64,000 bases of DNA from an uncultured virus (IMG/VR IMGVR_UViG_3300028591_000145) (IMGVR_UViG_3300028591_000145); one strand, 5' to 3'. Positions 1 through 64,000 are shown, numbered from the stretch's first letter. Made by a program: numbers and translations. The notes: generated by a model from the letters alone, not told the origin.

Positions 1-175
1 TGTTACCGTACCACCAAAGCATTCCTATGAGCAAAATAGCAATAATCGGTGTTGCATATAGAGTTCCATGCCAAAAACTATCCATACCATCACTAATAAC
101 TGAATTGATAATGCAAGCTAAAAACGTTATTACTGAACTTGCTATAATAAATATTATCCATCCTTCAACAGTCAT
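1..175 (-). CDS. Membrane protein, truncated by the window edge
   Basis: Read by hand: ATG at 175, MTVEGWIIFIIASSVITFLACII... with two hydrophobic stretches, open to base 1; not in the ORF track. Confidence 0.55.
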   Translation of the reverse strand, partial: MTVEGWIIFIIASSVITFLACIINSVISDGMDSFWHGTLYATPIIAILLIGMLWWYGN

Positions 176-329
176 GTTAATTTCTTTTCCTCATAGCATT
201 CACATATACCATTTTCAGAAAGTTTTCCTATCTTATGGATAACAAATCACTCTATTCCGTTCATAAAGACTATACAAGCAAATCCGTTATGTTCGTGTTT
301 TACCTCATCTGGTGTATATGCCCATGTTG

Positions 330-647
330 CTATTCTGGAATACCTTTTGCAGTTCCTACAAGTCTTGTAATTCTTTTCCATTCTTCTTTATTGCTCTCTA
401 TACTAAAAAACTCTTTAATTCTTTGTAATCTCTCTTCTCCTCTATATCCATATAAATAGCACGCTAATTCCATTACTATATTAGGCTTTGTGTCTTTTTG
501 GTCATTATATACATCTTCAGCATATGATTTATGCCAAGTATTTGGGTGAGCCATAGGTATTATGTTGCTATACGTTCCAATTGCTTCTTCACTATCTATT
601 TCTTCTTCCACATTTATATAGTAATTTATAATTGATTCTCTATCCAT
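330..647 (-). CDS. Hypothetical phage protein
   Basis: 105-aa ORF co-oriented with the early operon, RBS-like GAAAG upstream. Confidence 0.6.
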   Translation of the reverse strand: MDRESIINYYINVEEEIDSEEAIGTYSNIIPMAHPNTWHKSYAEDVYNDQKDTKPNIVMELACYLYGYRGEERLQRIKEFFSIESNKEEWKRITRLVGTAKGIPE

Positions 648-733
648 TCACTTTCAATCACAATAGGTATTCGCGTTGTTGTGCTGCAAGGTCTTTATAG
701 GGCAGCTATTAACTGCCCCATATATTTTATATT

Positions 734-1303
734 TTAATCTTTCTTAATCGGTTCCGTACAAAAATGAATTTCATTCAACCAAGCGCTAAATACATCCGTT
801 GCAATATCTTCATACAGACATGTTTCAAGCCCCCAAATACTACAAAGGTTATCCGCGAAATACTGGCATACATCCGGTTTGAAAGCTACATAATTCACAT
901 CACTTCCATGCGGAGTTTTAACTGTATCTACCATGCTAACAGCCTTATTGTCTTTAAACGCCTTTTTAAACAAATCTATTGCTTTTGTCTTTTCACCGTT
1001 TGCCGGGATAACTTCAATCCTCATAGTTACATTTCCAAAATCTACAATATGCGGAAGAATTTTTTCGAGTGCGTCAGCTTTTTCTGCATCATCTACATAA
1101 AGAGATGCCACAATGTCATCATTATCGAATTCCATTTTAATCTGCTCATCGCCTGAGAACAGTGCTTCGAGTTCATGATAGAAAATCATCCACGGGCTGC
1201 TTAAATTCAGTTCCTTGTTATCCATTTTATTCATCCTTTCAAAAATAAGTTCTGGTGTAATAATAGTTTTGTAAAGCTGAATTACACAAACCAACTGCTT
1301 CAA
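734..1303 (-). CDS. Hypothetical phage protein (true start probably ~1225-1234)
   Basis: Acidic ORF in the operon; GAAAGGA RBS precedes the internal Met of MNKMDNKE. Confidence 0.65.
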   Translation of the reverse strand: MKQLVCVIQLYKTIITPELIFERMNKMDNKELNLSSPWMIFYHELEALFSGDEQIKMEFDNDDIVASLYVDDAEKADALEKILPHIVDFGNVTMRIEVIPANGEKTKAIDLFKKAFKDNKAVSMVDTVKTPHGSDVNYVAFKPDVCQYFADNLCSIWGLETCLYEDIATDVFSAWLNEIHFCTEPIKKD

Positions 1304-1616
1304 TAGACGAAAGTTTATTTAATACCTTTTCTTTAAAGAGTTCATCTTTTAATCGAACTACTTCTAAATCTCTTGCTACCTTTTCCTGTATTTCTTCTGA
1401 CGGTTTTGATTCTTCAAAGAAATATTTACTATATGCAGCACATTCGTCCTTTAATTTTTTATTTTCTGCCAATAACTCATTGTATTTCTTTATGTAAGCC
1501 GTTTCTCTATCATATTCTATATTTAATTTGTCACGATATTTATTCCTCTCTTCTCTAATCGCTATATTTTCATCTTGTAACATTTTATATTCTTTTCGCG
1601 TGCAGAATATTTTCAT
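1239..1616 (-). CDS. Hypothetical coiled-coil protein
   Basis: 125-aa K/E-rich ORF, GAGGA RBS upstream. Confidence 0.6.
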   Translation of the reverse strand: MKIFCTRKEYKMLQDENIAIREERNKYRDKLNIEYDRETAYIKKYNELLAENKKLKDECAAYSKYFFEESKPSEEIQEKVARDLEVVRLKDELFKEKVLNKLSSIEAVGLCNSALQNYYYTRTYF

Positions 1617-1623
1617 AATGTCC

Positions 1624-1854
1624 TCACTCGTTCAATAACTGCTTGTATTTATCGAAATATCAGAGAGCCTTCTGAATATCTTGCTCTTCATTACCTTTGT
1701 CTCTTCTACGCCACAAATATTTCCAAAAGTTGAAGATTGCAAAGTTAATTACTGCGTCTTTACCAAACACTTGCGTCATCGCATCTATACATTCAACTTT
1801 ACTGTTAGCGTAATGTTTTGGACTGTTTACCGCGTCAAATGTATCTTTTTCCAT
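1624..1854 (-). CDS. DUF3310 (SaV-like) family protein with an in-frame TGA near the C-terminus
   Basis: DAVNSPKHY...ECID...N.WKYLWR..KG..EQDIQKAL*YFDKY; the family normally reads KA.WY, so the TGA at 1660-1662 stands at the Trp position. Confidence 0.75.
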
Positions 1855-1879
1855 ATTTTCCTCCTAACAAGAAAATCAA

Positions 1880-3300
<1,421 letters not shown>

Positions 3301-3313
3301 TCAAAACTACTCC

Positions 3314-3544
3314 TTACTTGTATCCCACCCATTTACATTTCTTGCAAAAATATTTGCTCTTTGGTGGATTTGATGCACAGATCACGGTATTATCCTGATA
3401 AATCAATTCACCACATTCTGGGCATTTTACATTTACTTTAGTTTCATCTTCTATTGGAAGTATAAAACATTCTCTTTTATATTCTTCCCAAGACATTCCA
3501 TTCATTTCCATACAAATACAATATCCGTTCCGTTTGAACTGCAA
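3314..3544 (-). CDS. Small zinc-ribbon protein
   Basis: CPEC...CKKC motif pair. Confidence 0.6.
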   Translation of the reverse strand: MQFKRNGYCICMEMNGMSWEEYKRECFILPIEDETKVNVKCPECGELIYQDNTVICASNPPKSKYFCKKCKWVGYK

Positions 3545-3762
3545 ATCTCACATTTTGAAAATTCCTGTGTCATAATTCCATATTTAGTTTCTATATACAT
3601 CTCTGCATCTGGATGACTGTCCTTATAGTCTCTCAATAATTCAATTAACTCACTTGTATCAGTTTTGGATTCATCATCCGGTCTGGCTATTGTTGCTTTA
3701 ATTCCTTCTCTCAGGGCATTTAGCATCTGTTCTTCAGTCACCTTATATTCATTTGAATCCAT
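3502..3762 (-). CDS. Hypothetical protein
   Basis: 86-aa ORF in the operon. Confidence 0.55.
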   Translation of the reverse strand: MDSNEYKVTEEQMLNALREGIKATIARPDDESKTDTSELIELLRDYKDSHPDAEMYIETKYGIMTQEFSKCEICSSNGTDIVFVWK

Positions 3763-3922
3763 ATTTATCCCTCAGTTCTTCATTCTCAGCAGTTGCTCTA
3801 TTTATGATCTTCCTGAATATCGACTTTGTTTCTTCGTCATAGTCCAGTTGCATAAGTCTGGTAAAGTCTTCAATTTCATTTTTGTTTTGAACATATGTTT
3901 CCGATAATGTTCTATTATTCAT
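3749..3922 (-). CDS. Small hypothetical protein (57 aa)
   Basis: Read by hand: MNNRTLSETYVQNK...KYGFK*; fills the gap and overlaps the next start. Confidence 0.5.
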   Translation of the reverse strand: MNNRTLSETYVQNKNEIEDFTRLMQLDYDEETKSIFRKIINRATAENEELRDKYGFK

Positions 3923-3989
3923 TTTTCATATCCAAAAAATCAAATAATGTAGGAGAATCAACTTCATTGTATTTATACATATTGCGTTT

Positions 3990-4661
3990 TTATGCCGGAT
4001 GTTTCTTAGTCACATGTCGAGAATGTTGTGGTTCTGTTGCAGCTCTTTCTATACTCCATCCTCTCTGTATTCTTCTATAGAATGTACACTTATCAATTCC
4101 AGTTAAATTACACCAATGTTTTACATTATGTGTTTCTCCGTTAATTGTTATTAAATTCCCTTCCACATCCTTTCCTTTTGTGTGTTTCGGTTCTGTAAAC
4201 GCTTTTTCTACATCCCAACCTTCTCTTAATCTTGAACGTAGCGTGTTATAATTTAATCCATTAGGCTTAATTCTTCCCCACTCTGATAAAGAATGCGTTT
4301 TGCCATTAAATGTAATTTTTACATTTCTGCTAAAATTATTCAACTGAGTATAATAATCTACCCATCTACAATTATCAGGCTCATAATTACCATCATTATT
4401 TATTCGGTCAATAGTTAATTCTTCTGAATATCCATTTTTCATTGACCAATTATAAAAATTGATAAATCCTTCTTTGCCATTCCATTCTTCGCATATTGAT
4501 ATTCCACGTCCACCATATCTTTCATATCCACACGAATTTTTATTATTACATCTTTGTTTCATAGATGCCCAAATTCTATAAATTCTTGTATTATACATGC
4601 CGTGTTTGACGTTGGCTTCCATCGTTTTCTTACGCCAATATTCATCATGTTTTAAACTCAT
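3990..4661 (-). CDS. HNH-type homing-endonuclease-like protein with repeated C-terminal DNA-binding modules
   Basis: RIW.SMKQRC, YGGRGI.IC.EW, LTIDRINNDGNYEPDNCRW; two repeats of the ITFNG.TH..W...R...GW..E.A type. Confidence 0.8.
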   Translation of the reverse strand: MSLKHDEYWRKKTMEANVKHGMYNTRIYRIWASMKQRCNNKNSCGYERYGGRGISICEEWNGKEGFINFYNWSMKNGYSEELTIDRINNDGNYEPDNCRWVDYYTQLNNFSRNVKITFNGKTHSLSEWGRIKPNGLNYNTLRSRLREGWDVEKAFTEPKHTKGKDVEGNLITINGETHNVKHWCNLTGIDKCTFYRRIQRGWSIERAATEPQHSRHVTKKHPA

Positions 4662-4676
4662 ATGTAAAACACCTTT

Positions 4677-5594
4677 TCATAAATAATCAAATATTGTCAT
4701 CTGGTTGCGTTCATCATCTAATGTTTGCAAATTTTTTACGGCTTGTTCGTAGTATTCTTTCTTCAATTCAAATCCATATGCCTTGCGACCCATTTTTACT
4801 GCCTGATAAACTTCACTGCCAATGCCCATAAATGGTGTCAATATAACACTGTCTTTATCGCTGTATAAATCAATCACCCGTTCAATTAAACATAATTGCA
4901 GAGGCGCGATATGCCGTTCTGATTCTTCGTCTGAAAACATCTTATTAAGCGTATCTGACTGGTTTATATCCATCCATGTAGGATCAGGATAAATGTCTGA
5001 ACACCATGTAGGTTCTGCTACTATTTGCCATTTTGACACTGGATAAGTTTCATTTGTGTGAGTTATCGGAACTGGATTTTCTCCCGGTTTCCGCATAAAT
5101 ACAACATAATCAGGTAATCCCATTCTGCTCATTGCTGAATCCTTCTTTACCTGTTTATGCAACAACCCAAGAGCCTTTGTTCTTTGCATTTCTGTTACAG
5201 GACTTTTATATACAGTAACTTCACTGTGATAAATGAATCCACATTTCTGAAACAACCTGATTAAATCGCCGCGAAAATCTTTAAGTCCAATATATCCATC
5301 ACGTTCTTTCATAGCAGGTATCTGCATACAATGAACTGCCATAATTCGTCCGGGCATAAGTACCCGATAAAGGTCTTTCACTATAAATTCAAAATGTGTG
5401 AAAAATTCTTCATCCGTTCTTGAATTTCCTAAATCTCTATCGCTGTTACTATATGTGTATAATGCAGAAAAAGGTGGAGAATACACTATAAGTCCAATGC
5501 TATTATCTTTTACAAGTTTTAATCCTTCTGTTACATCGCAATTATAAATTGCATAATCTTCCGTGATTTTGCTATCATTTACTTTCACGCCCAT
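4677..5594 (-). CDS. DNA methyltransferase, N4-C/N6-A type
   Basis: Catalytic SPPF motif N-terminal and SAM-binding PFMGIGSE C-terminal (beta-class order). Confidence 0.9.
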   Translation of the reverse strand: MGVKVNDSKITEDYAIYNCDVTEGLKLVKDNSIGLIVYSPPFSALYTYSNSDRDLGNSRTDEEFFTHFEFIVKDLYRVLMPGRIMAVHCMQIPAMKERDGYIGLKDFRGDLIRLFQKCGFIYHSEVTVYKSPVTEMQRTKALGLLHKQVKKDSAMSRMGLPDYVVFMRKPGENPVPITHTNETYPVSKWQIVAEPTWCSDIYPDPTWMDINQSDTLNKMFSDEESERHIAPLQLCLIERVIDLYSDKDSVILTPFMGIGSEVYQAVKMGRKAYGFELKKEYYEQAVKNLQTLDDERNQMTIFDYL

Positions 5595-6961
5595 TTCGGT
5601 AACTCCATTTCTATTTGAGGATTATATGTAGTTGTTATCCGTGTCGTATGTCTGATTTCTGATAACGTCACCTCTTTCATTAACGCAGTCATCTGTCGTT
5701 GCATCTCTTCAAGTTGTGCTTCTTTCTTTTTAATATTGTTCAGAATGTTAATTTCTCGTTCAGACATTATGATATAAACATCTACATTTCTTTCCTGCCC
5801 AAAACGCCAACATCTCCTGACTGACTGATAAAATCTTTCCATTGAATCACTCAATCCGCAGAAAATCATTTTATGGCATGACTGCCAATTACTTCCAAAT
5901 CCGAAGATAGATGGTTTGCTTACCAGATAACGTATATCCTTGTTAGCAAAATCAATACTTGCTTTCGCTTTGAAATCAGGATCATCAGAGCCTTTTACTT
6001 CTACACAACCTTTAATCTTTTTTCGTAGCATTGAAGATTCATCGTTATAATCAACCCAACATAACCATTGTTCATTAGGTTCTTTGTTTATCAGTTCCAG
6101 AACCTTATCCGTTCTGTCTTCCATTGACTCTTTTCTAGCTGTCCTACGTTCTTCTAGTGTTTCCGCTGCAATTACGACAAGTTCATCCTCTTTGACTTCA
6201 GACTTAGTAATAATTGTATGAATGTTTAATGACGGTAAATCAAATCCATCTATCTGGTAGTCAAGTTCGTTAGGATTTTCAAAGTACACAGCCCAAGTTG
6301 CCAACCACTCCCAAAATGCTTTTTTAGCTGCCTTTTTAAGTCTCCATTCTGAAGTTCGCCCACCATCATGAACAAAATATGTAGCTAACATTTCAGTGCG
6401 GCTCATAATACCTAAGAATTCAGCAGAATTTCCGTATTCCAGATATGTATTCGGTGCTAGTGTAGCTGAAAGAAGTAATTTATATGGCGTTCTATTAAAC
6501 CACTGAATGAAATTTACAGTTGTTTTAGATGTAAAAGATTTCAATATACTTGCTTCATCAAGTACAACTGCTATAAAGTGTTCGTGATCGAAATGTTCAG
6601 CCATTTCATAATTTGTAATATTGATGCCCGGTTTTACATCTTCCTGCGTTCTACATATATTTACGGGCATAAGATTGAATTTTTCCGATTCTCTTTTTGT
6701 CTGTTCAACTACTGATAATGGAGAGATAATCAATACATCACCGCCTGTATGATTGTGTACAAATTCAGACCATGAAAGCGCGATCATCGTTTTTCCACAT
6801 CCACATCCGATAAGAACAGCAGATTTGCCCTTTTTACATGCCCATTGGATTATGTCTTTTTGAAACTCAAATGCCATAGGACAAATTTCATCACGGTCTA
6901 TATCAAAACCTGCTTCTATCGTTTTTAATTCTTTGCCTTTTAAGAATTCCTCATAAGTCAT
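5585..6961 (-). CDS. SF2/SNF2-like helicase coupled to the methyltransferase
   Basis: GCGKT Walker A, LDEAS, SAT, Q..RRCWRFGQ. Confidence 0.85.
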   Translation of the reverse strand: MTYEEFLKGKELKTIEAGFDIDRDEICPMAFEFQKDIIQWACKKGKSAVLIGCGCGKTMIALSWSEFVHNHTGGDVLIISPLSVVEQTKRESEKFNLMPVNICRTQEDVKPGINITNYEMAEHFDHEHFIAVVLDEASILKSFTSKTTVNFIQWFNRTPYKLLLSATLAPNTYLEYGNSAEFLGIMSRTEMLATYFVHDGGRTSEWRLKKAAKKAFWEWLATWAVYFENPNELDYQIDGFDLPSLNIHTIITKSEVKEDELVVIAAETLEERRTARKESMEDRTDKVLELINKEPNEQWLCWVDYNDESSMLRKKIKGCVEVKGSDDPDFKAKASIDFANKDIRYLVSKPSIFGFGSNWQSCHKMIFCGLSDSMERFYQSVRRCWRFGQERNVDVYIIMSEREINILNNIKKKEAQLEEMQRQMTALMKEVTLSEIRHTTRITTTYNPQIEMELPKWA

Positions 6962-7206
6962 TACATTCTCCTAGCTTTCTCCACTTCATCTGCCCATTCA
7001 GAAAACTTTTCAGCAAGTTCTTTTCCACCAATCAGATATACTATCAATCTGGTTTCACAGTATGGAACATGATGTTGACTGTTCCAATCAATATCTGTAT
7101 GTGCTGATGGTAAATCTATGTCATACATCTGGATTGTTTTTCTCGCACTTGTGATAACAATTCCTGCGCTATCAATTCTGAATTCGTTTACCATAATGCG
7201 TTCCAT
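6961..7206 (-). CDS. Hypothetical protein
   Basis: Overlaps both neighbours; C-terminus resembles that of 7188-7415 (Y.IGG....F.EW). Confidence 0.55.
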   Translation of the reverse strand: MERIMVNEFRIDSAGIVITSARKTIQMYDIDLPSAHTDIDWNSQHHVPYCETRLIVYLIGGKELAEKFSEWADEVEKARRM

Positions 7207-7415
7207 TCATTGAACATGTTATACGTATCAATTCCACCGATTACATATGTGAAAAGTTTTGCAGTTGCTACGTTTAGATAGTTTTCTTCCGGTTCCCAAA
7301 TTCCCATTTCCTCAATTTTTGGGTATTTTAAGGTATACAACGGGATATGTGGGCGCATTCTTGTAATCTTGACTATATCGCCGTTCCCGTCCTCAAATAC
7401 AAAGGTATCTGTCAT
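7188..7415 (-). CDS. Hypothetical protein
   Basis: AAGGAG RBS; distant paralogue of 6961-7206. Confidence 0.55.
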   Translation of the reverse strand: MTDTFVFEDGNGDIVKITRMRPHIPLYTLKYPKIEEMGIWEPEENYLNVATAKLFTYVIGGIDTYNMFNEWNALW

Positions 7416-7622
7416 TTGACGCTCCTTATTCAGTTGTAAGGTTAATAAAAAATGGGAAAAACATAGGTCAGAAATGTAAAGGACTACAGCTAGAACGCTG
7501 TCGGAAATGTAAAAGGCTACCTATGTTTGATATGTATTTAAGACTATTATATACTACTTTTTCAGAAAATGTTTCCCTATCTGTGTGAATTGTTTTTGCA
7601 GGATTTTGTGAAAATTGTTACT

Positions 7623-7814
7623 TTATAAATATATATTATCATTACCTTTCTTCCGTATCGTGATAAAGTTTCCCTCATATCCTTCGTTCTGCAAAAACTC
7701 TTTCACTTCTGGATGTTTTGCATTTAAGATTGTCAGTTCTCGGTATGGGCTTTGAAGATCAATGTCATATCCATTTCTGATTAACTTCTTTTGCGCTTCA
7801 CTTACCGTTATCAT
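7623..7814 (-). CDS. Hypothetical protein
   Basis: 63-aa ORF in the operon. Confidence 0.5.
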   Translation of the reverse strand: MITVSEAQKKLIRNGYDIDLQSPYRELTILNAKHPEVKEFLQNEGYEGNFITIRKKGNDNIYL

Positions 7815-8004
7815 TATTTTCTTCCTTCGTACTCTTTACTATCTTAGTTCCGAACTCAACCATATTCTTTCCGTACTCAAATGATGAATCGGCGTTTTTT
7901 CTATCCTGCTGAAGATTAGCGAGTAACTGGATCATAAAGCCCTGATTCTTAATAATGACACCTGCATAGTAGGCTATTGCCTTTGTCGTATTATCCATGT
8001 TCAC
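7798..8004 (-). CDS. Hypothetical protein
   Basis: 68-aa ORF, GAGGTG RBS. Confidence 0.5.
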   Translation of the reverse strand: MNMDNTTKAIAYYAGVIIKNQGFMIQLLANLQQDRKNADSSFEYGKNMVEFGTKIVKSTKEENNDNGK

Positions 8005-8007
8005 CTC

Positions 8008-8493
8008 TTACTTTCCTGAAGAACCAATTCCACCAACTCTAACACCAGTTGTATTATCATCATCCGTAATGCCGAATTTTACGAACAAGCCCTGTGCAAT
8101 CCTGTCACCTGCATGATATTTTACAGGCTTATTTGATGTGTTCCAGAGAGCCAACATAATGTCACCTTCATTTTTTTCGTTGTTGTAGAAATCCGCATCT
8201 ATAATACCAATCGTATTGCTAAATACGACACCATCTTTAATTCCTACACTTGACCGGACTGTGATTAGCAGAACTTCTCCACTTTCCATGTATGCCTTAA
8301 TTCCGGTCGGAACAACCAGTCTTTCATCCGGGTCAAGATGAATCGGATACGGCGTACTGAAATCATAACCTGCTGATCCTGCGCTGCCCCTGTATGGAAT
8401 CACGATATTCTCATAGGCTTCTTCACAAGATGTAAAACCATTCTTCCATGAATCCTTTGCGAAATTCTCATAGCTGACTTTTTCAAATCTCAT
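8008..8493 (-). CDS. dut: Trimeric dUTPase
   Basis: AGYDF, RSS, GIIDADF, GDRIAQ and GGIGSSG motifs; start set at MRFEKVS (8493). Confidence 0.92.
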   Translation of the reverse strand: MRFEKVSYENFAKDSWKNGFTSCEEAYENIVIPYRGSAGSAGYDFSTPYPIHLDPDERLVVPTGIKAYMESGEVLLITVRSSVGIKDGVVFSNTIGIIDADFYNNEKNEGDIMLALWNTSNKPVKYHAGDRIAQGLFVKFGITDDDNTTGVRVGGIGSSGK

Positions 8494-8968
8494 TCTGTAT
8501 TTTCCTTTCTCTGTAGTTCGCTGAATTGACTTTGTTTCTAGCTGCACATACCGCACATCTGACTTTTCCCGGAATAGGTTTCCTTTTGCCACACTGTACG
8601 CATAAACCCTGTTCTTTCCGTTCCTTGTATCTTCTACGATTCTGTTTTTTGTTGTTTTCTTTAACATCTACAGATGCAGTATATTTCTTCCACCTTTCAC
8701 TTGACGCTTCACTGCAATCAGGACACCTCTTTTCGCCGGGAAAAATAGTATTCTTGCGGCATTGTGGGCAAACTCCCATTTTGATATACATTGCTCTGTT
8801 AAGGCTTTGCGTTTCACGGCTTTTTCTTCTGCACTCAGAACACATTGTATATCCCGGTTCAGGATTAGCTTTTCCGCATACTACACATAACCCCTGTTCT
8901 TTACGCCTTTGATACCTTCTTCTTGCGCTTCTGGCACTGGATGTGTCAGATAATACTTTTTCACTCAT
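8483..8968 (-). CDS. Cys-rich zinc-binding repeat protein
   Basis: Repeated RKEQGLCV.CG....PG...C..C units. Confidence 0.7.
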   Translation of the reverse strand: MSEKVLSDTSSARSARRRYQRRKEQGLCVVCGKANPEPGYTMCSECRRKSRETQSLNRAMYIKMGVCPQCRKNTIFPGEKRCPDCSEASSERWKKYTASVDVKENNKKQNRRRYKERKEQGLCVQCGKRKPIPGKVRCAVCAARNKVNSANYRERKIQNEI

Positions 8969-9377
8969 TTGCGATTTTCTCCATTGTCAAATCAAACAAG
9001 TCACCTGTGAATTTATTGCCTTTATACTTTACATACAACTGCTTCTTCAAACCGTCACAGTAATCAAATCCCTTTTCTACTTCCTTCAGGATTTTTGTAC
9101 AGTCTATGAAAGCGTTGTAGTAAAGAACTAACTGTGTGTTTGTTTTGTTCCAGTCCTTTATATCGGACATTTCAGACAAGCACAACCGTGATATGTTTAT
9201 GACGGTTTTATCTTCACCGTACTTTTTTAAAATATCTTCCATGTCGTTAACTGCGTTTGCCCAGAACAAATCTTCCAAGTCATCCTTGTGCAGTTCAGTC
9301 TTGTAGTGCTTACTGAACCACTTCCAGAAATCACCTATAACTTTTGTGAATTCAGTCGAAGTCATCCCAACCGTCAC
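8961..9377 (-). CDS. Hypothetical protein
   Basis: 138-aa ORF overlapping both neighbours. Confidence 0.6.
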   Translation of the reverse strand: MTVGMTSTEFTKVIGDFWKWFSKHYKTELHKDDLEDLFWANAVNDMEDILKKYGEDKTVINISRLCLSEMSDIKDWNKTNTQLVLYYNAFIDCTKILKEVEKGFDYCDGLKKQLYVKYKGNKFTGDLFDLTMEKIANE

Positions 9378-11451
9378 CCTCTTCTGGTAAAGTTACCCAT
9401 TCGCTACCATCTAAATAATCAACCATTTCAGGTTCAGTCTGTGTTTCTTTTGGTATATCTATTTGCCACCCGTAAATTATGTTCTCTGCAAGGCTATTCT
9501 TCATCCGTCTGGATTCTTTTTCATACCATATCGGGATAAACCAGTCTTGTGTACCATTTTCGCGGTCTTTTGCTACTTCGATGACATTTGTTCCCGAATA
9601 AGCTATATGGTCATCTTTCCACTTAAACATTTCACGACTACGGATTTTGAAATCCTCATTATTGCGATGAATCAGGAAAGCATCATCAACTGCGTTCGCT
9701 AAGTCTCCTGAACCGCTAATATCTTCAAGTCTAAGGAATGTAACTGTCTTTCGCGGATGCGCTACGAACATGATATGTACATCTTCATCTTTAGCAATGC
9801 GTTTCAATTCAAGTGCAAATTTCTTTTGTGCTTCTAACTTCTGGTAATCTAAATCATCAATGTCTAAAGCCATAAGATTGTCAAGCACAACTAAATCTAA
9901 TTTGTCCTCTTTAATTTTCTTCTCGATTTCATTACATAGCAGTTTGAAATTATTGCCGTGATTGTTGTTATACAGAAACAGCTTCCCTTGCAGCCACTTG
10001 CTTATCAGTTCACGGTTTTTCATCGGTACATTGTACTGCCCTTCGTATCTACCCGGTTCAACGCCATTTTTCCCGGCAGCTTGTTGTATTAACCACCGCA
10101 TGAAATCCTGCTCATCTAACTCACCTGAGTAGCATCCAACTATGTTTCCATCCTGTATAACATTCAAAATCATACCGCTTAACCATGTGGATTTACCTGC
10201 TGAACGAAGTCCTGTAAGCACTGAGATGCCTTTTTTCTTCAGCCCATACATTTTCTGATCTATTCCTGTGTATCCTGTCTTTATATAGTGGACTTCCTTC
10301 CGTGGCATGTTATATACATCCATAGGCGTATACCATATCGGATTCTGTTCTGTCGGATGTAAAGGCTCCGGTTCGTGTTTCTTTGCTCTGTTGAAATGAC
10401 CGTACATCATCTTATCTTGACGTTGCCATTTCCGTTCATATGCATCTGGTTCAAAGAGAACTCGCACATCCTGCCATTTTTTATCTTGACACGAATCATG
10501 GAAACAATGAAAACCTATCGCGCCGCCATTCCCCTGAAATATCATTGCATCTTTTCCTGTATGTTCTTCATTGAATGGGCAATGGTCTAAAATGTATTTA
10601 GTTCCATCACTTGTACTATACGGTTTATACTGTATTGAGTGCTTATCCATCCAATTAACAAGATCGAATTTTTCTCCGTTATAGTTATTGTATCTTTGCG
10701 GAGTATCTGCTTTTGTTGGGATTATTTCATTTACCTTTTGGATATATTCAATCGGTATCGGAGATAATTCTTTAGGTATTGATAATATTCGGCTCATTCT
10801 ATGAGGATATTCTTCTGTATCACTTCCTTTTTGTGCTAAAGTTCCATATAATTTGCATACTCTTGACGCATTAAAATTAGCTGTATCAACTTTTATCCAA
10901 TCATCAGTGAATAAAATATTGAGAGTGTTTAAAAACCTTTTAACAGTGTCATTAACTTCATTGGTGTTTTTTAAACAAATCCTGTAAAGTAGATGATAGC
11001 CGTTCCCACTAAATCCAATAACAGGTTCACTAAACCCTTGCTGTTTCAGAAAAGAATAGACCTTCTGAGCCTTTTCTTTTGCCTTTGCAACTGATTCGTC
11101 AGATGATGATGTGTCTGTTGGTCTTATAGGGTCGAGATCAATTAACAGCCACCAACGGCCTATTATGTCTTTGTCACCTGTTGCAGAAGCACTCTGAACG
11201 AAATCATCTCTTGCTGTCTTTGCATAACATGCTTTGTTTATTTCATTCATTACTATATAAACATTCTTACCACGTAAGTTCTGCTTATATAGCTTTTCTA
11301 ACATTACATTTACATCAGTGAAATAACCTACTGTCGGTTCTTTTTTACTTTTACTTGCAATTCGGACTTCAAAAAGTCCGGAAATAGAATCTTTTTTGAA
11401 AATGGAAACGGCTTTCCGCACCTCATTTTCATCTATGTATTGTTTTGACAT
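9352..11451 (-). CDS. Primase-helicase (AEP/PrimPol-like N-terminus, Zn domain, SF4 DnaB/gp4-like helicase)
   Basis: IDLD and SGNGYHLL primase motifs; CPF..H and C.H..C; G..SAGKST, LDNLM, VAHPRK, ISGSGDL. Confidence 0.85.
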   Translation of the reverse strand: MSKQYIDENEVRKAVSIFKKDSISGLFEVRIASKSKKEPTVGYFTDVNVMLEKLYKQNLRGKNVYIVMNEINKACYAKTARDDFVQSASATGDKDIIGRWWLLIDLDPIRPTDTSSSDESVAKAKEKAQKVYSFLKQQGFSEPVIGFSGNGYHLLYRICLKNTNEVNDTVKRFLNTLNILFTDDWIKVDTANFNASRVCKLYGTLAQKGSDTEEYPHRMSRILSIPKELSPIPIEYIQKVNEIIPTKADTPQRYNNYNGEKFDLVNWMDKHSIQYKPYSTSDGTKYILDHCPFNEEHTGKDAMIFQGNGGAIGFHCFHDSCQDKKWQDVRVLFEPDAYERKWQRQDKMMYGHFNRAKKHEPEPLHPTEQNPIWYTPMDVYNMPRKEVHYIKTGYTGIDQKMYGLKKKGISVLTGLRSAGKSTWLSGMILNVIQDGNIVGCYSGELDEQDFMRWLIQQAAGKNGVEPGRYEGQYNVPMKNRELISKWLQGKLFLYNNNHGNNFKLLCNEIEKKIKEDKLDLVVLDNLMALDIDDLDYQKLEAQKKFALELKRIAKDEDVHIMFVAHPRKTVTFLRLEDISGSGDLANAVDDAFLIHRNNEDFKIRSREMFKWKDDHIAYSGTNVIEVAKDRENGTQDWFIPIWYEKESRRMKNSLAENIIYGWQIDIPKETQTEPEMVDYLDGSEWVTLPEEGDGWDDFD

Positions 11452-11460
11452 ATCGCATCC

Positions 11461-12270
11461 TTATCTGAACGGAAGACATTCATCATCCGCACCAGTTGCG
11501 CCATTTGTTTGTCCATAGTTAATGTCTAAGAAATCATCATAGCCTGTGTTGAAGAATGTGCTGCCATACATGATGTATTGCATGTCAGTTCCTCTTGAAG
11601 CATCTTTAAACCTGTTTATGCATCTGACAAATTGTTCCTCTCCAACATTGTCATATATATTTTCTCTTGCTTTATATTTGACAAAAGCCTTCCCCATTTT
11701 TCTTGGATATAACTGCCATAGTCTTTCAAACATCTCATCAACACGTTTCCTTTTCTCTGTCGCAGAAATCGGAACAACATCGTCATGTTCTCTCTCTGAA
11801 TCGCTAAAATTATTATCTGTTATATTGTTATCTGTTATAACATATGGTATAGGTTTCTGATTTTCGTGTTTTCCATTTTGGATTTCTTGACTTTCCATTT
11901 CTGATTTTAAGAAATGGATTTCTTCTTTTTTGATATCGTCAAAATGATTTTCTACAACCAGAAATCCTTTCTCTGTCAGGGCATACCATTTAGTCCTATC
12001 GAAGCTAGTCCTGTTGTAATTTCCTTCAACAATCAATTCTTCATCCTTCAGTTTCTTTAATGCACCTGCAATCTGATTCTTTGAAAGATATGGATACATT
12101 TCTTCAAATGCTTTTATGCTATTGTATGTCCAATGCATTCCATCATAGAAATGTTTCTCATTAGCGATGTTTTTCTTCACCCAGAAATATATGTCTTTCA
12201 AGATGATTGCGCAATTTATTCCGTACTTTTCCGCAATCTTTACATCAAACGAATGTTCCAACTTAACCAC
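11461..12270 (-). CDS. Phage replication initiator / replisome organiser
   Basis: N-terminal winged-helix pattern (W.YNS..AF...YPYLS...I...L.KL, DRTKWY); C-terminal FERLWQLYPRK.GK and STFFN. Confidence 0.8.
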   Translation of the reverse strand: MVKLEHSFDVKIAEKYGINCAIILKDIYFWVKKNIANEKHFYDGMHWTYNSIKAFEEMYPYLSKNQIAGALKKLKDEELIVEGNYNRTSFDRTKWYALTEKGFLVVENHFDDIKKEEIHFLKSEMESQEIQNGKHENQKPIPYVITDNNITDNNFSDSEREHDDVVPISATEKRKRVDEMFERLWQLYPRKMGKAFVKYKARENIYDNVGEEQFVRCINRFKDASRGTDMQYIMYGSTFFNTGYDDFLDINYGQTNGATGADDECLPFR

Positions 12271-12457
12271 CTCTTTCCAGTTGATCTAATACTGATTCAA
12301 TTTTGATTCTGCGTTCATCTGTTTTTGGCATTTCTTTCCGCATCCACTTAGTAAAAGTAATATCTGAAACACCTACCATATCCGCAATCTGCCAGTTAAA
12401 ATATCCTAAATCAGATATTCTATCGCGGATATCTTTGTTAGCATCATTTGTTCTCAT
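12263..12457 (-). CDS. Small HTH DNA-binding protein
   Basis: WQIADMVGVSDITFTKWMR. Confidence 0.7.
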   Translation of the reverse strand: MRTNDANKDIRDRISDLGYFNWQIADMVGVSDITFTKWMRKEMPKTDERRIKIESVLDQLERGG

Positions 12458-12485
12458 TTGTTACTCCTATTCTTATTCTTAAACA

Positions 12486-12518
12486 ATTATAATCCATTTG
12501 AATCGGACAAATCGGACA
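12486..12518 (-). promoter_or_regulatory. Putative activator-dependent promoter of the replication genes
   Basis: Minus strand (TGTCCGATT)x2 followed by TATAAT; no canonical -35. Confidence 0.5.
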
Positions 12519-12522
12519 TGTT

Positions 12523-13116
12523 TTATTGTGTTAACAATTCAACTATTTTCTTCCCGGCATCTTTACTAGAGCAGAATACAAACTCGCATCCGTACTTTTC
12601 CTGAATAGTGAAACAACATTTCGCCAACACGATACCTTTCGTTGCTTTCGGATATTTCTGCTTTCCTCTCTGGAAAATCCATAGTCGCGGATTTACCCAT
12701 TTATGCAAGTCTTTAAGGTTTGTGATTGTTTTATTTGAAATTATTGTTCCGTTTTTCGCATAAACAAGTTCATCATCATTTCGCACAAGGATAAACAACT
12801 TTATTCCGTTATTCTGCGCTAACTTTAATTCATCCCTAAACCTGTCATGTGATTTGCCACATACATCTCCGACAAGTTCCTGTATAGAATATTTTTCATC
12901 CACGGCAACTGTATATGTTCCGAGCAAGTCCATCATCTTGACTGGAATGCCCCTTGCTTCTTTCCGAGAAAAAACATCATCTGTCTTTTCATTCGCCAGA
13001 ATGTAATCACCTACAGGAAGTCTTGTGCGGATAACATCTATACCTTGCTGCGCGAAATACTTATTCACAGCTTCGTGTTTCCCGACTTTCTGGTTCGTGT
13101 CCTCTATGATTGTCAT
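12523..13116 (-). CDS. ERCC4/XPF-like nuclease
   Basis: IIEDT..K, LPVGDY, VDEK.S..EL. Confidence 0.75.
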   Translation of the reverse strand: MTIIEDTNQKVGKHEAVNKYFAQQGIDVIRTRLPVGDYILANEKTDDVFSRKEARGIPVKMMDLLGTYTVAVDEKYSIQELVGDVCGKSHDRFRDELKLAQNNGIKLFILVRNDDELVYAKNGTIISNKTITNLKDLHKWVNPRLWIFQRGKQKYPKATKGIVLAKCCFTIQEKYGCEFVFCSSKDAGKKIVELLTQ

Positions 13117-13125
13117 TCTTAATCC

Positions 13126-13512
13126 TCATTTTTTCTTTTTCTTCGGCGTACATTTTTCTATTAGACATTCTGTTCGTTTTTCATTCCTGTGCTTATTTGA
13201 TGAAAGCGGCGATTCTGTCATTTTGACAATCTTTTTGATTTTAGTATTCGAGCCAAGCAGATACTTAGCCAATGCAGCCGTGAAAGCAAAGTATTCATTG
13301 TAAGTTTCACCTTCCCTCAGTTTGACTTTTGTTTTATCGCCGTTTTTCCAGATCACAATGGTTTCATCCGTCTTCCAGTTATGAATGATGTGTTGCGGTA
13401 CATACATATCAGACACGATCTTTTTTAATAACTCTTTAAGTCTTTCCTGCTGTTCTGCAATAATTTTTTCTAAGTTTTCCCTATCCATTTTTACCCTCAT
13501 TGTTAAATGCAT
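13126..13512 (-). CDS. Hypothetical phage protein
   Basis: TIVIWKNGDKTKVK motif, common in phage proteins. Confidence 0.6.
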   Translation of the reverse strand: MHLTMRVKMDRENLEKIIAEQQERLKELLKKIVSDMYVPQHIIHNWKTDETIVIWKNGDKTKVKLREGETYNEYFAFTAALAKYLLGSNTKIKKIVKMTESPLSSNKHRNEKRTECLIEKCTPKKKKK

Positions 13513-13572
13513 GATTTTCGACTCAATTTAATCGTTTAAGTAACTTACCCTTACAACTGTCCACATATGGTG

Positions 13573-14055
13573 CTAATCTTCAAAATCGGGGTCACTTTCC
13601 TTATCCGTGTCAATAGTTTTCAACCTTCTAGCATTACGCAGTATCTCAGACATTTGTACTTTACGTTCTTCCGACATTTCATGGCCTTTAATGATATTGA
13701 CTTTTATTGCTTTCACTGGAACTGCACCCAGGATGACATTTTCGTTATCTTCGAAGATTTCTACATCATCTGGGTATCTTTCTTTCATTTTTCGTAACTT
13801 AGATGCGAATCTACTGCCCTGTAAAAAATTCACGGTTGCAAATTCATCACCGCGCAACCAGTAAATACAGTTCTCGCGCAGATCATCCGCATTCGTATTA
13901 TTGAGAATTGATGATACCAGTTCGAACTTAGTCATACATATTTCCTCTCTAGCAACTGTTGCTTGCGCTTCTTTGAATTCTTCTTTCTCTGCCGCCTGTC
14001 TTCCCAATATTGGCAATCCAATTTCAACAACCTTGGACAGTTCCGCTCTAAACAT
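13573..14055 (-). CDS. Hypothetical phage protein (true start probably ~13935)
   Basis: ENCIYWL.G..ATV motif; GGA RBS before the internal MTKFEL. Confidence 0.6.
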   Translation of the reverse strand: MFRAELSKVVEIGLPILGRQAAEKEEFKEAQATVAREEICMTKFELVSSILNNTNADDLRENCIYWLRGDEFATVNFLQGSRFASKLRKMKERYPDDVEIFEDNENVILGAVPVKAIKVNIIKGHEMSEERKVQMSEILRNARRLKTIDTDKESDPDFED

Positions 14056-14177
14056 CTATGTGTCCGTATTAAACCGGGTGTAAGATACCCTCTATGAGCA
14101 GCAAAGGTGCAATACGCTACAGGCTGTTTAACTGGATTGCCGTCTATCAGTATGAGATATTCAGATTTTTCGCACAC
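13932..14177 (-). CDS. Small Cys/His-containing basic protein
   Basis: AYC...HRGYLT.....H.CL...C. Confidence 0.55.
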   Translation of the reverse strand: MCEKSEYLILIDGNPVKQPVAYCTFAAHRGYLTPGLIRTHRCLERNCPRLLKLDCQYWEDRRQRKKNSKKRKQQLLERKYV

Positions 14178-14185
14178 TGTTCACT

Positions 14186-14644
14186 TCACGAGAACGGAAG
14201 TTCCGTTTCCGTGATTGAATCCGGAATAGAAACGAAATCTTCAACAACACTCTTCGGCGGCTGAGAAGTTGCTGTGGATGTGGGCTGTGCTTTTGCCTGT
14301 GTCTGTGAACCATTTTCCTGTGCTGCTTTCTTTGATTCAGCAAAACCGATATTGTTAGCATAGATTACGGTGCTTATACGCTTGTTACCTTCTTTATCCG
14401 TCCAACTGTCGTTTTGTATGCGGCCTGAAATTTCAATTTTTACGCCTTTTGTTAAATACTTCTCAGCAAATTCAGCAGTTGAATTGAAGCAAGTGACATT
14501 GAAGAAATCAGCATCATACTGCCCGTTCTCGTTTTTTATGCTTCTCTGTACTGCGATTGGAAAATTAGCTACAGGCTTACCATTCGCTGTATATCTAACC
14601 GTTACATCCTGCGACAATCTTCCTGTGATACAAATTACATTCAT
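14186..14644 (-). CDS. ssb: Single-stranded DNA-binding protein
   Basis: OB fold MNVICITGRL, acidic C-terminal ELPF. Confidence 0.95.
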   Translation of the reverse strand: MNVICITGRLSQDVTVRYTANGKPVANFPIAVQRSIKNENGQYDADFFNVTCFNSTAEFAEKYLTKGVKIEISGRIQNDSWTDKEGNKRISTVIYANNIGFAESKKAAQENGSQTQAKAQPTSTATSQPPKSVVEDFVSIPDSITETELPFS

Positions 14645-14658
14645 GCTATATATCCTTT

Positions 14659-15375
14659 CTATAACTCTATTGTTTTAGCATTTTCAGCTATTGTTACCAT
14701 TACATCGTTTTCGACTATTTCTTTGATTTCTTTTTCTATCTTATCTGGATCAGCGTATATATTTGACAAGTGACAAGCTATGACCGACTTGCAATCTTTT
14801 GTCGCGGAAACTCTTAAAAAGTCTTTCACGACTTCCAGACTTGAATGTCCTCTAAGTCTATGTTCCCTAGCATTTGCTTCTTCCGGGATTTCTTCTGAAT
14901 GATTAACTGCTATCAGGAAATAGTTTATTCCGTATGCAGATAAGTCATATGGGCAATATTCGAAGTCAGTCATATACAGAAGTTTTTCACCGTTATCAAA
15001 TGTAATCATGTATGCTACATTCATCACATCTTCATGTGGTACTTTAAATGTAATTACTCTGTATCCACCTGCGATACGATAGGGCATACGTTCTGATAAA
15101 GTACGGATATGTTTTCTGGTTTCGTCATAATAGATTTGTGCTGTATCCCAATTAGAATAAACCGGGATACCTCTATTGATGAAACTATGAGCATATTTGA
15201 TATGATCTCCGTGGCAATGACTTACTAAACAAGCATCTATCTTGTTTACCTGAAATTCACAAGCAATTTCTACCTTCTTCCACGGCACTCCTGCATCAAG
15301 TGCTAAATAGTGATCTCCGTTTTGAATCAGATAGCAATTACCTTTACTGGTGCTACCCACAACTTTAAGTTTCAT
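14659..15375 (-). CDS. Metallo-beta-lactamase-fold hydrolase (probable recombination exonuclease)
   Basis: GSTSKGN, SHCHGDH, HED, TD, HLS. Confidence 0.88.
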   Translation of the reverse strand: MKLKVVGSTSKGNCYLIQNGDHYLALDAGVPWKKVEIACEFQVNKIDACLVSHCHGDHIKYAHSFINRGIPVYSNWDTAQIYYDETRKHIRTLSERMPYRIAGGYRVITFKVPHEDVMNVAYMITFDNGEKLLYMTDFEYCPYDLSAYGINYFLIAVNHSEEIPEEANAREHRLRGHSSLEVVKDFLRVSATKDCKSVIACHLSNIYADPDKIEKEIKEIVENDVMVTIAENAKTIEL

Positions 15376-15781
15376 TTACTGTCTCCGTGAAAAAATTCCA
15401 CATATTCACCGTATATCTTTTCTCACTGATAAGTTTTCTATCAACTTCAATCTGCTTTTGTGGTTTATCGCATTTGAAACTCTCACAGATATATGGTTTA
15501 AATCCTGTGTCATAAAGAATACATTTCCGGGCAACATTATCTCGAAATGGGCAAGTCAAATCATATATTGGTGTATCTGTAGTTGGTATTCCTGTTGTAT
15601 GATCGCAAGGTTTTATCTTTTTCTTACGGACATATCGTTCTATATCACGTATCTCTTTTCTTGATAAAGGCAGTAGTGCGGAACAACAATTTCCGCACCC
15701 TGTACAATTACCATCTTTGTCAGTGTAATTGTAAACACCGTTCTTCATATTATTGATAACTTCATCTAATGTTCCTACCAT
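15365..15781 (-). CDS. YkgJ-like cysteine-cluster protein
   Basis: CTGCGNCC...CPF......C..Y...P..C. Confidence 0.75.
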   Translation of the reverse strand: MVGTLDEVINNMKNGVYNYTDKDGNCTGCGNCCSALLPLSRKEIRDIERYVRKKKIKPCDHTTGIPTTDTPIYDLTCPFRDNVARKCILYDTGFKPYICESFKCDKPQKQIEVDRKLISEKRYTVNMWNFFTETVNET

Positions 15782-15782
15782 G

Positions 15783-15953
15783 TCATTCTTTCCTTATCTC
15801 AATCCGGTCAAACTCATCTTCCCTGATTAGTGTACGGAAATGTTCTGAACCATTTACACCTACAAAATTACCTTTAACATCAATGGAATAGATATTGTCA
15901 AAAGTGAATGACCGATTCAGTTCGTCATTTATGAACGTCACACTTAGCAACAT
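15783..15953 (-). CDS. Small hypothetical protein (56 aa)
   Basis: Read by hand: MLLSVTFINDELNRSF...; start overlaps the recT stop. Confidence 0.5.
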   Translation of the reverse strand: MLLSVTFINDELNRSFTFDNIYSIDVKGNFVGVNGSEHFRTLIREDEFDRIEIRKE

Positions 15954-16816
15954 CACGCTTCTACCTCGCCTGTCTCGATATCGACCATAAGTGTTTCTTT
16001 GTTGGCATTTTCTGCGATTTCTTCTTTTGCCAGTTCAAGCGGATCATCTGCCTGATTATCAACATATCTAACTTCACCTGATTCATTCAGAATACCCATA
16101 TCTGATTCATATGCCCTCTGAAGATCAATAGACATGACACCCCATTTAGATATAAGCTGACGAATAAGTGTCTTAGATGCCATTGCATCAAAATCTTTCG
16201 ACCAGAATGTATACGAAGTTCCTTTTTGAACATCACTCCGATAACCAAGGCTATACTTCTTTGCATGTTCTTCCATTCTGGTTTTAGGCCAGTAAATTTC
16301 TTTACGAAAACCATTCACAAGTTCGAACATTGCATAGTAACCAGTTGTTGGAAGAGTTGATCTTAACTTTTCATCCATAATCGGCTCAAAGATGATTTCT
16401 TCCGTAATTGGATTGTATGATTTCAACTCACCTTCTTTTACTGTTGAAGTAACAATCCTCTTATACTGCCCTGAACGTATTGCAAGCTGAATGTAGCCGC
16501 GACTTCCAATTTGAAATTGTGCTTCAGAAACACCTGATCTTCGATCTTTGTAAGGCACAAGATAAAATTGACCTAGCTGCGGAGAGGGTGATAAATTAAG
16601 AGACTGCCCAAGTAAAGCCGCTGAGAAAATTGAACTGTTTGTACATTCTGAAAGCATTTTATTTGACTGAACCGCTGATACTATACTAGAAATGAACTGT
16701 GTCGTGTTTTTCTCACCAACGACATTAGCAATGTTTGCTCTAACTGCGGGATTTGCACAAAATGTAGCAAAACCGACTTTATGCTGACCTGAATTTGCAA
16801 GTGATGTATTTGCCAT
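15953..16816 (-). CDS. recT: RecT-family single-strand annealing recombinase
   Basis: LSPSPQLGQFYLVPY, AQFQIGSRGYIQLAIRSGQY, FDAMASKT. Confidence 0.93.
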   Translation of the reverse strand: MANTSLANSGQHKVGFATFCANPAVRANIANVVGEKNTTQFISSIVSAVQSNKMLSECTNSSIFSAALLGQSLNLSPSPQLGQFYLVPYKDRRSGVSEAQFQIGSRGYIQLAIRSGQYKRIVTSTVKEGELKSYNPITEEIIFEPIMDEKLRSTLPTTGYYAMFELVNGFRKEIYWPKTRMEEHAKKYSLGYRSDVQKGTSYTFWSKDFDAMASKTLIRQLISKWGVMSIDLQRAYESDMGILNESGEVRYVDNQADDPLELAKEEIAENANKETLMVDIETGEVEA

Positions 16817-16827
16817 ATCTAATCTCC

Positions 16828-16983
16828 TTATCTTACCTTTGATTCCGTGATTGAAAGTATCTCAGCATCTTCAGACTTCTTTTCCGCAAACAATCTCCTG
16901 ATTGCTGCCGGGATTGAATCTACTGGATAACTTCTCTTATAGGTGTGTGAGTTACGCAAATCCTTGTAAGTAATTGTAATCAT
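16828..16983 (-). CDS. Small hypothetical protein (51 aa)
   Basis: Read by hand: AGGAG RBS, MITITYKDLRNSHTYKR... Confidence 0.55.
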   Translation of the reverse strand: MITITYKDLRNSHTYKRSYPVDSIPAAIRRLFAEKKSEDAEILSITESKVR

Positions 16984-17012
16984 ATTCCTACTCCTTTTTT
17001 TATATAAATAAC

Positions 17013-17810
17013 GGTTGGCGGCACAATTCGCACTTTAATCGCACATACACGAACCAACCTTCAATATTGTGGTGAAACGGTATTCTCCGTTTTGGGTAGC
17101 TAAGTTAACATCGCTACACACCACATTATGGATACTCCTACACCGATGCATCGTTTAATATCCCCAGATCGTCGGCTCTCACCTGCTCCAGTCGATAAAT
17201 GTAGTTTCTCCATAAAAACCGGAACGGCAGGATTCGAACCTGCATCTCTTTTCGCTAAGTGTTTTGCCATAGGATTTACTTTTTAGCACCTACTTAAACT
17301 ACATTCCGAAATAACTGGCGGCAATCGTGGCCTTTGATCGCACTTTAATCGCTCATTAACGAACCAGTGTTGTTCATTACTTATTCAACATTGGATAATT
17401 ACGTAATGTATTTTTTTATTAACAGTATCTTTAAAAATCACCTACGCCAGAAAAAGTAAATCTCTTACATTTGTTGTATCAGGGAAGGTATCTAAATGGC
17501 ATCTGACGTAGGTGTATATAAACGTCCGGTTATGGATTTTGGGGTTGTGTGTTGAGTGCAGTCTACAGAAACAATTAGTTACTATCACAACCGGGCGATT
17601 ATACCTATATAATATGGACGCTTGAATCTGTTTCTGGATTTCTGCCTTAACAGCAACGCCCTTGACCAGAATAAAGGAATGTATTTCTTCAAGAACCGGG
17701 TATCAGTTACCTTTTATCCCGTCCATATTTTCATAGCAGGTGGGGCGGCGTTTCCCACATCTCAGATACGTTTTCCAACGTGTGATAGGAGCCTTTCTAT
17801 CCTCTGCCTG
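17013..17810 (-). ncRNA. Array of stem-closed structured RNA modules
   Basis: No credible minus-strand ORF; about nine segments each closed by an inverted repeat and separated by A/T spacers; strand inferred from the embedded tRNA-like module and the operon. Confidence 0.6.
17219..17308 (-). ncRNA. tRNA-like RNA with enlarged D-loop and degenerate anticodon arm
   Basis: Acceptor CGGAATG/CGTTCCG, T-arm GCAGG-TTCGAAT-CCTGC, D-stem GTTT/AAAC. Confidence 0.65.
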
Positions 17811-17818
17811 ATATACTT

Positions 17819-19732
17819 TTATTCAACAGATAATTGACTATCATTTGTTACTTTCAATAGAATTAACTGACTATCAATATTCGGTTGATTATCACCGCTT
17901 AAACATTCGGCGTTATCAATCCAAATAGGAACCGTAGTCTGGTAATATTCATGAAGAGTTCTAATGATATTTAGTCCAACTGTAATCCGATGACCTGAGT
18001 TAAGTGAACTGTAAGGAACACCACCAAAAGTGATTTCGCAACATTCTCTCAGACCACCATTAACCTGATTTTCGAACAACTTAAATGTTAGTCCATCGAA
18101 TTTATCATTGATTCTCTTTGAAATCGCCCTGACATAATTCTCCACCGCATATAGGACTTTTTCACAGTCTGCGATTCGCTGTGATGTTCCGCGCAATTCA
18201 TCCTGTAACTGCTGTATGCGTTTTTCACATTCTGTGTTTTGAACATTCACAAGCAGTTCTTTCTCTATCGCGGAAAGTCTGTATTTCCATTCATTTATCT
18301 GTTGCTGAAGTCGTTCTATGTCGATCCGTACTCTCGCCAAATCAATCTTTTGTGATTCGAGTTCAGCAATCTGCTTGTCGATTTCCTGACATTCAGGTAT
18401 GTCGGACATCTTTGGAACGATTTCTTCACCTGTGAACTCAGCTTCGTTTGCAGCTACTTCGTATTTGATTTTTGCTTTATCTGACTTATCTTTCTGCTTT
18501 TCAAGCAGTTCTTTCTTTTCGCGCAGTTTAATTTCTTTGTTCTTTATATCTATGGCATGTTTATTCCCAGAAATACGCAGGTTATTTATAAGTGCATCCT
18601 GTTCAGACTGCCATTTCTCTTTGAGAGACTGAATCTGCTCTTCAGGAAGAAACTGACCGCAGGTTGGACATTTTGTTTTACCGTCCGGGAACTGCTGTTC
18701 CTTTAACTTGTTGTACGATTCCAGTTCTTCAGCAAGCGTTTTCTTCTGCCTTTCGATTTCCGATTCAAGCACTTCAACTTCCTGAGACAGTTGTGTGTAT
18801 CTTTTCTTTTCGTTCTGGTACTCAGTCTCAAGTTTATCTGAAATACTTTTGCGTTTTGTCAGATCACTGCACATTTCATTTCTTACTCTGTCGGCAATCG
18901 CAAGCTGTTCAGACTTCAAATGAAAAATTTCTGATTCGATGCTGTTATTGTTCTTCTGCGACAGTTCGTGAACCTGTGCTTCTAACTGTTGTATCGTGCT
19001 TTTAACTTCTGCTTTTTCTGCTTCAAGTGCAGGTGTATCAACTTCCTTTATCTGCTTAGAAACTTCATCTATCCGGGTCTGGATTTCGTCTGGAAGTTTC
19101 CGCAAATCATTTCTGCTTTTCACCCATTTTTTGCGGATATCATCAATCGAAGCGATTGCGAGTTCGTCTTTAATCAAATCAAAATATTCAACTTCGCTTT
19201 CTAAGTCGCTTGTATCCAAATTCCCTATCAATGAGAACAAGAGTTTTCTTTGATCCTTCCAATCCATCTGAGGGAAGGTGTAAGGACTGGTAAGAATCTT
19301 GAAGATGTTTTCATCGACCATATCAGCGATGAATGACGCATATTCTTTTGCGCTTTTTGGAAAAGAATTGATTTCAAACTCGTTAACGTTCCCAGAAAAC
19401 TCTCTTGTTTCTTCACCTCTGCGTTTTACCCAACGCTCTTTCTGCGTTTTCTTTAATACATATTCCACACCGTCAACAGATATGGTTCCTGTAACGGATA
19501 TATCAGTATTATGTACCGGGTTTCCATCTGCATCTAATTTACGAATACAGAATTTCGTACTTCCTGCTCCATCTTTATCAAACAAGAGCCAACTCCATGC
19601 ATCATATATAGATGACTTCCCGGAACCGTTTTTACCTAAGATATTCGTAATCGTGTCATTAAAATCTATTGCCACGCTTGACAATCCTTTGAAGTTCTCA
19701 ACCTGTAAATTCAGCAACTTTATGATTTTCAT
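17819..19732 (-). CDS. SbcC/Rad50-like coiled-coil ATPase
   Basis: GKNGSGKS Walker A, central CPTC zinc hook, IWIDNAE Walker B. Confidence 0.88.
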   Translation of the reverse strand: MKIIKLLNLQVENFKGLSSVAIDFNDTITNILGKNGSGKSSIYDAWSWLLFDKDGAGSTKFCIRKLDADGNPVHNTDISVTGTISVDGVEYVLKKTQKERWVKRRGEETREFSGNVNEFEINSFPKSAKEYASFIADMVDENIFKILTSPYTFPQMDWKDQRKLLFSLIGNLDTSDLESEVEYFDLIKDELAIASIDDIRKKWVKSRNDLRKLPDEIQTRIDEVSKQIKEVDTPALEAEKAEVKSTIQQLEAQVHELSQKNNNSIESEIFHLKSEQLAIADRVRNEMCSDLTKRKSISDKLETEYQNEKKRYTQLSQEVEVLESEIERQKKTLAEELESYNKLKEQQFPDGKTKCPTCGQFLPEEQIQSLKEKWQSEQDALINNLRISGNKHAIDIKNKEIKLREKKELLEKQKDKSDKAKIKYEVAANEAEFTGEEIVPKMSDIPECQEIDKQIAELESQKIDLARVRIDIERLQQQINEWKYRLSAIEKELLVNVQNTECEKRIQQLQDELRGTSQRIADCEKVLYAVENYVRAISKRINDKFDGLTFKLFENQVNGGLRECCEITFGGVPYSSLNSGHRITVGLNIIRTLHEYYQTTVPIWIDNAECLSGDNQPNIDSQLILLKVTNDSQLSVE

Positions 19733-19974
19733 TTCTCATCCCCATAATCTTTCACGATTTCTTTCACAACCCTTGTTTTATCTTCATCACTTAATGAATA
19801 GATATTTGATACTCTATAAATCGCTTCAAGTAGTGCTACACATTTCGCTGAAAGTGTGATATAATCCTCTATAGCCTTATTTACCTGAGCGTCTGACAAT
19901 ATCGGTGCTGCCACACCAATGTCAGGCGTTTTTTTATGTTCTGCGCTCAATTCACCGTTCTTATATATCGCCAT
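19729..19974 (-). CDS. Hypothetical protein
   Basis: ORF overlapping both neighbours. Confidence 0.55.
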   Translation of the reverse strand: MAIYKNGELSAEHKKTPDIGVAAPILSDAQVNKAIEDYITLSAKCVALLEAIYRVSNIYSLSDEDKTRVVKEIVKDYGDEK

Positions 19975-20221
19975 AGTTTCCCTTTCTTTTTATAATGATT
20001 TCCAGATCAAGCGCATCCGCCATGCGCCGAATTTCTTCAAACCTCATCCGGTCGATATTCTTTAAAGAGTAACTTGTTGCTGCTCTCGTCTTTCCTAAGA
20101 AACCGCTCAATGTCTCATGCGACATGTGTTTTGCACCCAATCTGGAAAAGAAAATTTCTTCAAATCGCTTTGTCTGCTCATCATATCGAGCCTGTCTTCC
20201 AAGTGGTTTAACTTTCGGCAA
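19961..20221 (-). CDS. XRE-like HTH protein
   Basis: MSHETLSGFLGKTRAAT...EEIRRMADAL. Confidence 0.65.
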   Translation of the reverse strand: MPKVKPLGRQARYDEQTKRFEEIFFSRLGAKHMSHETLSGFLGKTRAATSYSLKNIDRMRFEEIRRMADALDLEIIIKRKGNYGDI

Positions 20222-20227
20222 GTCATA

Positions 20228-20557
20228 TCACCTCATCTCCCGGAACCTGTGAACCATATACACCGCAAGATATATACCCATCAGTATGTACATCACAGAC
20301 AAATCTTCAGGTACAACGCCAAGTAATCCATCCAAAATAAAAGCCAGAATTACGAACGCAATTATCGTTACCGCCGCTAATGTATCAAGTGCGTCTTCCA
20401 CGGTGATTCCCTTCAAAAATAACCTCACAGTTTCGATTTCAAACTTTATGAGCGTCTTTCCCTGCTCAATACGATCTCCCCTGTTCATATTTCCCCTCAA
20501 TCTATATCGTCCAAATCGTTTAATGACTGAATTTCTTCTTCTAATGCCATAGGGCAT
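20228..20557 (-). CDS. Small membrane protein (true start probably ~20488)
   Basis: Two hydrophobic segments; GAGGGG RBS before MNRGD. Confidence 0.55.
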   Translation of the reverse strand: MPYGIRRRNSVIKRFGRYRLRGNMNRGDRIEQGKTLIKFEIETVRLFLKGITVEDALDTLAAVTIIAFVILAFILDGLLGVVPEDLSVMYILMGIYLAVYMVHRFREMR

Positions 20558-21024
20558 GTGTAACTATCTACTACATTAAATGCACCTTTAAGATATTTAC
20601 GTTTCAACTTCTTATAAGATATTTGCCCGCCACGTTCATTGATAAGACCATATTCACGTTTGATCTCACCGTAAATATCTCTGTAGACTCTTGACCGCAA
20701 ATCCTTTTCTGCATACGCGTTTGACTTTTTACCGCCAAGAATTTCTACGCCTTTACGCTTTACGGCATTTGATAAGTCATCTGCTTCAGGTGGGAGTAAA
20801 GGATATTCCTCATCAATATCCCTGAACTTTCGGTCAAACTTTGAATTTTTCTGGCTCTGTTCTTTTTCGTACTTTTCTCTTTTTTTGTTTTCATCTACGA
20901 AAGCAAGCACAACTTCATTGATATTTTCAGGAACCAGTTCGCCGTTCATTGCTTTTACAACTAATTCGTTATATTTCATATTTACATATTCCTTTCTATA
21001 TTCTGCTGCAATATTTCTGCCCAA
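20497..21024 (-). CDS. ORF6C-domain (antirepressor-associated) protein
   Basis: LGGKKSNAY.....SRVYRDIY...KRE.G...YK motif. Confidence 0.75.
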   Translation of the reverse strand: MGRNIAAEYRKEYVNMKYNELVVKAMNGELVPENINEVVLAFVDENKKREKYEKEQSQKNSKFDRKFRDIDEEYPLLPPEADDLSNAVKRKGVEILGGKKSNAYAEKDLRSRVYRDIYGEIKREYGLINERGGQISYKKLKRKYLKGAFNVVDSYTCPMALEEEIQSLNDLDDID

Positions 21025-22097
21025 TCGTGAATTGCTTTAACTGCTTTAACGAAATTAACTCGTTCACCATCTGGAAGTTCTGCAATTTTATCTGCTATCC
21101 AAATATATCCACCCATATCACGTACAAATGAGCCACACTGAGCAACGAAGTAGATTGAACCTTCAATAAGTTTTGCTGAGGTTGTCGCTTGCGCTGTTTG
21201 TAATTTCAATTCATCAATTTTATTCTGTAATTCAAGATTTTTTCTTTTTTCCTCGTTTACTTTTTCACGTTCACGTTTATAATCATTCTCGTAAGATGAT
21301 GCAAGTTTTGCTTTTTTCTTATATTCAACGTAATCATCCGGAATGATTTCAACTTCCTTTATTACCTCTTTGACATTCTGCTCTGCCTGTATGCGTTTTG
21401 CTTCTGACTCTGAAAGCGCGGAACGAAGTTTGTTATTTTCTGCCTTTACACTTTTGATTTCGTCAATATAGTTCTGTACTTCTTTACCAGACACTTTTGA
21501 ACTATCAGCAATTTTATCCGCAAGTTGCTTTTGCTCGTCCTCTGGCAACTGTTTTATGATTGATAAAGCAGTTGTCTTACTAACTACACCTGTATCTAAG
21601 AGGTCTTGCATCTCAGGAATCATTTCAGTGAGTTTCATTAGGTTCTTCATGGTGTCTACCGATATGCCTGATTCAGATGCTATCTGTTCTTGCGTTTTCA
21701 CTTCCGAATAATTCGGAAGTGATTCTCCATGAACACCACCGTTATGTACTCCATAGTATTCGTTCAAAAACTTAAACCTGCGACCTTGCTTAATCTCAGA
21801 ATCATCAATCACGCCACGTTGACGAATATTGATTTCAATCAAATCTCTAATCACATCATCTTCGTTAGCATAGTGAACGATTTCAGCGTTGATAACGGAT
21901 ATACCAAGTTCCTTACAAGCCCTTACTCTTTGGTTGCCAGATACAACCCTCATATCATCCGTAACGATTATTGGCGTTCTTACGCCATTTGCCTTAATAG
22001 ATTCGAGTAGACGTTCCCATTTCTCGCCAGATACGTCATCGAAGTAATAATCGTTTTTCGGATGAATAGTAAGGTCTGAAATTTTTAATGTATTCAT
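20982..22097 (-). CDS. ParB N-terminal-domain protein
   Basis: L.IHPKN, LLESIKANGVRTPI, VSGNQRVRACKELG, HTH and coiled-coil tail. Confidence 0.85.
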   Translation of the reverse strand: MNTLKISDLTIHPKNDYYFDDVSGEKWERLLESIKANGVRTPIIVTDDMRVVSGNQRVRACKELGISVINAEIVHYANEDDVIRDLIEINIRQRGVIDDSEIKQGRRFKFLNEYYGVHNGGVHGESLPNYSEVKTQEQIASESGISVDTMKNLMKLTEMIPEMQDLLDTGVVSKTTALSIIKQLPEDEQKQLADKIADSSKVSGKEVQNYIDEIKSVKAENNKLRSALSESEAKRIQAEQNVKEVIKEVEIIPDDYVEYKKKAKLASSYENDYKREREKVNEEKRKNLELQNKIDELKLQTAQATTSAKLIEGSIYFVAQCGSFVRDMGGYIWIADKIAELPDGERVNFVKAVKAIHDWAEILQQNIERNM

Positions 22098-22345
22098 CCA
22101 TTCACCTCATTTGATTCATTTAGAAAAAACTCAATCGGTTTTCCTAGCGCAATCGCCACCTGCTGAACCTTGATAACGCTAGGCGTGTTACGATCCCACT
22201 TGCAAATGCTGCCACGTGGAAACTTCAGCTTTTCTTCAAGACCGCTGATAGTCTCTCCGCATTCCTCACATGCTCGTTTAACATTTTCGTAAATCATAGT
22301 CACCTCATCCTCATTATATGTAATATTTCTGTAACAAAGACGCAA
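22094..22345 (-). CDS. Cro-like repressor (true start probably ~22297)
   Basis: HTH (TISGLEEKLKFPRGSICKWD), divergent from cI; GAGGTG RBS before MIYENVK. Confidence 0.85.
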   Translation of the reverse strand: MRLCYRNITYNEDEVTMIYENVKRACEECGETISGLEEKLKFPRGSICKWDRNTPSVIKVQQVAIALGKPIEFFLNESNEVNG

Positions 22346-22508
22346 AATTTTACGAATAAGTCTTGAAATTCTACGTAAAATATTCTATAATTTGAAGTAC
22401 CACCAACAAATATATAGAAGATTCGGCTTGCGTAAAATCTTGCGCCGTTACTATGTATTATACTCAATATTTTACGCATGTCAATAGTCTTTTGCGTATT
22501 TTTTTACT
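22341..22508. promoter_or_regulatory. Lysis/lysogeny switch: five 14-bp operators and two promoters
   Basis: Variants of palindrome CGTAAAATTTTACG at 22341, 22374, 22431, 22463 and 22495; plus-strand TTGAAA-N17-TATAAT (22363-22391); minus-strand TTGACA-N16-TATAAT (22484-22457). Confidence 0.8.
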
Positions 22509-22519
22509 GAGGGTATAGT

Positions 22520-22960
22520 ATGGGTATTTATGAGCGGATAAAAATCGCTGCCGAGCGAAAAGGAATGAGTATTAGCAAGGTTGAAAAGGCGCTAGGACTT
22601 CCACGCAGTTCAATCAGTAAGTACAATAAGAACCAACCTAGCGCGATCAAGATTTCCCAGATAGCAAACCTATTAGGTACAACAAGTGGCTATTTGCTAG
22701 GAGAAACAGACGATATATCATCGTCAATGGAACAGTTCATAAGAATTACTTCTAATATAGGAAATAAAATTTCGTGCGATGAAGCAAAAATCATTGAAGC
22801 ATTTAGAAAAGCCGATGAAATTGACCAACGGTCAGTTTTAAGAATCCTCGGACTTGAAGACAAGAAGAACGAACCGCAACTTTTAGCAGCGCACGAGCGG
22901 AAAGGCGTGAACGATTCGAATATTGAAGAACTCCGCAAAAATGATATTGATATGCTCTAA
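22520..22960 (+). CDS. CI-like (ImmR-type) repressor
   Basis: XRE HTH N-terminus, C-terminal LAAH motif, upstream of an ImmA-like gene. Confidence 0.88.
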   Translation: MGIYERIKIAAERKGMSISKVEKALGLPRSSISKYNKNQPSAIKISQIANLLGTTSGYLLGETDDISSSMEQFIRITSNIGNKISCDEAKIIEAFRKADEIDQRSVLRILGLEDKKNEPQLLAAHERKGVNDSNIEELRKNDIDML

Positions 22961-22980
22961 GATAAGGCAGGTGAATATGA

Positions 22981-23448
22981 TTGACAGAATTTGAAAGGCT
23001 GGCATATGAAGCTGAAAAGGACGGTTTGACAGTTGTAGAAGTTCCGTTTCAATGTTTTGACGGGCTTATAAAAGGAAGGAAAATCGGAATTAGAAGTAGC
23101 ATCGAGACATACGCACAAAAAGCAGATGTGTTAGCTGAAGAACTAGGACATGCAAAATTGAATGTCGGAAATATCCTTGACTTATCTGAACTAAGCAATA
23201 GGAAACAGGAATATATTGCCCGGATGTGGGCATATGATAAAAGGATAGGGCTTGACGGGATTATAAAGGCATATAAGTGTGGATGTTGCTCGCTGAGAGA
23301 ATGTGCAGAATGCTTAGACACATCGGAAGAATTTCTGGAAGAAGCACTGGAAATGTATCGCAGAAAATACGGTTGCTCTGTCGAGTATGAAGGATATGAA
23401 ATACACTTCGAACCTCGACTTGTAGTATATGAACTTGAAAAGAACTGA
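22981..23448 (+). CDS. ImmA/IrrE-family metallopeptidase
   Basis: LAEELGH...KQE..AR motif and position between repressor and integrase. Confidence 0.85.
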   Translation: MTEFERLAYEAEKDGLTVVEVPFQCFDGLIKGRKIGIRSSIETYAQKADVLAEELGHAKLNVGNILDLSELSNRKQEYIARMWAYDKRIGLDGIIKAYKCGCCSLRECAECLDTSEEFLEEALEMYRRKYGCSVEYEGYEIHFEPRLVVYELEKN

Positions 23449-23460
23449 AAGGAGAAATGC

Positions 23461-24189
23461 ATGAGGAAAACAAATCTATTTTCAATTATCGCCGCAGTCG
23501 GTATTTTTGTGGCAGCTACACCAGTTATAGCAGATGTAGAGGTGAACTACGCTGATTTTAACCCATATGCTTCTTATGGTGGGAATTATATGGCTTGTCC
23601 GATTGCTGAAGTTGTAAACACAGGAGAGAAACCTGTACGGTTACAAGATATTTGTTTTAATGTTGAAGACAGTGAAAATAGGCTTATGAAAACAATAGAT
23701 ATGTGTAGTTGTGTTCCATGCGTCCTGTCTCCCGGCGAATCTGGCTATCTGTTTAAGCAGAACACACAAGTTAGCGATATTGCGAATCCGTTTGACTGTC
23801 ACATAGTACCGCAATTTAGTGAACAAGAATATGCGGAAGAAAACTATAGGTGTGAATTATCAGATGTTGCTATGAACATTTTGAATGGAGATAAATATGA
23901 AGTAGTCGGAAGAGCCACGAATACAAGCGGTTCAACTATTTATAGCGTACAGCCGTATACAATATGGTTTGATACTAACAAGCGGTGTATTGGAGTTTCT
24001 GTGGCAAGACGTTTAAACGAGATGCAACCTAATGAACAACAAGCGTTTACGATAGAAGCTAGAACCGCTTTTATGGAAGATCAGACGAAAATCGCCACTT
24101 ACAAAATTATTGTAGAAGAAATACCGAGAGTTGTTATCACACCACCACCTGTACATATTCCGTATAGCGAAATGGAAAACGCAGAATGA
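23461..24189 (+). CDS. Exported protein with two beta-rich FxLYD-like domains (candidate superinfection exclusion)
   Basis: Signal peptide; EVVNTG and GRATNTSG repeats; located in the lysogeny module. Confidence 0.6.
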   Translation: MRKTNLFSIIAAVGIFVAATPVIADVEVNYADFNPYASYGGNYMACPIAEVVNTGEKPVRLQDICFNVEDSENRLMKTIDMCSCVPCVLSPGESGYLFKQNTQVSDIANPFDCHIVPQFSEQEYAEENYRCELSDVAMNILNGDKYEVVGRATNTSGSTIYSVQPYTIWFDTNKRCIGVSVARRLNEMQPNEQQAFTIEARTAFMEDQTKIATYKIIVEEIPRVVITPPPVHIPYSEMENAE

Positions 24190-24341
24190 ACATATGAGAA
24201 AAGCCACTACCTGTCGGCTATACAGATAGTGGCTAATCCCGTTTTGATTTTCCTTTATCGCTTATTAAAGATGATTATACCAGAACGGGAGACATATCGC
24301 AAGCATCTGTATTTATTGCGCTCAAAAATTAGGAGAATACT

Positions 24342-25358
24342 ATGGCAACTGCAAAGAAACTTCCATCTGGTAACTATAGATGTACCGTTTATATAGGAAA
24401 AGACGAATCAGGAAAGAAGAAGTATAAGACGTTTACAGACCCGGATAAGCGTAGATGCGAACGGATTGCATCAGAATATGTAGACGAGCATCGAACCGTC
24501 AGAAATACCGGAACATTTGAATCCGCTATGAGTACATATTTTGAAGCGAAAACAGCCGTTTTAAGCCCTTCTACGATTAGAGGGTATAAATGTACCGAAA
24601 GATACCTAAAACTGCATCACAGCGCATTCTGCGACGTCAAAATAGGTAATGTGGATAGAGAAATGCTTCAGTCCGTGGTAAATGACATGACAAAGCGGAT
24701 CAAGCCTAAGACGATTCGTAATCATATCGGTTTTATATCTGCTGTTATGGACTATCAGGGCTACGCAATGCCTAAGATCACTCTTCCTGAAAAGAAGAAA
24801 CCGGAACTGCATATACCGGATACGAAAGACGTAAAACGGATAATCGAGCATGTAGAAGGAACTGAGATGGAAATACCCGTTTTGTTGGCTGCTTTCGCTC
24901 CGCTACGTAGAAGTGAGATATGCGGTTTGACTCTGGATGACATTGACGGAGATACAATTCATGTCAGACATGCAGTCGTGATTACGGACGATTTTGAGAC
25001 AGTTGTAAAAGGAACTAAAACCTATGAATCCGATAGGTATATTCTCATGCAGCATGATATTGTCCAGAAAATTAGAGATAAGGGATATGTGACGGATATA
25101 AAGAACCCGAACATCATTACATCGCGGTTTGAGAAGATTGCAAAAGACTTAGACTTGACTGGAATGCGGTTCCACGATCTACGGCACTGGTGTGCGTCCT
25201 ACTTACATGCTCAAGGTGTACCGGACGAATACATCCTTGCAAGAGGTGGATGGAAAACTGACCATGTACTCAAATCGGTTTATCGGCATGAACTAGCATC
25301 AGAACATGACAGGTGGAATAAGCAGATAAACAGCGGATTCAGCAATATCATGCGCTGA
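24342..25358 (+). CDS. int: Tyrosine integrase
   Basis: LRRSEI, RFHDLRH, GGW, VYRH catalytic residues. Confidence 0.95.
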   Translation: MATAKKLPSGNYRCTVYIGKDESGKKKYKTFTDPDKRRCERIASEYVDEHRTVRNTGTFESAMSTYFEAKTAVLSPSTIRGYKCTERYLKLHHSAFCDVKIGNVDREMLQSVVNDMTKRIKPKTIRNHIGFISAVMDYQGYAMPKITLPEKKKPELHIPDTKDVKRIIEHVEGTEMEIPVLLAAFAPLRRSEICGLTLDDIDGDTIHVRHAVVITDDFETVVKGTKTYESDRYILMQHDIVQKIRDKGYVTDIKNPNIITSRFEKIAKDLDLTGMRFHDLRHWCASYLHAQGVPDEYILARGGWKTDHVLKSVYRHELASEHDRWNKQINSGFSNIMR

Positions 25359-25362
25359 TTTA

Positions 25363-25614
25363 GGTTGTCTCGCTCGTTGTCCATCGAGTAAAACACGTTC
25401 ACAAGCTGCAAAACCTATTCACAATATGTGTAAGTTATTCACTAAAAAACAGGCAAAATTTGTTTAAAATAGACAAAAAAATAGGGCTGAATCCTTGAAT
25501 TTAAAGGATTTTCAGCCCTTTTCTGCGGAAGACGGGACTTGAACCCATCTTAAAAATCAATAAGCCCTTATTTTATAAGGCTTTGTTGAATCGCTCGTTG
25601 TCTTTCATGTTGTA
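25363..25614. other. attP: tRNA 3'-end core with flanking arm-type repeats
   Basis: Minus strand GGGTTCAAGTCCCGTCTTCCGCA (25524-25546) is a T-arm plus acceptor 3' half; TCGCTCGTTGTC direct repeat at 25370 and 25591. Confidence 0.8.
25475..25522 (-). terminator. Rho-independent terminator next to the att core
   Basis: AGGGCTGAA...TTCAGCCCT stem followed by a T-run on the minus strand. Confidence 0.75.
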
Positions 25615-25625
25615 TTGTATGCGAT

Positions 25626-26921
25626 TTACATATAATCCACGTAATCCGCGCAGACGAATCCATACTTTTCCTGATACTTAATGTAATACCAGTTCCGTCC
25701 ATTACTATCTTTCAGTGTATCACAGATACCTACGATTGTACCATCTTTAATTGGAGAAAAGCTGACCGTAGGATTGTCTGTACCTGCCCATGTCCTGACG
25801 TTCAGAGATTTAGCAGTAACTACGCCATTTTTCTTTACTGTCTCATTCAGTGTAGGCGTATCGTTCGTTACGGAAGTTGAACCTGTCGAATCATAATTCG
25901 GTCTACCGTACCCGGCTATACGTGAATTGTACAACTTGTACGACTTCTTACAAACGCCGCCACCATTCGGAATCACTTGCTCACCTGCGGAAGTATTTCC
26001 TTCTATAGTATATACGTTTTCGCTGTCCACCTTGTATACGATACCTGTATGACAGATACGCTCCGAATTCTGGAAATAGATTACATCGCCCCTCTTCGGA
26101 TTATTCGGATGCCATTGCCCTTTATCCTTAAAACATTGTGCTGATTCAGGCGTATAGAAGGAATGCAGACCGCCGCAAAGGAGTTTATTCGCTACGGATT
26201 CACCGTATGCATGTTTGAAACACCATGACACGAAACAATCACACCATGCTTGCCCCTGAAGAGATTTGTCCATCTCTGTCCAATATTTCGTGTAATTTTC
26301 CTGCCCTGCGTTTCCGGTCTTGCTGTCAAGCTGATTATTCGATGCCTTTTCCAGATAGCCGACTTCAGCAGACGCGACTTCAATCACCTTGTCAGGAGAT
26401 ATGCCTGTGCTTTTCGGTTTAACTGTCTCATTCTTAGGCGTAGTTGCGTTAATCTTCTTATACGCATCGGCAGTATATCCGAACGGATCACTGTTAGGCG
26501 TAGGGAACATATAGAATGTATATGTACTTCCGTAACGATTTTTCAGTACAGTCACATTCTGGATATACTGTGTTCTGTCGCGTTTATCAAACGGCACACC
26601 ATTATTAGTTGCGGATTTGATATCTGACAGACAGTCATGCTCATTGATGTATGCCGGAAAAACTCTTTTTTCTTTTACCAGAACATCTTTCGTAGTCTCA
26701 CAGGCTTTCTTACTGGATTCTCCGTAATCCATCCAATATTCAGATTTAGAGAACCATTGTCCATATCTGATGAACTTATAGATATCATCGTACTTTGTTT
26801 GCAATTCAAACAGATTAGCCATAAGTGATACCTCATAGGCAACACATGCTTCTCCATTTTCTTGTACCGCAAGATTAGCTATCTGCTTTATCTGTGAATC
26901 TGTCAGTTTATACTTTTTCAT
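25626..26921 (-). CDS. Endolysin (N-terminal domain + CHAP + SH3-like cell-wall-binding domain)
   Basis: AWCDCFVSW...HTGIV...TIEGNT CHAP motif; LNVR...WYYI...GFV SH3b pattern. Confidence 0.9.
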   Translation of the reverse strand: MKKYKLTDSQIKQIANLAVQENGEACVAYEVSLMANLFELQTKYDDIYKFIRYGQWFSKSEYWMDYGESSKKACETTKDVLVKEKRVFPAYINEHDCLSDIKSATNNGVPFDKRDRTQYIQNVTVLKNRYGSTYTFYMFPTPNSDPFGYTADAYKKINATTPKNETVKPKSTGISPDKVIEVASAEVGYLEKASNNQLDSKTGNAGQENYTKYWTEMDKSLQGQAWCDCFVSWCFKHAYGESVANKLLCGGLHSFYTPESAQCFKDKGQWHPNNPKRGDVIYFQNSERICHTGIVYKVDSENVYTIEGNTSAGEQVIPNGGGVCKKSYKLYNSRIAGYGRPNYDSTGSTSVTNDTPTLNETVKKNGVVTAKSLNVRTWAGTDNPTVSFSPIKDGTIVGICDTLKDSNGRNWYYIKYQEKYGFVCADYVDYM

Positions 26922-26957
26922 AACAACACCTCTCTTAAATAAAAAAGGTGGGAGCAG

Positions 26958-27296
26958 TTACGCCCCCAACATCTTTACATTACCTTTAGCTTCTTCAATT
27001 CTCAGTTCTTTAACGAAACTCTCAATCAGAATGTCAATCTGCTCATCTGTAAGCGGGATTTTCAGTTCATCCCGTATATCTTTCGCATACTGCATGACGA
27101 ATGCTTTGCGTTCTTCACCTGTCTTAGCAGACATTGTTTGCTGTGCAAAGTATACGGCACTTTTAATCCATTTAGCAGCTTCGGCAATTTTATCATCACC
27201 AATAGCATTTCTAAATAGCGGAACAAGATAACGTGTGATAAGAACTGCACATACCATAGCTACAATTTTGACGATTTCAAATGTAATGTCATTCAT
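26958..27296 (-). CDS. Holin, LL-H-like
   Basis: N-terminal TM segment, AV.FAQQ....GEERK, IE..V; directly upstream of the lysin. Confidence 0.8.
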   Translation of the reverse strand: MNDITFEIVKIVAMVCAVLITRYLVPLFRNAIGDDKIAEAAKWIKSAVYFAQQTMSAKTGEERKAFVMQYAKDIRDELKIPLTDEQIDILIESFVKELRIEEAKGNVKMLGA

Positions 27297-27314
27297 AATT
27301 CATACCTCTTTCTT

Positions 27315-27689
27315 TTAACCTTCGGACTGTTCTTCTTCAGTGTCCATATTTGATTGTTGTATCTTCAACAGGTTTTCAGCTTTGCTTTTATGTTCATATG
27401 CCCAAAAACCTGCCGTAAGCGTTGCGCTAATACCGATAAGTGCATACAGTGCATTTAAGTCATTTGTTTTGAACATCATGTATTCCGCAAAAATAATAAT
27501 CTCAAATGCAATGAATACTAAAGCTGCCATGAGTATCTTAGAAGTAGTAAATTTTTTCTGCTTCTTATACCGGGCTTTTTGTTCTTCTTCTCTGTATTCA
27601 TCTCTAAGATTTTGAAGCGCAATTTCTTCCATTTTCATTTCATGTTCGCGGTCTATTGTATCTTTTATTGTATCATATTTTTGTCCCAT
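27315..27689 (-). CDS. Two-TM membrane protein of the lysis module
   Basis: Two hydrophobic helices, Y..KSKAEN motif. Confidence 0.65.
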   Translation of the reverse strand: MGQKYDTIKDTIDREHEMKMEEIALQNLRDEYREEEQKARYKKQKKFTTSKILMAALVFIAFEIIIFAEYMMFKTNDLNALYALIGISATLTAGFWAYEHKSKAENLLKIQQSNMDTEEEQSEG

Positions 27690-27703
27690 AATAAATTACC
27701 TCA

Positions 27704-28183
27704 TCATAAGAAATCATGTTTCTCTAGTCTTTCCGCATAATTCGATTTAAGATATGAAATCGTTGCGGATGTGATATTGTTGCGAAAATCTTCGTTATCT
27801 TTACAATAATCCTCATATGTGTCACAGTCAATCAAAACTTGTGACCATGAATCTTTACTGTGTCCGCGATTTTCCATCATCTCATCTGCGAATCGTAATA
27901 TACGGATTCTGGATGAAATTGCATTTCGTTCATCACCTTTTTTATCTACCAGTTCAATTTTCTGGTCAAGTGTGTTGAACCTGTCATCTACCTTTTTGTC
28001 GAGTTTTTCTATAGCCTGAATGACCTCTTTATTTTTATCTTTTCTTTCATCATTCCGTCTTATAATAAACTCTATAAAACCAATAATTCCACCGCCTAAC
28101 AATCCACCTATGATTGTCATTAAAAGTTGTTGATCCATTTCTTTATACCTCATTCCTTTATGATTTATATATAAAAAATCCAC
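27704..28183 (-). CDS. Membrane-anchored lysis-module protein (true start probably ~28138)
   Basis: Gly-rich TM segment, coiled coil, RIRILRFADE motif. Confidence 0.65.
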   Translation of the reverse strand: MDFLYINHKGMRYKEMDQQLLMTIIGGLLGGGIIGFIEFIIRRNDERKDKNKEVIQAIEKLDKKVDDRFNTLDQKIELVDKKGDERNAISSRIRILRFADEMMENRGHSKDSWSQVLIDCDTYEDYCKDNEDFRNNITSATISYLKSNYAERLEKHDFL

Positions 28184-28206
28184 CGGATAGATTTCCGATG
28201 GATTTC
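28173..28206 (-). terminator. Terminator closing the accessory cassette
   Basis: AAATCCATCGGA-loop-TCCGGTGGATTT followed by Ts. Confidence 0.7.
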
Positions 28207-28211
28207 TGTTC

Positions 28212-28637
28212 TCAAAGTCTATTTATTGCATTTCTCAGTGCTTCACGCTCTGTTTCTGTTGTTGCTTCATTATTCATCATCTGTTCAAGCCGCATCCTGA
28301 GATTTTCAGTTCTGCTATAACCATTGTCATTCATATTGTGCATATAATGATAATCTTTATCTCTACTATATTTCAATCCATTAAAGCGATAACTATTGCC
28401 GTTCATTATCTCGTTATCGTAATAATGCGGATAATACATTCGGTTTGAATAACCGCCATTTTCTTCATCCTGATAATCATGCATTGCAAGAACTGTTTCA
28501 ATATCTTTTGCAATGTCTACCAACTTATCAAGATAATCTAAACATTTATCATCAAGTTCACCTTTGCGGTTTACAGCTTTAATTTCCTTCTCGACCATTT
28601 CTAATGTGTCGGTATATGTTCTAATCATATCTGCCAT
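28212..28637 (-). CDS. Cassette protein: helical N-terminus, Tyr/Asn/Gly low-complexity middle
   Basis: LDKLVDIAKDI...GYS repeats...E.EREALR. Confidence 0.75.
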   Translation of the reverse strand: MADMIRTYTDTLEMVEKEIKAVNRKGELDDKCLDYLDKLVDIAKDIETVLAMHDYQDEENGGYSNRMYYPHYYDNEIMNGNSYRFNGLKYSRDKDYHYMHNMNDNGYSRTENLRMRLEQMMNNEATTETEREALRNAINRL

Positions 28638-28653
28638 TTTGTGTTCCTCTCTT

Positions 28654-29121
28654 TCACGAAATCCGTGTAATTACTAGGTTTGAATTGATTACGTTTATCA
28701 CAGGTGTAGGTGTAACTGTTGGGTCTGTCGAACCATTTACATATTCTACGGATAAACTAAAACAACAACCTCTCGGAACACGTATAATAGCTGTACTTGT
28801 CACATTGCCGTATGTATCTACTGCTGTGGGAGAACTAATCGCTCTACTTGTTGGTCTTTGTTCACCATTTACAGTAATCGCAACTGCTATAGGTGTAACT
28901 GCTCCACCTGTAGGAATACTTACGTTCCCATTGTATGTGACCTGATATGTAGCGTATTTGGCACACTGATTGTTTACGATACCTCTCAGAATAGCAATTC
29001 CTGAACCGTTTTCATGAATAACATAACCACGATTGCAAGGAATAGAATCATAGAAGTTTATAGGACTATTCAGCCCAATTTGCTGTACTTCATTGTATAT
29101 GTACTCAGCCAAGGTACGCAC
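28654..29121 (-). CDS. Cassette protein: predicted beta-sandwich (BclA-CTD/C1q-like by pattern)
   Basis: Beta-strand-rich, YQVTYNGNV, GCC, NSNLVITRI. Confidence 0.65.
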   Translation of the reverse strand: MRTLAEYIYNEVQQIGLNSPINFYDSIPCNRGYVIHENGSGIAILRGIVNNQCAKYATYQVTYNGNVSIPTGGAVTPIAVAITVNGEQRPTSRAISSPTAVDTYGNVTSTAIIRVPRGCCFSLSVEYVNGSTDPTVTPTPVINVINSNLVITRIS

Positions 29122-29128
29122 CCCCCTA

Positions 29129-29995
29129 TCAAGCTACGGCGCATCCACAATTGTTATATACTGTTCCGCATCCACATCCGTTAGGATTCTGAACAACATA
29201 TGCAGGAATAGGTGCTTTCGGCATAAGCATTGCAGTCTGTGCTGCATTATCTGCAAGAATCTGTGCTGTCTGCTGACTCTGAGAAGCTGCAAGGTTCTGC
29301 ATATTAAGCTGTGTGCGAAGATTAGCAATCGTTTCATTCTTTGCGTCAATCTTATCTTGACATAACTGATCTTTAAGAGACTGAATACCACCATTGATGA
29401 CATTTATGATTGCCGTTGTATTAGCAACGCCCTGTGCAGTTACATCCTGAAGTGCTGATGTTACAGCCTGACGGTCTGCGCATGCTTCACTTGCAACGGT
29501 ATATTTGAGGTCTGCTGTAGCCGCCCTGTTATCACAACAACACTGAGCAAGTTGTGCCTGAAGTGCATTGTTACCACTCATAATTGCTGTCTGGGTAGCA
29601 AAATTCTGGTTCATGTCTGCAATCTGTCTTGCATTTGCGGAAATCTCAGACTGTGCAAATCCGTTTGCAATCGCGCCATTAACGGTTGCAAACCCATTGC
29701 AAAGAGACTGCTGTACACCTGCAAATCCATTGCAAAGTCCTGTCTGGATACCATTGATACCACCTGTCAGTGTAGCCTGATCAAAGCCTCTCTGGACGTC
29801 ATTTGCTACGTATGTCGTTCCGTTGCCGCCACCGTATCCATTATTCCATCCGTTGTTTCCGAGGAGCAGAAGAATGAAAAGGAGCCAAAAACCTTCGTTT
29901 CCGAAAGCATTACCAAGACCACCACCATTACCATAACCATAACCTGATGGTTGAACAAGCATAGTGGTGTCAACATTAGAATCTGTCAATGCCAT
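29129..29995 (-). CDS. Cassette protein: Gly-rich/hydrophobic N-terminus, CCC motif, coiled coil, Cys-rich tail
   Basis: GNGGG..FWLLFILLLLG..GGG; LAQCCCD; NGCGCG...CGC. Confidence 0.85.
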   Translation of the reverse strand: MALTDSNVDTTMLVQPSGYGYGNGGGLGNAFGNEGFWLLFILLLLGNNGWNNGYGGGNGTTYVANDVQRGFDQATLTGGINGIQTGLCNGFAGVQQSLCNGFATVNGAIANGFAQSEISANARQIADMNQNFATQTAIMSGNNALQAQLAQCCCDNRAATADLKYTVASEACADRQAVTSALQDVTAQGVANTTAIINVINGGIQSLKDQLCQDKIDAKNETIANLRTQLNMQNLAASQSQQTAQILADNAAQTAMLMPKAPIPAYVVQNPNGCGCGTVYNNCGCAVA

Positions 29996-30064
29996 ATAGC
30001 ACCAACCTTTCTACCGCATAACTTTTAGCGGTCAAGCGGCTACTCATCCCAATCGAGTAGTCGG
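29996..30064 (-). promoter_or_regulatory. Two-hairpin leader motif, copy A
   Basis: CCGACTACTC-loop-GAGTAGCCG-CTTG-ACCGC-loop-GCGGT-AGAAAGG...ATG. Confidence 0.75.
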
Positions 30065-30112
30065 AGTTAATGAGTTACTATATATAAATCCATAAAGGAA
30101 TTATATTCGTAG

Positions 30113-30322
30113 TCATTTTCCTAGCATTTGCCACATCTGCAATGCTTGCTGATATTTTTGGTTGTAATAATCTTGTGAAACTTTTCCAGAATTAAGAAGA
30201 TTTTGAGCGAACTGCTGTGGGCTATTCCCATTTAGTTGCTGTTTGATTTGATTCATTTGATTTATTATATTAGAGGTATTTTGAAATGAATTTCTATTAA
30301 AGATATTAAACAATGTATTCAT
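30113..30322 (-). CDS. Cassette protein, small Gln/Asn-rich helical
   Basis: PQQFAQNLLNSGKVSQ..YNQ. Confidence 0.7.
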   Translation of the reverse strand: MNTLFNIFNRNSFQNTSNIINQMNQIKQQLNGNSPQQFAQNLLNSGKVSQDYYNQKYQQALQMWQMLGK

Positions 30323-30327
30323 AATCG

Positions 30328-30765
30328 TTAATTTCCTTTACGTCTTTGCTGACTGTCATCGAGTTTCTTCGGTTCTAAAATTTCAGCAATACGTTTTTCA
30401 AACTCTTCCCGTGTAACATATTCAGGTTGTTGTTGAGCCTGAATCTGTGGCTCTGTATGCGCTTGCTGTGTGCGTTCCGTATAATCAAATATTCTTAACG
30501 GCAACGGCATACCGCTTGCATCTGCCGACTTAATGTAGAACACATTTGCATTGCTATCCATAAGCATTACGCTCTGACCGGGAGCAACGCCATAACTTCT
30601 AGCAGAACTTTCACCGTCAACCCAATTAAAAGGATTGGCGTTCACTTGTTGTGTTTGTGGTTGTTGTATTTGCATTTGTGGAATAGTTTGTTGAACTGGT
30701 TGTTGAATTTGCTGTACTGGATATACTGGTTGGTATCCGGTTGGGTAATAATTGTAATTCATCAT
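30328..30765 (-). CDS. Cassette protein with Gln/Pro-rich linkers
   Basis: WVDGE..A..Y.V.PG..V.LMDS...FYIKSAD.SG core; YVTREEFE tail. Confidence 0.75.
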   Translation of the reverse strand: MMNYNYYPTGYQPVYPVQQIQQPVQQTIPQMQIQQPQTQQVNANPFNWVDGESSARSYGVAPGQSVMLMDSNANVFYIKSADASGMPLPLRIFDYTERTQQAHTEPQIQAQQQPEYVTREEFEKRIAEILEPKKLDDSQQRRKGN

Positions 30766-31142
30766 TTATCGCCTTTCGCAAATAGATATGAAATTACTTC
30801 TCTGCCAGAATCCCATGAATCAAAGTAACTTCCGTCTATCGAAGTGACTACATGTGACCCTGTAGCTAGCACGTATATGCCTTTAGTATGATCGTTACAA
30901 AAATCAGAAATGGTATAGCAATATGGACATGTATTTGGTAACGCAAATCTTTGAAACCCATTTTGCATCAGATATGTTCCCCATACATGGTTAGCTGATG
31001 GCATATCTTTCATTGCGAAGCCTAGAAGCATGAGGTCTAAATACACATCATCCCAAGTCATATCACAGGCTTTTGTTAATGCACGAATAACGCAATCGCC
31101 TATATTTGAACCTTTTGGGTTTGGATTATAAAAAATATACAT
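30762..31142 (-). CDS. Cassette protein, putative papain-fold cysteine peptidase
   Basis: NP...GDCVIRA...H...DG..FDSWDS (Cys-His-Asp order). Confidence 0.65.
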   Translation of the reverse strand: MYIFYNPNPKGSNIGDCVIRALTKACDMTWDDVYLDLMLLGFAMKDMPSANHVWGTYLMQNGFQRFALPNTCPYCYTISDFCNDHTKGIYVLATGSHVVTSIDGSYFDSWDSGREVISYLFAKGDK

Positions 31143-31216
31143 ATGCCCTGCCCCTTATATGCAGTATTATATTGCATATATAAAAAATATAAAATAAACT
31201 AAAAGTATATTTTTCG

Positions 31217-31519
31217 TCATTCATCATCTTTGTGTATCGTAATGATTTCTTCACATTTGTACGCAATTTTCTTAGATGAAGTTGTAGATATATCTAGCAA
31301 CTCTGCTATTTCTTCAAATGTTTTTCCTTCACAAAAACGTAATTCAGCAACTTCTTTTTGCCTTGCGTTTATAATCCATTCATTGATGATTTTATTGACT
31401 TTAGAAATAGAAATACCGAAATATATTGGATGTTTCTTTCTTTTCTTAGTTTGTTTGTTCGAAATATTTTTAATGTCCATTGCTTCACTCCTGTTTTTAT
31501 AATAAAAAATAAAAAACAC
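31217..31519 (-). CDS. Sigma-70 region-4-like HTH regulator
   Basis: RFCEGKTFEEIAELLDISTTSSKKI. Confidence 0.7.
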   Translation of the reverse strand: MFFIFYYKNRSEAMDIKNISNKQTKKRKKHPIYFGISISKVNKIINEWIINARQKEVAELRFCEGKTFEEIAELLDISTTSSKKIAYKCEEIITIHKDDE

Positions 31520-31543
31520 CCCTCACAGTTTTTATGAGGGGTT
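31510..31543 (-). terminator. Terminator upstream of the cassette
   Basis: CCCCTCA-loop-TGAGGGG followed by a T-run. Confidence 0.65.
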
Positions 31544-31737
31544 AAGTCATTTGCATATTCAATTATATATTACAAACAAATTGAGGTATGTTTCTTTCGC
31601 AATCTTCAACGATGTATTCATCGTTCGCGTTTATAACTTCTAAATAATCATACATAGCATCATAAAGCATTTCTTTATATACTTCTTCTCGCCCGTATTT
31701 AACGGACAATTCAATAATTCTATTTAATTCATATATA

Positions 31738-32082
31738 TCATCCATCTTGCGTTTCTTCTTCCTCTGTGTAACCACTTCCCTCAATAAATACCGGAACGCT
31801 ATTAGTAGTGATTCTATCGCCACCATATACTGATACATAAATATATCCACTGTTCGCCAATACTTCAAACGGAATAAAACACATTCCATCGGAAATAGCA
31901 ACTTCGTGCTTAATATTCTGTTCATTTACAAATACGGCAGTTTTTGTATCAATACTATCCCAATCATCTGTAGTAAACTCAAATGAAGCAAGTAGATAAT
32001 TTTTTGAACCTGCGACTGGAATAAAAGTATCCGTCCTAGTCAAAGATTGATTGATTACTCTAAAATTTAATTGTGCTATCAT
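31738..32082 (-). CDS. Tail-associated protein, BppU N-terminal-like
   Basis: NYL...F.F..DW....KTAVF...C.IP.EVL...G...VSV.G...ITTN. Confidence 0.65.
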   Translation of the reverse strand: MIAQLNFRVINQSLTRTDTFIPVAGSKNYLLASFEFTTDDWDSIDTKTAVFVNEQNIKHEVAISDGMCFIPFEVLANSGYIYVSVYGGDRITTNSVPVFIEGSGYTEEEETQDG

Positions 32083-32097
32083 TTATACATTCCTTCA

Positions 32098-32301
32098 TTA
32101 TTCAACTGCGTCAACAAATTCCTGTGCGTAATCCATAAGTTCATTTGCAAGATTTTTAGTTTCACTTGCTGTAATAACTCGATCAATACGTTTATTGTCA
32201 GAAGTAACTTTCCCAGAGTTCTCGTCAATTTCTGAATATGTAATGCTCATTCTCATTCCAACTGCGTCATTAAATACTGTCATTGATGTAACTGTTTTCA
32301 T
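32098..32301 (-). CDS. Small hypothetical tail-module protein
   Basis: G.R.S.TYSEIDE..G....N.R motif. Confidence 0.65.
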   Translation of the reverse strand: MKTVTSMTVFNDAVGMRMSITYSEIDENSGKVTSDNKRIDRVITASETKNLANELMDYAQEFVDAVE

Positions 32302-35300
32302 TATATTGTCCTTTCTTCATAAAGTTTTTCAATATGTAATAATGCTGCATCGCTATAGTTAAAATCAGTTTTTTCTTTATCTCTCAAATAATCTTCTGAT
32401 TCTGTTATATATCCTATGTTATTTCCGGGATCATGAAAACGCATTGTGTGAGAGTTGAGCCTACTATGTTCCCAATCAACTTGTTTTGCTTTTAGTTCCC
32501 ATCCAAAATGCATTCCCGGTGTGCCACGGACAATAAAATAGAATTCATTTCTTTCTGAGATGTAACATTCGCCATTTCCATATTTTTGCAAAAATACTTG
32601 GTAATCACTTGTTTGAATTGTTTCATAAATAAATGGTTCAATCGTAATATAGCAATTCCCATCTTCATTAATGATACCTTCGCCAATATCTCCAAACAAA
32701 GGACTAGATGTTTCATAACAATAATATGTTCTTGTATCATAATTTTTAGTTTGAATTATCCTTGGCTTTTTTCCATTTACTGTAAAATTACCAGTTACAT
32801 CGACTCCGCTTGAACTGATGTGTATTTCTTTACTTCCTACTTTAAAAAACATATCAGTATTATATGATGATGAACTTTCAAGCATTATGGTCTTATTAAC
32901 ATTTGTGCTTATCCAACCGCAATAAAATCTTCCTATTGTTGTGCTATTAGCTTTCACAATAAGTTGACCATTGTCTAAAATAATAGCTTGTGGTAATTGC
33001 CCGGATACACTTGATTTATTCGTTATTGTCCCGTTAAGTGTCGCTTTCGTAGCAGTTAAATTACCAGAAGTATCAACTTTAAAAACACCTCTTCCAATAT
33101 TGATACTTCCATAATTCATTGTAAGTTTTCCACCAGCTACATCAAATACAACATCTTGATCACTGCTTTGTATTTTACCTGTCGTGATACAACCGCCAGA
33201 TATAGTTGTTGTTCCATCCTTCAAGCTTGTTTTTGTAGCGTAACTAGAAAGGCTAGTTTCTTTAGCATAACCATCTAATGCGCCTACTTTTAATACACCA
33301 GATAAATCTAAATGCGATGCACTTATTGTGCCTGTAGTAATATTAGCACCATGTATTTCTGTTTTTCCACTAGTTTTTAAATTGTCAATAGTAACATAGC
33401 CATTTAGTTTTGCATTAGTAGCATATCCTGAAATCGAAGGGCTACCAGTAATTGTAACACTTTTTAATTCAGCAGACCCGTCAGTATTTACAATAAAGTT
33501 ATTACCAATATTGATAGAGCCTCTGTTCATAGTGAGAGTACCGTTTGTTAAATCAAAAACGACATTTCCATTTTTTCCAGTAATAGAACCTGTTGTAATA
33601 CAACCACCACTTATAGTAGTGGTTCCATTAGAAAGACTATCTGTAGTCGCATAAGCAGAAAGACTAGTTTTTGTAGCATAACCATCTAATGCACCTACTT
33701 TTAATACACCAGATAAATCAAGACGTTCAGCAGATATTGTTCCAGTTGTTATATTCCCACCATTGATTGTGGTTCCATTAAGTGTTTTTAGATTATCTTT
33801 TGTAGGATAGTTGTTTAATGCACCTACCTTTAATACACCAGACAAATCTAAACGCGCAGCAGCTATAGTTCCTGTTTGAATGCGATTTCCACTAATTGTA
33901 GTAGAACCATTGTCACCTATATCAGCAGGTTTTAAATAACCTGTAATAGTAGCTGATTTCATAGTGACAGTGCCATCTTTGTCCACCTTAAAATTCTCGT
34001 TTGAGCCAATGGTAATACTGCCTTTTTTTAAAGTAACATTACCGTCATCATCAACAATAAAGCTACCTCTACCTAAATCAATTCCACCTTTTTTTATGTT
34101 AATGGTTCCATCTGTAAGGTTAATCGAAAAATTAGGATAATTAACACTGTCCTGCGATTGCAATGTACCTGCTTTAATTAAATCTGCATTGATTGAGCCA
34201 GTTTTAATTCGACTACCACTAATAACTGTAGAACCTTCATCGTCAACATCTGATGCTGTAAGGTAATTGACATCTAATTTATCTGCTGTAATTGTTCCAG
34301 AAGCAATATTATCAGCAGTAATTGTTCCAGTTGCAATTTCACTGGCAGTAATTGTTCCTGTGGCTATTTCATCAGATGTAATAGTTTTTGCAGCAATCTG
34401 ATCGGCAGTAATGGTTCCAGTTGCAATTTCGTTCGCAGTAATTGTTTCAGATGCAATCTGGTTAGCTGTGATAGTATTTGACGCAATATTATCTGCTGTA
34501 ATTGTTTTTGAACCGATTTCCCTAGCAGTGATAGTGCCAGTTTCTATGTTTGCACCATTAATTATCGTAGCACCTGCTGTTTGCAAAGCAGTAAACGTAG
34601 CATATGCATTTAGATTTACCTTATTTGCATTTACAACTACGTTTCCAGTGGCTCCGTTGATCGCATTGATTGTTGCATCACCGTCTAAAGTAATTCTATC
34701 TGCGTTAATCCGTACCCCTGATTCAAATATCTGGTCATTGATTGTCGCTATTATAGATGCTTTAGACGTATACTTTGTATTCGCATCTATTTCTCTTGAA
34801 CCAGTTACTTGTAGATTTATTTGACTAGGTAATTGCTCAATAAAGGAATTATATGTATTCTGCGTCCAATTATTAAATGCGCTGTCGTCCGTGTATTTAC
34901 TAGCTTTCTTCCAGTCATCAATATTGCAATCTCCCGTTAATCGAGTAGCATTGCAAAATAGTATTTCGCCTGTATCACCTTGCATCCAAGCATCACCGCT
35001 ATAATAAGGTGGAGTCGGCTCAGAAGTAAATATACGCCCTTTAGTCGCAGGTTTCCAGTCTGACGCATTGAATGAGCCAATCGCTCTACTCACTGTACAT
35101 ACATATAATACATTGTCACGAATCCAAAAATCATTGGCTAAATATGGTACAGTCGGTTGTACTGTCCATACTTGTGTTTTCGTAGCGACTGTCGATGTAA
35201 TGCTTGATATTGTACTATTTGTTGTCTGCTCAAATGTATTCACTTCAGACTTAAATGTATCAATATTGCCATTGATTCCTACGATATCTGTTTGTAATGA

Positions 35301-35513
35301 TGATATTTGCTGCGAATGCCTGTCTATAGAATTCTCAGAACTATTCAATCGACTTGTAACGGTTTTGCTTTTATCTTCGTACTCTTCTATATCTGATTCG
35401 GATATCAAATAGCTGATTTTCCCGTTTACAACATTAAATTGCGTGTCCTGAGAACTAAACTTATTCGCTATGGCAGCATCTTGATAAAGATTAGTCTCTT
35501 TCTCAAATCTCAT
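32301..35513 (-). CDS. Tail fibre with internal repeats
   Basis: Coiled coil, P.PPY..GD.W units, ~10-aa TITA..IA.G repeats, three LDLSGVLKVGAL repeats, C-terminal YCYET..P.FGDIGEG domain. Confidence 0.85.
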   Translation of the reverse strand: MRFEKETNLYQDAAIANKFSSQDTQFNVVNGKISYLISESDIEEYEDKSKTVTSRLNSSENSIDRHSQQISSLQTDIVGINGNIDTFKSEVNTFEQTTNSTISSITSTVATKTQVWTVQPTVPYLANDFWIRDNVLYVCTVSRAIGSFNASDWKPATKGRIFTSEPTPPYYSGDAWMQGDTGEILFCNATRLTGDCNIDDWKKASKYTDDSAFNNWTQNTYNSFIEQLPSQINLQVTGSREIDANTKYTSKASIIATINDQIFESGVRINADRITLDGDATINAINGATGNVVVNANKVNLNAYATFTALQTAGATIINGANIETGTITAREIGSKTITADNIASNTITANQIASETITANEIATGTITADQIAAKTITSDEIATGTITASEIATGTITADNIASGTITADKLDVNYLTASDVDDEGSTVISGSRIKTGSINADLIKAGTLQSQDSVNYPNFSINLTDGTINIKKGGIDLGRGSFIVDDDGNVTLKKGSITIGSNENFKVDKDGTVTMKSATITGYLKPADIGDNGSTTISGNRIQTGTIAAARLDLSGVLKVGALNNYPTKDNLKTLNGTTINGGNITTGTISAERLDLSGVLKVGALDGYATKTSLSAYATTDSLSNGTTTISGGCITTGSITGKNGNVVFDLTNGTLTMNRGSINIGNNFIVNTDGSAELKSVTITGSPSISGYATNAKLNGYVTIDNLKTSGKTEIHGANITTGTISASHLDLSGVLKVGALDGYAKETSLSSYATKTSLKDGTTTISGGCITTGKIQSSDQDVVFDVAGGKLTMNYGSINIGRGVFKVDTSGNLTATKATLNGTITNKSSVSGQLPQAIILDNGQLIVKANSTTIGRFYCGWISTNVNKTIMLESSSSYNTDMFFKVGSKEIHISSSGVDVTGNFTVNGKKPRIIQTKNYDTRTYYCYETSSPLFGDIGEGIINEDGNCYITIEPFIYETIQTSDYQVFLQKYGNGECYISERNEFYFIVRGTPGMHFGWELKAKQVDWEHSRLNSHTMRFHDPGNNIGYITESEDYLRDKEKTDFNYSDAALLHIEKLYEERTI

Positions 35514-35535
35514 TTCTAATCACCTATAGATTTAA

Positions 35536-35682
35536 TTATTCATCTTCAATATAAGGTTCTCCAACAATCAATTCATATTCCTCTTCCGTAATCCATTCTT
35601 TTGTTACAGCATCATGAACCATTTGCTTATTCCACGATCCATTATCATAATTCTTTTTAACTCTATTATACTTCTTGCTCAT
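35536..35682 (-). CDS. XkdX-family small protein
   Basis: Read by hand: MSKKYNRVKKNYDNGSWNKQMVHDAV.K.WITEEEYELIVGEPY. Confidence 0.8.
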   Translation of the reverse strand: MSKKYNRVKKNYDNGSWNKQMVHDAVTKEWITEEEYELIVGEPYIEDE

Positions 35683-35827
35683 AATCATCATCCTCCGATG
35701 GAATATCAATATCACTCATCATAGCTAAATAATCAATCAGCCCTGACTGCATTTCAATAGTTGCAGACATAATTTCCATTTCTTTTTGTGTGCGGATTGG
35801 CACTATATTTCTTTTAACTGTTGCCAT
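35666..35827 (-). CDS. Small tail-fibre-associated protein (53 aa)
   Basis: Read by hand: MATVKRN...IDYLAMMSDIDIP; typical xkdX neighbour. Confidence 0.65.
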   Translation of the reverse strand: MATVKRNIVPIRTQKEMEIMSATIEMQSGLIDYLAMMSDIDIPSEDDDYEQEV

Positions 35828-35831
35828 ATTC

Positions 35832-36857
35832 TTATCTCCATAAACTTTCGTAATAATTGTCCATACGTTTCAATAATTTGTATGAATTGCCAAAGCTAGC
35901 ATTTTCTTTCCAACATCTGTAACATTCATCTATTTTACTTTTAGCTATTAATCCTAACTTCGATTTTTTTACCATCTTTTTTAATTTTCTCTTTTCATGT
36001 TTAACATTATCTCAGTTTAAACTTTTAATAATTTTACCAGAGTTTGTAATCCTGTATATAAAGCCTAAAAACAGAAAACCATCTCTCAATGTTTTGATAT
36101 GTGTTTTCTTTTTATTAATGTTTAATTTGATCTTAATTAATTCATTTTCTATTTGAGTGAGGATATTACATAACTCATTATAGTCATTATGTAAAATTAA
36201 TATGTAATCCATATAACGGATATAATATTTCACATGAAGTTGTTCTTTGATATAGTGGTCTATTCTATCGAGAAATGAAATACCTGCAATTTAAACCATC
36301 TGACTGCCCGGATTATAACCTGTATCGCCAGTATATTGAGTATCAAGCACATCAATTGTCATTTCGTATATATCGCTATCTAATTTCTCTTTAAAACATT
36401 TCTTTACTTCCGCATGATCCATACTTTGATAATATTTTTCAATATCAATCTGTAAAACATAACCTTCTATACCGTATTTACTATAATAGCGTTGTATAAA
36501 AGTTGTTAAACGCTGTCTTGCAAAACTTGTGCCTTTTCCATTTTGACAAGCACAATTATCATAAATAAATGAATTCGTCATTTTAGGGTATAACTCATTA
36601 TCATTTAAACTTCTTTGATACACCCTATCTTTAAATGATATAGCAAGACCTTGACGCTTCTTAGGATATGTAATTAGAATTTCATGTGGTTTACCATTTG
36701 TCCATGTTCCACTTTTAAGACTTTCTTCCATTTTTAAACACTCTTCGATTCCATTTAACGTAAAGTGCTTAGTCGAAGTTTTCCACAATACATTCTTTTT
36801 ACATTTATTCATTGAATCGTATAAGTTTTCAAAATCTACTATTTCTTCTCTTTTCAT
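35832..36857 (-). pseudogene. DGR reverse transcriptase with two in-frame stops and YMDY in place of YxDD
   Basis: Single frame of 342 codons: PKKR, FKDRVYQ, ACQNGKGT, LQIDIEKYY, GSQMV*IAG (TAA 36291-36293), YIRYMDY (36204-36215), GFLFLGF, LN*DNVK (TGA 36012-36014). Confidence 0.9.
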
Positions 36858-37014
36858 TTTATAAAAATCTCTTGTAACTAATCGAATCATGCTTAATATA
36901 AGTCCACCGCGAAACAAGAGTATTGTTTAGCTTTTCAGCAGGGAGTATAGGCTCCTTGTGTTCTAATTTTAACAATATAAATACAATTCTTGTATTCTGA
37001 TATATTGCTGTATG

Positions 37015-37140
37015 ACACAATCGGCTCGACCCTATTCGCGTTCGAAGCGTTGTTGTTGTTGACGTTGCCACTGGAATTGACATTCCAAGTGTTATTCGCG
37101 TTGCCACGATTAGCCGACCGCAAACGGACGTTCTGAGCAG
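37015..37140 (-). repeat. DGR template repeat (TR)
   Basis: AAC/AAT-rich 126-bp copy of 37661-37789, between avd and RT. Confidence 0.95.
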
Positions 37141-37163
37141 TTAGCCTATATCCCATAGTAGTA

Positions 37164-37595
37164 TTATTCTGCTAATTTTCTATATCTTTCACGATCAGAT
37201 TCGTGCCACTTCTGAATCAAGTTTCTGGTTTTAATTGTTAACTCAGCCCAATATTTTGACTTCTTACATCTTAAATGATATAATCTTTTGGCTAAGTCAA
37301 TATAACACAATAATGTGTTGCAATTCACTATAGCCATTTTCTCATACTTTTCTCTAATAATCCAGTTATTTTTACTATCTGCTCTTATATGATTTGCAGT
37401 CCATGTATATCTATATACTGTCATAGCATTATTAATAATCTCTTGCGTAATCATAGAATAGTCTTGTTTAAAAATATTTGTATTAGAACAGATTTTTATT
37501 GTATGTAACGCTAATTCTTTTGCTGAATCGACTGCATAAAACATATTATTGGACGGAATATCTTTTATATGTCTTTCTCCTGCATTTACAGACAT
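37164..37595 (-). CDS. avd: DGR accessory variability determinant (Avd-like four-helix bundle)
   Basis: Basic helical 143-aa protein with AN.I...R and W........I.KW..SD..RY, between target and TR. Confidence 0.85.
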   Translation of the reverse strand: MSVNAGERHIKDIPSNNMFYAVDSAKELALHTIKICSNTNIFKQDYSMITQEIINNAMTVYRYTWTANHIRADSKNNWIIREKYEKMAIVNCNTLLCYIDLAKRLYHLRCKKSKYWAELTIKTRNLIQKWHESDRERYRKLAE

Positions 37596-37615
37596 TTAAA
37601 TAAAATCCTTTCTTT

Positions 37616-37641
37616 TCCGGTGTGAAAGCGTTCATACCGGA
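37616..37641 (-). promoter_or_regulatory. DGR hairpin/cruciform downstream of the VR
   Basis: TCCGGTGTGAA-AGCG-TTCATACCGGA: 11-bp stem with one mismatch and a 4-nt loop, 8 bp after the target stop. Confidence 0.8.
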
Positions 37642-37649
37642 TTGTTTGA

Positions 37650-38990
37650 TTAACCGATGAACACAAGCGGCTCGACCCTAGACGCGCCCGAAGCGCCGCC
37701 GTCGCCGCCGACGCTGCCACTGGAAAAGACAAACCAAGTGAGATACGCGTTGCCACGACTAGCCGACCGCAAACGGACGTGTTGAGCAGAGCTATGATTT
37801 TCAACAGCATACTGTTTTAAAATTTCATAGGTTTGAGATTGCTGCCATTTTGTATCGGTTCCGTTTAATTGTTTCCAATATTCATGCGTTTCACCTTCAC
37901 CACTAGCCTGAGGATTTATATACATTTGTTCGAGCGATATAAGGCCTACTTTATCATATGTAATATCGGCTTCACCACCGTCATTCACAGTATTTGTATA
38001 TGTTATATATTTAACTGGCTTAATGGACGCAATCAAAGAATTTGACATACCAGAAAGATATCCGGCTTTTTGTGTTAATTGATCCGGTGCAATATCCCAA
38101 TCATCTTGTGCGGTCCACCATTGTCCTTTAGGCAATGAAGAATTTAACCATTGACGTATAGCAGATGTTTTCCATCTATTCCATCCATAAGCCATTTCCT
38201 GAGTCGAATTAAGATTTCCAGTCCGTTGATTTAGTTTTTGAGTGCCAAGATTTGTTCCGTCAGCAGTAAATGTTGGAGTTACTGTTTCAAGAATAGTTTT
38301 TCCATCAGCAGAATATGCATATATCCTCCAATTTGATTTTGCTTGGTCTGGCGCGCCATAGCAACCTGCAATCCTTCCACCAACTGGCACATCTTCTGTA
38401 AGTGTGAACGATACTGTGTCACCTGCTAAAACATTATTCCCCCATGTAGATTCGATTGTAAAATAATACGTTCCTGCTGAAAGCCCATCCGGACACCTTA
38501 GAAATGCTCTTTGATGTGAAAACTGTATTCCAAAAGGAGTGGCATATTTATTTTGCAGCCACATACCTGATATTTGTATTCCACCTTCGGTTTCAACAGT
38601 TTCATAATGATTAACTCGCCAAGGATTATCGTATGAAGCATTATTATTTTCGACATCAACCCACGGGTCTGATATTTCAGTGCCTATAGGGTATTTATCA
38701 ATATTGCCTGTTCTTGCATCATTAACAATTTCTAGCCATTCAACAGATTCTTCTAATGCAGATACTCTTGCCGATAAAGTATCTACATTTGTATTGATTG
38801 TGTTAATTGCTGAAGCTACAGTTTGAGTTGAACCTGCTAAACTTGTTGCAGTATTCTGAACTGTATAAACACCAAAATCCTGCATACTAACCTGATATCC
38901 TTCTAATAAGTCAATTCCAAGAAGTTTATCTGTAGACGTTATTTGTTCACTTGTTTTAATAGGTAATTCAGTTATATTCTGGTCTGCCAT
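37650..38990 (-). CDS. DGR target protein, probable receptor-binding protein with C-terminal CLec-like (DUF6273-like) domain
   Basis: W..SAIRQWLNS, DKV.L.S..Q, RLRS, V...G, RVEPL C-terminal pattern; contains the VR. Confidence 0.88.
   Translation of the reverse strand: MADQNITELPIKTSEQITSTDKLLGIDLLEGYQVSMQDFGVYTVQNTATSLAGSTQTVASAINTINTNVDTLSARVSALEESVEWLEIVNDARTGNIDKYPIGTEISDPWVDVENNNASYDNPWRVNHYETVETEGGIQISGMWLQNKYATPFGIQFSHQRAFLRCPDGLSAGTYYFTIESTWGNNVLAGDTVSFTLTEDVPVGGRIAGCYGAPDQAKSNWRIYAYSADGKTILETVTPTFTADGTNLGTQKLNQRTGNLNSTQEMAYGWNRWKTSAIRQWLNSSLPKGQWWTAQDDWDIAPDQLTQKAGYLSGMSNSLIASIKPVKYITYTNTVNDGGEADITYDKVGLISLEQMYINPQASGEGETHEYWKQLNGTDTKWQQSQTYEILKQYAVENHSSAQHVRLRSASRGNAYLTWFVFSSGSVGGDGGASGASRVEPLVFIG
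37661..37789 (-). repeat. DGR variable repeat (VR)
   Basis: Differs from TR almost only at TR adenines; encodes the target C-terminus. Confidence 0.95.
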
Positions 38991-39009
38991 GTTTTTCTTC
39001 CTTTCTATA

Positions 39010-42000
39010 TTACTGAGATGTGTATGTTTTTAATTTATAACCAGATCGAGTTGCTAAATATTTGCCACTTCTTGTTGTGAGGTATTTGTTAGAATATGTT
39101 ACAAGTCTCCCTATTACAGTTCCGCCATATCCTAATTGAGATTTATTGACAATGCATGTTTTACCGTGTTCCAACAGCCTCTCGCCATCTTCTGTGCGTA
39201 TATACCAACTAAACCAAGCACTAGGCATAGTATCTGTAATATCATTACCTGCCTGATAAACAACTGCGCTAAAATATGCTGTCTGATGATCGTCTGACCA
39301 TGTATACGGCGTTTGATACAATAATGAACCATTGGTCAAACCCACTAAATCGCTTTGTGTCTGTCCTAAACTGACTCTAAGCCCATCTATTCCGGTTGAC
39401 ACTTCTCCGTACTTAGTATTTAAAGTTTGTGTTTTTTGTCTTATATTTTCAACATCTGACTGAATTTCATCTGCATCAGCAATAACTACAACTGAAATCG
39501 TATCTAAAGTATTTTCTCCGGTTTGAGAATCAGAAATTAAACACCTGATTGATTTAATTGACGGATCAACAGGAGAATAAGACTTAGTAGTTTCTGCTTT
39601 TTGTGATACATACACAGTGTTATATAGTATACCGTCATTTGAAGTCTCGATTTTAAAATATCCGTTAAAATCAGTTGTAACATTTCCATTTGTTTTGATT
39701 GCAGAAAAAGTTACGGACGAAGGAGTTAATACATTTGCATTGTTTCTTTGTATTGCCAACACAGATGCAAGAAGTTTATATGATGTTCCGACTTGACCAT
39801 CAGGAGATTTACTAATAGAAAATCTCTTCTGTAAATGTGCCGCACCTGTGTTTAATTTTAACTTTTTACCGCTTCTAGTAGTATAGACATTTCCAGACCT
39901 CGATGTAAGAAAATTTAATCTCGCACCATATGTTGAAAAGAAATCAACATATCCGTCCATACCTGACAACCCTGTGATTTGATATACTTTTGTTGTATTA
40001 TTCCAAGTGCCTGTAACTGTATTAGATGGAACGCATTCAATTAAAGCCTGAGTAGTAACATCTGTGTCACCAACATAAACCATAACTTGAGTATTAGCAT
40101 CTGAATAATCGCCACCTGTTCCGTCATTATAAGTATGAACAACATGTGCTTCATTCGTAAGGGTTATGACCATTCCTTCCAGAGTATCAATACCTGAGAT
40201 CATTTCTCTTACTGCTATCAAACCACTTGTAGCTGTATTCGCTTCGTTTTTAGCTTGCAGCGCAAGATCATTTGTAGAATCAATACTGCTAGTTATTTGC
40301 GAATAAATCTGATTTAATGTTTGACTTGTATCGTCAAAATATATTAGTGATGAACTAAAACCGCCCTGTTCGATAGCACCTTTTACAGAACTAATATTTA
40401 GCTTATCTGCACCAATGCCTGAATAATTATTGCTTACTGGCGATATCATATTATTGACAATAATGCCATTAGGTATACCATTTGCAGTTATTCCATTATT
40501 ATACCATATTGCATTTCCATTTTCATCAAATATTGCAAAAGAATAATCATTATTTGCATCTTTTCCTAATTGCAGACGTACTATATTGTTATCGTCTTTA
40601 AATTGTTGAACACTTCCATTTATAAGCAAACTTCCGTCTGTTGATGAAATGGTAACATTGTCAGTATTAATATTGCCTGTGACAAGATTTTGTATCGTTG
40701 CATAATTGGCAAATAACTTATCAGAAAATGACGTTGAAATATTTGAATTCTGTGCTGTTAATGTTATAGCTTGTAAAGAACCAACTCCTGCATTACCAGA
40801 AAGTAATGTTGAAATATTAGCGTAACCTGATTGTAAAGTTGTGATATTCGCAGAAATCGCAGCAAGGTCATATACACGCAGTTCATTGATTGCTGCATTT
40901 GTTGCTGTAAAATTATCAGCAGTAGCTTCTTTAAATACTGCATAATCTGCTGATAATATATTAAAATCGGATGCATCTGCTTCTAAATATTCAATCCTTG
41001 CGGTATGTGCATCTATACTATCAATTATAGTGGTTTCAGCATCTTTACGTGCAGCACGTTCTTCTGCAATAGATTCCAACATGCTCACATAGTTCTTAGT
41101 TTGCTGAGATGTACGCTGTATTCCAGTTTTTTCTGGATCAGCACCGGAACTAACTATTGTTTGCCTATTTCCTACGTGGAATGTTGTATGCGATATAATA
41201 ATTGCATATGAATGGCCTTTAATATCAAATATCTTGGCTATGTCACCTGCCTGTATAGACGGATCGCTTTGAATAGACAATGACGCTTTTCTATATCTGA
41301 AACCATATAAATCTTGCTGCAACCATGTTGCTATTTCTCTGCCTTTATTATCTTGTACAAGTTTATTTCCTTCTATGCTTATTGTATAACCACTCGATCC
41401 TACTACATATCGTTCAATCTTCTTCTTATTTTCAGTTTCGTCAAATACTTCTTCGGAAACCGCAATTTGAGTTACAATAATATCATTTAGCGATACTATT
41501 GGCGAACCAAATGAAGATGTAAAAGTGTGTGCCGTACTAGGTACAGACCCACCATTGATTATCTGGTTTAATCCGTCAGAATCATACCAAATAGATTTTA
41601 AATACCCGTCTGAATCAATTCTAAAGCATACACCAGATATTTGACCTGCCCATGCAAGTAATTCCCGAAATGTTGTCTGTGTAGGTTCTGGTTTCTCTTT
41701 TACAGAATAATTTCCATGTGGGATTGATATAGGAGAGTGATAAGGAACATTACAAACTGTACAAGCGTCTTCAATAATACTATTTAATGTGGCAGGATAA
41801 TGCATATTTGAATAGCTTATCAGTTTGTCGAATTTTGTCATATTATCATAGGCTGTTAATGTTATGATCAATCCGTTATAAGACGCATCATCAACATAAT
41901 ATTCACCCATTTTTATGTCTTCAACTTCATTGTTGATTAAAAGTCCTATATGGGGAACTATTTTAGCCTTTTCAAAGATAACACTATTGTACTGTCCATT

Positions 42001-42243
42001 TATATTTTCTATGTTTATACGGCACTCATTTATGATCGCGCTACCTATGTCTAAAGAATTATCTGAAGATGTTGCTTCGTCAATGTAAATACCACCATCC
42101 CATAGATTTGAATTTGTTAAAACTAAATCAGTTCCGTCCTGTAGTGTTATATATACAGTTTCTATGTAATCCCTACGGTCTGAAGTATAAAGAAGTGATT
42201 TAAAATCGTTTGATATTGTTCTCACAAATACATCACCTCTCAA
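39010..42243 (-). CDS. Baseplate hub / minor tail protein
   Basis: Follows Dit; IGSAI, YPATL, P.IQAGD motifs, coiled coil, repeated LTTRSG motifs. Confidence 0.8.
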   Translation of the reverse strand: MRGDVFVRTISNDFKSLLYTSDRRDYIETVYITLQDGTDLVLTNSNLWDGGIYIDEATSSDNSLDIGSAIINECRINIENINGQYNSVIFEKAKIVPHIGLLINNEVEDIKMGEYYVDDASYNGLIITLTAYDNMTKFDKLISYSNMHYPATLNSIIEDACTVCNVPYHSPISIPHGNYSVKEKPEPTQTTFRELLAWAGQISGVCFRIDSDGYLKSIWYDSDGLNQIINGGSVPSTAHTFTSSFGSPIVSLNDIIVTQIAVSEEVFDETENKKKIERYVVGSSGYTISIEGNKLVQDNKGREIATWLQQDLYGFRYRKASLSIQSDPSIQAGDIAKIFDIKGHSYAIIISHTTFHVGNRQTIVSSGADPEKTGIQRTSQQTKNYVSMLESIAEERAARKDAETTIIDSIDAHTARIEYLEADASDFNILSADYAVFKEATADNFTATNAAINELRVYDLAAISANITTLQSGYANISTLLSGNAGVGSLQAITLTAQNSNISTSFSDKLFANYATIQNLVTGNINTDNVTISSTDGSLLINGSVQQFKDDNNIVRLQLGKDANNDYSFAIFDENGNAIWYNNGITANGIPNGIIVNNMISPVSNNYSGIGADKLNISSVKGAIEQGGFSSSLIYFDDTSQTLNQIYSQITSSIDSTNDLALQAKNEANTATSGLIAVREMISGIDTLEGMVITLTNEAHVVHTYNDGTGGDYSDANTQVMVYVGDTDVTTQALIECVPSNTVTGTWNNTTKVYQITGLSGMDGYVDFFSTYGARLNFLTSRSGNVYTTRSGKKLKLNTGAAHLQKRFSISKSPDGQVGTSYKLLASVLAIQRNNANVLTPSSVTFSAIKTNGNVTTDFNGYFKIETSNDGILYNTVYVSQKAETTKSYSPVDPSIKSIRCLISDSQTGENTLDTISVVVIADADEIQSDVENIRQKTQTLNTKYGEVSTGIDGLRVSLGQTQSDLVGLTNGSLLYQTPYTWSDDHQTAYFSAVVYQAGNDITDTMPSAWFSWYIRTEDGERLLEHGKTCIVNKSQLGYGGTVIGRLVTYSNKYLTTRSGKYLATRSGYKLKTYTSQ

Positions 42244-42592
42244 TCAAATAAAAAGTAAGTGATTCTAATATATGCTTACCGTCATACCACCATTTAAAAG
42301 GCGAAGTCCTATCGGAAACATAAAATGTTCGTGTTTGAGTTCCTTCTAACAAATCATAGTATGTAACATCTATATATTCAGGGTTTATGGCTTGCAATAC
42401 AGTTTGAGCATCACTGTCATTTATTCCGTTATATCCTACCTGTATTTTCCGTTTTTGGCCTACTCTATTTTTGTGCATAATAGTATCGTCTGTTCTGCCT
42501 GATTCTCCTGCACTTATATCCATTAAGCCCCAAGACCATGTAGAAGGACATGGCATTGTATTTCCATTGACTTTCCAAAAAACTGTTGACAT
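42233..42592 (-). CDS. Distal tail protein-like
   Basis: Directly after the TMP; P.PS...W...D.S..ESGR; start MSTVFWKV after GAGG RBS. Confidence 0.75.
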   Translation of the reverse strand: MSTVFWKVNGNTMPCPSTWSWGLMDISAGESGRTDDTIMHKNRVGQKRKIQVGYNGINDSDAQTVLQAINPEYIDVTYYDLLEGTQTRTFYVSDRTSPFKWWYDGKHILESLTFYLIER

Positions 42593-42606
42593 ATGCTTTA
42601 CCTCGA

Positions 42607-42640
42607 AAAAAAGAAACCGCTTGGTTATACAAGCGGCTCC
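42607..42640 (-). terminator. Terminator-like hairpin after the TMP gene
   Basis: GAGCCGCTTG-loop-CAAGCGGTTTC followed by T7. Confidence 0.65.
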
Positions 42641-42651
42641 TTTAATGAATA

Positions 42652-45600
42652 TCAATATTGTGCTGTTGGATTATTTCTGTATTGAACAGATGACCTTCCA
42701 CGCTCAACTGCCCTGAATAATACTTCATCATTTTCAGTCTTACATACAACATTGATGATTGGTTGTTGTTGGTTGTTCTGGTTTGCCATCATAGCACGTA
42801 CATAGCCTTGCGCTACTGCGTCAATAAGTGACTGTTCATCTAAACCAATTCCAGAAGAATTAGCAGTAATTGCATCTGCAATCATTCCCATTGTACGTCT
42901 ATTTGTAAGTGGAATAACCGCTTCGTCACCTGCTTCACCGATACCAACGATTGACGGGTCTGTAAAAAGACCACCTTTAGCAAACCAAGGATATTCAACT
43001 GAAAATTTCGGAATATCGACCCAATTTTGTCCATTATTATAATATTTAGTTTCCCACTCTACGTTAATTGTAGGTATCATTAACTTTGCACTATTTAATC
43101 CTTCTTGCAATGCATTTATAATATTTTCTCCTGCTGTTTTAAATTCTTCTGCTATATCAGATAAATTGCCCAGAAAATCATCGAATTTACTACTAATATC
43201 ATTAAATATTTCAGAGACATCATCACGACTACTATTTAATCCAGAAACTAATCCATTGCTAATGCCACTTGCTTCTTCCTCAGTTTTATCTTTGACAAGT
43301 TCAATAAATTTTACAAATTCAGTTAATGAAGTAGCAATATCGACAATAACACGGTCAAGTTCGTCTTTTCTTGAGTCCATTCCTTCGACAAGTTTACCCG
43401 TGATCATTTCTCCTTGCCTGTATGCTGAGTTCGCAATCTCGCTTACCGATTCGGCAAATTTATCAAATATGCCTTTGATTTTTTCTATCTGTTGGCTTAA
43501 AACATCTTCTTTTGACTGCATTCCGTTAACAAGTTTTTCAACTGCTTCAGAACCACCCTTTTCAAGTGATGATTTGAGATTATTAACTAATGTTTCTGCT
43601 TTCGTTGTCATTGATGTGGCAAAACTTTCTAAAGCATTAAGCACATCAGGCTCTTTATTTTTTATCCCTTCAGATACACCTAGTGGAATATTTTCCGCCA
43701 TTTCAGAATAGACAGTTGATGGAGAATGTATGCCGTTATGTAATGCAAATTTCTCTTGCATCATTTCAGACATTTGCTGAACCATATCTACAGGTTCTTG
43801 CTGTTTTTCATCAATGCCAGTGCTAATTCCTTTCGGGATTTCTTCAGCAGAAGACTTATAATTAGGAAGATTCGTTCTGAATGTTGCTAATGCTTTACTC
43901 GCTAAAGTCTGGATTGCATTTGTAAGAACACTTCCTTTATCATCTACAGCTTTGCCAGTCTCATCAATATTTGTCTCCATTGTAGAATAATACTGATCTT
44001 TCTGTCCGAAACTTGCAAGAAATTTTGAAGCAAGTCCACCAATGATAGGAAGTAGTGTTTCTATCAATGACGGAGATTTTCCAGTAGCTTCGTTATATGC
44101 ATCTGTATGCCCTGTAGCAGTTTCAGCAAGTTCACCTGCTGTTTTAACGGAATTACCATATTCATCGACTTTGCTTTTTGTAGAGTCAAATGCTTCGCCA
44201 GAATTGTTTACACTTGTTATAAGAGCATCGAATGCACCTTCTTCAAGATAATTGTCAATTTTATTTCGAAGTGTTTCAACACTTAGACCTTGCTCTTCCC
44301 ATTTGTTTTTAGCTTCATCTAATGCTACACCAACATCTGTTCCAAACCTTTGTGCGCTTTCAATATTTTCAGCGAGTGACTGGCTGACTATAAGCCCTTG
44401 CGCTCCAAATTCTGCACCTGCATCTGTAATTCCTCTGCGAATTCCATTGAATGCTTCTTCACCAGTAACTCCAAGTTGGCTTAATGCATCTCCGGAAGTA
44501 CCTGCCGTTTCTGGCATTTCTGATATAAGATCGAGCAATGTTTGCACTTGATTTTCATTAAGACCACCTAACCGTTCTCCAAGACTTGCAATTATGCCTT
44601 TTGCTTCTTCTGCTGAAACATTGCTCTTCTGTAATGCTTCAACAAATTTCTGCCCGAATTCTTCTGAAGTAATTTTATTTAATTCTAAATCTTCTTTTAG
44701 ATGGAATAATTCCTCTCTCAATTCAGGTGTGATTTTATTCATTCCACCTAATTCATTTACAAGAGAATCAATAGCTGCACCTGTTTCAGTAAGTATGCCA
44801 TTGCCACCTCGAAGTAAATCGTATAATTCAGCAACGGCTTTTGATGCAGCAGCTATAGCACCTATAAGCCCCGCAGGACTCATAATGGCTGTTTTAATAC
44901 TATTAAATATTGCTCCACCTGATGTAACGACTGATTCTGAAGCCCCTACACCTGTAAAAATTTTAGACAATTCCTTTTCGAGAGTAGATTTCAACGCACA
45001 TCCTGCCAATATAATAGGAATTTTTTCAATTATCTTCGCAGTTGCCGCTGCGCCTACAAGGAGTGCGAGATCACCCCAATCTATTTCTTTAAAAATTGTG
45101 ACAAGTGATTCTCCAATCTCACCTTTATGTTCTGAAAGCCCAGATATAACCCCACGTATAAGGAAAAGGAAAGCGTCTACTAAATCATTAAATGCCTGTG
45201 CTAAATCTTTCCCGTTTTCTTTATTCCCTATAATTTGACTAAATGCATCACCGAATTTTTTTCCTAAATCAAACCACATAGAAGGATCACCGAAAGCGGT
45301 TGAAATATCATATGCTATTTTTTTAACTAGGTTATTTATAGAATCAACCATGTCTTCTGTTTTTACAGATTCAATAGCACTTTTTAGAGCGTCATGAATA
45401 GCTTGACCAATACCAGTTCCTTTTTTCAGTGCTTTATCTATATCGCTTTGAGATATATTATTAAAACTATACAGACCTTCTACTCTTACATCAGTTGTTC
45501 CAAGATTTGAAATAAATTCATTAAGGAAAGACCACGCTTTATTCCAAATCTCTGCAAGTCCAGTTCCTAAATCCTTCCAATGGATTCCGTTAATCATATC

Positions 45601-48600
45601 TGCAAATGCTTTTCCAATTTTATTGCCCGCCGTAACAACATCTAAATCAGCGAAGAATGACCTTATAGAATCAATTATGCCGTTTAATCCCGTATAAACT
45701 GTAGATGCAATAAAATCAAAATTTACAGTGTCGATAAGAGAATTGATACCTTTTGCAAACATTGATCCAAGTTCTTTCCAGTTGAAATTGGATACAAAAT
45801 TATATGCAACAGTAAATAATCCATTAAGAACATTCCCTAATGCAGTACCAATTTTATTTATATCAATTTGGCTTATTAACAGATTTGCATTTTTTGCAAG
45901 TTTTCTACCTGCGTTCGCCCATTTGAAATTCTCAGCAAATCTATTTACAGCATCAGCTATTCCGTTTAGTCCATGTGAAAGCATATTCGCTAAAGATTCT
46001 AAGTCTACTTTATCAACAAAAGCATTAGCACCTTCTGCAAGTTTTTCACCAAGATTACCCCAGTCAAACCTTTTTGCGAATCCTTCTGCTGTTTGCCAGA
46101 TCATGTTTAATTTATTAGCGAAGAAATTACCTATCTCATCAAATGGAACAGCTTCTACTAGACTATTTGCTCCGTTCGCTAATTGTTCTCCTAGCCGTTT
46201 CCAGTCAATGCCCTCAATAAATCTATTGACGGAACTGATTACTACGTCAATTCCTTCACCGATTAAAGTTCCAATATCTTCGAAATCAATCTCGTCAATA
46301 AGTCCGTTAAATGATTCGGTAAATGCATCTATCCAATATCCAATCTTTTCCTTTACTTCAGTTGGATTGAATATTTTAAGAAGATAGTCGATAAAATCAT
46401 TTATTCCTTTTGCTACTTCTCTGCCAAGTCCATCCCAATTTCTCTTATCGAACTGTTCTTTGATACGTTTTGCCCATTCGCTGACGTAATCTTCAAGTTT
46501 CTTTAACGGAGATTCTAGTCCGTCAAAATCCAAATCAAACATATCGCCCATCATCTCATCGAAATTTCCGATATTTGGCGTATATGTTCCACTTGAAGGT
46601 TCTTTTTCTTTTTTTGTATCTGTTGAATTCTGAATATCTTTTGATAATTGATTCAGTTCATCGAACGGAAGTACAGATAGGTCTTTTGCTAATTTCTTTG
46701 TTGCTTCATCTGCATCTGCGAATCCATCAGCTATGCCACTTGCGCTATCTGACATACCGTCAAGTTCGTCTTGTGCTTCATCCATGCCGTAATCTTCAAA
46801 AGTAAATCCACCTGATCCACCTTTGTATTTTCCGAAAAGTGTCTGCATGAATGTTGAAAACGCTTTAGCAACTACAAGGACTTTTTCAAGAAGTTTATTA
46901 AGTAGAATTACCACATGTCTAATTGCAGCAGCAAAACCAACTCCTAGTTCCGTTGTGATTGACTCGAAATTTGCGCGAAGAATTCTAATGCCGTTTGCCA
47001 ACGACTCTGAAGTACGTTGAAAGTCCCCGGCCTGCATAGCAGTATGGTCAAGTAGATACTGATAACGAAGCATCACCTTCTCAGCTTGTGTCATTTCAGT
47101 CCATGATTTAGTAATTCCTCTTGCTAAAGCATATTCTTTCAATGTGGCAACGCTGAGATCAATGCCTAAGCTACGTAATGGTCGCACCATCCCGGCAAGT
47201 CCTGCTTGAATCTTCTGGTACGCATCGGCTGTATCAATATTATAGAAAGCGGATAAATCACCTGCTAATTCGACCATTTTTACAGCCATTACAGATGAAT
47301 TATCTGAAGAAATATTCGATGCTTTGAACATTGCATTCAAAGTACCTGCGTACTGTTTAGCAGCACCTTTTGCGATACCGAATTGTTTGATAGCATTGTC
47401 TGCCCAATCATTTATGTATCCGGTCATATTTTCACCGAATACTGATTCTATAATATGGTCAATTTCTGTAATATCGCCGCCTAGCTTCAATGCTTCTTTA
47501 GACCAGTTAAATACACCTGTTATACCACGAAAACCAATTACCGTGGCTAAAAGGTTTTTCAGACTGAAGTGCATTGAATCCACACTACTTTTTGATTTTG
47601 ATAAATCTTTTATTTTGTTTGAAAATGACTGAATTGCATTTACAGCATTAGTGCCTATGCCTTTTGCAATTTTTGCAGTACCAGATAAAATACCTTTGTA
47701 TGTATCTGCTACTATGATGCCTAACTTCTTAAACAATGATGAAAGCGTTTTTACTGAATCACCAAATACCTTTAATATTTGGTTAGCCCGTTTGATTGTG
47801 GAATTCCCGTTATGTACATTATTTTTAAACGATTCGATAGATGTACCTGCACGTTTACCACTCATAGAAATCTGAGCAAGCGCATTTGCAGTTTGTGCTA
47901 CATTATCTGATATAGTGATATTTGACAAATAATCAAAGAAACTTTGTACTTCAACAGCTAACTGCGGAAATACTTTCACAGTCTCAGATAGTTTTTGAGT
48001 GCTGCGTAAGAATGATGAAATTGACTTAAAGATATTGACTGATTCTGGATCAATTTGGCTAATCTTGTCTAACTGTTTGAATAATTCATCCATCGAATTA
48101 ATATCGAAGTTCTTGCTTTCAGTTGACAACCTAGCGAATGCATTTATAAACGATGTAATACCACCAGTTTTTAAATCAACACTTTGTAAGTTCTGAAGTT
48201 GTTTTCTCAGTGTGTCTACATCGCCTGAAACTTGTGAAATATCTTTTATCTGTAATCCTTCAAATGAATTTTTCAACTCTTGTTTAAGATTAGAAGTATC
48301 AACTCCAAGTTTTACATTGATTTTTCCATAATCCTTTTTCGCAGCTTCATTTATCGCTCTTTCTATTTGAGTAACAAATCTGTTTGGGTCAATTTTTAAA
48401 TCAAGTGGGATAGTTTTAGCAGATTTTTGCATATTGGATGCAATCGTGCTATTTACTCCATCTATTGCTTTTACATAAGAATCGTTTACAGAATTAAAGA
48501 CGTTTGTTTTAATCTTTGATATTTCATTTGGGTCAAACAATGAAATTGTTTTATTTGCAAGTTCATCTTTTGTAAAACGAATCTTTTCAAGCAATGCATA

Positions 48601-49404
48601 AACTTGATCTTCTTCATTTTCAATATCACGTATATTCATCATGATACCGGGGAAGTTGCTTATCATATCTTCCCAAATGGTATCTATGTTTTTTCCACTT
48701 TTTTGATTGAAAAACAGTTGTCTTTCTGTTCTTGATGTACTTTCGTTAAAATTTCTAGTATCTACGGCATCTGTTAATTTAATTTTATTCTGATTAACAT
48801 AAGCAAGAAAATCTTTATAAACTTCCTTCATCCCTGTAATGGATTCGTCAAATGATTCTCTTGCTACTTTTCCGTGTTCAATAATAAATTTAAAAACTTC
48901 TTCTGTATCGTTTAAATCGCCCATACGGTTTTTATCTACTGCTATGTTTTTACCCATTTGAGCGATCATATTTGTTAATTTATCCGCATCTGCGCCTTTA
49001 ATGTTATACGTATCAGCTAAATCTTTCGCTATACCATCTGTTATAGTATGAATATCTGACGCAGTTTTTTGAACAGCATATTTAAGCCTTTCTGCTTTAT
49101 CAAAACCACTAATTTCAAGTGAGAGATTTAATTTCTTATCTTGAAGATTTTTAAGGTCTATTCTGCTGAGTTTATCTAATTGGTCGATTGTTTTCGATAA
49201 ATCAGGCATTTTTAATCCATCTAATCCGGATAATGCCTTTATTACACTTCTTACATTGCCTACATTATTTCCAATCTTTTTTAATGGAGTATTTAGACCC
49301 ATTAAGGACGCGCACAGCCTGTCTATAGACTGTTCAGCCTTTGCGGAACTGGACGCTATTTCTATTTGTAGGCTATCTATAGTCATATCATTATTTTCTG
49401 CCAT
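42652..49404 (-). CDS. Tape measure protein (2250 aa)
   Basis: Very long helical ORF after the tail chaperones; periodic W/F repeats; C-terminal FAKGG...GEAGDEAVIPL. Confidence 0.93.
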   Translation of the reverse strand: MAENNDMTIDSLQIEIASSSAKAEQSIDRLCASLMGLNTPLKKIGNNVGNVRSVIKALSGLDGLKMPDLSKTIDQLDKLSRIDLKNLQDKKLNLSLEISGFDKAERLKYAVQKTASDIHTITDGIAKDLADTYNIKGADADKLTNMIAQMGKNIAVDKNRMGDLNDTEEVFKFIIEHGKVARESFDESITGMKEVYKDFLAYVNQNKIKLTDAVDTRNFNESTSRTERQLFFNQKSGKNIDTIWEDMISNFPGIMMNIRDIENEEDQVYALLEKIRFTKDELANKTISLFDPNEISKIKTNVFNSVNDSYVKAIDGVNSTIASNMQKSAKTIPLDLKIDPNRFVTQIERAINEAAKKDYGKINVKLGVDTSNLKQELKNSFEGLQIKDISQVSGDVDTLRKQLQNLQSVDLKTGGITSFINAFARLSTESKNFDINSMDELFKQLDKISQIDPESVNIFKSISSFLRSTQKLSETVKVFPQLAVEVQSFFDYLSNITISDNVAQTANALAQISMSGKRAGTSIESFKNNVHNGNSTIKRANQILKVFGDSVKTLSSLFKKLGIIVADTYKGILSGTAKIAKGIGTNAVNAIQSFSNKIKDLSKSKSSVDSMHFSLKNLLATVIGFRGITGVFNWSKEALKLGGDITEIDHIIESVFGENMTGYINDWADNAIKQFGIAKGAAKQYAGTLNAMFKASNISSDNSSVMAVKMVELAGDLSAFYNIDTADAYQKIQAGLAGMVRPLRSLGIDLSVATLKEYALARGITKSWTEMTQAEKVMLRYQYLLDHTAMQAGDFQRTSESLANGIRILRANFESITTELGVGFAAAIRHVVILLNKLLEKVLVVAKAFSTFMQTLFGKYKGGSGGFTFEDYGMDEAQDELDGMSDSASGIADGFADADEATKKLAKDLSVLPFDELNQLSKDIQNSTDTKKEKEPSSGTYTPNIGNFDEMMGDMFDLDFDGLESPLKKLEDYVSEWAKRIKEQFDKRNWDGLGREVAKGINDFIDYLLKIFNPTEVKEKIGYWIDAFTESFNGLIDEIDFEDIGTLIGEGIDVVISSVNRFIEGIDWKRLGEQLANGANSLVEAVPFDEIGNFFANKLNMIWQTAEGFAKRFDWGNLGEKLAEGANAFVDKVDLESLANMLSHGLNGIADAVNRFAENFKWANAGRKLAKNANLLISQIDINKIGTALGNVLNGLFTVAYNFVSNFNWKELGSMFAKGINSLIDTVNFDFIASTVYTGLNGIIDSIRSFFADLDVVTAGNKIGKAFADMINGIHWKDLGTGLAEIWNKAWSFLNEFISNLGTTDVRVEGLYSFNNISQSDIDKALKKGTGIGQAIHDALKSAIESVKTEDMVDSINNLVKKIAYDISTAFGDPSMWFDLGKKFGDAFSQIIGNKENGKDLAQAFNDLVDAFLFLIRGVISGLSEHKGEIGESLVTIFKEIDWGDLALLVGAAATAKIIEKIPIILAGCALKSTLEKELSKIFTGVGASESVVTSGGAIFNSIKTAIMSPAGLIGAIAAASKAVAELYDLLRGGNGILTETGAAIDSLVNELGGMNKITPELREELFHLKEDLELNKITSEEFGQKFVEALQKSNVSAEEAKGIIASLGERLGGLNENQVQTLLDLISEMPETAGTSGDALSQLGVTGEEAFNGIRRGITDAGAEFGAQGLIVSQSLAENIESAQRFGTDVGVALDEAKNKWEEQGLSVETLRNKIDNYLEEGAFDALITSVNNSGEAFDSTKSKVDEYGNSVKTAGELAETATGHTDAYNEATGKSPSLIETLLPIIGGLASKFLASFGQKDQYYSTMETNIDETGKAVDDKGSVLTNAIQTLASKALATFRTNLPNYKSSAEEIPKGISTGIDEKQQEPVDMVQQMSEMMQEKFALHNGIHSPSTVYSEMAENIPLGVSEGIKNKEPDVLNALESFATSMTTKAETLVNNLKSSLEKGGSEAVEKLVNGMQSKEDVLSQQIEKIKGIFDKFAESVSEIANSAYRQGEMITGKLVEGMDSRKDELDRVIVDIATSLTEFVKFIELVKDKTEEEASGISNGLVSGLNSSRDDVSEIFNDISSKFDDFLGNLSDIAEEFKTAGENIINALQEGLNSAKLMIPTINVEWETKYYNNGQNWVDIPKFSVEYPWFAKGGLFTDPSIVGIGEAGDEAVIPLTNRRTMGMIADAITANSSGIGLDEQSLIDAVAQGYVRAMMANQNNQQQPIINVVCKTENDEVLFRAVERGRSSVQYRNNPTAQY

Positions 49405-49445
49405 ATATACGCCCCCTTGATATACATATAAAAAGACGGTAGTAT

Positions 49446-49823
49446 TTAACTACCGTCACTCAATGTTTTTGGCACCGAAAACAATTCACGCATATTATCT
49501 GCAAATTGTTCTCTTATTTTATCTTTTTCGCTTTCAGACATATCTTCAGTAACTTCGATATTTATTTGAGGTTCATTTTTTTCGAGTGGTTTCTTAGGAT
49601 ATTTTACTTTCTTTCCATTTAAAGCACTTGCCACAGCCATTCTTACATAAAGACCGTTAAGCCATGCGGAGTATTCAATTTCCTCTGTTTTAATCTTGAT
49701 TTCACTTTTCTTTCGTGAATCATATTCTTGTATAAATATCTCAATATCATTCGGAGTGCTATGAAAATAATCATGCTTAGACATTCCACGACTAATCGCA
49801 GCTCTGTATAAGCGTCCAAGCAT
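49446..49823 (-). CDS. Tail assembly chaperone, gpT-like (-1 frameshift extension)
   Basis: In the -1 frame of 49823-50284 and open back to the slippery site; YPKKP motif. Confidence 0.8.
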   Translation of the reverse strand: MLGRLYRAAISRGMSKHDYFHSTPNDIEIFIQEYDSRKKSEIKIKTEEIEYSAWLNGLYVRMAVASALNGKKVKYPKKPLEKNEPQINIEVTEDMSESEKDKIREQFADNMRELFSVPKTLSDGS

Positions 49824-50284
49824 TACGCTTCTATAACTTTCATTTGCTTCTTCTTGTGATCCTGCGGCACTTTCTTTGGTTTCTTCTCGTTCGTCCCAAT
49901 TATACTGCTCATACCTACTAGATCGAAAAAACCATCTTCACCCATTTGATCAGCACATGTGGTGAAAAGATCATACCAGTTATCTATGCCACTTTCTTCA
50001 TCACGAAGCAACGCGACTGCAAGCCTTTTAGCAGTATTTATATCTGGAACTGTTTTATCACCATCTGGATGAGAGCCATGATGTTCAAGCAAACCTGCAT
50101 AGAAGCAAACCAATGCTGTGTACGGAATATCTGAAACTCCTGAAAGCATTTGCTTCATGTTATCGCCATTACTGAGATCAACAACCAATCCTGAAATCTT
50201 TTCAATGCATTCATGACAAAGCGATGCTTCAATTGTGAATTCAAGTTTATAATCTTTACCGTTGATAGTCATTGTTTTATACAT
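49823..50284 (-). CDS. Tail assembly chaperone, gpG-like
   Basis: Between the MTP and TMP genes; EDGFF encoded by GGTTTTTTC. Confidence 0.85.
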   Translation of the reverse strand: MYKTMTINGKDYKLEFTIEASLCHECIEKISGLVVDLSNGDNMKQMLSGVSDIPYTALVCFYAGLLEHHGSHPDGDKTVPDINTAKRLAVALLRDEESGIDNWYDLFTTCADQMGEDGFFDLVGMSSIIGTNEKKPKKVPQDHKKKQMKVIEA

Positions 50285-50319
50285 AAAGTGCGGCCTCCCG
50301 TATTTTTAATATATCTCTA

Positions 50320-50817
50320 TCATGTTGTAGAAGATGAAGAATCTGTCGGTTCAATCTTCGTATCCATTTCCTTGTATTCGTCAATAGTACAAGAAATAGA
50401 TGCAACAAGAAGTTCGTTCTGTCCAACATCCGGAAGAGGAACTTTCTCACCCGGCTGTGCTACAACGAAAAATGCTTCATCAAGGTTCGGAATATCAATC
50501 TGGAACCATGTTCTCTTACCACTTGCAAGAGCGGTTTTTGCGGATGTAAGCATTGTCTTATAGATAGTCTTGGTTTCGGTTGTAAGGTTGAAGTCAAAAC
50601 TCCAATCACCACCTGTTGACTGTCTACCTGCAATACTACGTTCAGTGCTGTCTTCAAGAGCAGACGCGTCAATAGTTTCAGTATCAAGTTCAATACCTGA
50701 AATCTGGTTTACTCTAGGAAGGAGAGTAAATGTAGCAGGTTTCTGTCCCGCAGTGGTTTCAATACCATAACTCAGTCGTACTCCGAGTGTACTAACACCT
50801 GCAATCGTAACTGCCAT
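50320..50817 (-). CDS. Major tail protein
   Basis: STLG..L.YG.E...G, ETIDASALED...I.GR..TGG. Confidence 0.88.
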   Translation of the reverse strand: MAVTIAGVSTLGVRLSYGIETTAGQKPATFTLLPRVNQISGIELDTETIDASALEDSTERSIAGRQSTGGDWSFDFNLTTETKTIYKTMLTSAKTALASGKRTWFQIDIPNLDEAFFVVAQPGEKVPLPDVGQNELLVASISCTIDEYKEMDTKIEPTDSSSSTT

Positions 50818-50877
50818 ATTAGTTTCCTTTCTCCCCTAATTATTTGGGGTAAGCGATTGCTACATATTAGCAATCGG
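50818..50877 (-). promoter_or_regulatory. Two-hairpin leader motif, copy B
   Basis: CCGATTGCTA-loop-TAGCAATCG-CTT-ACCCC-loop-GGGG-AGAAAGG...ATG. Confidence 0.75.
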
Positions 50878-50888
50878 TAAAATTGTCA

Positions 50889-51299
50889 TTATTCACTTAA
50901 ATCTCTTAGAAAATAGCCGCAATAGTTATTCAGAATAAAACGGCTTGTGATTTTTGTAACAGTATCACTTACCTTAATCAGTTCCGAATTACCTATTCTG
51001 CGGAAACCTAACTCAATAAAAAAGTTTGCACTTGCTGAATCAATATCATACAGCATTGTGTATTTATTTGAATTTATATAGGCTTCAGTCTCAAAAGTAA
51101 GGTTTATGCTTGCTTCATCATTTTGCAATGTACTACCACTTGTCGGTCTGCCTATAAGTCTGAAATTGGCATATGGGAAATTGGCTTGTTTCTTTGTGTC
51201 AAATACCATTCCGAAGTATTTCGCTTTAGAATTAGCTAACAGGTATTCTCTCCAAGCACTATAAACATCGTCTATATTGAATTCAATCCCAGTAGCCAT
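50889..51299 (-). CDS. Tail completion/terminator protein
   Basis: Position before the MTP; FPY and LGFRR motifs. Confidence 0.7.
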   Translation of the reverse strand: MATGIEFNIDDVYSAWREYLLANSKAKYFGMVFDTKKQANFPYANFRLIGRPTSGSTLQNDEASINLTFETEAYINSNKYTMLYDIDSASANFFIELGFRRIGNSELIKVSDTVTKITSRFILNNYCGYFLRDLSE

Positions 51300-51868
51300 T
51301 ACTTAAATACCTCTTTTGCTATCTCAATAAACTGTTTATGAATTTCCGCATCAGCATAGTACATTGGCATTGCGGCTTCTGTACCTTTGCTCATTACCCA
51401 TTCATGTGTTTCATCGTCAATATAAAACCAGTAATCTTCTAGCCCGTGACCTTTACCGTATGAACCTATAATCATTCCAAGTGGTTGACCATATGGATTC
51501 GGACTTGTGCCACCTGCGCCATTATAAGCAACACCTGCACCGAATTCAATAAAAGCTACATCTTTTCCGCATAAGGCAAGTGTGACTTTTACTTTTGAAC
51601 CAGATTCTTCTAACCACGCATATGTATGCAGGTCATTGAAATCAGAATCACCATGACTGTATTTATGAGCATCAATTACCCTAACTCCAAGTTCTGATAA
51701 TCTTTGAACAAATATAGATGTTTTAAATCTTATCTGTTCTTTATATAACTTCAGTTCCTTGCAAGTCTTTTTTATCGAATTAACCGATAAATTAACCTTG
51801 ACCGTCTTGCTCATCATCGTCACCATCTGGTTCGGGTTCAGGTTCAGTCTCTTCTTCTGTTTCTTCAC
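51299..51868 (-). CDS. HK97 gp10-like neck protein (true start probably ~51814)
   Basis: AFIEFGAG, W.Y, GT.A.MPMY. Confidence 0.75.
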   Translation of the reverse strand: MKKQKKRLNLNPNQMVTMMSKTVKVNLSVNSIKKTCKELKLYKEQIRFKTSIFVQRLSELGVRVIDAHKYSHGDSDFNDLHTYAWLEESGSKVKVTLALCGKDVAFIEFGAGVAYNGAGGTSPNPYGQPLGMIIGSYGKGHGLEDYWFYIDDETHEWVMSKGTEAAMPMYYADAEIHKQFIEIAKEVFK

Positions 51869-52247
51869 CTGCTATTTTCTTTATGCCATATCTCGCAATC
51901 GTTCCTCTAGCAGTATCCATTATGTGAGTTAACACATAATCTGGCTTTACATTCGGTTCACCGTTTTCACCTAATATTAGTTCGCCGTTGTCATCTAACT
52001 CAGGTTCCCTATCCACAAATAACACCATACCCTCTTCTGGGTGAAAATTCCTGTCAAATGATACAAAGTATCTTGTGTATTCAGAAACTAAACCGACTGG
52101 AAGTTCATGTGGCGTACCTGATGTGTTTGACACAGACACTCGATGCATTTCAGGTTTACTATATGCGGTTATCGGCTCCATGTGTGAATCATCTATACTA
52201 GCCTTGCATATCCAAATATTTTGCTTTCGTCTACGCAAACTTCTCAT
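51792..52247 (-). CDS. Head closure protein
   Basis: MRSLRR.KQ start, Y.KP and PDY motifs; neck position. Confidence 0.7.
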   Translation of the reverse strand: MRSLRRRKQNIWICKASIDDSHMEPITAYSKPEMHRVSVSNTSGTPHELPVGLVSEYTRYFVSFDRNFHPEEGMVLFVDREPELDDNGELILGENGEPNVKPDYVLTHIMDTARGTIARYGIKKIAGEETEEETEPEPEPDGDDDEQDGQG

Positions 52248-52351
52248 AATGTGACCTCATTTATTTATAATGTTCCTGCCCGCCTTTATTGGAACAACCC
52301 TACGCCAAGTACGTGAGGCCGCAACGCAACCATGACGCACACACATCCTAC

Positions 52352-52708
52352 TCATTTAACTATTTTAGCTATTGGAATAATGCCACGGAAGAAACTATCA
52401 GGAGTGCCACCAGATTCCCACGATGTAGTCTGACCCGCTTCATAAAATGTTGTAACACCTTCTTTGCCTATCTTATCGTAATGATATTCAGCAATTCGTC
52501 TGATATTTGTTCTGTATTTGTTCAAAACTTGTTTTTCTTGTGTTTCGCGTTCAGAATCATTATTGTATCCATTAGGGAATCTGGCATTCCTCACTTCTTC
52601 TATGGCATCATCAATCATAGCTTCAACGAGAGGACGCTGCTCATCTGTATAATCATCAGATGCATATTTGATTAGAATATACACAAGTTCCGCTCTCGTT
52701 GTGTTCAT
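52352..52708 (-). CDS. Head-tail connector protein
   Basis: Helical, Y.KIG.EG....E.G...W motif. Confidence 0.75.
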   Translation of the reverse strand: MNTTRAELVYILIKYASDDYTDEQRPLVEAMIDDAIEEVRNARFPNGYNNDSERETQEKQVLNKYRTNIRRIAEYHYDKIGKEGVTTFYEAGQTTSWESGGTPDSFFRGIIPIAKIVK

Positions 52709-52710
52709 CT

Positions 52711-52878
52711 TTAATCCCTCTTTACATTAGGTCTTCCACGCTTTTTGCTTGCTACGTCATCTGTTGTAGTATCAAGCTGCTGTTCAATATTATGAGCAGG
52801 TTTTTTCTCTTCAATCGGAACATTTTCTCCTGCCATATAGAGAACATCTTTATATTTTACAATATGATCAAAAACCAT
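52711..52878 (-). CDS. Small head-associated protein (55 aa)
   Basis: Read by hand: MVFDHIVKYKDVLYMAGENVP...KKRGRP; GAGG RBS. Confidence 0.65.
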   Translation of the reverse strand: MVFDHIVKYKDVLYMAGENVPIEEKKPAHNIEQQLDTTTDDVASKKRGRPNVKRD

Positions 52879-52891
52879 GTGATTACCTCAA

Positions 52892-53959
52892 TTATTTTAC
52901 TTTAAGCACATACAGACCATCCATGCCTTCAAATGACGGAAGTGCGATCTGAGAAACAGTTGTCTCATGACGTACAGGCGGGCCATAGATGTTCTGAATT
53001 GCAACTGCAATGCCAGAATCAAGAATTGAAACATCTACTTTTGCATCTCCAAGGAGTGTTCTTTCTTCCGGTGTTTGCCCTGTATATGTCGAACCAAGCG
53101 TTCCATCAGCGATAACGGACACATAATCATCCGGGAAGAATTTCTTCTGCGTGCCGTCATAATCTTCATACTTCTTATCGTAAATAAGAGGAATTAGACC
53201 TGTTTTTCTCTGAAAAACTTCTTTTGCTGTACCTCTGTCAAGGAAGTCAACTGCATTCCCGGTAATTGTAATAAGTGCATTCCTCATTTGGTCAGCGGAT
53301 ACAAGCATATTCAGAGTAGTTGTATTCATGAGTGCGTATTTCGCTGAATATCCATAATTCGCAAGAGCATCTACAGCATCCTGAATATCATTAAGTGGTT
53401 TACATGTGCTTGTCTGGTTCCACCTATTATCGCCTGTAAGCAGTTCATAATGATTATTCTTCCACGAACTATCCTGATCGTAGTTATACTTGTAAATCGT
53501 ATTATCAGCCGTGCCAATCTGAATGACCATATTACCGGAATCCGGAGCGAGAAGAGCCATTCTCATGCGTTCAGCAGCAATACGCGCACCATCGACAAGG
53601 TTTTTAACATCATCATATACATGCTCAATAGCATCCTGTGCAAACGGATCGTTAGCATCCATTGCCCTCTGAATTTCAAACAAATCCTTTTCTGAAATCT
53701 TCATAGATTCGCGGAAAAGTGGCATTTCCTCATTGACTACTGTGAAACCCTTGCGCGGTCTAATTGTTGCAAGAGCATCATATGTAGAAGGCTTCAGAAC
53801 TACGCCAAGCCCGTTATGAGCCTTAATCCATCTCAGGTCAATGCCTGCTTTTCTCTTTACCGGGAAAAATGCTTCACCCATATAAGGAATTGTATTACTC
53901 TTATCGTTCGTCAGACGAAAAGCGATACTTTTCGCTGTAAAAACATCATTAAATCTCAT
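52892..53959 (-). CDS. Major capsid protein (lambda gpE-like family)
   Basis: FFP.K...G, MPLFRE...I.E.D, E.MRM..L, G.TPEE, LPSFE. Confidence 0.9.
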   Translation of the reverse strand: MRFNDVFTAKSIAFRLTNDKSNTIPYMGEAFFPVKRKAGIDLRWIKAHNGLGVVLKPSTYDALATIRPRKGFTVVNEEMPLFRESMKISEKDLFEIQRAMDANDPFAQDAIEHVYDDVKNLVDGARIAAERMRMALLAPDSGNMVIQIGTADNTIYKYNYDQDSSWKNNHYELLTGDNRWNQTSTCKPLNDIQDAVDALANYGYSAKYALMNTTTLNMLVSADQMRNALITITGNAVDFLDRGTAKEVFQRKTGLIPLIYDKKYEDYDGTQKKFFPDDYVSVIADGTLGSTYTGQTPEERTLLGDAKVDVSILDSGIAVAIQNIYGPPVRHETTVSQIALPSFEGMDGLYVLKVK

Positions 53960-54013
53960 TTTATTTTACTCCTATATTTTTGAAGTCAGCGGCTACATCT
54001 ATTCTGTAGTCGG
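53960..54013 (-). promoter_or_regulatory. Two-hairpin leader motif, copy C
   Basis: CCGACTACA-loop-TGTAGCCG-CTG-ACTTC-loop-GGAGT...ATG. Confidence 0.75.
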
Positions 54014-54042
54014 TTAATTAGTATCATTTATGTTGTCTAATA

Positions 54043-54471
54043 TCACGTTGTACCAGTTGAGTACCCAGATGCAATAATCGGTTCCTCGAATGCAATTCTG
54101 CAACCTGCGGCATTAAGTGCCGTTACAAGAGCCGCATCATATGTAAGACCAGAACTCTCTTCTGCACGAGTTGTATGCACATAGCCAGTTTTAAGAACTG
54201 CAACCTGCGGATAACTTTCATAAACATCATGAAGAAGTAGACCAATCGCTCCTGTCCACGGTGTCTCGGACACAACTTCACCATCTGCATTGATCGGAGT
54301 TCCTGCCTTAATATACCTCACACCAAAATCATCAGCATCAGAAACGCCTGTAAAATCAGCAGTGAATGATACAGCTTCAAACTCTTTACGGTTAAGGATT
54401 TCGACTTCATTACTAACACTAACAGTGTTAATTCTCATATCACCTCTAGCCATTTTAAAACCACCTTTCAA
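54043..54471 (-). CDS. Head decoration protein (true start probably ~54453)
   Basis: IKAGTPI...G, G.LLHDV; between scaffold and MCP. Confidence 0.75.
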   Translation of the reverse strand: MKGGFKMARGDMRINTVSVSNEVEILNRKEFEAVSFTADFTGVSDADDFGVRYIKAGTPINADGEVVSETPWTGAIGLLLHDVYESYPQVAVLKTGYVHTTRAEESSGLTYDAALVTALNAAGCRIAFEEPIIASGYSTGTT

Positions 54472-55173
54472 TTACATATAATTTTTAAGTATATCTTGGC
54501 TTTCGCCATTAAAATTGTTATTTGATTTTTGAATACTCGCTTTTGCAAGCATCATTGCCGGGTCATCTTTATCAGAATCTCCGTTACCTGCGTGAATATC
54601 AGGTCTGGATTTAAGCAAATCCTGAATTGCCTTATCTGCTGCTACTTTTTCTCTTCCTTTAACAAACGCACCAAGTTTATCAAAGAATGAGTCAGCATCT
54701 TCAAATTCAGGCATTGTAGCTGCGAATGCGTCAGCATCAGCTTCTGCCATTCCTACGCCAACAAGTCTCTTGCTGTACTTATTTGTGCGGAGTTCCTTTT
54801 CCATTTCAGCAAAACGTCTTTCCCTAGCTTCTTGCGCTTCTGTTTCAAGTTGGTCTGCTGTCATAAGGCTCTTGTTCTTATCAGTGAGCTCTTTAATCTG
54901 CTTATTCTGCTTTGAAATTGAATTCTTATAACGTTCTGCGTCTGCTTTTGCTTTGGCGAGTTCTGCTTTAATTAGTTCGATTGACTCTGAATTATCAACA
55001 TCATCTGCGTTGCCCGTATCAACTTCACTTGTTCCTGATCCATTACCGGAACCATCTAAATCGCCGTCAAGTGATTCACCTACATCTACATTTCCTTCCG
55101 GTGCTACTACAAAACGTGCATGTTTGCCAAAAATACGACTGTTGCTGAAATGATTATTCATAAATTTTCTCAT
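54472..55173 (-). CDS. Capsid scaffolding protein
   Basis: Acidic N-terminus, coiled coil, P..G tail; AGAAAGG RBS before ATG 55173. Confidence 0.8.
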   Translation of the reverse strand: MRKFMNNHFSNSRIFGKHARFVVAPEGNVDVGESLDGDLDGSGNGSGTSEVDTGNADDVDNSESIELIKAELAKAKADAERYKNSISKQNKQIKELTDKNKSLMTADQLETEAQEARERRFAEMEKELRTNKYSKRLVGVGMAEADADAFAATMPEFEDADSFFDKLGAFVKGREKVAADKAIQDLLKSRPDIHAGNGDSDKDDPAMMLAKASIQKSNNNFNGESQDILKNYM

Positions 55174-55196
55174 AAAGATAACCTTTCTGTTTGTTC

Positions 55197-55312
55197 TGCG
55201 GTTGTCTCCGCATTGTGTTTTGGATTTGTATTGCGGCATTCCCTTGCCGCCTGTGTTTGTTTTGTGAAATCACTGGCAGTTCCCTCTGCCGTTATATAAA
55301 AGCCTTACGGCT
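55197..55312 (-). promoter_or_regulatory. Tandem purine-loop hairpins in the scaffold leader
   Basis: GGCAG-AGGGAA-CTGCC, GCGGCA-AGGGAA-TGCCGC, TGCGG-AGACAA-CCGCA. Confidence 0.7.
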
Positions 55313-55319
55313 ATTATTT

Positions 55320-56264
55320 TTAAATGAATTCTTTATTTGCCTGTTCACCGTATACTTGTGACAGGATATGATTTGTACTTGTTAATCTACACGGCACATC
55401 ACACATTGACATATCTGTATGCGCCAAACGTTTCTTTTCTAAAATATCATCATCCATGATATGACCAATAATCTGATACGGTTTATGACAACAGTACATC
55501 ACTTCTCCGTGTTCATTTAACGCGATTTGTGACCACTGACCTATACAACTGTCAAATTGTATTCCAAGCATATTCCACTTGAAATTTTTAATTACCCGGT
55601 CATCATTTTTCTTTATTGCATCTATTTTATCAGTGATACTTTTTGTATCTGGATGTTTGTGATAGTATTCACCGTCTGTACTCTCAACTGGCCTGATTAC
55701 AATATAATCAACTGGCAAGTTCATATTCGCTTCGTAAAATCTATCCACTTCTTCTGTGTTCTTTGCTAATAACTGGATTCCTAAACGAGTTGCATTTGTC
55801 TTGTATTGTGCATATTCACAGATATTTTCTATAACCGTTTTATATGCACGGACACCACGTTTCGCTTCGTAACTATCTTCATCCCATGCATCTAAAGATA
55901 CTTTCAAATAATCAGGGTTTATCTCTACAAAACGATTGAAGTTAGTGTTAATTCCATATGGGATACCTGTATCTTCTAACCATTTTGTAATATCACCAAA
56001 ATCTTTTGCGATAGTGGGTTCTCCACCACCTGTAAGGATAAAACCCTGTACTCCCAATTCGCGCAATCTAACAGCATATCGCACAAAATCATCTATTGGC
56101 ATTGAATAAGCATCACTGCTAAATTCCCAACGCCTATATGTGCAATATCCGCACTTGTTATTACAGTAATTATCTAAGAAAATATCCGCTGTAATTGGTG
56201 CATGATTATCATTTATGCGGTCTATGTATTTTAGTATTTTCCCGCTATTAATTGCATCACTCAT
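55320..56264 (-). CDS. Radical SAM protein with SPASM/twitch-like C-terminus
   Basis: CNNKCGYC, GGGEPT, C-terminal C...G.V..CC...C...C. Confidence 0.9.
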   Translation of the reverse strand: MSDAINSGKILKYIDRINDNHAPITADIFLDNYCNNKCGYCTYRRWEFSSDAYSMPIDDFVRYAVRLRELGVQGFILTGGGEPTIAKDFGDITKWLEDTGIPYGINTNFNRFVEINPDYLKVSLDAWDEDSYEAKRGVRAYKTVIENICEYAQYKTNATRLGIQLLAKNTEEVDRFYEANMNLPVDYIVIRPVESTDGEYYHKHPDTKSITDKIDAIKKNDDRVIKNFKWNMLGIQFDSCIGQWSQIALNEHGEVMYCCHKPYQIIGHIMDDDILEKKRLAHTDMSMCDVPCRLTSTNHILSQVYGEQANKEFI

Positions 56265-56273
56265 ATATATAAT

Positions 56274-56909
56274 CTATGAAAATGTAAGGTTACATCTGCA
56301 TCCTGCTATTTCATCATCGGACACATCTAAACTGTCATCTCTCGGATATTGCAGATACCCACCTCTTAGTTGAAATGGTTCATCTATAGGAATGGTAATG
56401 CCATTTACTTCTGCATGACTATCTCTTTCACGACCATCCATTATTGTGTTCCATGTCTTAAAATGTTTATTTTTTATAGCATCTTCATATTCCGTATGAT
56501 TAAATATTGAATTTGATTCGTTTTCTGCTATCGCTCTTGCCCTATCTTTACTGTAGAAATACGGGTCTTCTTTATGCCGAAGCAATACTTCTATTGTATT
56601 TGTGACAGTAGATAATACATGTGCAATAATGTATTCATCAGGTTGAACAAAATTCTTTATTATCTCAAGATATTCTCGCCTTGTCCGTTCATAAATATCA
56701 GACATAACAATTATTTTTAATTGCTCCGCATAAAAATATTCCGAAAGCAATCCTATAAATAAACCATTTATTTGTTCTGCTAACTTAATACGCTTTTTCT
56801 TTTGAGCGGTACTTATTTTCATAGGTGCATAGTATTCTTTAAACGGTTCGGACACTTTATAACCGACAAGCTGATTTAATTCATCCCATGTCATTTTAGC
56901 GAGTGCCAT
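56274..56909 (-). CDS. Minor head protein (SPP1 gp7 / Mu F-like)
   Basis: RARAIAENE, KTW....D.RERDSH, YPRD, CRC. Confidence 0.88.
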   Translation of the reverse strand: MALAKMTWDELNQLVGYKVSEPFKEYYAPMKISTAQKKKRIKLAEQINGLFIGLLSEYFYAEQLKIIVMSDIYERTRREYLEIIKNFVQPDEYIIAHVLSTVTNTIEVLLRHKEDPYFYSKDRARAIAENESNSIFNHTEYEDAIKNKHFKTWNTIMDGRERDSHAEVNGITIPIDEPFQLRGGYLQYPRDDSLDVSDDEIAGCRCNLTFS

Positions 56910-56911
56910 AG

Positions 56912-58510
56912 TTAAACACCTGCCTGAAGTCTAGGACTATTATCAATTTGGTCTGATAAATCCTGAAGGATTCTATCATTTTCCTCAAGTGGTTTATCAG
57001 GATTTGTTGCCTGATCCCCAGATGTAGTAGGCTGTGCGATACAGACTTTTTCCTGATATGCTGTAACCATATCTTTAGAGTCTGCATAAACCTGCTCGCT
57101 GTCCTCAAAGATTTCGCACACTTTGATTGCATGTCTAGGATGAACGCCGCGACCTACAAGAGTTGCAAATGCATTTGCTTTAACGGACAAATCATAATTT
57201 CGCCTACGCGAAAAATGAATATCTATATCTGTGTGATGGACTTTCCTAATTGGACTATCCATAGGAAGTATATTTTCAGGAACAAACTTAATTGCTTTGA
57301 GAATCAGTTTCAGTTCTTCCCTTGCAGCAAATTCTATTGAATTCTGTTCCTGTAAAGCATCTAATTCTGCCGCCGACCAACCTGCCGACATATCTACAGC
57401 AGAACCAGTTGAACCGCCGCCTGTAGTCTCTGACTGAACCGGCACATAGCATTTCTGTAGAATATGGTTGAATTTTCTATATAACTGATTCTGTGCTGAA
57501 GCACTGTCATATGTACTGGCTAATGGTGCAATCTTTGCATCGCTTGCGCGTTCACCAAGTCCTTGTGGCGTATTAGTAAGCACCCAATCACCGGACTTAG
57601 GTTGTTTCGGATTGCCCTGTTCATCTTCAGGTAATGCAATATTATGCCCCCACCAGATATCTTGTGTTCTCTGTGTAGAATCATTTGCAATATCTGAAGC
57701 CTGTGCATCGAGCGCATCCATATCAGCTATACAGTGTTCAAAGCATCCGGTTAAATCAACATCTCTATTCCACTCGACAATCGGTATTTTACCGAGTGGA
57801 TTTATAGAGACTTTTGTGATTTCGCCGTTCTTAATCTCATATATAAGAGAATCTGTATAACATGTAAATACCGTTGAAGTGTCTTCGTTCTTAACATAAG
57901 TCACTCCAAGTACTTTCTTTCTACCTATACCGTTATGATATACGCAGAATGTATATCGTGAATCCAAGTCGTACACATGACACAGTGAGCCGATATATTC
58001 GCCTTCGCCATTTATCAGAATATCATCATCGTCATATTCATCAGCAAGTTTAATTTCCACCAAAGAATGACCGATTCCTGTCTTTTCAACATACTTGGCA
58101 ATTTGTTGCCTTTTGTACGAAATGTCCTCTCCATTGCGAAGCATTTCGTTCAAACCTGTGATACCTGTATCATCGACAATTTCATCGGATGCATGTATTT
58201 CCTGATTACCTCTCTGGATATACATTGCAGGTGTACCCCAAAAATATCCTATATGAAATCTCGATACGTAGTGAGCGATATTATCTACTACTTTATAATT
58301 TATATCTTCACGAATTTTCTTTTCCCTGTCTCTAATAGCAGGATGAATACCTGCTTCGTAATCAATTAGAAAATCCATATCAACCACATTTTCGCAATGT
58401 TTGGAATATGCATTTCCTAATACGGATAAGATATTCAATTCATTTATATATTTTTGATCCGTATAAATACGTTTTCTTCCAACATGGTTCAATGCGAATT
58501 TGTTAATCAT
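56912..58510 (-). CDS. Portal protein (SPP1 gp6-like)
   Basis: N.A......GY.WG.P, NPLGKIPIVE, size and position. Confidence 0.88.
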   Translation of the reverse strand: MINKFALNHVGRKRIYTDQKYINELNILSVLGNAYSKHCENVVDMDFLIDYEAGIHPAIRDREKKIREDINYKVVDNIAHYVSRFHIGYFWGTPAMYIQRGNQEIHASDEIVDDTGITGLNEMLRNGEDISYKRQQIAKYVEKTGIGHSLVEIKLADEYDDDDILINGEGEYIGSLCHVYDLDSRYTFCVYHNGIGRKKVLGVTYVKNEDTSTVFTCYTDSLIYEIKNGEITKVSINPLGKIPIVEWNRDVDLTGCFEHCIADMDALDAQASDIANDSTQRTQDIWWGHNIALPEDEQGNPKQPKSGDWVLTNTPQGLGERASDAKIAPLASTYDSASAQNQLYRKFNHILQKCYVPVQSETTGGGSTGSAVDMSAGWSAAELDALQEQNSIEFAAREELKLILKAIKFVPENILPMDSPIRKVHHTDIDIHFSRRRNYDLSVKANAFATLVGRGVHPRHAIKVCEIFEDSEQVYADSKDMVTAYQEKVCIAQPTTSGDQATNPDKPLEENDRILQDLSDQIDNSPRLQAGV

Positions 58511-58700
58511 TATCTATTACGATGCCCTTCTTAATCAATTCACGGATACGAATTTTAGTAGCAATTTGTTCTAGTGTTAGATATTCACCTCTAAATTCGA
58601 CGCCAGATGCTTGAAAATAATTCATTGATGGATTTTTAACAAAATGTGTATTCTTTTTCTTTTCTATGTCTTTTTTCTTACTTGTCTTTGATTTTTCCAT
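58503..58700 (-). CDS. Small basic hypothetical protein
   Basis: First ORF after the putative late promoter, overlapping the portal start. Confidence 0.5.
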   Translation of the reverse strand: MEKSKTSKKKDIEKKKNTHFVKNPSMNYFQASGVEFRGEYLTLEQIATKIRIRELIKKGIVIDND

Positions 58701-58723
58701 ATCATTTCACTATCTCAGTGTAA

Positions 58724-58755
58724 ATTGTAACACATATAAAAGTAACAAAAGTAAC
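58724..58755 (-). promoter_or_regulatory. Putative activator-dependent late promoter
   Basis: (GTTACTTTT)x2 then TG-T-TACAAT, immediately after the RinA-like gene. Confidence 0.6.
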
Positions 58756-58759
58756 AACT

Positions 58760-59209
58760 TTATAATTTATCTATATATCTTTTATATGCCATTTTTACAC
58801 ACGCTTCTGTGTTGCCACCACCCATTTTAAAAGCAACTTGTCTCCATGTAAGACCGTCAATAAAACGATATGTAACTATAGCTTTTATAAATTCATCGTC
58901 AATGCTGTCAATAAATTCACGTATTTGAGATAACGCTAAATCATTCGCGTCTTGCATCTTTCGCACACGTTTTAATTCGAGATTTATAATGTGGTTATCA
59001 AACTTATCGTCATCCCCATCGATGCCCTCAACCTTCGAAATATGCGCTATATATGGGAATTGTTGGTCTGATGCAACGACACCATCTATTAAAATCTTAG
59101 ACCGTATATCATCACGTTCGGATAGTAGTGATTCTATCCGGTCATTTAAACGCTTTTGTTCTAGTTTTAGTTTTTGGTATTTCTCAAATGTAACTTTTTT
59201 GTTTTCCAT
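58760..59209 (-). CDS. RinA/ArpU-like late transcriptional activator
   Basis: FIDSIDD...I..YRFIDGLTWRQVA..MG HTH. Confidence 0.8.
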   Translation of the reverse strand: MENKKVTFEKYQKLKLEQKRLNDRIESLLSERDDIRSKILIDGVVASDQQFPYIAHISKVEGIDGDDDKFDNHIINLELKRVRKMQDANDLALSQIREFIDSIDDEFIKAIVTYRFIDGLTWRQVAFKMGGGNTEACVKMAYKRYIDKL

Positions 59210-59221
59210 TGACGCAAATCC

Positions 59222-60895
59222 TTAAAACAAACTACCTACAATTTTAGTTGGTATACTTTCCGGTCTTCCTTGCCATTCTGCAAACATAGCAACTGCATCC
59301 ACGCAGTCATCATGCGGTACTTTTCCTGATACAGTGTAACTTAGTAACTGAGTTATAAATATTCCATAATCATCTTTATTTGAATATAAACTTCTGTCCT
59401 TAAAATAAATATGTTGTTTTACCCACGGAGCATATACAATTATCTTTGTCTCTTTATTTTTAGTTGTGTAGTTCTCAGTCACATTGCAATAAAAACCTTT
59501 GTCTTTTAATCGCTTATCTATTTCAAATGCAACTCTACTTCCACCATTATTGCTTTCTACTCTTAAAGCATGTACTCCGTTAGCAATAACTGTATTTACA
59601 GAACGCTCATACTGAATTTCATAATCAGACTCATCACTACAAATTATATCCGCAAGGTAATAATCATCGCCATATTTGTAGAATACTGGCTGAACAAAAA
59701 AGTCAGTTCCTTTATTCTTTGTATCCGCAATGGATAAAACAGCATCGGGCTGATTGGCGGGTAATGTTAAGTATCTCCGCAATTCATCTTCGTGATAAAG
59801 AAGCCCTTCACGTTCAATCGGTTGATTCATGTATAAACATCTGAATGACACATCATCCATTGACTGACGCATATCTTCGAAATACTCTTTTGAAAACCCT
59901 ACTCCATATCCGTATTCAAAATTACTTTCGCCATTTTCATCAAATGCAGGAATTGCAATAAATTTTGCCCTTGGGTCATGTTCATGTTCTGCCTGTAGTC
60001 TCCCGACCACATCCTGGCACGACCAACGAGTTTGGATGTGTATTTCTTTACACTGATCTTTCTTTCTGGTTTTTAAGTCTGTGTTGTACGTTTGCCATAA
60101 TTTATCTAATCGTTCTCTCGATAATGCTTCTTCAATACCTGAACAAAGGTCATCTGCATAAAGAATTTTCTCACATCTTGTAGCACCTGTAAGTGACGCA
60201 TTTATTGCCCTACATGTTAAAGTCTTAAATCGCTTTGGTTTTCCTACATTTATGGTTTGCTCCTTTGAATTCGTTCCGCTTCTTACATCAAAACTCACTT
60301 CAGGAAATATTTCATGCCATGTGTAATCATAACTATCAGTCAATATCTGGCTAATTCCGTCATAAAAACTTCTGGTCAGAATTCCAGAATGTGCAGACGC
60401 AAGGTTAGGCATATCAGGCCACCATCCCATACAGCCAGATAGAAGGAAGATACCACTTGTAGACTTTCCTGAACCCGGACACATAGAAATCGTAAGTAAA
60501 TCCAATTTGTCATCGAGCAAATCTTGCATACCTTGAATCACACCAAATTGAATAAACTTATCTCTTCTTGGCTCATAGAACCGTTTATCAGCATCTCTAT
60601 TCTTTTCAAGATATAGAAAATAACTGTCAACTTGTCTTTCATGCGCTTCTAGTAGCAGAAGTCTCCAATACAGTTCATCATATTTTCCACTACCAGTCTG
60701 CTGTGCCTGATACGCAGTCATTTCATGAGCATATTTACTAATCTTCATAGCATACTTACGCACATCGTCATCATTGAAAGATATCTGTTCGCGCATGTCA
60801 CAAAGAAGCTGCCATATATCATACTGATTCTGATATGCGGTCATATCGTCATTCATAATCTTGTTAAATATGCTTTTGTAATCAGAAAACTGCAT
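59222..60895 (-). CDS. terL: Terminase large subunit
   Basis: MCPGSGKS Walker A, YADDL, IQTRW...D, LYMNQP, PHDDCVDA; start taken at MQFSDY. Confidence 0.92.
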   Translation of the reverse strand: MQFSDYKSIFNKIMNDDMTAYQNQYDIWQLLCDMREQISFNDDDVRKYAMKISKYAHEMTAYQAQQTGSGKYDELYWRLLLLEAHERQVDSYFLYLEKNRDADKRFYEPRRDKFIQFGVIQGMQDLLDDKLDLLTISMCPGSGKSTSGIFLLSGCMGWWPDMPNLASAHSGILTRSFYDGISQILTDSYDYTWHEIFPEVSFDVRSGTNSKEQTINVGKPKRFKTLTCRAINASLTGATRCEKILYADDLCSGIEEALSRERLDKLWQTYNTDLKTRKKDQCKEIHIQTRWSCQDVVGRLQAEHEHDPRAKFIAIPAFDENGESNFEYGYGVGFSKEYFEDMRQSMDDVSFRCLYMNQPIEREGLLYHEDELRRYLTLPANQPDAVLSIADTKNKGTDFFVQPVFYKYGDDYYLADIICSDESDYEIQYERSVNTVIANGVHALRVESNNGGSRVAFEIDKRLKDKGFYCNVTENYTTKNKETKIIVYAPWVKQHIYFKDRSLYSNKDDYGIFITQLLSYTVSGKVPHDDCVDAVAMFAEWQGRPESIPTKIVGSLF

Positions 60896-60945
60896 AAAAA
60901 AGCCCCCGTTCCTGCTGTTGGAACCGAGGCTCATAAGGCTCTTAT

Positions 60946-61152
60946 TTATTCGGTGTTATCTACTAGATATGTCTTCTTGCACTTGCTGTTCTTACATATG
61001 AAATGTTGCCCTTTAATTATCGCACCTGTAGTTATTGGAAATTGATGCTTTCCGCAGAATGGACATGTTACCCATTCATACAAGCCTTTTTGTTCAATTT
61101 TCGCCGTATAACCTGATGCATCAGGTGGATTCATGAAATCCTGTTCTGTCAT
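60946..61152 (-). CDS. Com-like zinc-ribbon protein
   Basis: W..CPFCGK...ICKNSKCKK, followed by tandem GAGCC. Confidence 0.7.
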   Translation of the reverse strand: MTEQDFMNPPDASGYTAKIEQKGLYEWVTCPFCGKHQFPITTGAIIKGQHFICKNSKCKKTYLVDNTE

Positions 61153-61394
61153 TTCTCTGGCATTATCAATACTCTAATATGTTCTTGGTCATAACATTTT
61201 GATATATCATTGAAAACTTCTAATGTTCGTTCCTCTGTATCATAGCTACCTATAGCCGCACTTAAACCATCGCTTATAGATGCATAGATGATTTTTTCTT
61301 TCGTGAACAAGCCAAATATATTTTCAAAATTCAATATACATTTCTTATCTTGTGAAACTATGATCATCTTAGTCTCCTTCCGCATACCGGGCAA
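61149..61394 (-). CDS. Hypothetical phage protein
   Basis: MIIVSQDK...IG.Y.T.ER..EV...MP pattern. Confidence 0.6.
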   Translation of the reverse strand: MPGMRKETKMIIVSQDKKCILNFENIFGLFTKEKIIYASISDGLSAAIGSYDTEERTLEVFNDISKCYDQEHIRVLIMPEK

Positions 61395-61609
61395 TAATGG
61401 ATAGGATATGAATAATGAACTGTCTGCCCAACATCACGCCAGTTTGAAGTCTCTTTCCGTCTACTCTTTGTAATGCTGATTAACGAAACCTTGTAACTAT
61501 TAGACATTTCTGTATTAGAATCAGGATTGCAATTCTCTGAATCTGCGTATTTACGTTCAATACGCTTTAAATTCTTGTAGTCATGGCAAAAATTACATCT
61601 GTTATTCAC
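61364..61609 (-). CDS. Small zinc-finger protein
   Basis: CNFC...I.YCPVCGR. Confidence 0.65.
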   Translation of the reverse strand: MNNRCNFCHDYKNLKRIERKYADSENCNPDSNTEMSNSYKVSLISITKSRRKETSNWRDVGQTVHYSYPIHYCPVCGRRLR

Positions 61610-61636
61610 GTAGCGTCCTCACTTTTGATTTAATAA

Positions 61637-61697
61637 TAGCCACAGTCAGACTCGAACTGACGTTTGTATCCTGTCCTACCAACTAGACGATATGGCT
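61637..61697 (-). ncRNA. tRNA-like RNA lacking the anticodon arm
   Basis: Acceptor AGCCATA/TGTGGCT, D-arm GTCT-AGTTGGTA-GGAC, short linker AGGATACAAAC, T-arm GTCAG-TTCGAGT-CTGAC. Confidence 0.75.
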
Positions 61698-61735
61698 ACT
61701 CTCTATCGCATATACATTGCAATTATATATGCTAA

Positions 61736-61807
61736 CAGCGGTACACGGACTCGAACCATGAAATAAGCAGTCAAAGTGCCTCATTTTGCCAATTAAATTA
61801 TACCGCC
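61736..61807 (-). tRNA. tRNA-Gln(TTG)
   Basis: Cloverleaf; anticodon arm AGGCA-CTTTGAC-TGCTT; GGTTCGAGTCC; no encoded CCA. Confidence 0.85.
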
Positions 61808-61815
61808 GTGTAAAA

Positions 61816-63222
61816 TCACTTCTTCAACGCTTTTTCTAGATCTTCTACAACTTTTGGTTCTTCAAACCAGTATGCCCTACGTGTTCCTTCACGCTGCTGA
61901 TTGATTACTGAGCCACCTAGAAGAAAATCCACATGATCTACAACGTTCGGGATGAAATTATGACAAACGCTATTCGGATGTTTGCTCAACATAAATCTTT
62001 TAAACAGTGCGTCATCATTTTTTCCTTCTTTTCTCAAGTCTTCATACAGGTTATTCGGGATCACATCATTATAGTACCAATCCACAAATTCTGAAGTATA
62101 GCAATTAGGTATCCGTATACATGGAAATGAAAACCATGCCCAATTAAACTGTACTACTCCTATCATATTTACATTTCCACCGTCATTTACCTGATTACTA
62201 AATCCTGCTGCAAGTCCTGTATTATGTTCCTCCGTCAATTCTTTAAATCGACTGCTAATTACAACATCATCTTGTAAATGCCATATGCCACCTAAGTAGT
62301 TCTGATTTTTAGCAACCCATTTCATACTTTTTACGAACGAATCAAGATTGCCTACACCTTCTTTATCTTGCCATACAATGATATTATCTTTTGAAATACC
62401 TTGGTCAATCATTGAAGGAACTAGGTACTTATTTACATACCACATGCGTTTCTTACATGCATGAATCATGTATGCCATACTTAACCGTGTCTTTTTTGAT
62501 TTTAAGAAATTTTTTGACTTGCGATATTTCGCTATTTGTTCAAACGTATATTCTGAGTACTCTACCACTTCTGGCTGTTCCCACCATGTTTTGATCGCCG
62601 CATAATGGATTACTTTTGGATCACCTTGAAATTCCGTAAATAATGTACCATTATATGTTCCCGGCATTTCATATACATGACCTTGACAAAACTCCGTAAA
62701 TGCATCTTGTTCAATCCACGGATGTTGGTTCGTGTTTAATTCATCTATTACACGGTCAACCATACCATCACGTAATTTCTTTAGGTTAAACAGGCACACA
62801 CCGATGTTGTAATATATAAAACCATTTTTGCAACGGTCAGGTTCTTTTGATGCTGAAAAATAGTAATCATCTATCGGCAAATCCCATATATCTGAAATAT
62901 CTTGATCCACAATGGTATCTACATCTAATGATAGGATTCTGTCTAAATCTGGGAATAACTTCGAATACGTTGCCCTCATCATAGACATATAAGTAAAATG
63001 AGAGTGCATATTTGCACCATTAGGTTGAAAAAATGTCTGACCGGATACATTTATGCACTCTATCTCATTGGGAAGTGTATGAGGGAAAATATCATCTTCT
63101 ATAAGGAAGTATATTTTTTCTACATCTGAGTTAAGAAGCAGCGATTTAGCTGCTGTCACCATATATGGGTATAAATTACGTGTTCCGCTATAAGCAGCAA
63201 CTTTACTGAGTCTCTTCTTCAT
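61816..63222 (-). CDS. Two-domain glycosyltransferase (GT8-like plus a second GT-A-like domain)
   Basis: DRILSLDVD, YNIGV.L.NL, EQD, IHYA; second domain with WHLQDDV and VDH.D. Confidence 0.85.
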   Translation of the reverse strand: MKKRLSKVAAYSGTRNLYPYMVTAAKSLLLNSDVEKIYFLIEDDIFPHTLPNEIECINVSGQTFFQPNGANMHSHFTYMSMMRATYSKLFPDLDRILSLDVDTIVDQDISDIWDLPIDDYYFSASKEPDRCKNGFIYYNIGVCLFNLKKLRDGMVDRVIDELNTNQHPWIEQDAFTEFCQGHVYEMPGTYNGTLFTEFQGDPKVIHYAAIKTWWEQPEVVEYSEYTFEQIAKYRKSKNFLKSKKTRLSMAYMIHACKKRMWYVNKYLVPSMIDQGISKDNIIVWQDKEGVGNLDSFVKSMKWVAKNQNYLGGIWHLQDDVVISSRFKELTEEHNTGLAAGFSNQVNDGGNVNMIGVVQFNWAWFSFPCIRIPNCYTSEFVDWYYNDVIPNNLYEDLRKEGKNDDALFKRFMLSKHPNSVCHNFIPNVVDHVDFLLGGSVINQQREGTRRAYWFEEPKVVEDLEKALKK

Positions 63223-63547
63223 ATTCCATTTTTTCTTGTTCAGCCATTTTCTTTAGCTGTCTTATTAACTTTCGCTGCGCCCTACGTTTTAAATCCGCAT
63301 AAGCCATAAAGCTTATTTTGTAATGTTCAGGTGATTCAGCTTCTTCCCCGGTCATATAATGAGTACCTATAACTCTTCTATGAAGATGTTTCAGATGGAA
63401 AGAACCGAAATCCTTTATCTGGACATTTTTTTCTTTCATGATTGAATCACCAATCACCTTGAAAATATTTGTGAATATCTTTTCTACCGTTTCATGGTCA
63501 CAACCAGTATTCTTTTCAACGGCTTTTATTATGTTTTTCTCTGTCAT
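63203..63547 (-). CDS. HU/IHF-family DNA-binding protein
   Basis: VQIKDFGSF....R.......TGE....P....F. Confidence 0.8.
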   Translation of the reverse strand: MTEKNIIKAVEKNTGCDHETVEKIFTNIFKVIGDSIMKEKNVQIKDFGSFHLKHLHRRVIGTHYMTGEEAESPEHYKISFMAYADLKRRAQRKLIRQLKKMAEQEKMEYEEETQ

Positions 63548-63574
63548 ATCTAATCTCCGTCAAAATAAAATAAA

Positions 63575-63661
63575 TGGGTGAACGTGGAATCGAACCACGG
63601 GTGTTTCTCATGTAACAGATTTACAGTCTGCCGTAACTCAACCAACAGTTACCTTTCACCC
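63575..63661 (-). tRNA. tRNA-Tyr(GTA)
   Basis: Acceptor GGGTGAA/TTCACCC, anticodon arm GCAGA-CTGTAAA-TCTGT, long variable arm, GGTTCGATTCC. Confidence 0.88.
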
Positions 63662-64000
63662 ATATCTGCAAGGAGCCTTCACTCTACAGATGTATTATCG
63701 CCGTAATATTCAGTCACCGTTCTAACAAGTCTGAGCCTATGAATCGTCATCCATAAACTTCTTGCCAGTCTACAGCCTAACTGTACTGTAGAAAATAACG
63801 GATGGAATCGGTTCTCCACAACTAAATTCACGCAACATTCAGATTTTCATCATCTTTTAATGTTAAAATGTCGATTTGCGCTACTCGCTCTTTGCTCCGG
63901 TCTTATAGAATCATTTCTGACTCGCAACGACATAAATGGCTTGTTTGGTGTTCCGTATAGAGCCACATCAGTACCACCTGACGCAGATATACGGTTATTC
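63662..64000 (-). ncRNA. 3' part of a candidate large structured ncRNA (ROOL/GOLLD class)
   Basis: ORF-free, GC-richer than its surroundings, several helices, directly upstream of a phage tRNA; family resemblance is from recollection only. Confidence 0.55.

Follow-up and report, generated by a model that had tools for sequence, protein, structure and literature searches.

Three genes on the minus strand of the window (the whole 64,000-nt stretch of rumen phage DNA that was analysed) are each preceded by a two-hairpin leader, which terminates in the Shine–Dalgarno (SD) sequence of its downstream gene. The three minus-strand copies of the original prediction are present at 30065–29996, 50878–50818 and 54014–53960, together with all of the stems quoted for them. 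The genes and the parts of each leader are as follows.

29129–29995, minus: 288-aa gene, PHROG 16490 (function unknown), no Pfam family
29996–30065, minus: copy 1, leader of the 288-aa gene (ATG at 29995)
30063–30055 paired with 30045–30037, minus: copy 1 hairpin 1, loop GATTGGGAT
30036–30033, minus: copy 1 linker CUUG
30032–30028 paired with 30017–30013, minus: copy 1 hairpin 2
30012–30006, minus: copy 1 extended SD AGAAAGG
50320–50817, minus: 165-aa probable major tail (tube) protein, from sub-cut-off Pfam matches and synteny
50818–50878, minus: copy 2, leader of the 165-aa gene (ATG at 50817)
50876–50868 paired with 50862–50854, minus: copy 2 hairpin 1, perfect 9-bp stem
50853–50851, minus: copy 2 linker CUU
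50849–50846 paired with 50836–50833, minus: copy 2 hairpin 2
50832–50826, minus: copy 2 SD AGAAAGG
52892–53959, minus: 355-aa major capsid protein, PHROG 29 (E = 2e-46), Pfam Phage_cap_E (121.9 bits)
53960–54014, minus: copy 3, leader of the major capsid gene (ATG at 53959)
54012–54005 paired with 53997–53990, minus: copy 3 hairpin 1, with A.C as the third pair
53989–53987, minus: copy 3 linker CUG
53986–53982 paired with 53972–53968, minus: copy 3 hairpin 2, whose GGAGU arm belongs to the SD

The 165-aa protein matches Phage_tube_2, Phage_tail_3 and Phage_TTP_16 in Pfam, each under its cut-off. Its gene lies directly upstream of two small ORFs and then the 2250-aa tape measure (42652–49404), and owing to this position it is probably the major tail protein. 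The 288-aa protein has a Gly-rich N-terminus, one hydrophobic helix, Cys-rich motifs and a predicted single helix of about 165 residues; in the ESM Atlas it meets unnamed viral clusters only. Its gene belongs to a cassette of conserved order, p100-p126-p145-p69-[motif]-p288-p155-p141, in which the motif is intergenic within the operon, between p69 and p288. The gap from the end of the upstream ORF to the leader is 10, 28 or 47 nt across the three copies (10 nt at copy 2). Megablast of 29100–54050 against GenBank phages gave no match.

The window copies differ in stem sequence and keep their pairing: CTACTC/GAGTAG, TTGCTA/TAGCAA and CTACA/TGTAG in hairpin 1, and ACCGC/GCGGT, CCCC/GGGG and ACTTC/GGAGT (the last with one U.G) in hairpin 2. 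Single-sequence minimum-energy folds recover both hairpins for the tail and capsid copies, but give an alternative structure for the 288-aa copy; the z-scores of the three copies are −2.4, −2.1 and −1.2. The strict pattern CCGA-N14-30-YCGCTKAC occurs twice in the window against 0.10 expected (0 of 100 shuffles reach two), and a relaxed pattern that admits the 288-aa copy occurs three times against 0.65 expected (5 of 100 shuffles reach three), so that the pattern alone is only modestly unusual. With filters off, a search of both strands of the 64 kb by covariance model returned 13 matches at E ≤ 10. The model scored the copies at 54.1, 63.9 and 57.0 bits (copies 1 to 3; copy 1 reached 43.3 bits under model R2), values that hold by construction since the three copies served among its seeds. 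Its informative results are instead the absence of a fourth copy within the 64 kb, where the next-best score is 14.1 bits and three of the remaining matches are reverse strands of the same hairpins, and the independent matches outside the window.

The model found about 90 more distinct copies, in viral contigs, in prophages of Clostridia MAGs and in the cultured Butyrivibrio phage Ceridwen, and the motif is recurrent in many gut and rumen Clostridia phages. The element is about 53 nt long and consists of two simple hairpins. Hairpin 1 has nine pairs on a conserved stem base, with the consensus A-U (43 of 47 copies), C.C (41/47), C-G and G-C followed by a G.U or A.C wobble (29/46 and 38/46). 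Pair C3–G59 is C-G in 41 of the 47 copies, G-C in four and U-A in one, and pair G4–C58 is G-C in 43; the top pairs are variable, the last being unpaired in 17/47, and loop 1 ranges from 1 to 27 nt. A CU-N-A linker leads to hairpin 2, a CC/GG hairpin of four to five pairs with an A-rich loop of 9–10 nt, after which comes GGAGG or AGAAAGG.

Both stems covary strongly. In 47 distinct copies, 88.9% of cells are paired against 66.7% in shuffles. Double-sided changes number 157 against 46, a level that none of 500 shuffles attains, and when the register is slid pairing falls to just 30–55%. Another set, of 47 distinct copies collected by pattern, gave 90.7% against 72.0% paired and 125 against 34.5 double-sided changes, and RNAalifold recovered both hairpins from a plain MAFFT alignment. 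Could the copies nevertheless be a chance or selfish repeat without function? The relaxed DNA pattern by itself is only mildly unexpected in the window, but every copy lies on the gene strand, directly 5′ of an SD, and strong covariation extends over about 90 distinct sequences ahead of non-homologous genes; these comparative data refute the idea.

The strand on which the element folds can be read from the same alignments. Compensatory changes that include G.U pairs are seen on the mRNA strand only, and all 37 first-round matches are on the gene strand; the mRNA strand is therefore the folding strand, and these comparisons indicate that the element acts at the RNA level. This bears on a reading of the element as a DNA-level signal, a late promoter or operator recognised by a transcription factor of the phage or the host. 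Several copies head late gene modules, as phage-specific promoters do, and in other phages the 288-aa-type leaders have, further upstream, an additional palindrome centred on GTGCRCA and then TATAA. Such a signal would, however, have to tolerate conserved blocks whose spacing varies widely with the 1–27 nt of loop 1, as well as stems that covary with strand-specific G.U pairs; the covariation of basal pair 3:59 places that pair in the RNA, and a promoter built from the conserved blocks would start transcription at or past the SD. No sigma-70-like site (−35/−10, 16–18 nt spacing, minus strand) lies upstream of any window copy, and promoter-like sites are not enriched over shuffles (16 against 19.8 and 28 against 28.8). 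The DNA-level reading is thus largely refuted and very improbable. An intrinsic terminator was also rejected: hairpin 1 is followed by CU-N-ACC and not by a U run, and the terminator scan gave no such site at the copies.

No Rfam 15 family matches the leader. At the gathering threshold the whole window yields ROOL, skipping-rope and two tRNAs, and permissive scans (E ≤ 10) of 29960–30100 and 50790–54050 gave nothing at the copies. Small ribozymes are frequent in phage intergenic regions, and about a dozen near-invariant nucleotides gather around the junction of this ~53-nt motif, as might be expected of a small self-cleaving ribozyme or a ligand-sensing riboswitch. We nevertheless regard either as highly unlikely: there are two simple hairpins only, Rfam yields neither a ribozyme nor a riboswitch match even at E ≤ 10, and loop–loop, loop–flank and loop–downstream complementarity shows no excess over partner-shuffled controls in five combinations, by a crude measure that is blind to non-Watson–Crick contacts. 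A term search of the main text of Weinberg et al. (2017; PMC5737381) gave no capsid-associated motif. Six contig numbers do not appear in the passages and three spreadsheets of Fremin et al. (2023; PMC10690425) that were searched, although the motif may be listed there as an unnamed candidate. Comparable RNAs are GP20-a (RF02991) and GP20-b (RF03003), candidate cis-regulatory structures just upstream of a head-assembly (scaffold) gene in Firmicutes phages, which co-occur with the leader in two carrier phages (G003 and G005). They differ from it in sequence and fold, neither model matches the window copies, and they are tied to one gene family whereas the leader serves many non-homologous structural genes. 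Taken from sequence comparison, the three copies belong to an undescribed, portable family of RNA leaders of Clostridia phages.

The portability is best seen from the downstream genes. The original prediction had the leader shared by capsid, tail and 288-aa genes, which holds in unrelated phages too: it precedes capsid genes of five unrelated families (PHROGs 29, 544, 371, 1357 and 267), PHROG 158 tail-tube genes, tape measures, PHROG 6616 tail proteins and the 288-aa family. Such a range indicates a leader portable between phages and between non-homologous structural genes. In a gene-agnostic scan the tape measure was the commonest downstream gene (20 of 78 matches), one further match stood ahead of a gene like the window's tape measure, and eight preceded the PHROG 6616 distal-tail protein. 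The leader can therefore not be a mark of the highest-copy products, as had been proposed; since tape-measure and distal-tail proteins are low-copy virion parts, the further suggestion that the 288-aa protein is made at structural-protein levels does not follow from it.

The motif is also dispensable: of 80 viral loci that encode 288-aa homologues only 20 carry it, and of 80 such genome loci only 12, and it is absent ahead of the capsid and tail genes of the complete phages G004 and G005. The relative G001 keeps it at its capsid and tail genes and lacks the whole 288-aa cassette. Host genes with the leader were also sought. Only 2 of 151 genomes of the order gave a match, in a scan of low sensitivity in which 37 candidates were scored per genome, and the extra matches examined in five MAGs were two more prophage 288-aa leaders and two terminator-like false positives. 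A first loose pattern scan of viral contigs gave mostly noise, with model matches at 6 of 80 loci.

By tblastn, no ORF of the window is matched in every one of the five carrier phages (G001–G005), and a phage-encoded partner was rejected on this ground. With no phage protein common to all carriers, it is probably the host machinery that reads the leader. ROOL and skipping-rope RNA were likewise rejected as partners, both being absent from carriers G001, G003, G004 and G005.

The position of the leader relative to the gene start is fixed. Hairpin 2 abuts or contains the SD, as originally claimed: in 47 of 47 copies the start codon lies 7–19 nt beyond it, after GGAGG or AGAAAGG. In the GGAGG class two invariant G of hairpin 2 form part of the SD, the first two G of GGAGG are hidden in the hairpin in about half of the copies, and the 5′ arm (ACCU, ACCC or ACCG) looks like an anti-SD. 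The leader may also be viewed as a translation-initiation operator. A host or phage RNA-binding protein, or the 30S subunit using it as a standby site, would bind the stem base and A-rich loop and thereby make hairpin 2, next to the SD, open or close, which would time or tune translation without cleavage. The fixed place beside the SD and start codon fits this view, as do the SD-containing, anti-SD-like hairpin and a stem base conserved at the nucleotide level in the way typical of protein recognition. On the other hand, the SD is left free in the AGAAAGG class, so its occlusion is not conserved, and no candidate binding protein is common to all carriers. Only 16 of 47 copies have a CsrA-type GGA within loop 1 or at its edge, and the capsid and tail copies of the window are not among them, so that a CsrA-binding leader was rejected. 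We consider the operator possible, though less likely than not.

In tailed phages one long late transcript encodes the virion parts, which are needed in very different amounts. In the reading that we favour, with a probability of roughly 0.45, the leader is an intercistronic processing and stabilisation element that works in cis with the host machinery. As part of the long late mRNA it folds into a stable 9-bp stem with a non-canonical base and a second hairpin that runs into a strong SD, and it would probably act as a punctuation mark of this polycistronic transcript. Cleavage by a host endoribonuclease of the RNase Y type would fall either in the AU-rich stretch ahead of hairpin 1 or in the linker behind it. 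This would leave a hairpin at the end of the upstream message and a protective one at the start of the downstream message, next to a strong ribosome-binding site, so that capsid, tail tube, tape measure, distal tail and 288-aa cassette might each gain their own mRNA stability and translation level.

Several known systems resemble parts of this scheme. Gram-positive 5′ stabilisers include the aprE and ermC leaders, the cryIIIA STAB-SD and the SP82 polypurine stabiliser. Like the leader, they join a stem-loop to a very strong SD, AGAAAGG or GGAGG, whose complement is the 16S rRNA 3′ end, and the strong SD directly after hairpin 2 in 47 of 47 copies recalls them. They stand at primary 5′ ends and form no sequence family, whereas the leader is operon-internal and a conserved family. 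In phage T7 and in the early mRNA of Bacillus phage SP82, repeated, conserved intercistronic hairpins are cut by RNase III and the products keep protective hairpins. The leader resembles these sites as a repeated hairpin, conserved in sequence and structure, between cistrons of a polycistronic mRNA. RNase III requires about two helical turns of duplex, and an RNase III site (about 20 bp) was rejected, as hairpin 1 has nine pairs and hairpin 2 four to five. The B. subtilis enzyme reportedly cuts long-range structures (PMC11780869).

A parallel from the host lineage is the cip-cel cellulosome operon of Ruminiclostridium cellulolyticum. There, intergenic stem-loops of selective RNA processing and stabilisation (SRPS) serve as cleavage signals, stabilise the ends and so determine the stoichiometry of the subunits. 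They need two G-C pairs at the bottom of the stem, and a small upstream hairpin with an AU-rich stem base moves cleavage upstream and leaves abundant downstream mRNA (PMC10311766). SRPS stem-loops and phage motif alike are intercistronic hairpins of a long operon in a Clostridia-type host, with G-C pairs at the base of the stem and an AU-rich flank. A small upstream hairpin is found in many 288-aa-type leaders too, and in both cases a role in the part stoichiometry of a large assembly is proposed. They differ in that the cip-cel hairpins have a common structure and not a common sequence, whereas the phage motif conserves sequence, including the C.C mismatch and wobble, carries a second hairpin that runs into the SD, and is portable from phage to phage. 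The cip-cel hairpins have been shown to be cleaved; at the phage leader we purely infer it.

Some features argue against the processing and stabilisation reading. The motif is dispensable, a hairpin 2 that hides the G's of GGAGG would lower and not raise translation, and A1, C2, C60, U61, A64 and the loop-2 pattern are conserved beyond the need of a generic stabiliser hairpin; the consensus of RNase Y is reported to be weak (PMC11780869). The stem base and A-rich loop might form a specific signal for a dedicated Clostridia endoribonuclease or RNA-binding protein, a tentative idea that we think is probably not right. If it is, a portable ‘mRNA punctuation code’ would be common to thousands of gut and rumen phages and would set the stoichiometry of their virion modules and of the 288-aa rod cassette.

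The leader opens a tangible way into the post-transcriptional control of Clostridia phages from rumen and gut, marks the 288-aa rod cassette as expressed in the manner of a virion module and could become an expression part for Clostridia that are hard to manipulate. Phage Ceridwen, which is in culture together with Butyrivibrio fibrisolvens DSM 3071, has one copy of the motif at MN882553.2 23515–23566, which makes the question directly testable. Metatranscriptome contigs from four runs on 49800–55300 are fragmentary, cover neither motif and have no piled-up ends. One RNA-library contig runs from the upstream gene into hairpin 1 of a relative (loose end 50891), at most a weak hint of co-transcription.

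The window represents the late genes of a tailed phage or prophage, and almost every gene in it is on the minus strand; gene identities come from PHROG and Pfam matches. As the original prediction held, three of these genes (major capsid, tail-tube-like and 288-aa) are each preceded by a leader extending from (A/U)CCGA, via two hairpins, to a Shine–Dalgarno (SD) sequence and the ATG.

Late genes in order of transcription (PHROGs, Pfam), with leader copies
Terminase, portal, head morphogenesis, scaffold-like and 142-aa head genes
54014–53960 (−), leader copy
52892–53959 (−), major capsid gene
Four small connector-type ORFs
50878–50818 (−), leader copy
50320–50817 (−), 165-aa tail-tube-like gene
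Two chaperone-position ORFs, then the 2250-aa tape measure
Genes for distal tail proteins, and a diversity-generating retroelement
Further tail genes, then a run of small genes
30065–29996 (−), leader copy
29129–29995 (−), 288-aa gene, within the small-gene run
Holin and endolysin

Other features
63653–64000 (−), ROOL RNA (Rfam, 147.8 bits; 5′ end lost at the window edge)
63203–63547 (−), HU-type DNA-binding protein, adjoining the packaging genes
61816–63222 (−), family-8 glycosyltransferase
61736–61807 and 17219–17308 (−), two tRNA genes (Rfam)
55320–56264 (−), radical-SAM protein, within the head module
36012–38990 (−), the diversity-generating retroelement
37650–38990 (−), 446-aa protein with a Hoc-like domain, probable retroelement target
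37164–37595 (−), Avd-like ORF of the retroelement
36291–36917 (−), reverse-transcriptase match on a 208-aa ORF of the retroelement
17732–17811 (−), skipping-rope RNA (Rfam, 58.7 bits)

The short ORFs on either side of the 208-aa ORF may be pieces of one reverse-transcriptase gene. Neither ROOL nor skipping-rope RNA was found in four other phages carrying the leader. In the gap separating the final chaperone-position ORF from the start of the tape measure (49404), a G+C-rich 9-bp hairpin followed by UUUUUAUAUG (49435–49457, minus strand) occupies the site where the two-hairpin leader stands in other phages.

Taken as a plain DNA pattern, the leader is only slightly unusual: two matches to its strict form occurred in the window (0.10 expected) and three to its relaxed form (0.65 expected), the latter count being equalled in five of 100 shuffles. 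A covariance model run over the 64-kb window with all filters off scored the three copies at 54–64 bits and the next best match at 14, and detected no fourth copy. That the leader exceeds chance is settled by the comparative evidence, which we regard as decisive. Relatives of the three downstream proteins were taken from IMG/VR, where diverged copies differ in stem sequence while keeping complementarity. Applied to 611,537 bases from 100 of these loci, the model, seeded with 15 sequences, gave 37 matches, each of them on the gene strand. One rebuilding round yielded 47 distinct copies, in which 88.9% of cells were paired (66.7% when shuffled) and 157 showed double-sided, compensatory change (46 when shuffled, and as high in none of 500 shuffles), although this alignment was fitted to the model and so is biased towards the structure. 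Sliding the partner by 1–3 columns lowered pairing to 30–55%. RNAalifold predicted the same two hairpins from the untouched MAFFT seed alignment, and a second set of 47 distinct sequences, gathered by a DNA pattern that left the stems unconstrained, gave a similar result, with 90.7% of cells paired (72.0% when shuffled) and 125 double changes (34.5 when shuffled). Both stems covary strongly, and the frequent G·U pairs identify the mRNA strand as the one that folds.

At the base of hairpin 1, A1 faces U61 (A–U in 43 of 47 copies), C2 and C60 form a conserved C·C mismatch (41 of 47), position 3:59 covaries (C–G in 41, G–C in four, U–A in one) and G4–C58 is almost fixed; the pair that follows mostly has wobble geometry (G·U or A·C in 29 of 46 cases for the first set, and in 38 of 46 for the second). 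Above lie five or six freely covarying pairs and a purine-rich loop of 4–9 nt (extremes 1 and 27). The linker C-U-N-A leads to hairpin 2, whose stem combines an invariant CC/GG with two covarying pairs. Its loop measures 9 nt in 27 of 47 copies and 10 nt in 17; A makes up 57% of the loop, and UUA is its usual ending. The ribosome-binding site takes two forms: GGAGG, which includes the two invariant G residues of hairpin 2, with the start codon typically 11 nt on, or U-AGAAAGG 3′ of hairpin 2, for which the typical distance to the start codon is 15 nt. AGAAAGG is perfectly complementary to the 3′ end of Firmicutes 16S rRNA. In all 47 copies the start codon lies 7–19 nt past hairpin 2. The 5′ flank is AU-rich (73% A+T over 15 nt).

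The leader recurs well beyond the window. Four complete phages (G002–G005) each carry one copy 5′ of a 288-aa homologue, those in G004 and G005 being upheld by a filters-off search, as does the cultured Butyrivibrio phage Ceridwen (47.8 bits); the relative G001 carries two, 5′ of its capsid and tail-tube genes. A gene-agnostic IMG/VR scan with a tightened pattern found at least 142 stretches; of the 80 loci retrieved, 75 contained model matches, 78 in total. Among the matches listed, the downstream gene was a tape measure (PHROG 1535, 20, plus one resembling that of the window), a 178-aa PHROG 3099 protein that takes the major-tail position some 1.65 kb ahead of the tape measure (14), a PHROG 29 capsid (eight), a PHROG 6616 distal-tail protein (eight), a 288-aa family member (seven), a PHROG 158 tail tube (two clusters, four each), a capsid of PHROG 544, 371, 1357 or 267 (one each), a fibre-like protein (one) or a 27-aa fragment (one), with six weak or unclear; these counts are not independent events because many matches are closely related contigs from one data set. 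The list of gene kinds is robust, and several of the proteins had no BLASTP similarity to window proteins. The leader is thus portable and serves virion-module genes in general, beyond the most abundant products. The original prediction had tied it to the highest-copy products, and hence made the 288-aa protein abundant; the tape-measure and PHROG 6616 matches among those listed, both low-copy virion parts, do not support that restriction, and abundance of the 288-aa protein does not follow from the leader. In two carriers, G003 and G005, the Rfam leaders GP20-a and GP20-b lie 5′ of scaffold genes (L323 1277–1368, plus strand; L329 12346–12410, minus strand), so several different leader RNAs coexist in the late operons of these carriers.

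Several identities were rejected. A promoter is contradicted by block spacing that varies with loop 1, by a start that would fall at or past the SD if built from the conserved blocks, and by the covarying basal pair, which therefore lies inside the RNA; no sigma-70-like site was found upstream of any window copy. The motif lacks the U run of a terminator, its duplex is too short for an RNase III site, and GGA occurs in loop 1 in only 16 of 47 copies, against a conserved CsrA-type site. No sign of pseudoknots was found. Among the host genomes searched the motif occurs solely in prophage cassettes, which argues against a host element. Reliance on a phage protein common to the carriers is likewise rejected: the motif persists in G001 although the whole 288-aa cassette is missing there, and none of the window ORFs has a match in every one of G001–G005, which points to host machinery or purely cis action.

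The most likely function, we infer, is processing and end protection resembling that of the Ruminiclostridium cellulolyticum cip-cel operon. There, as PMC10311766 describes, hairpins with stem-bottom G–C pairs are cleavage signals that protect product ends, the enzyme is probably RNase Y, and a small upstream hairpin and an AU-rich stem base shift the cut upstream, making the downstream message abundant. The phage motif matches in its two basal G–C pairs, its AU-rich 5′ flank, its very strong SD and, for many leaders of the 288-aa type, an additional small hairpin immediately 5′ of it. A cut 5′ of hairpin 1 would leave the downstream mRNA hairpin-capped and ribosome-loaded, whereas with a cut in the linker, hairpin 1 would cap the 3′ end of the upstream mRNA. 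The main rival is a translational operator recognized via the conserved non-canonical stem base. How much of the sequence is conserved speaks for specific recognition; processing and operator may both act. The additional hairpin, with GTGCRCA in its loop or centre and followed by (U)UUAUAUAA, stands just 5′ of the motif in most 288-aa-type leaders of other phages (L070, L083, L048, L055, L098, L246, L224, L288, L292, L116; L475 23455–23490) and is missing from the window's own 288-aa leader. Its role may be to direct processing from upstream, to act as a weak terminator or to serve as the site of a regulator.

No copy matched a known Rfam family. The leader forms a new family of RNA motifs belonging to a known kind: candidate leaders of phage late genes with a cis-regulatory or processing role, GP20-a and GP20-b among them. 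It may already be present, unnamed, among the 8,495 candidates from IMG/VR in Fremin et al. (2023; PMC10690425).

The 288-aa gene (PHROG 16490) belongs to a huge family, with at least 7998 clusters matching at E ≤ 0.001, none of which has a Pfam family. Among 80 viral loci with a homologue, 20 carried the motif, as did 12 of 80 loci from bacterial assemblies; those assemblies are chiefly Clostridia MAGs of rumen and gut origin (Oscillospiraceae, Acutalibacteraceae, Lachnospiraceae and Ruminococcus among them). At these loci it is internal to a conserved cassette, p100-p126-p145-p69-[motif]-p288-p155-p141, rather than at an operon head; the window cassette has a promoter-like site (31193–31166) and a terminator-like hairpin (31542–31518) upstream of p126. 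An AlphaFold2 model built with 50 homologues (mean pLDDT 61, low confidence) predicts a Gly-rich, disordered N-terminus with a short hydrophobic helix (36–45), then a single helix of about 165 residues (94–257, pLDDT 70–88) and a Cys-rich tail. At three loci, two with tail-tube genes (L017 2624–3000, L020 2570–3000) and one with a 288-aa homologue (L226 1520–2500), a normal start after the motif is followed by broken reading, which stops after 19, 52 and 33 codons, respectively, and resumes some 320–880 nt on; these breaks look like intervening sequences.
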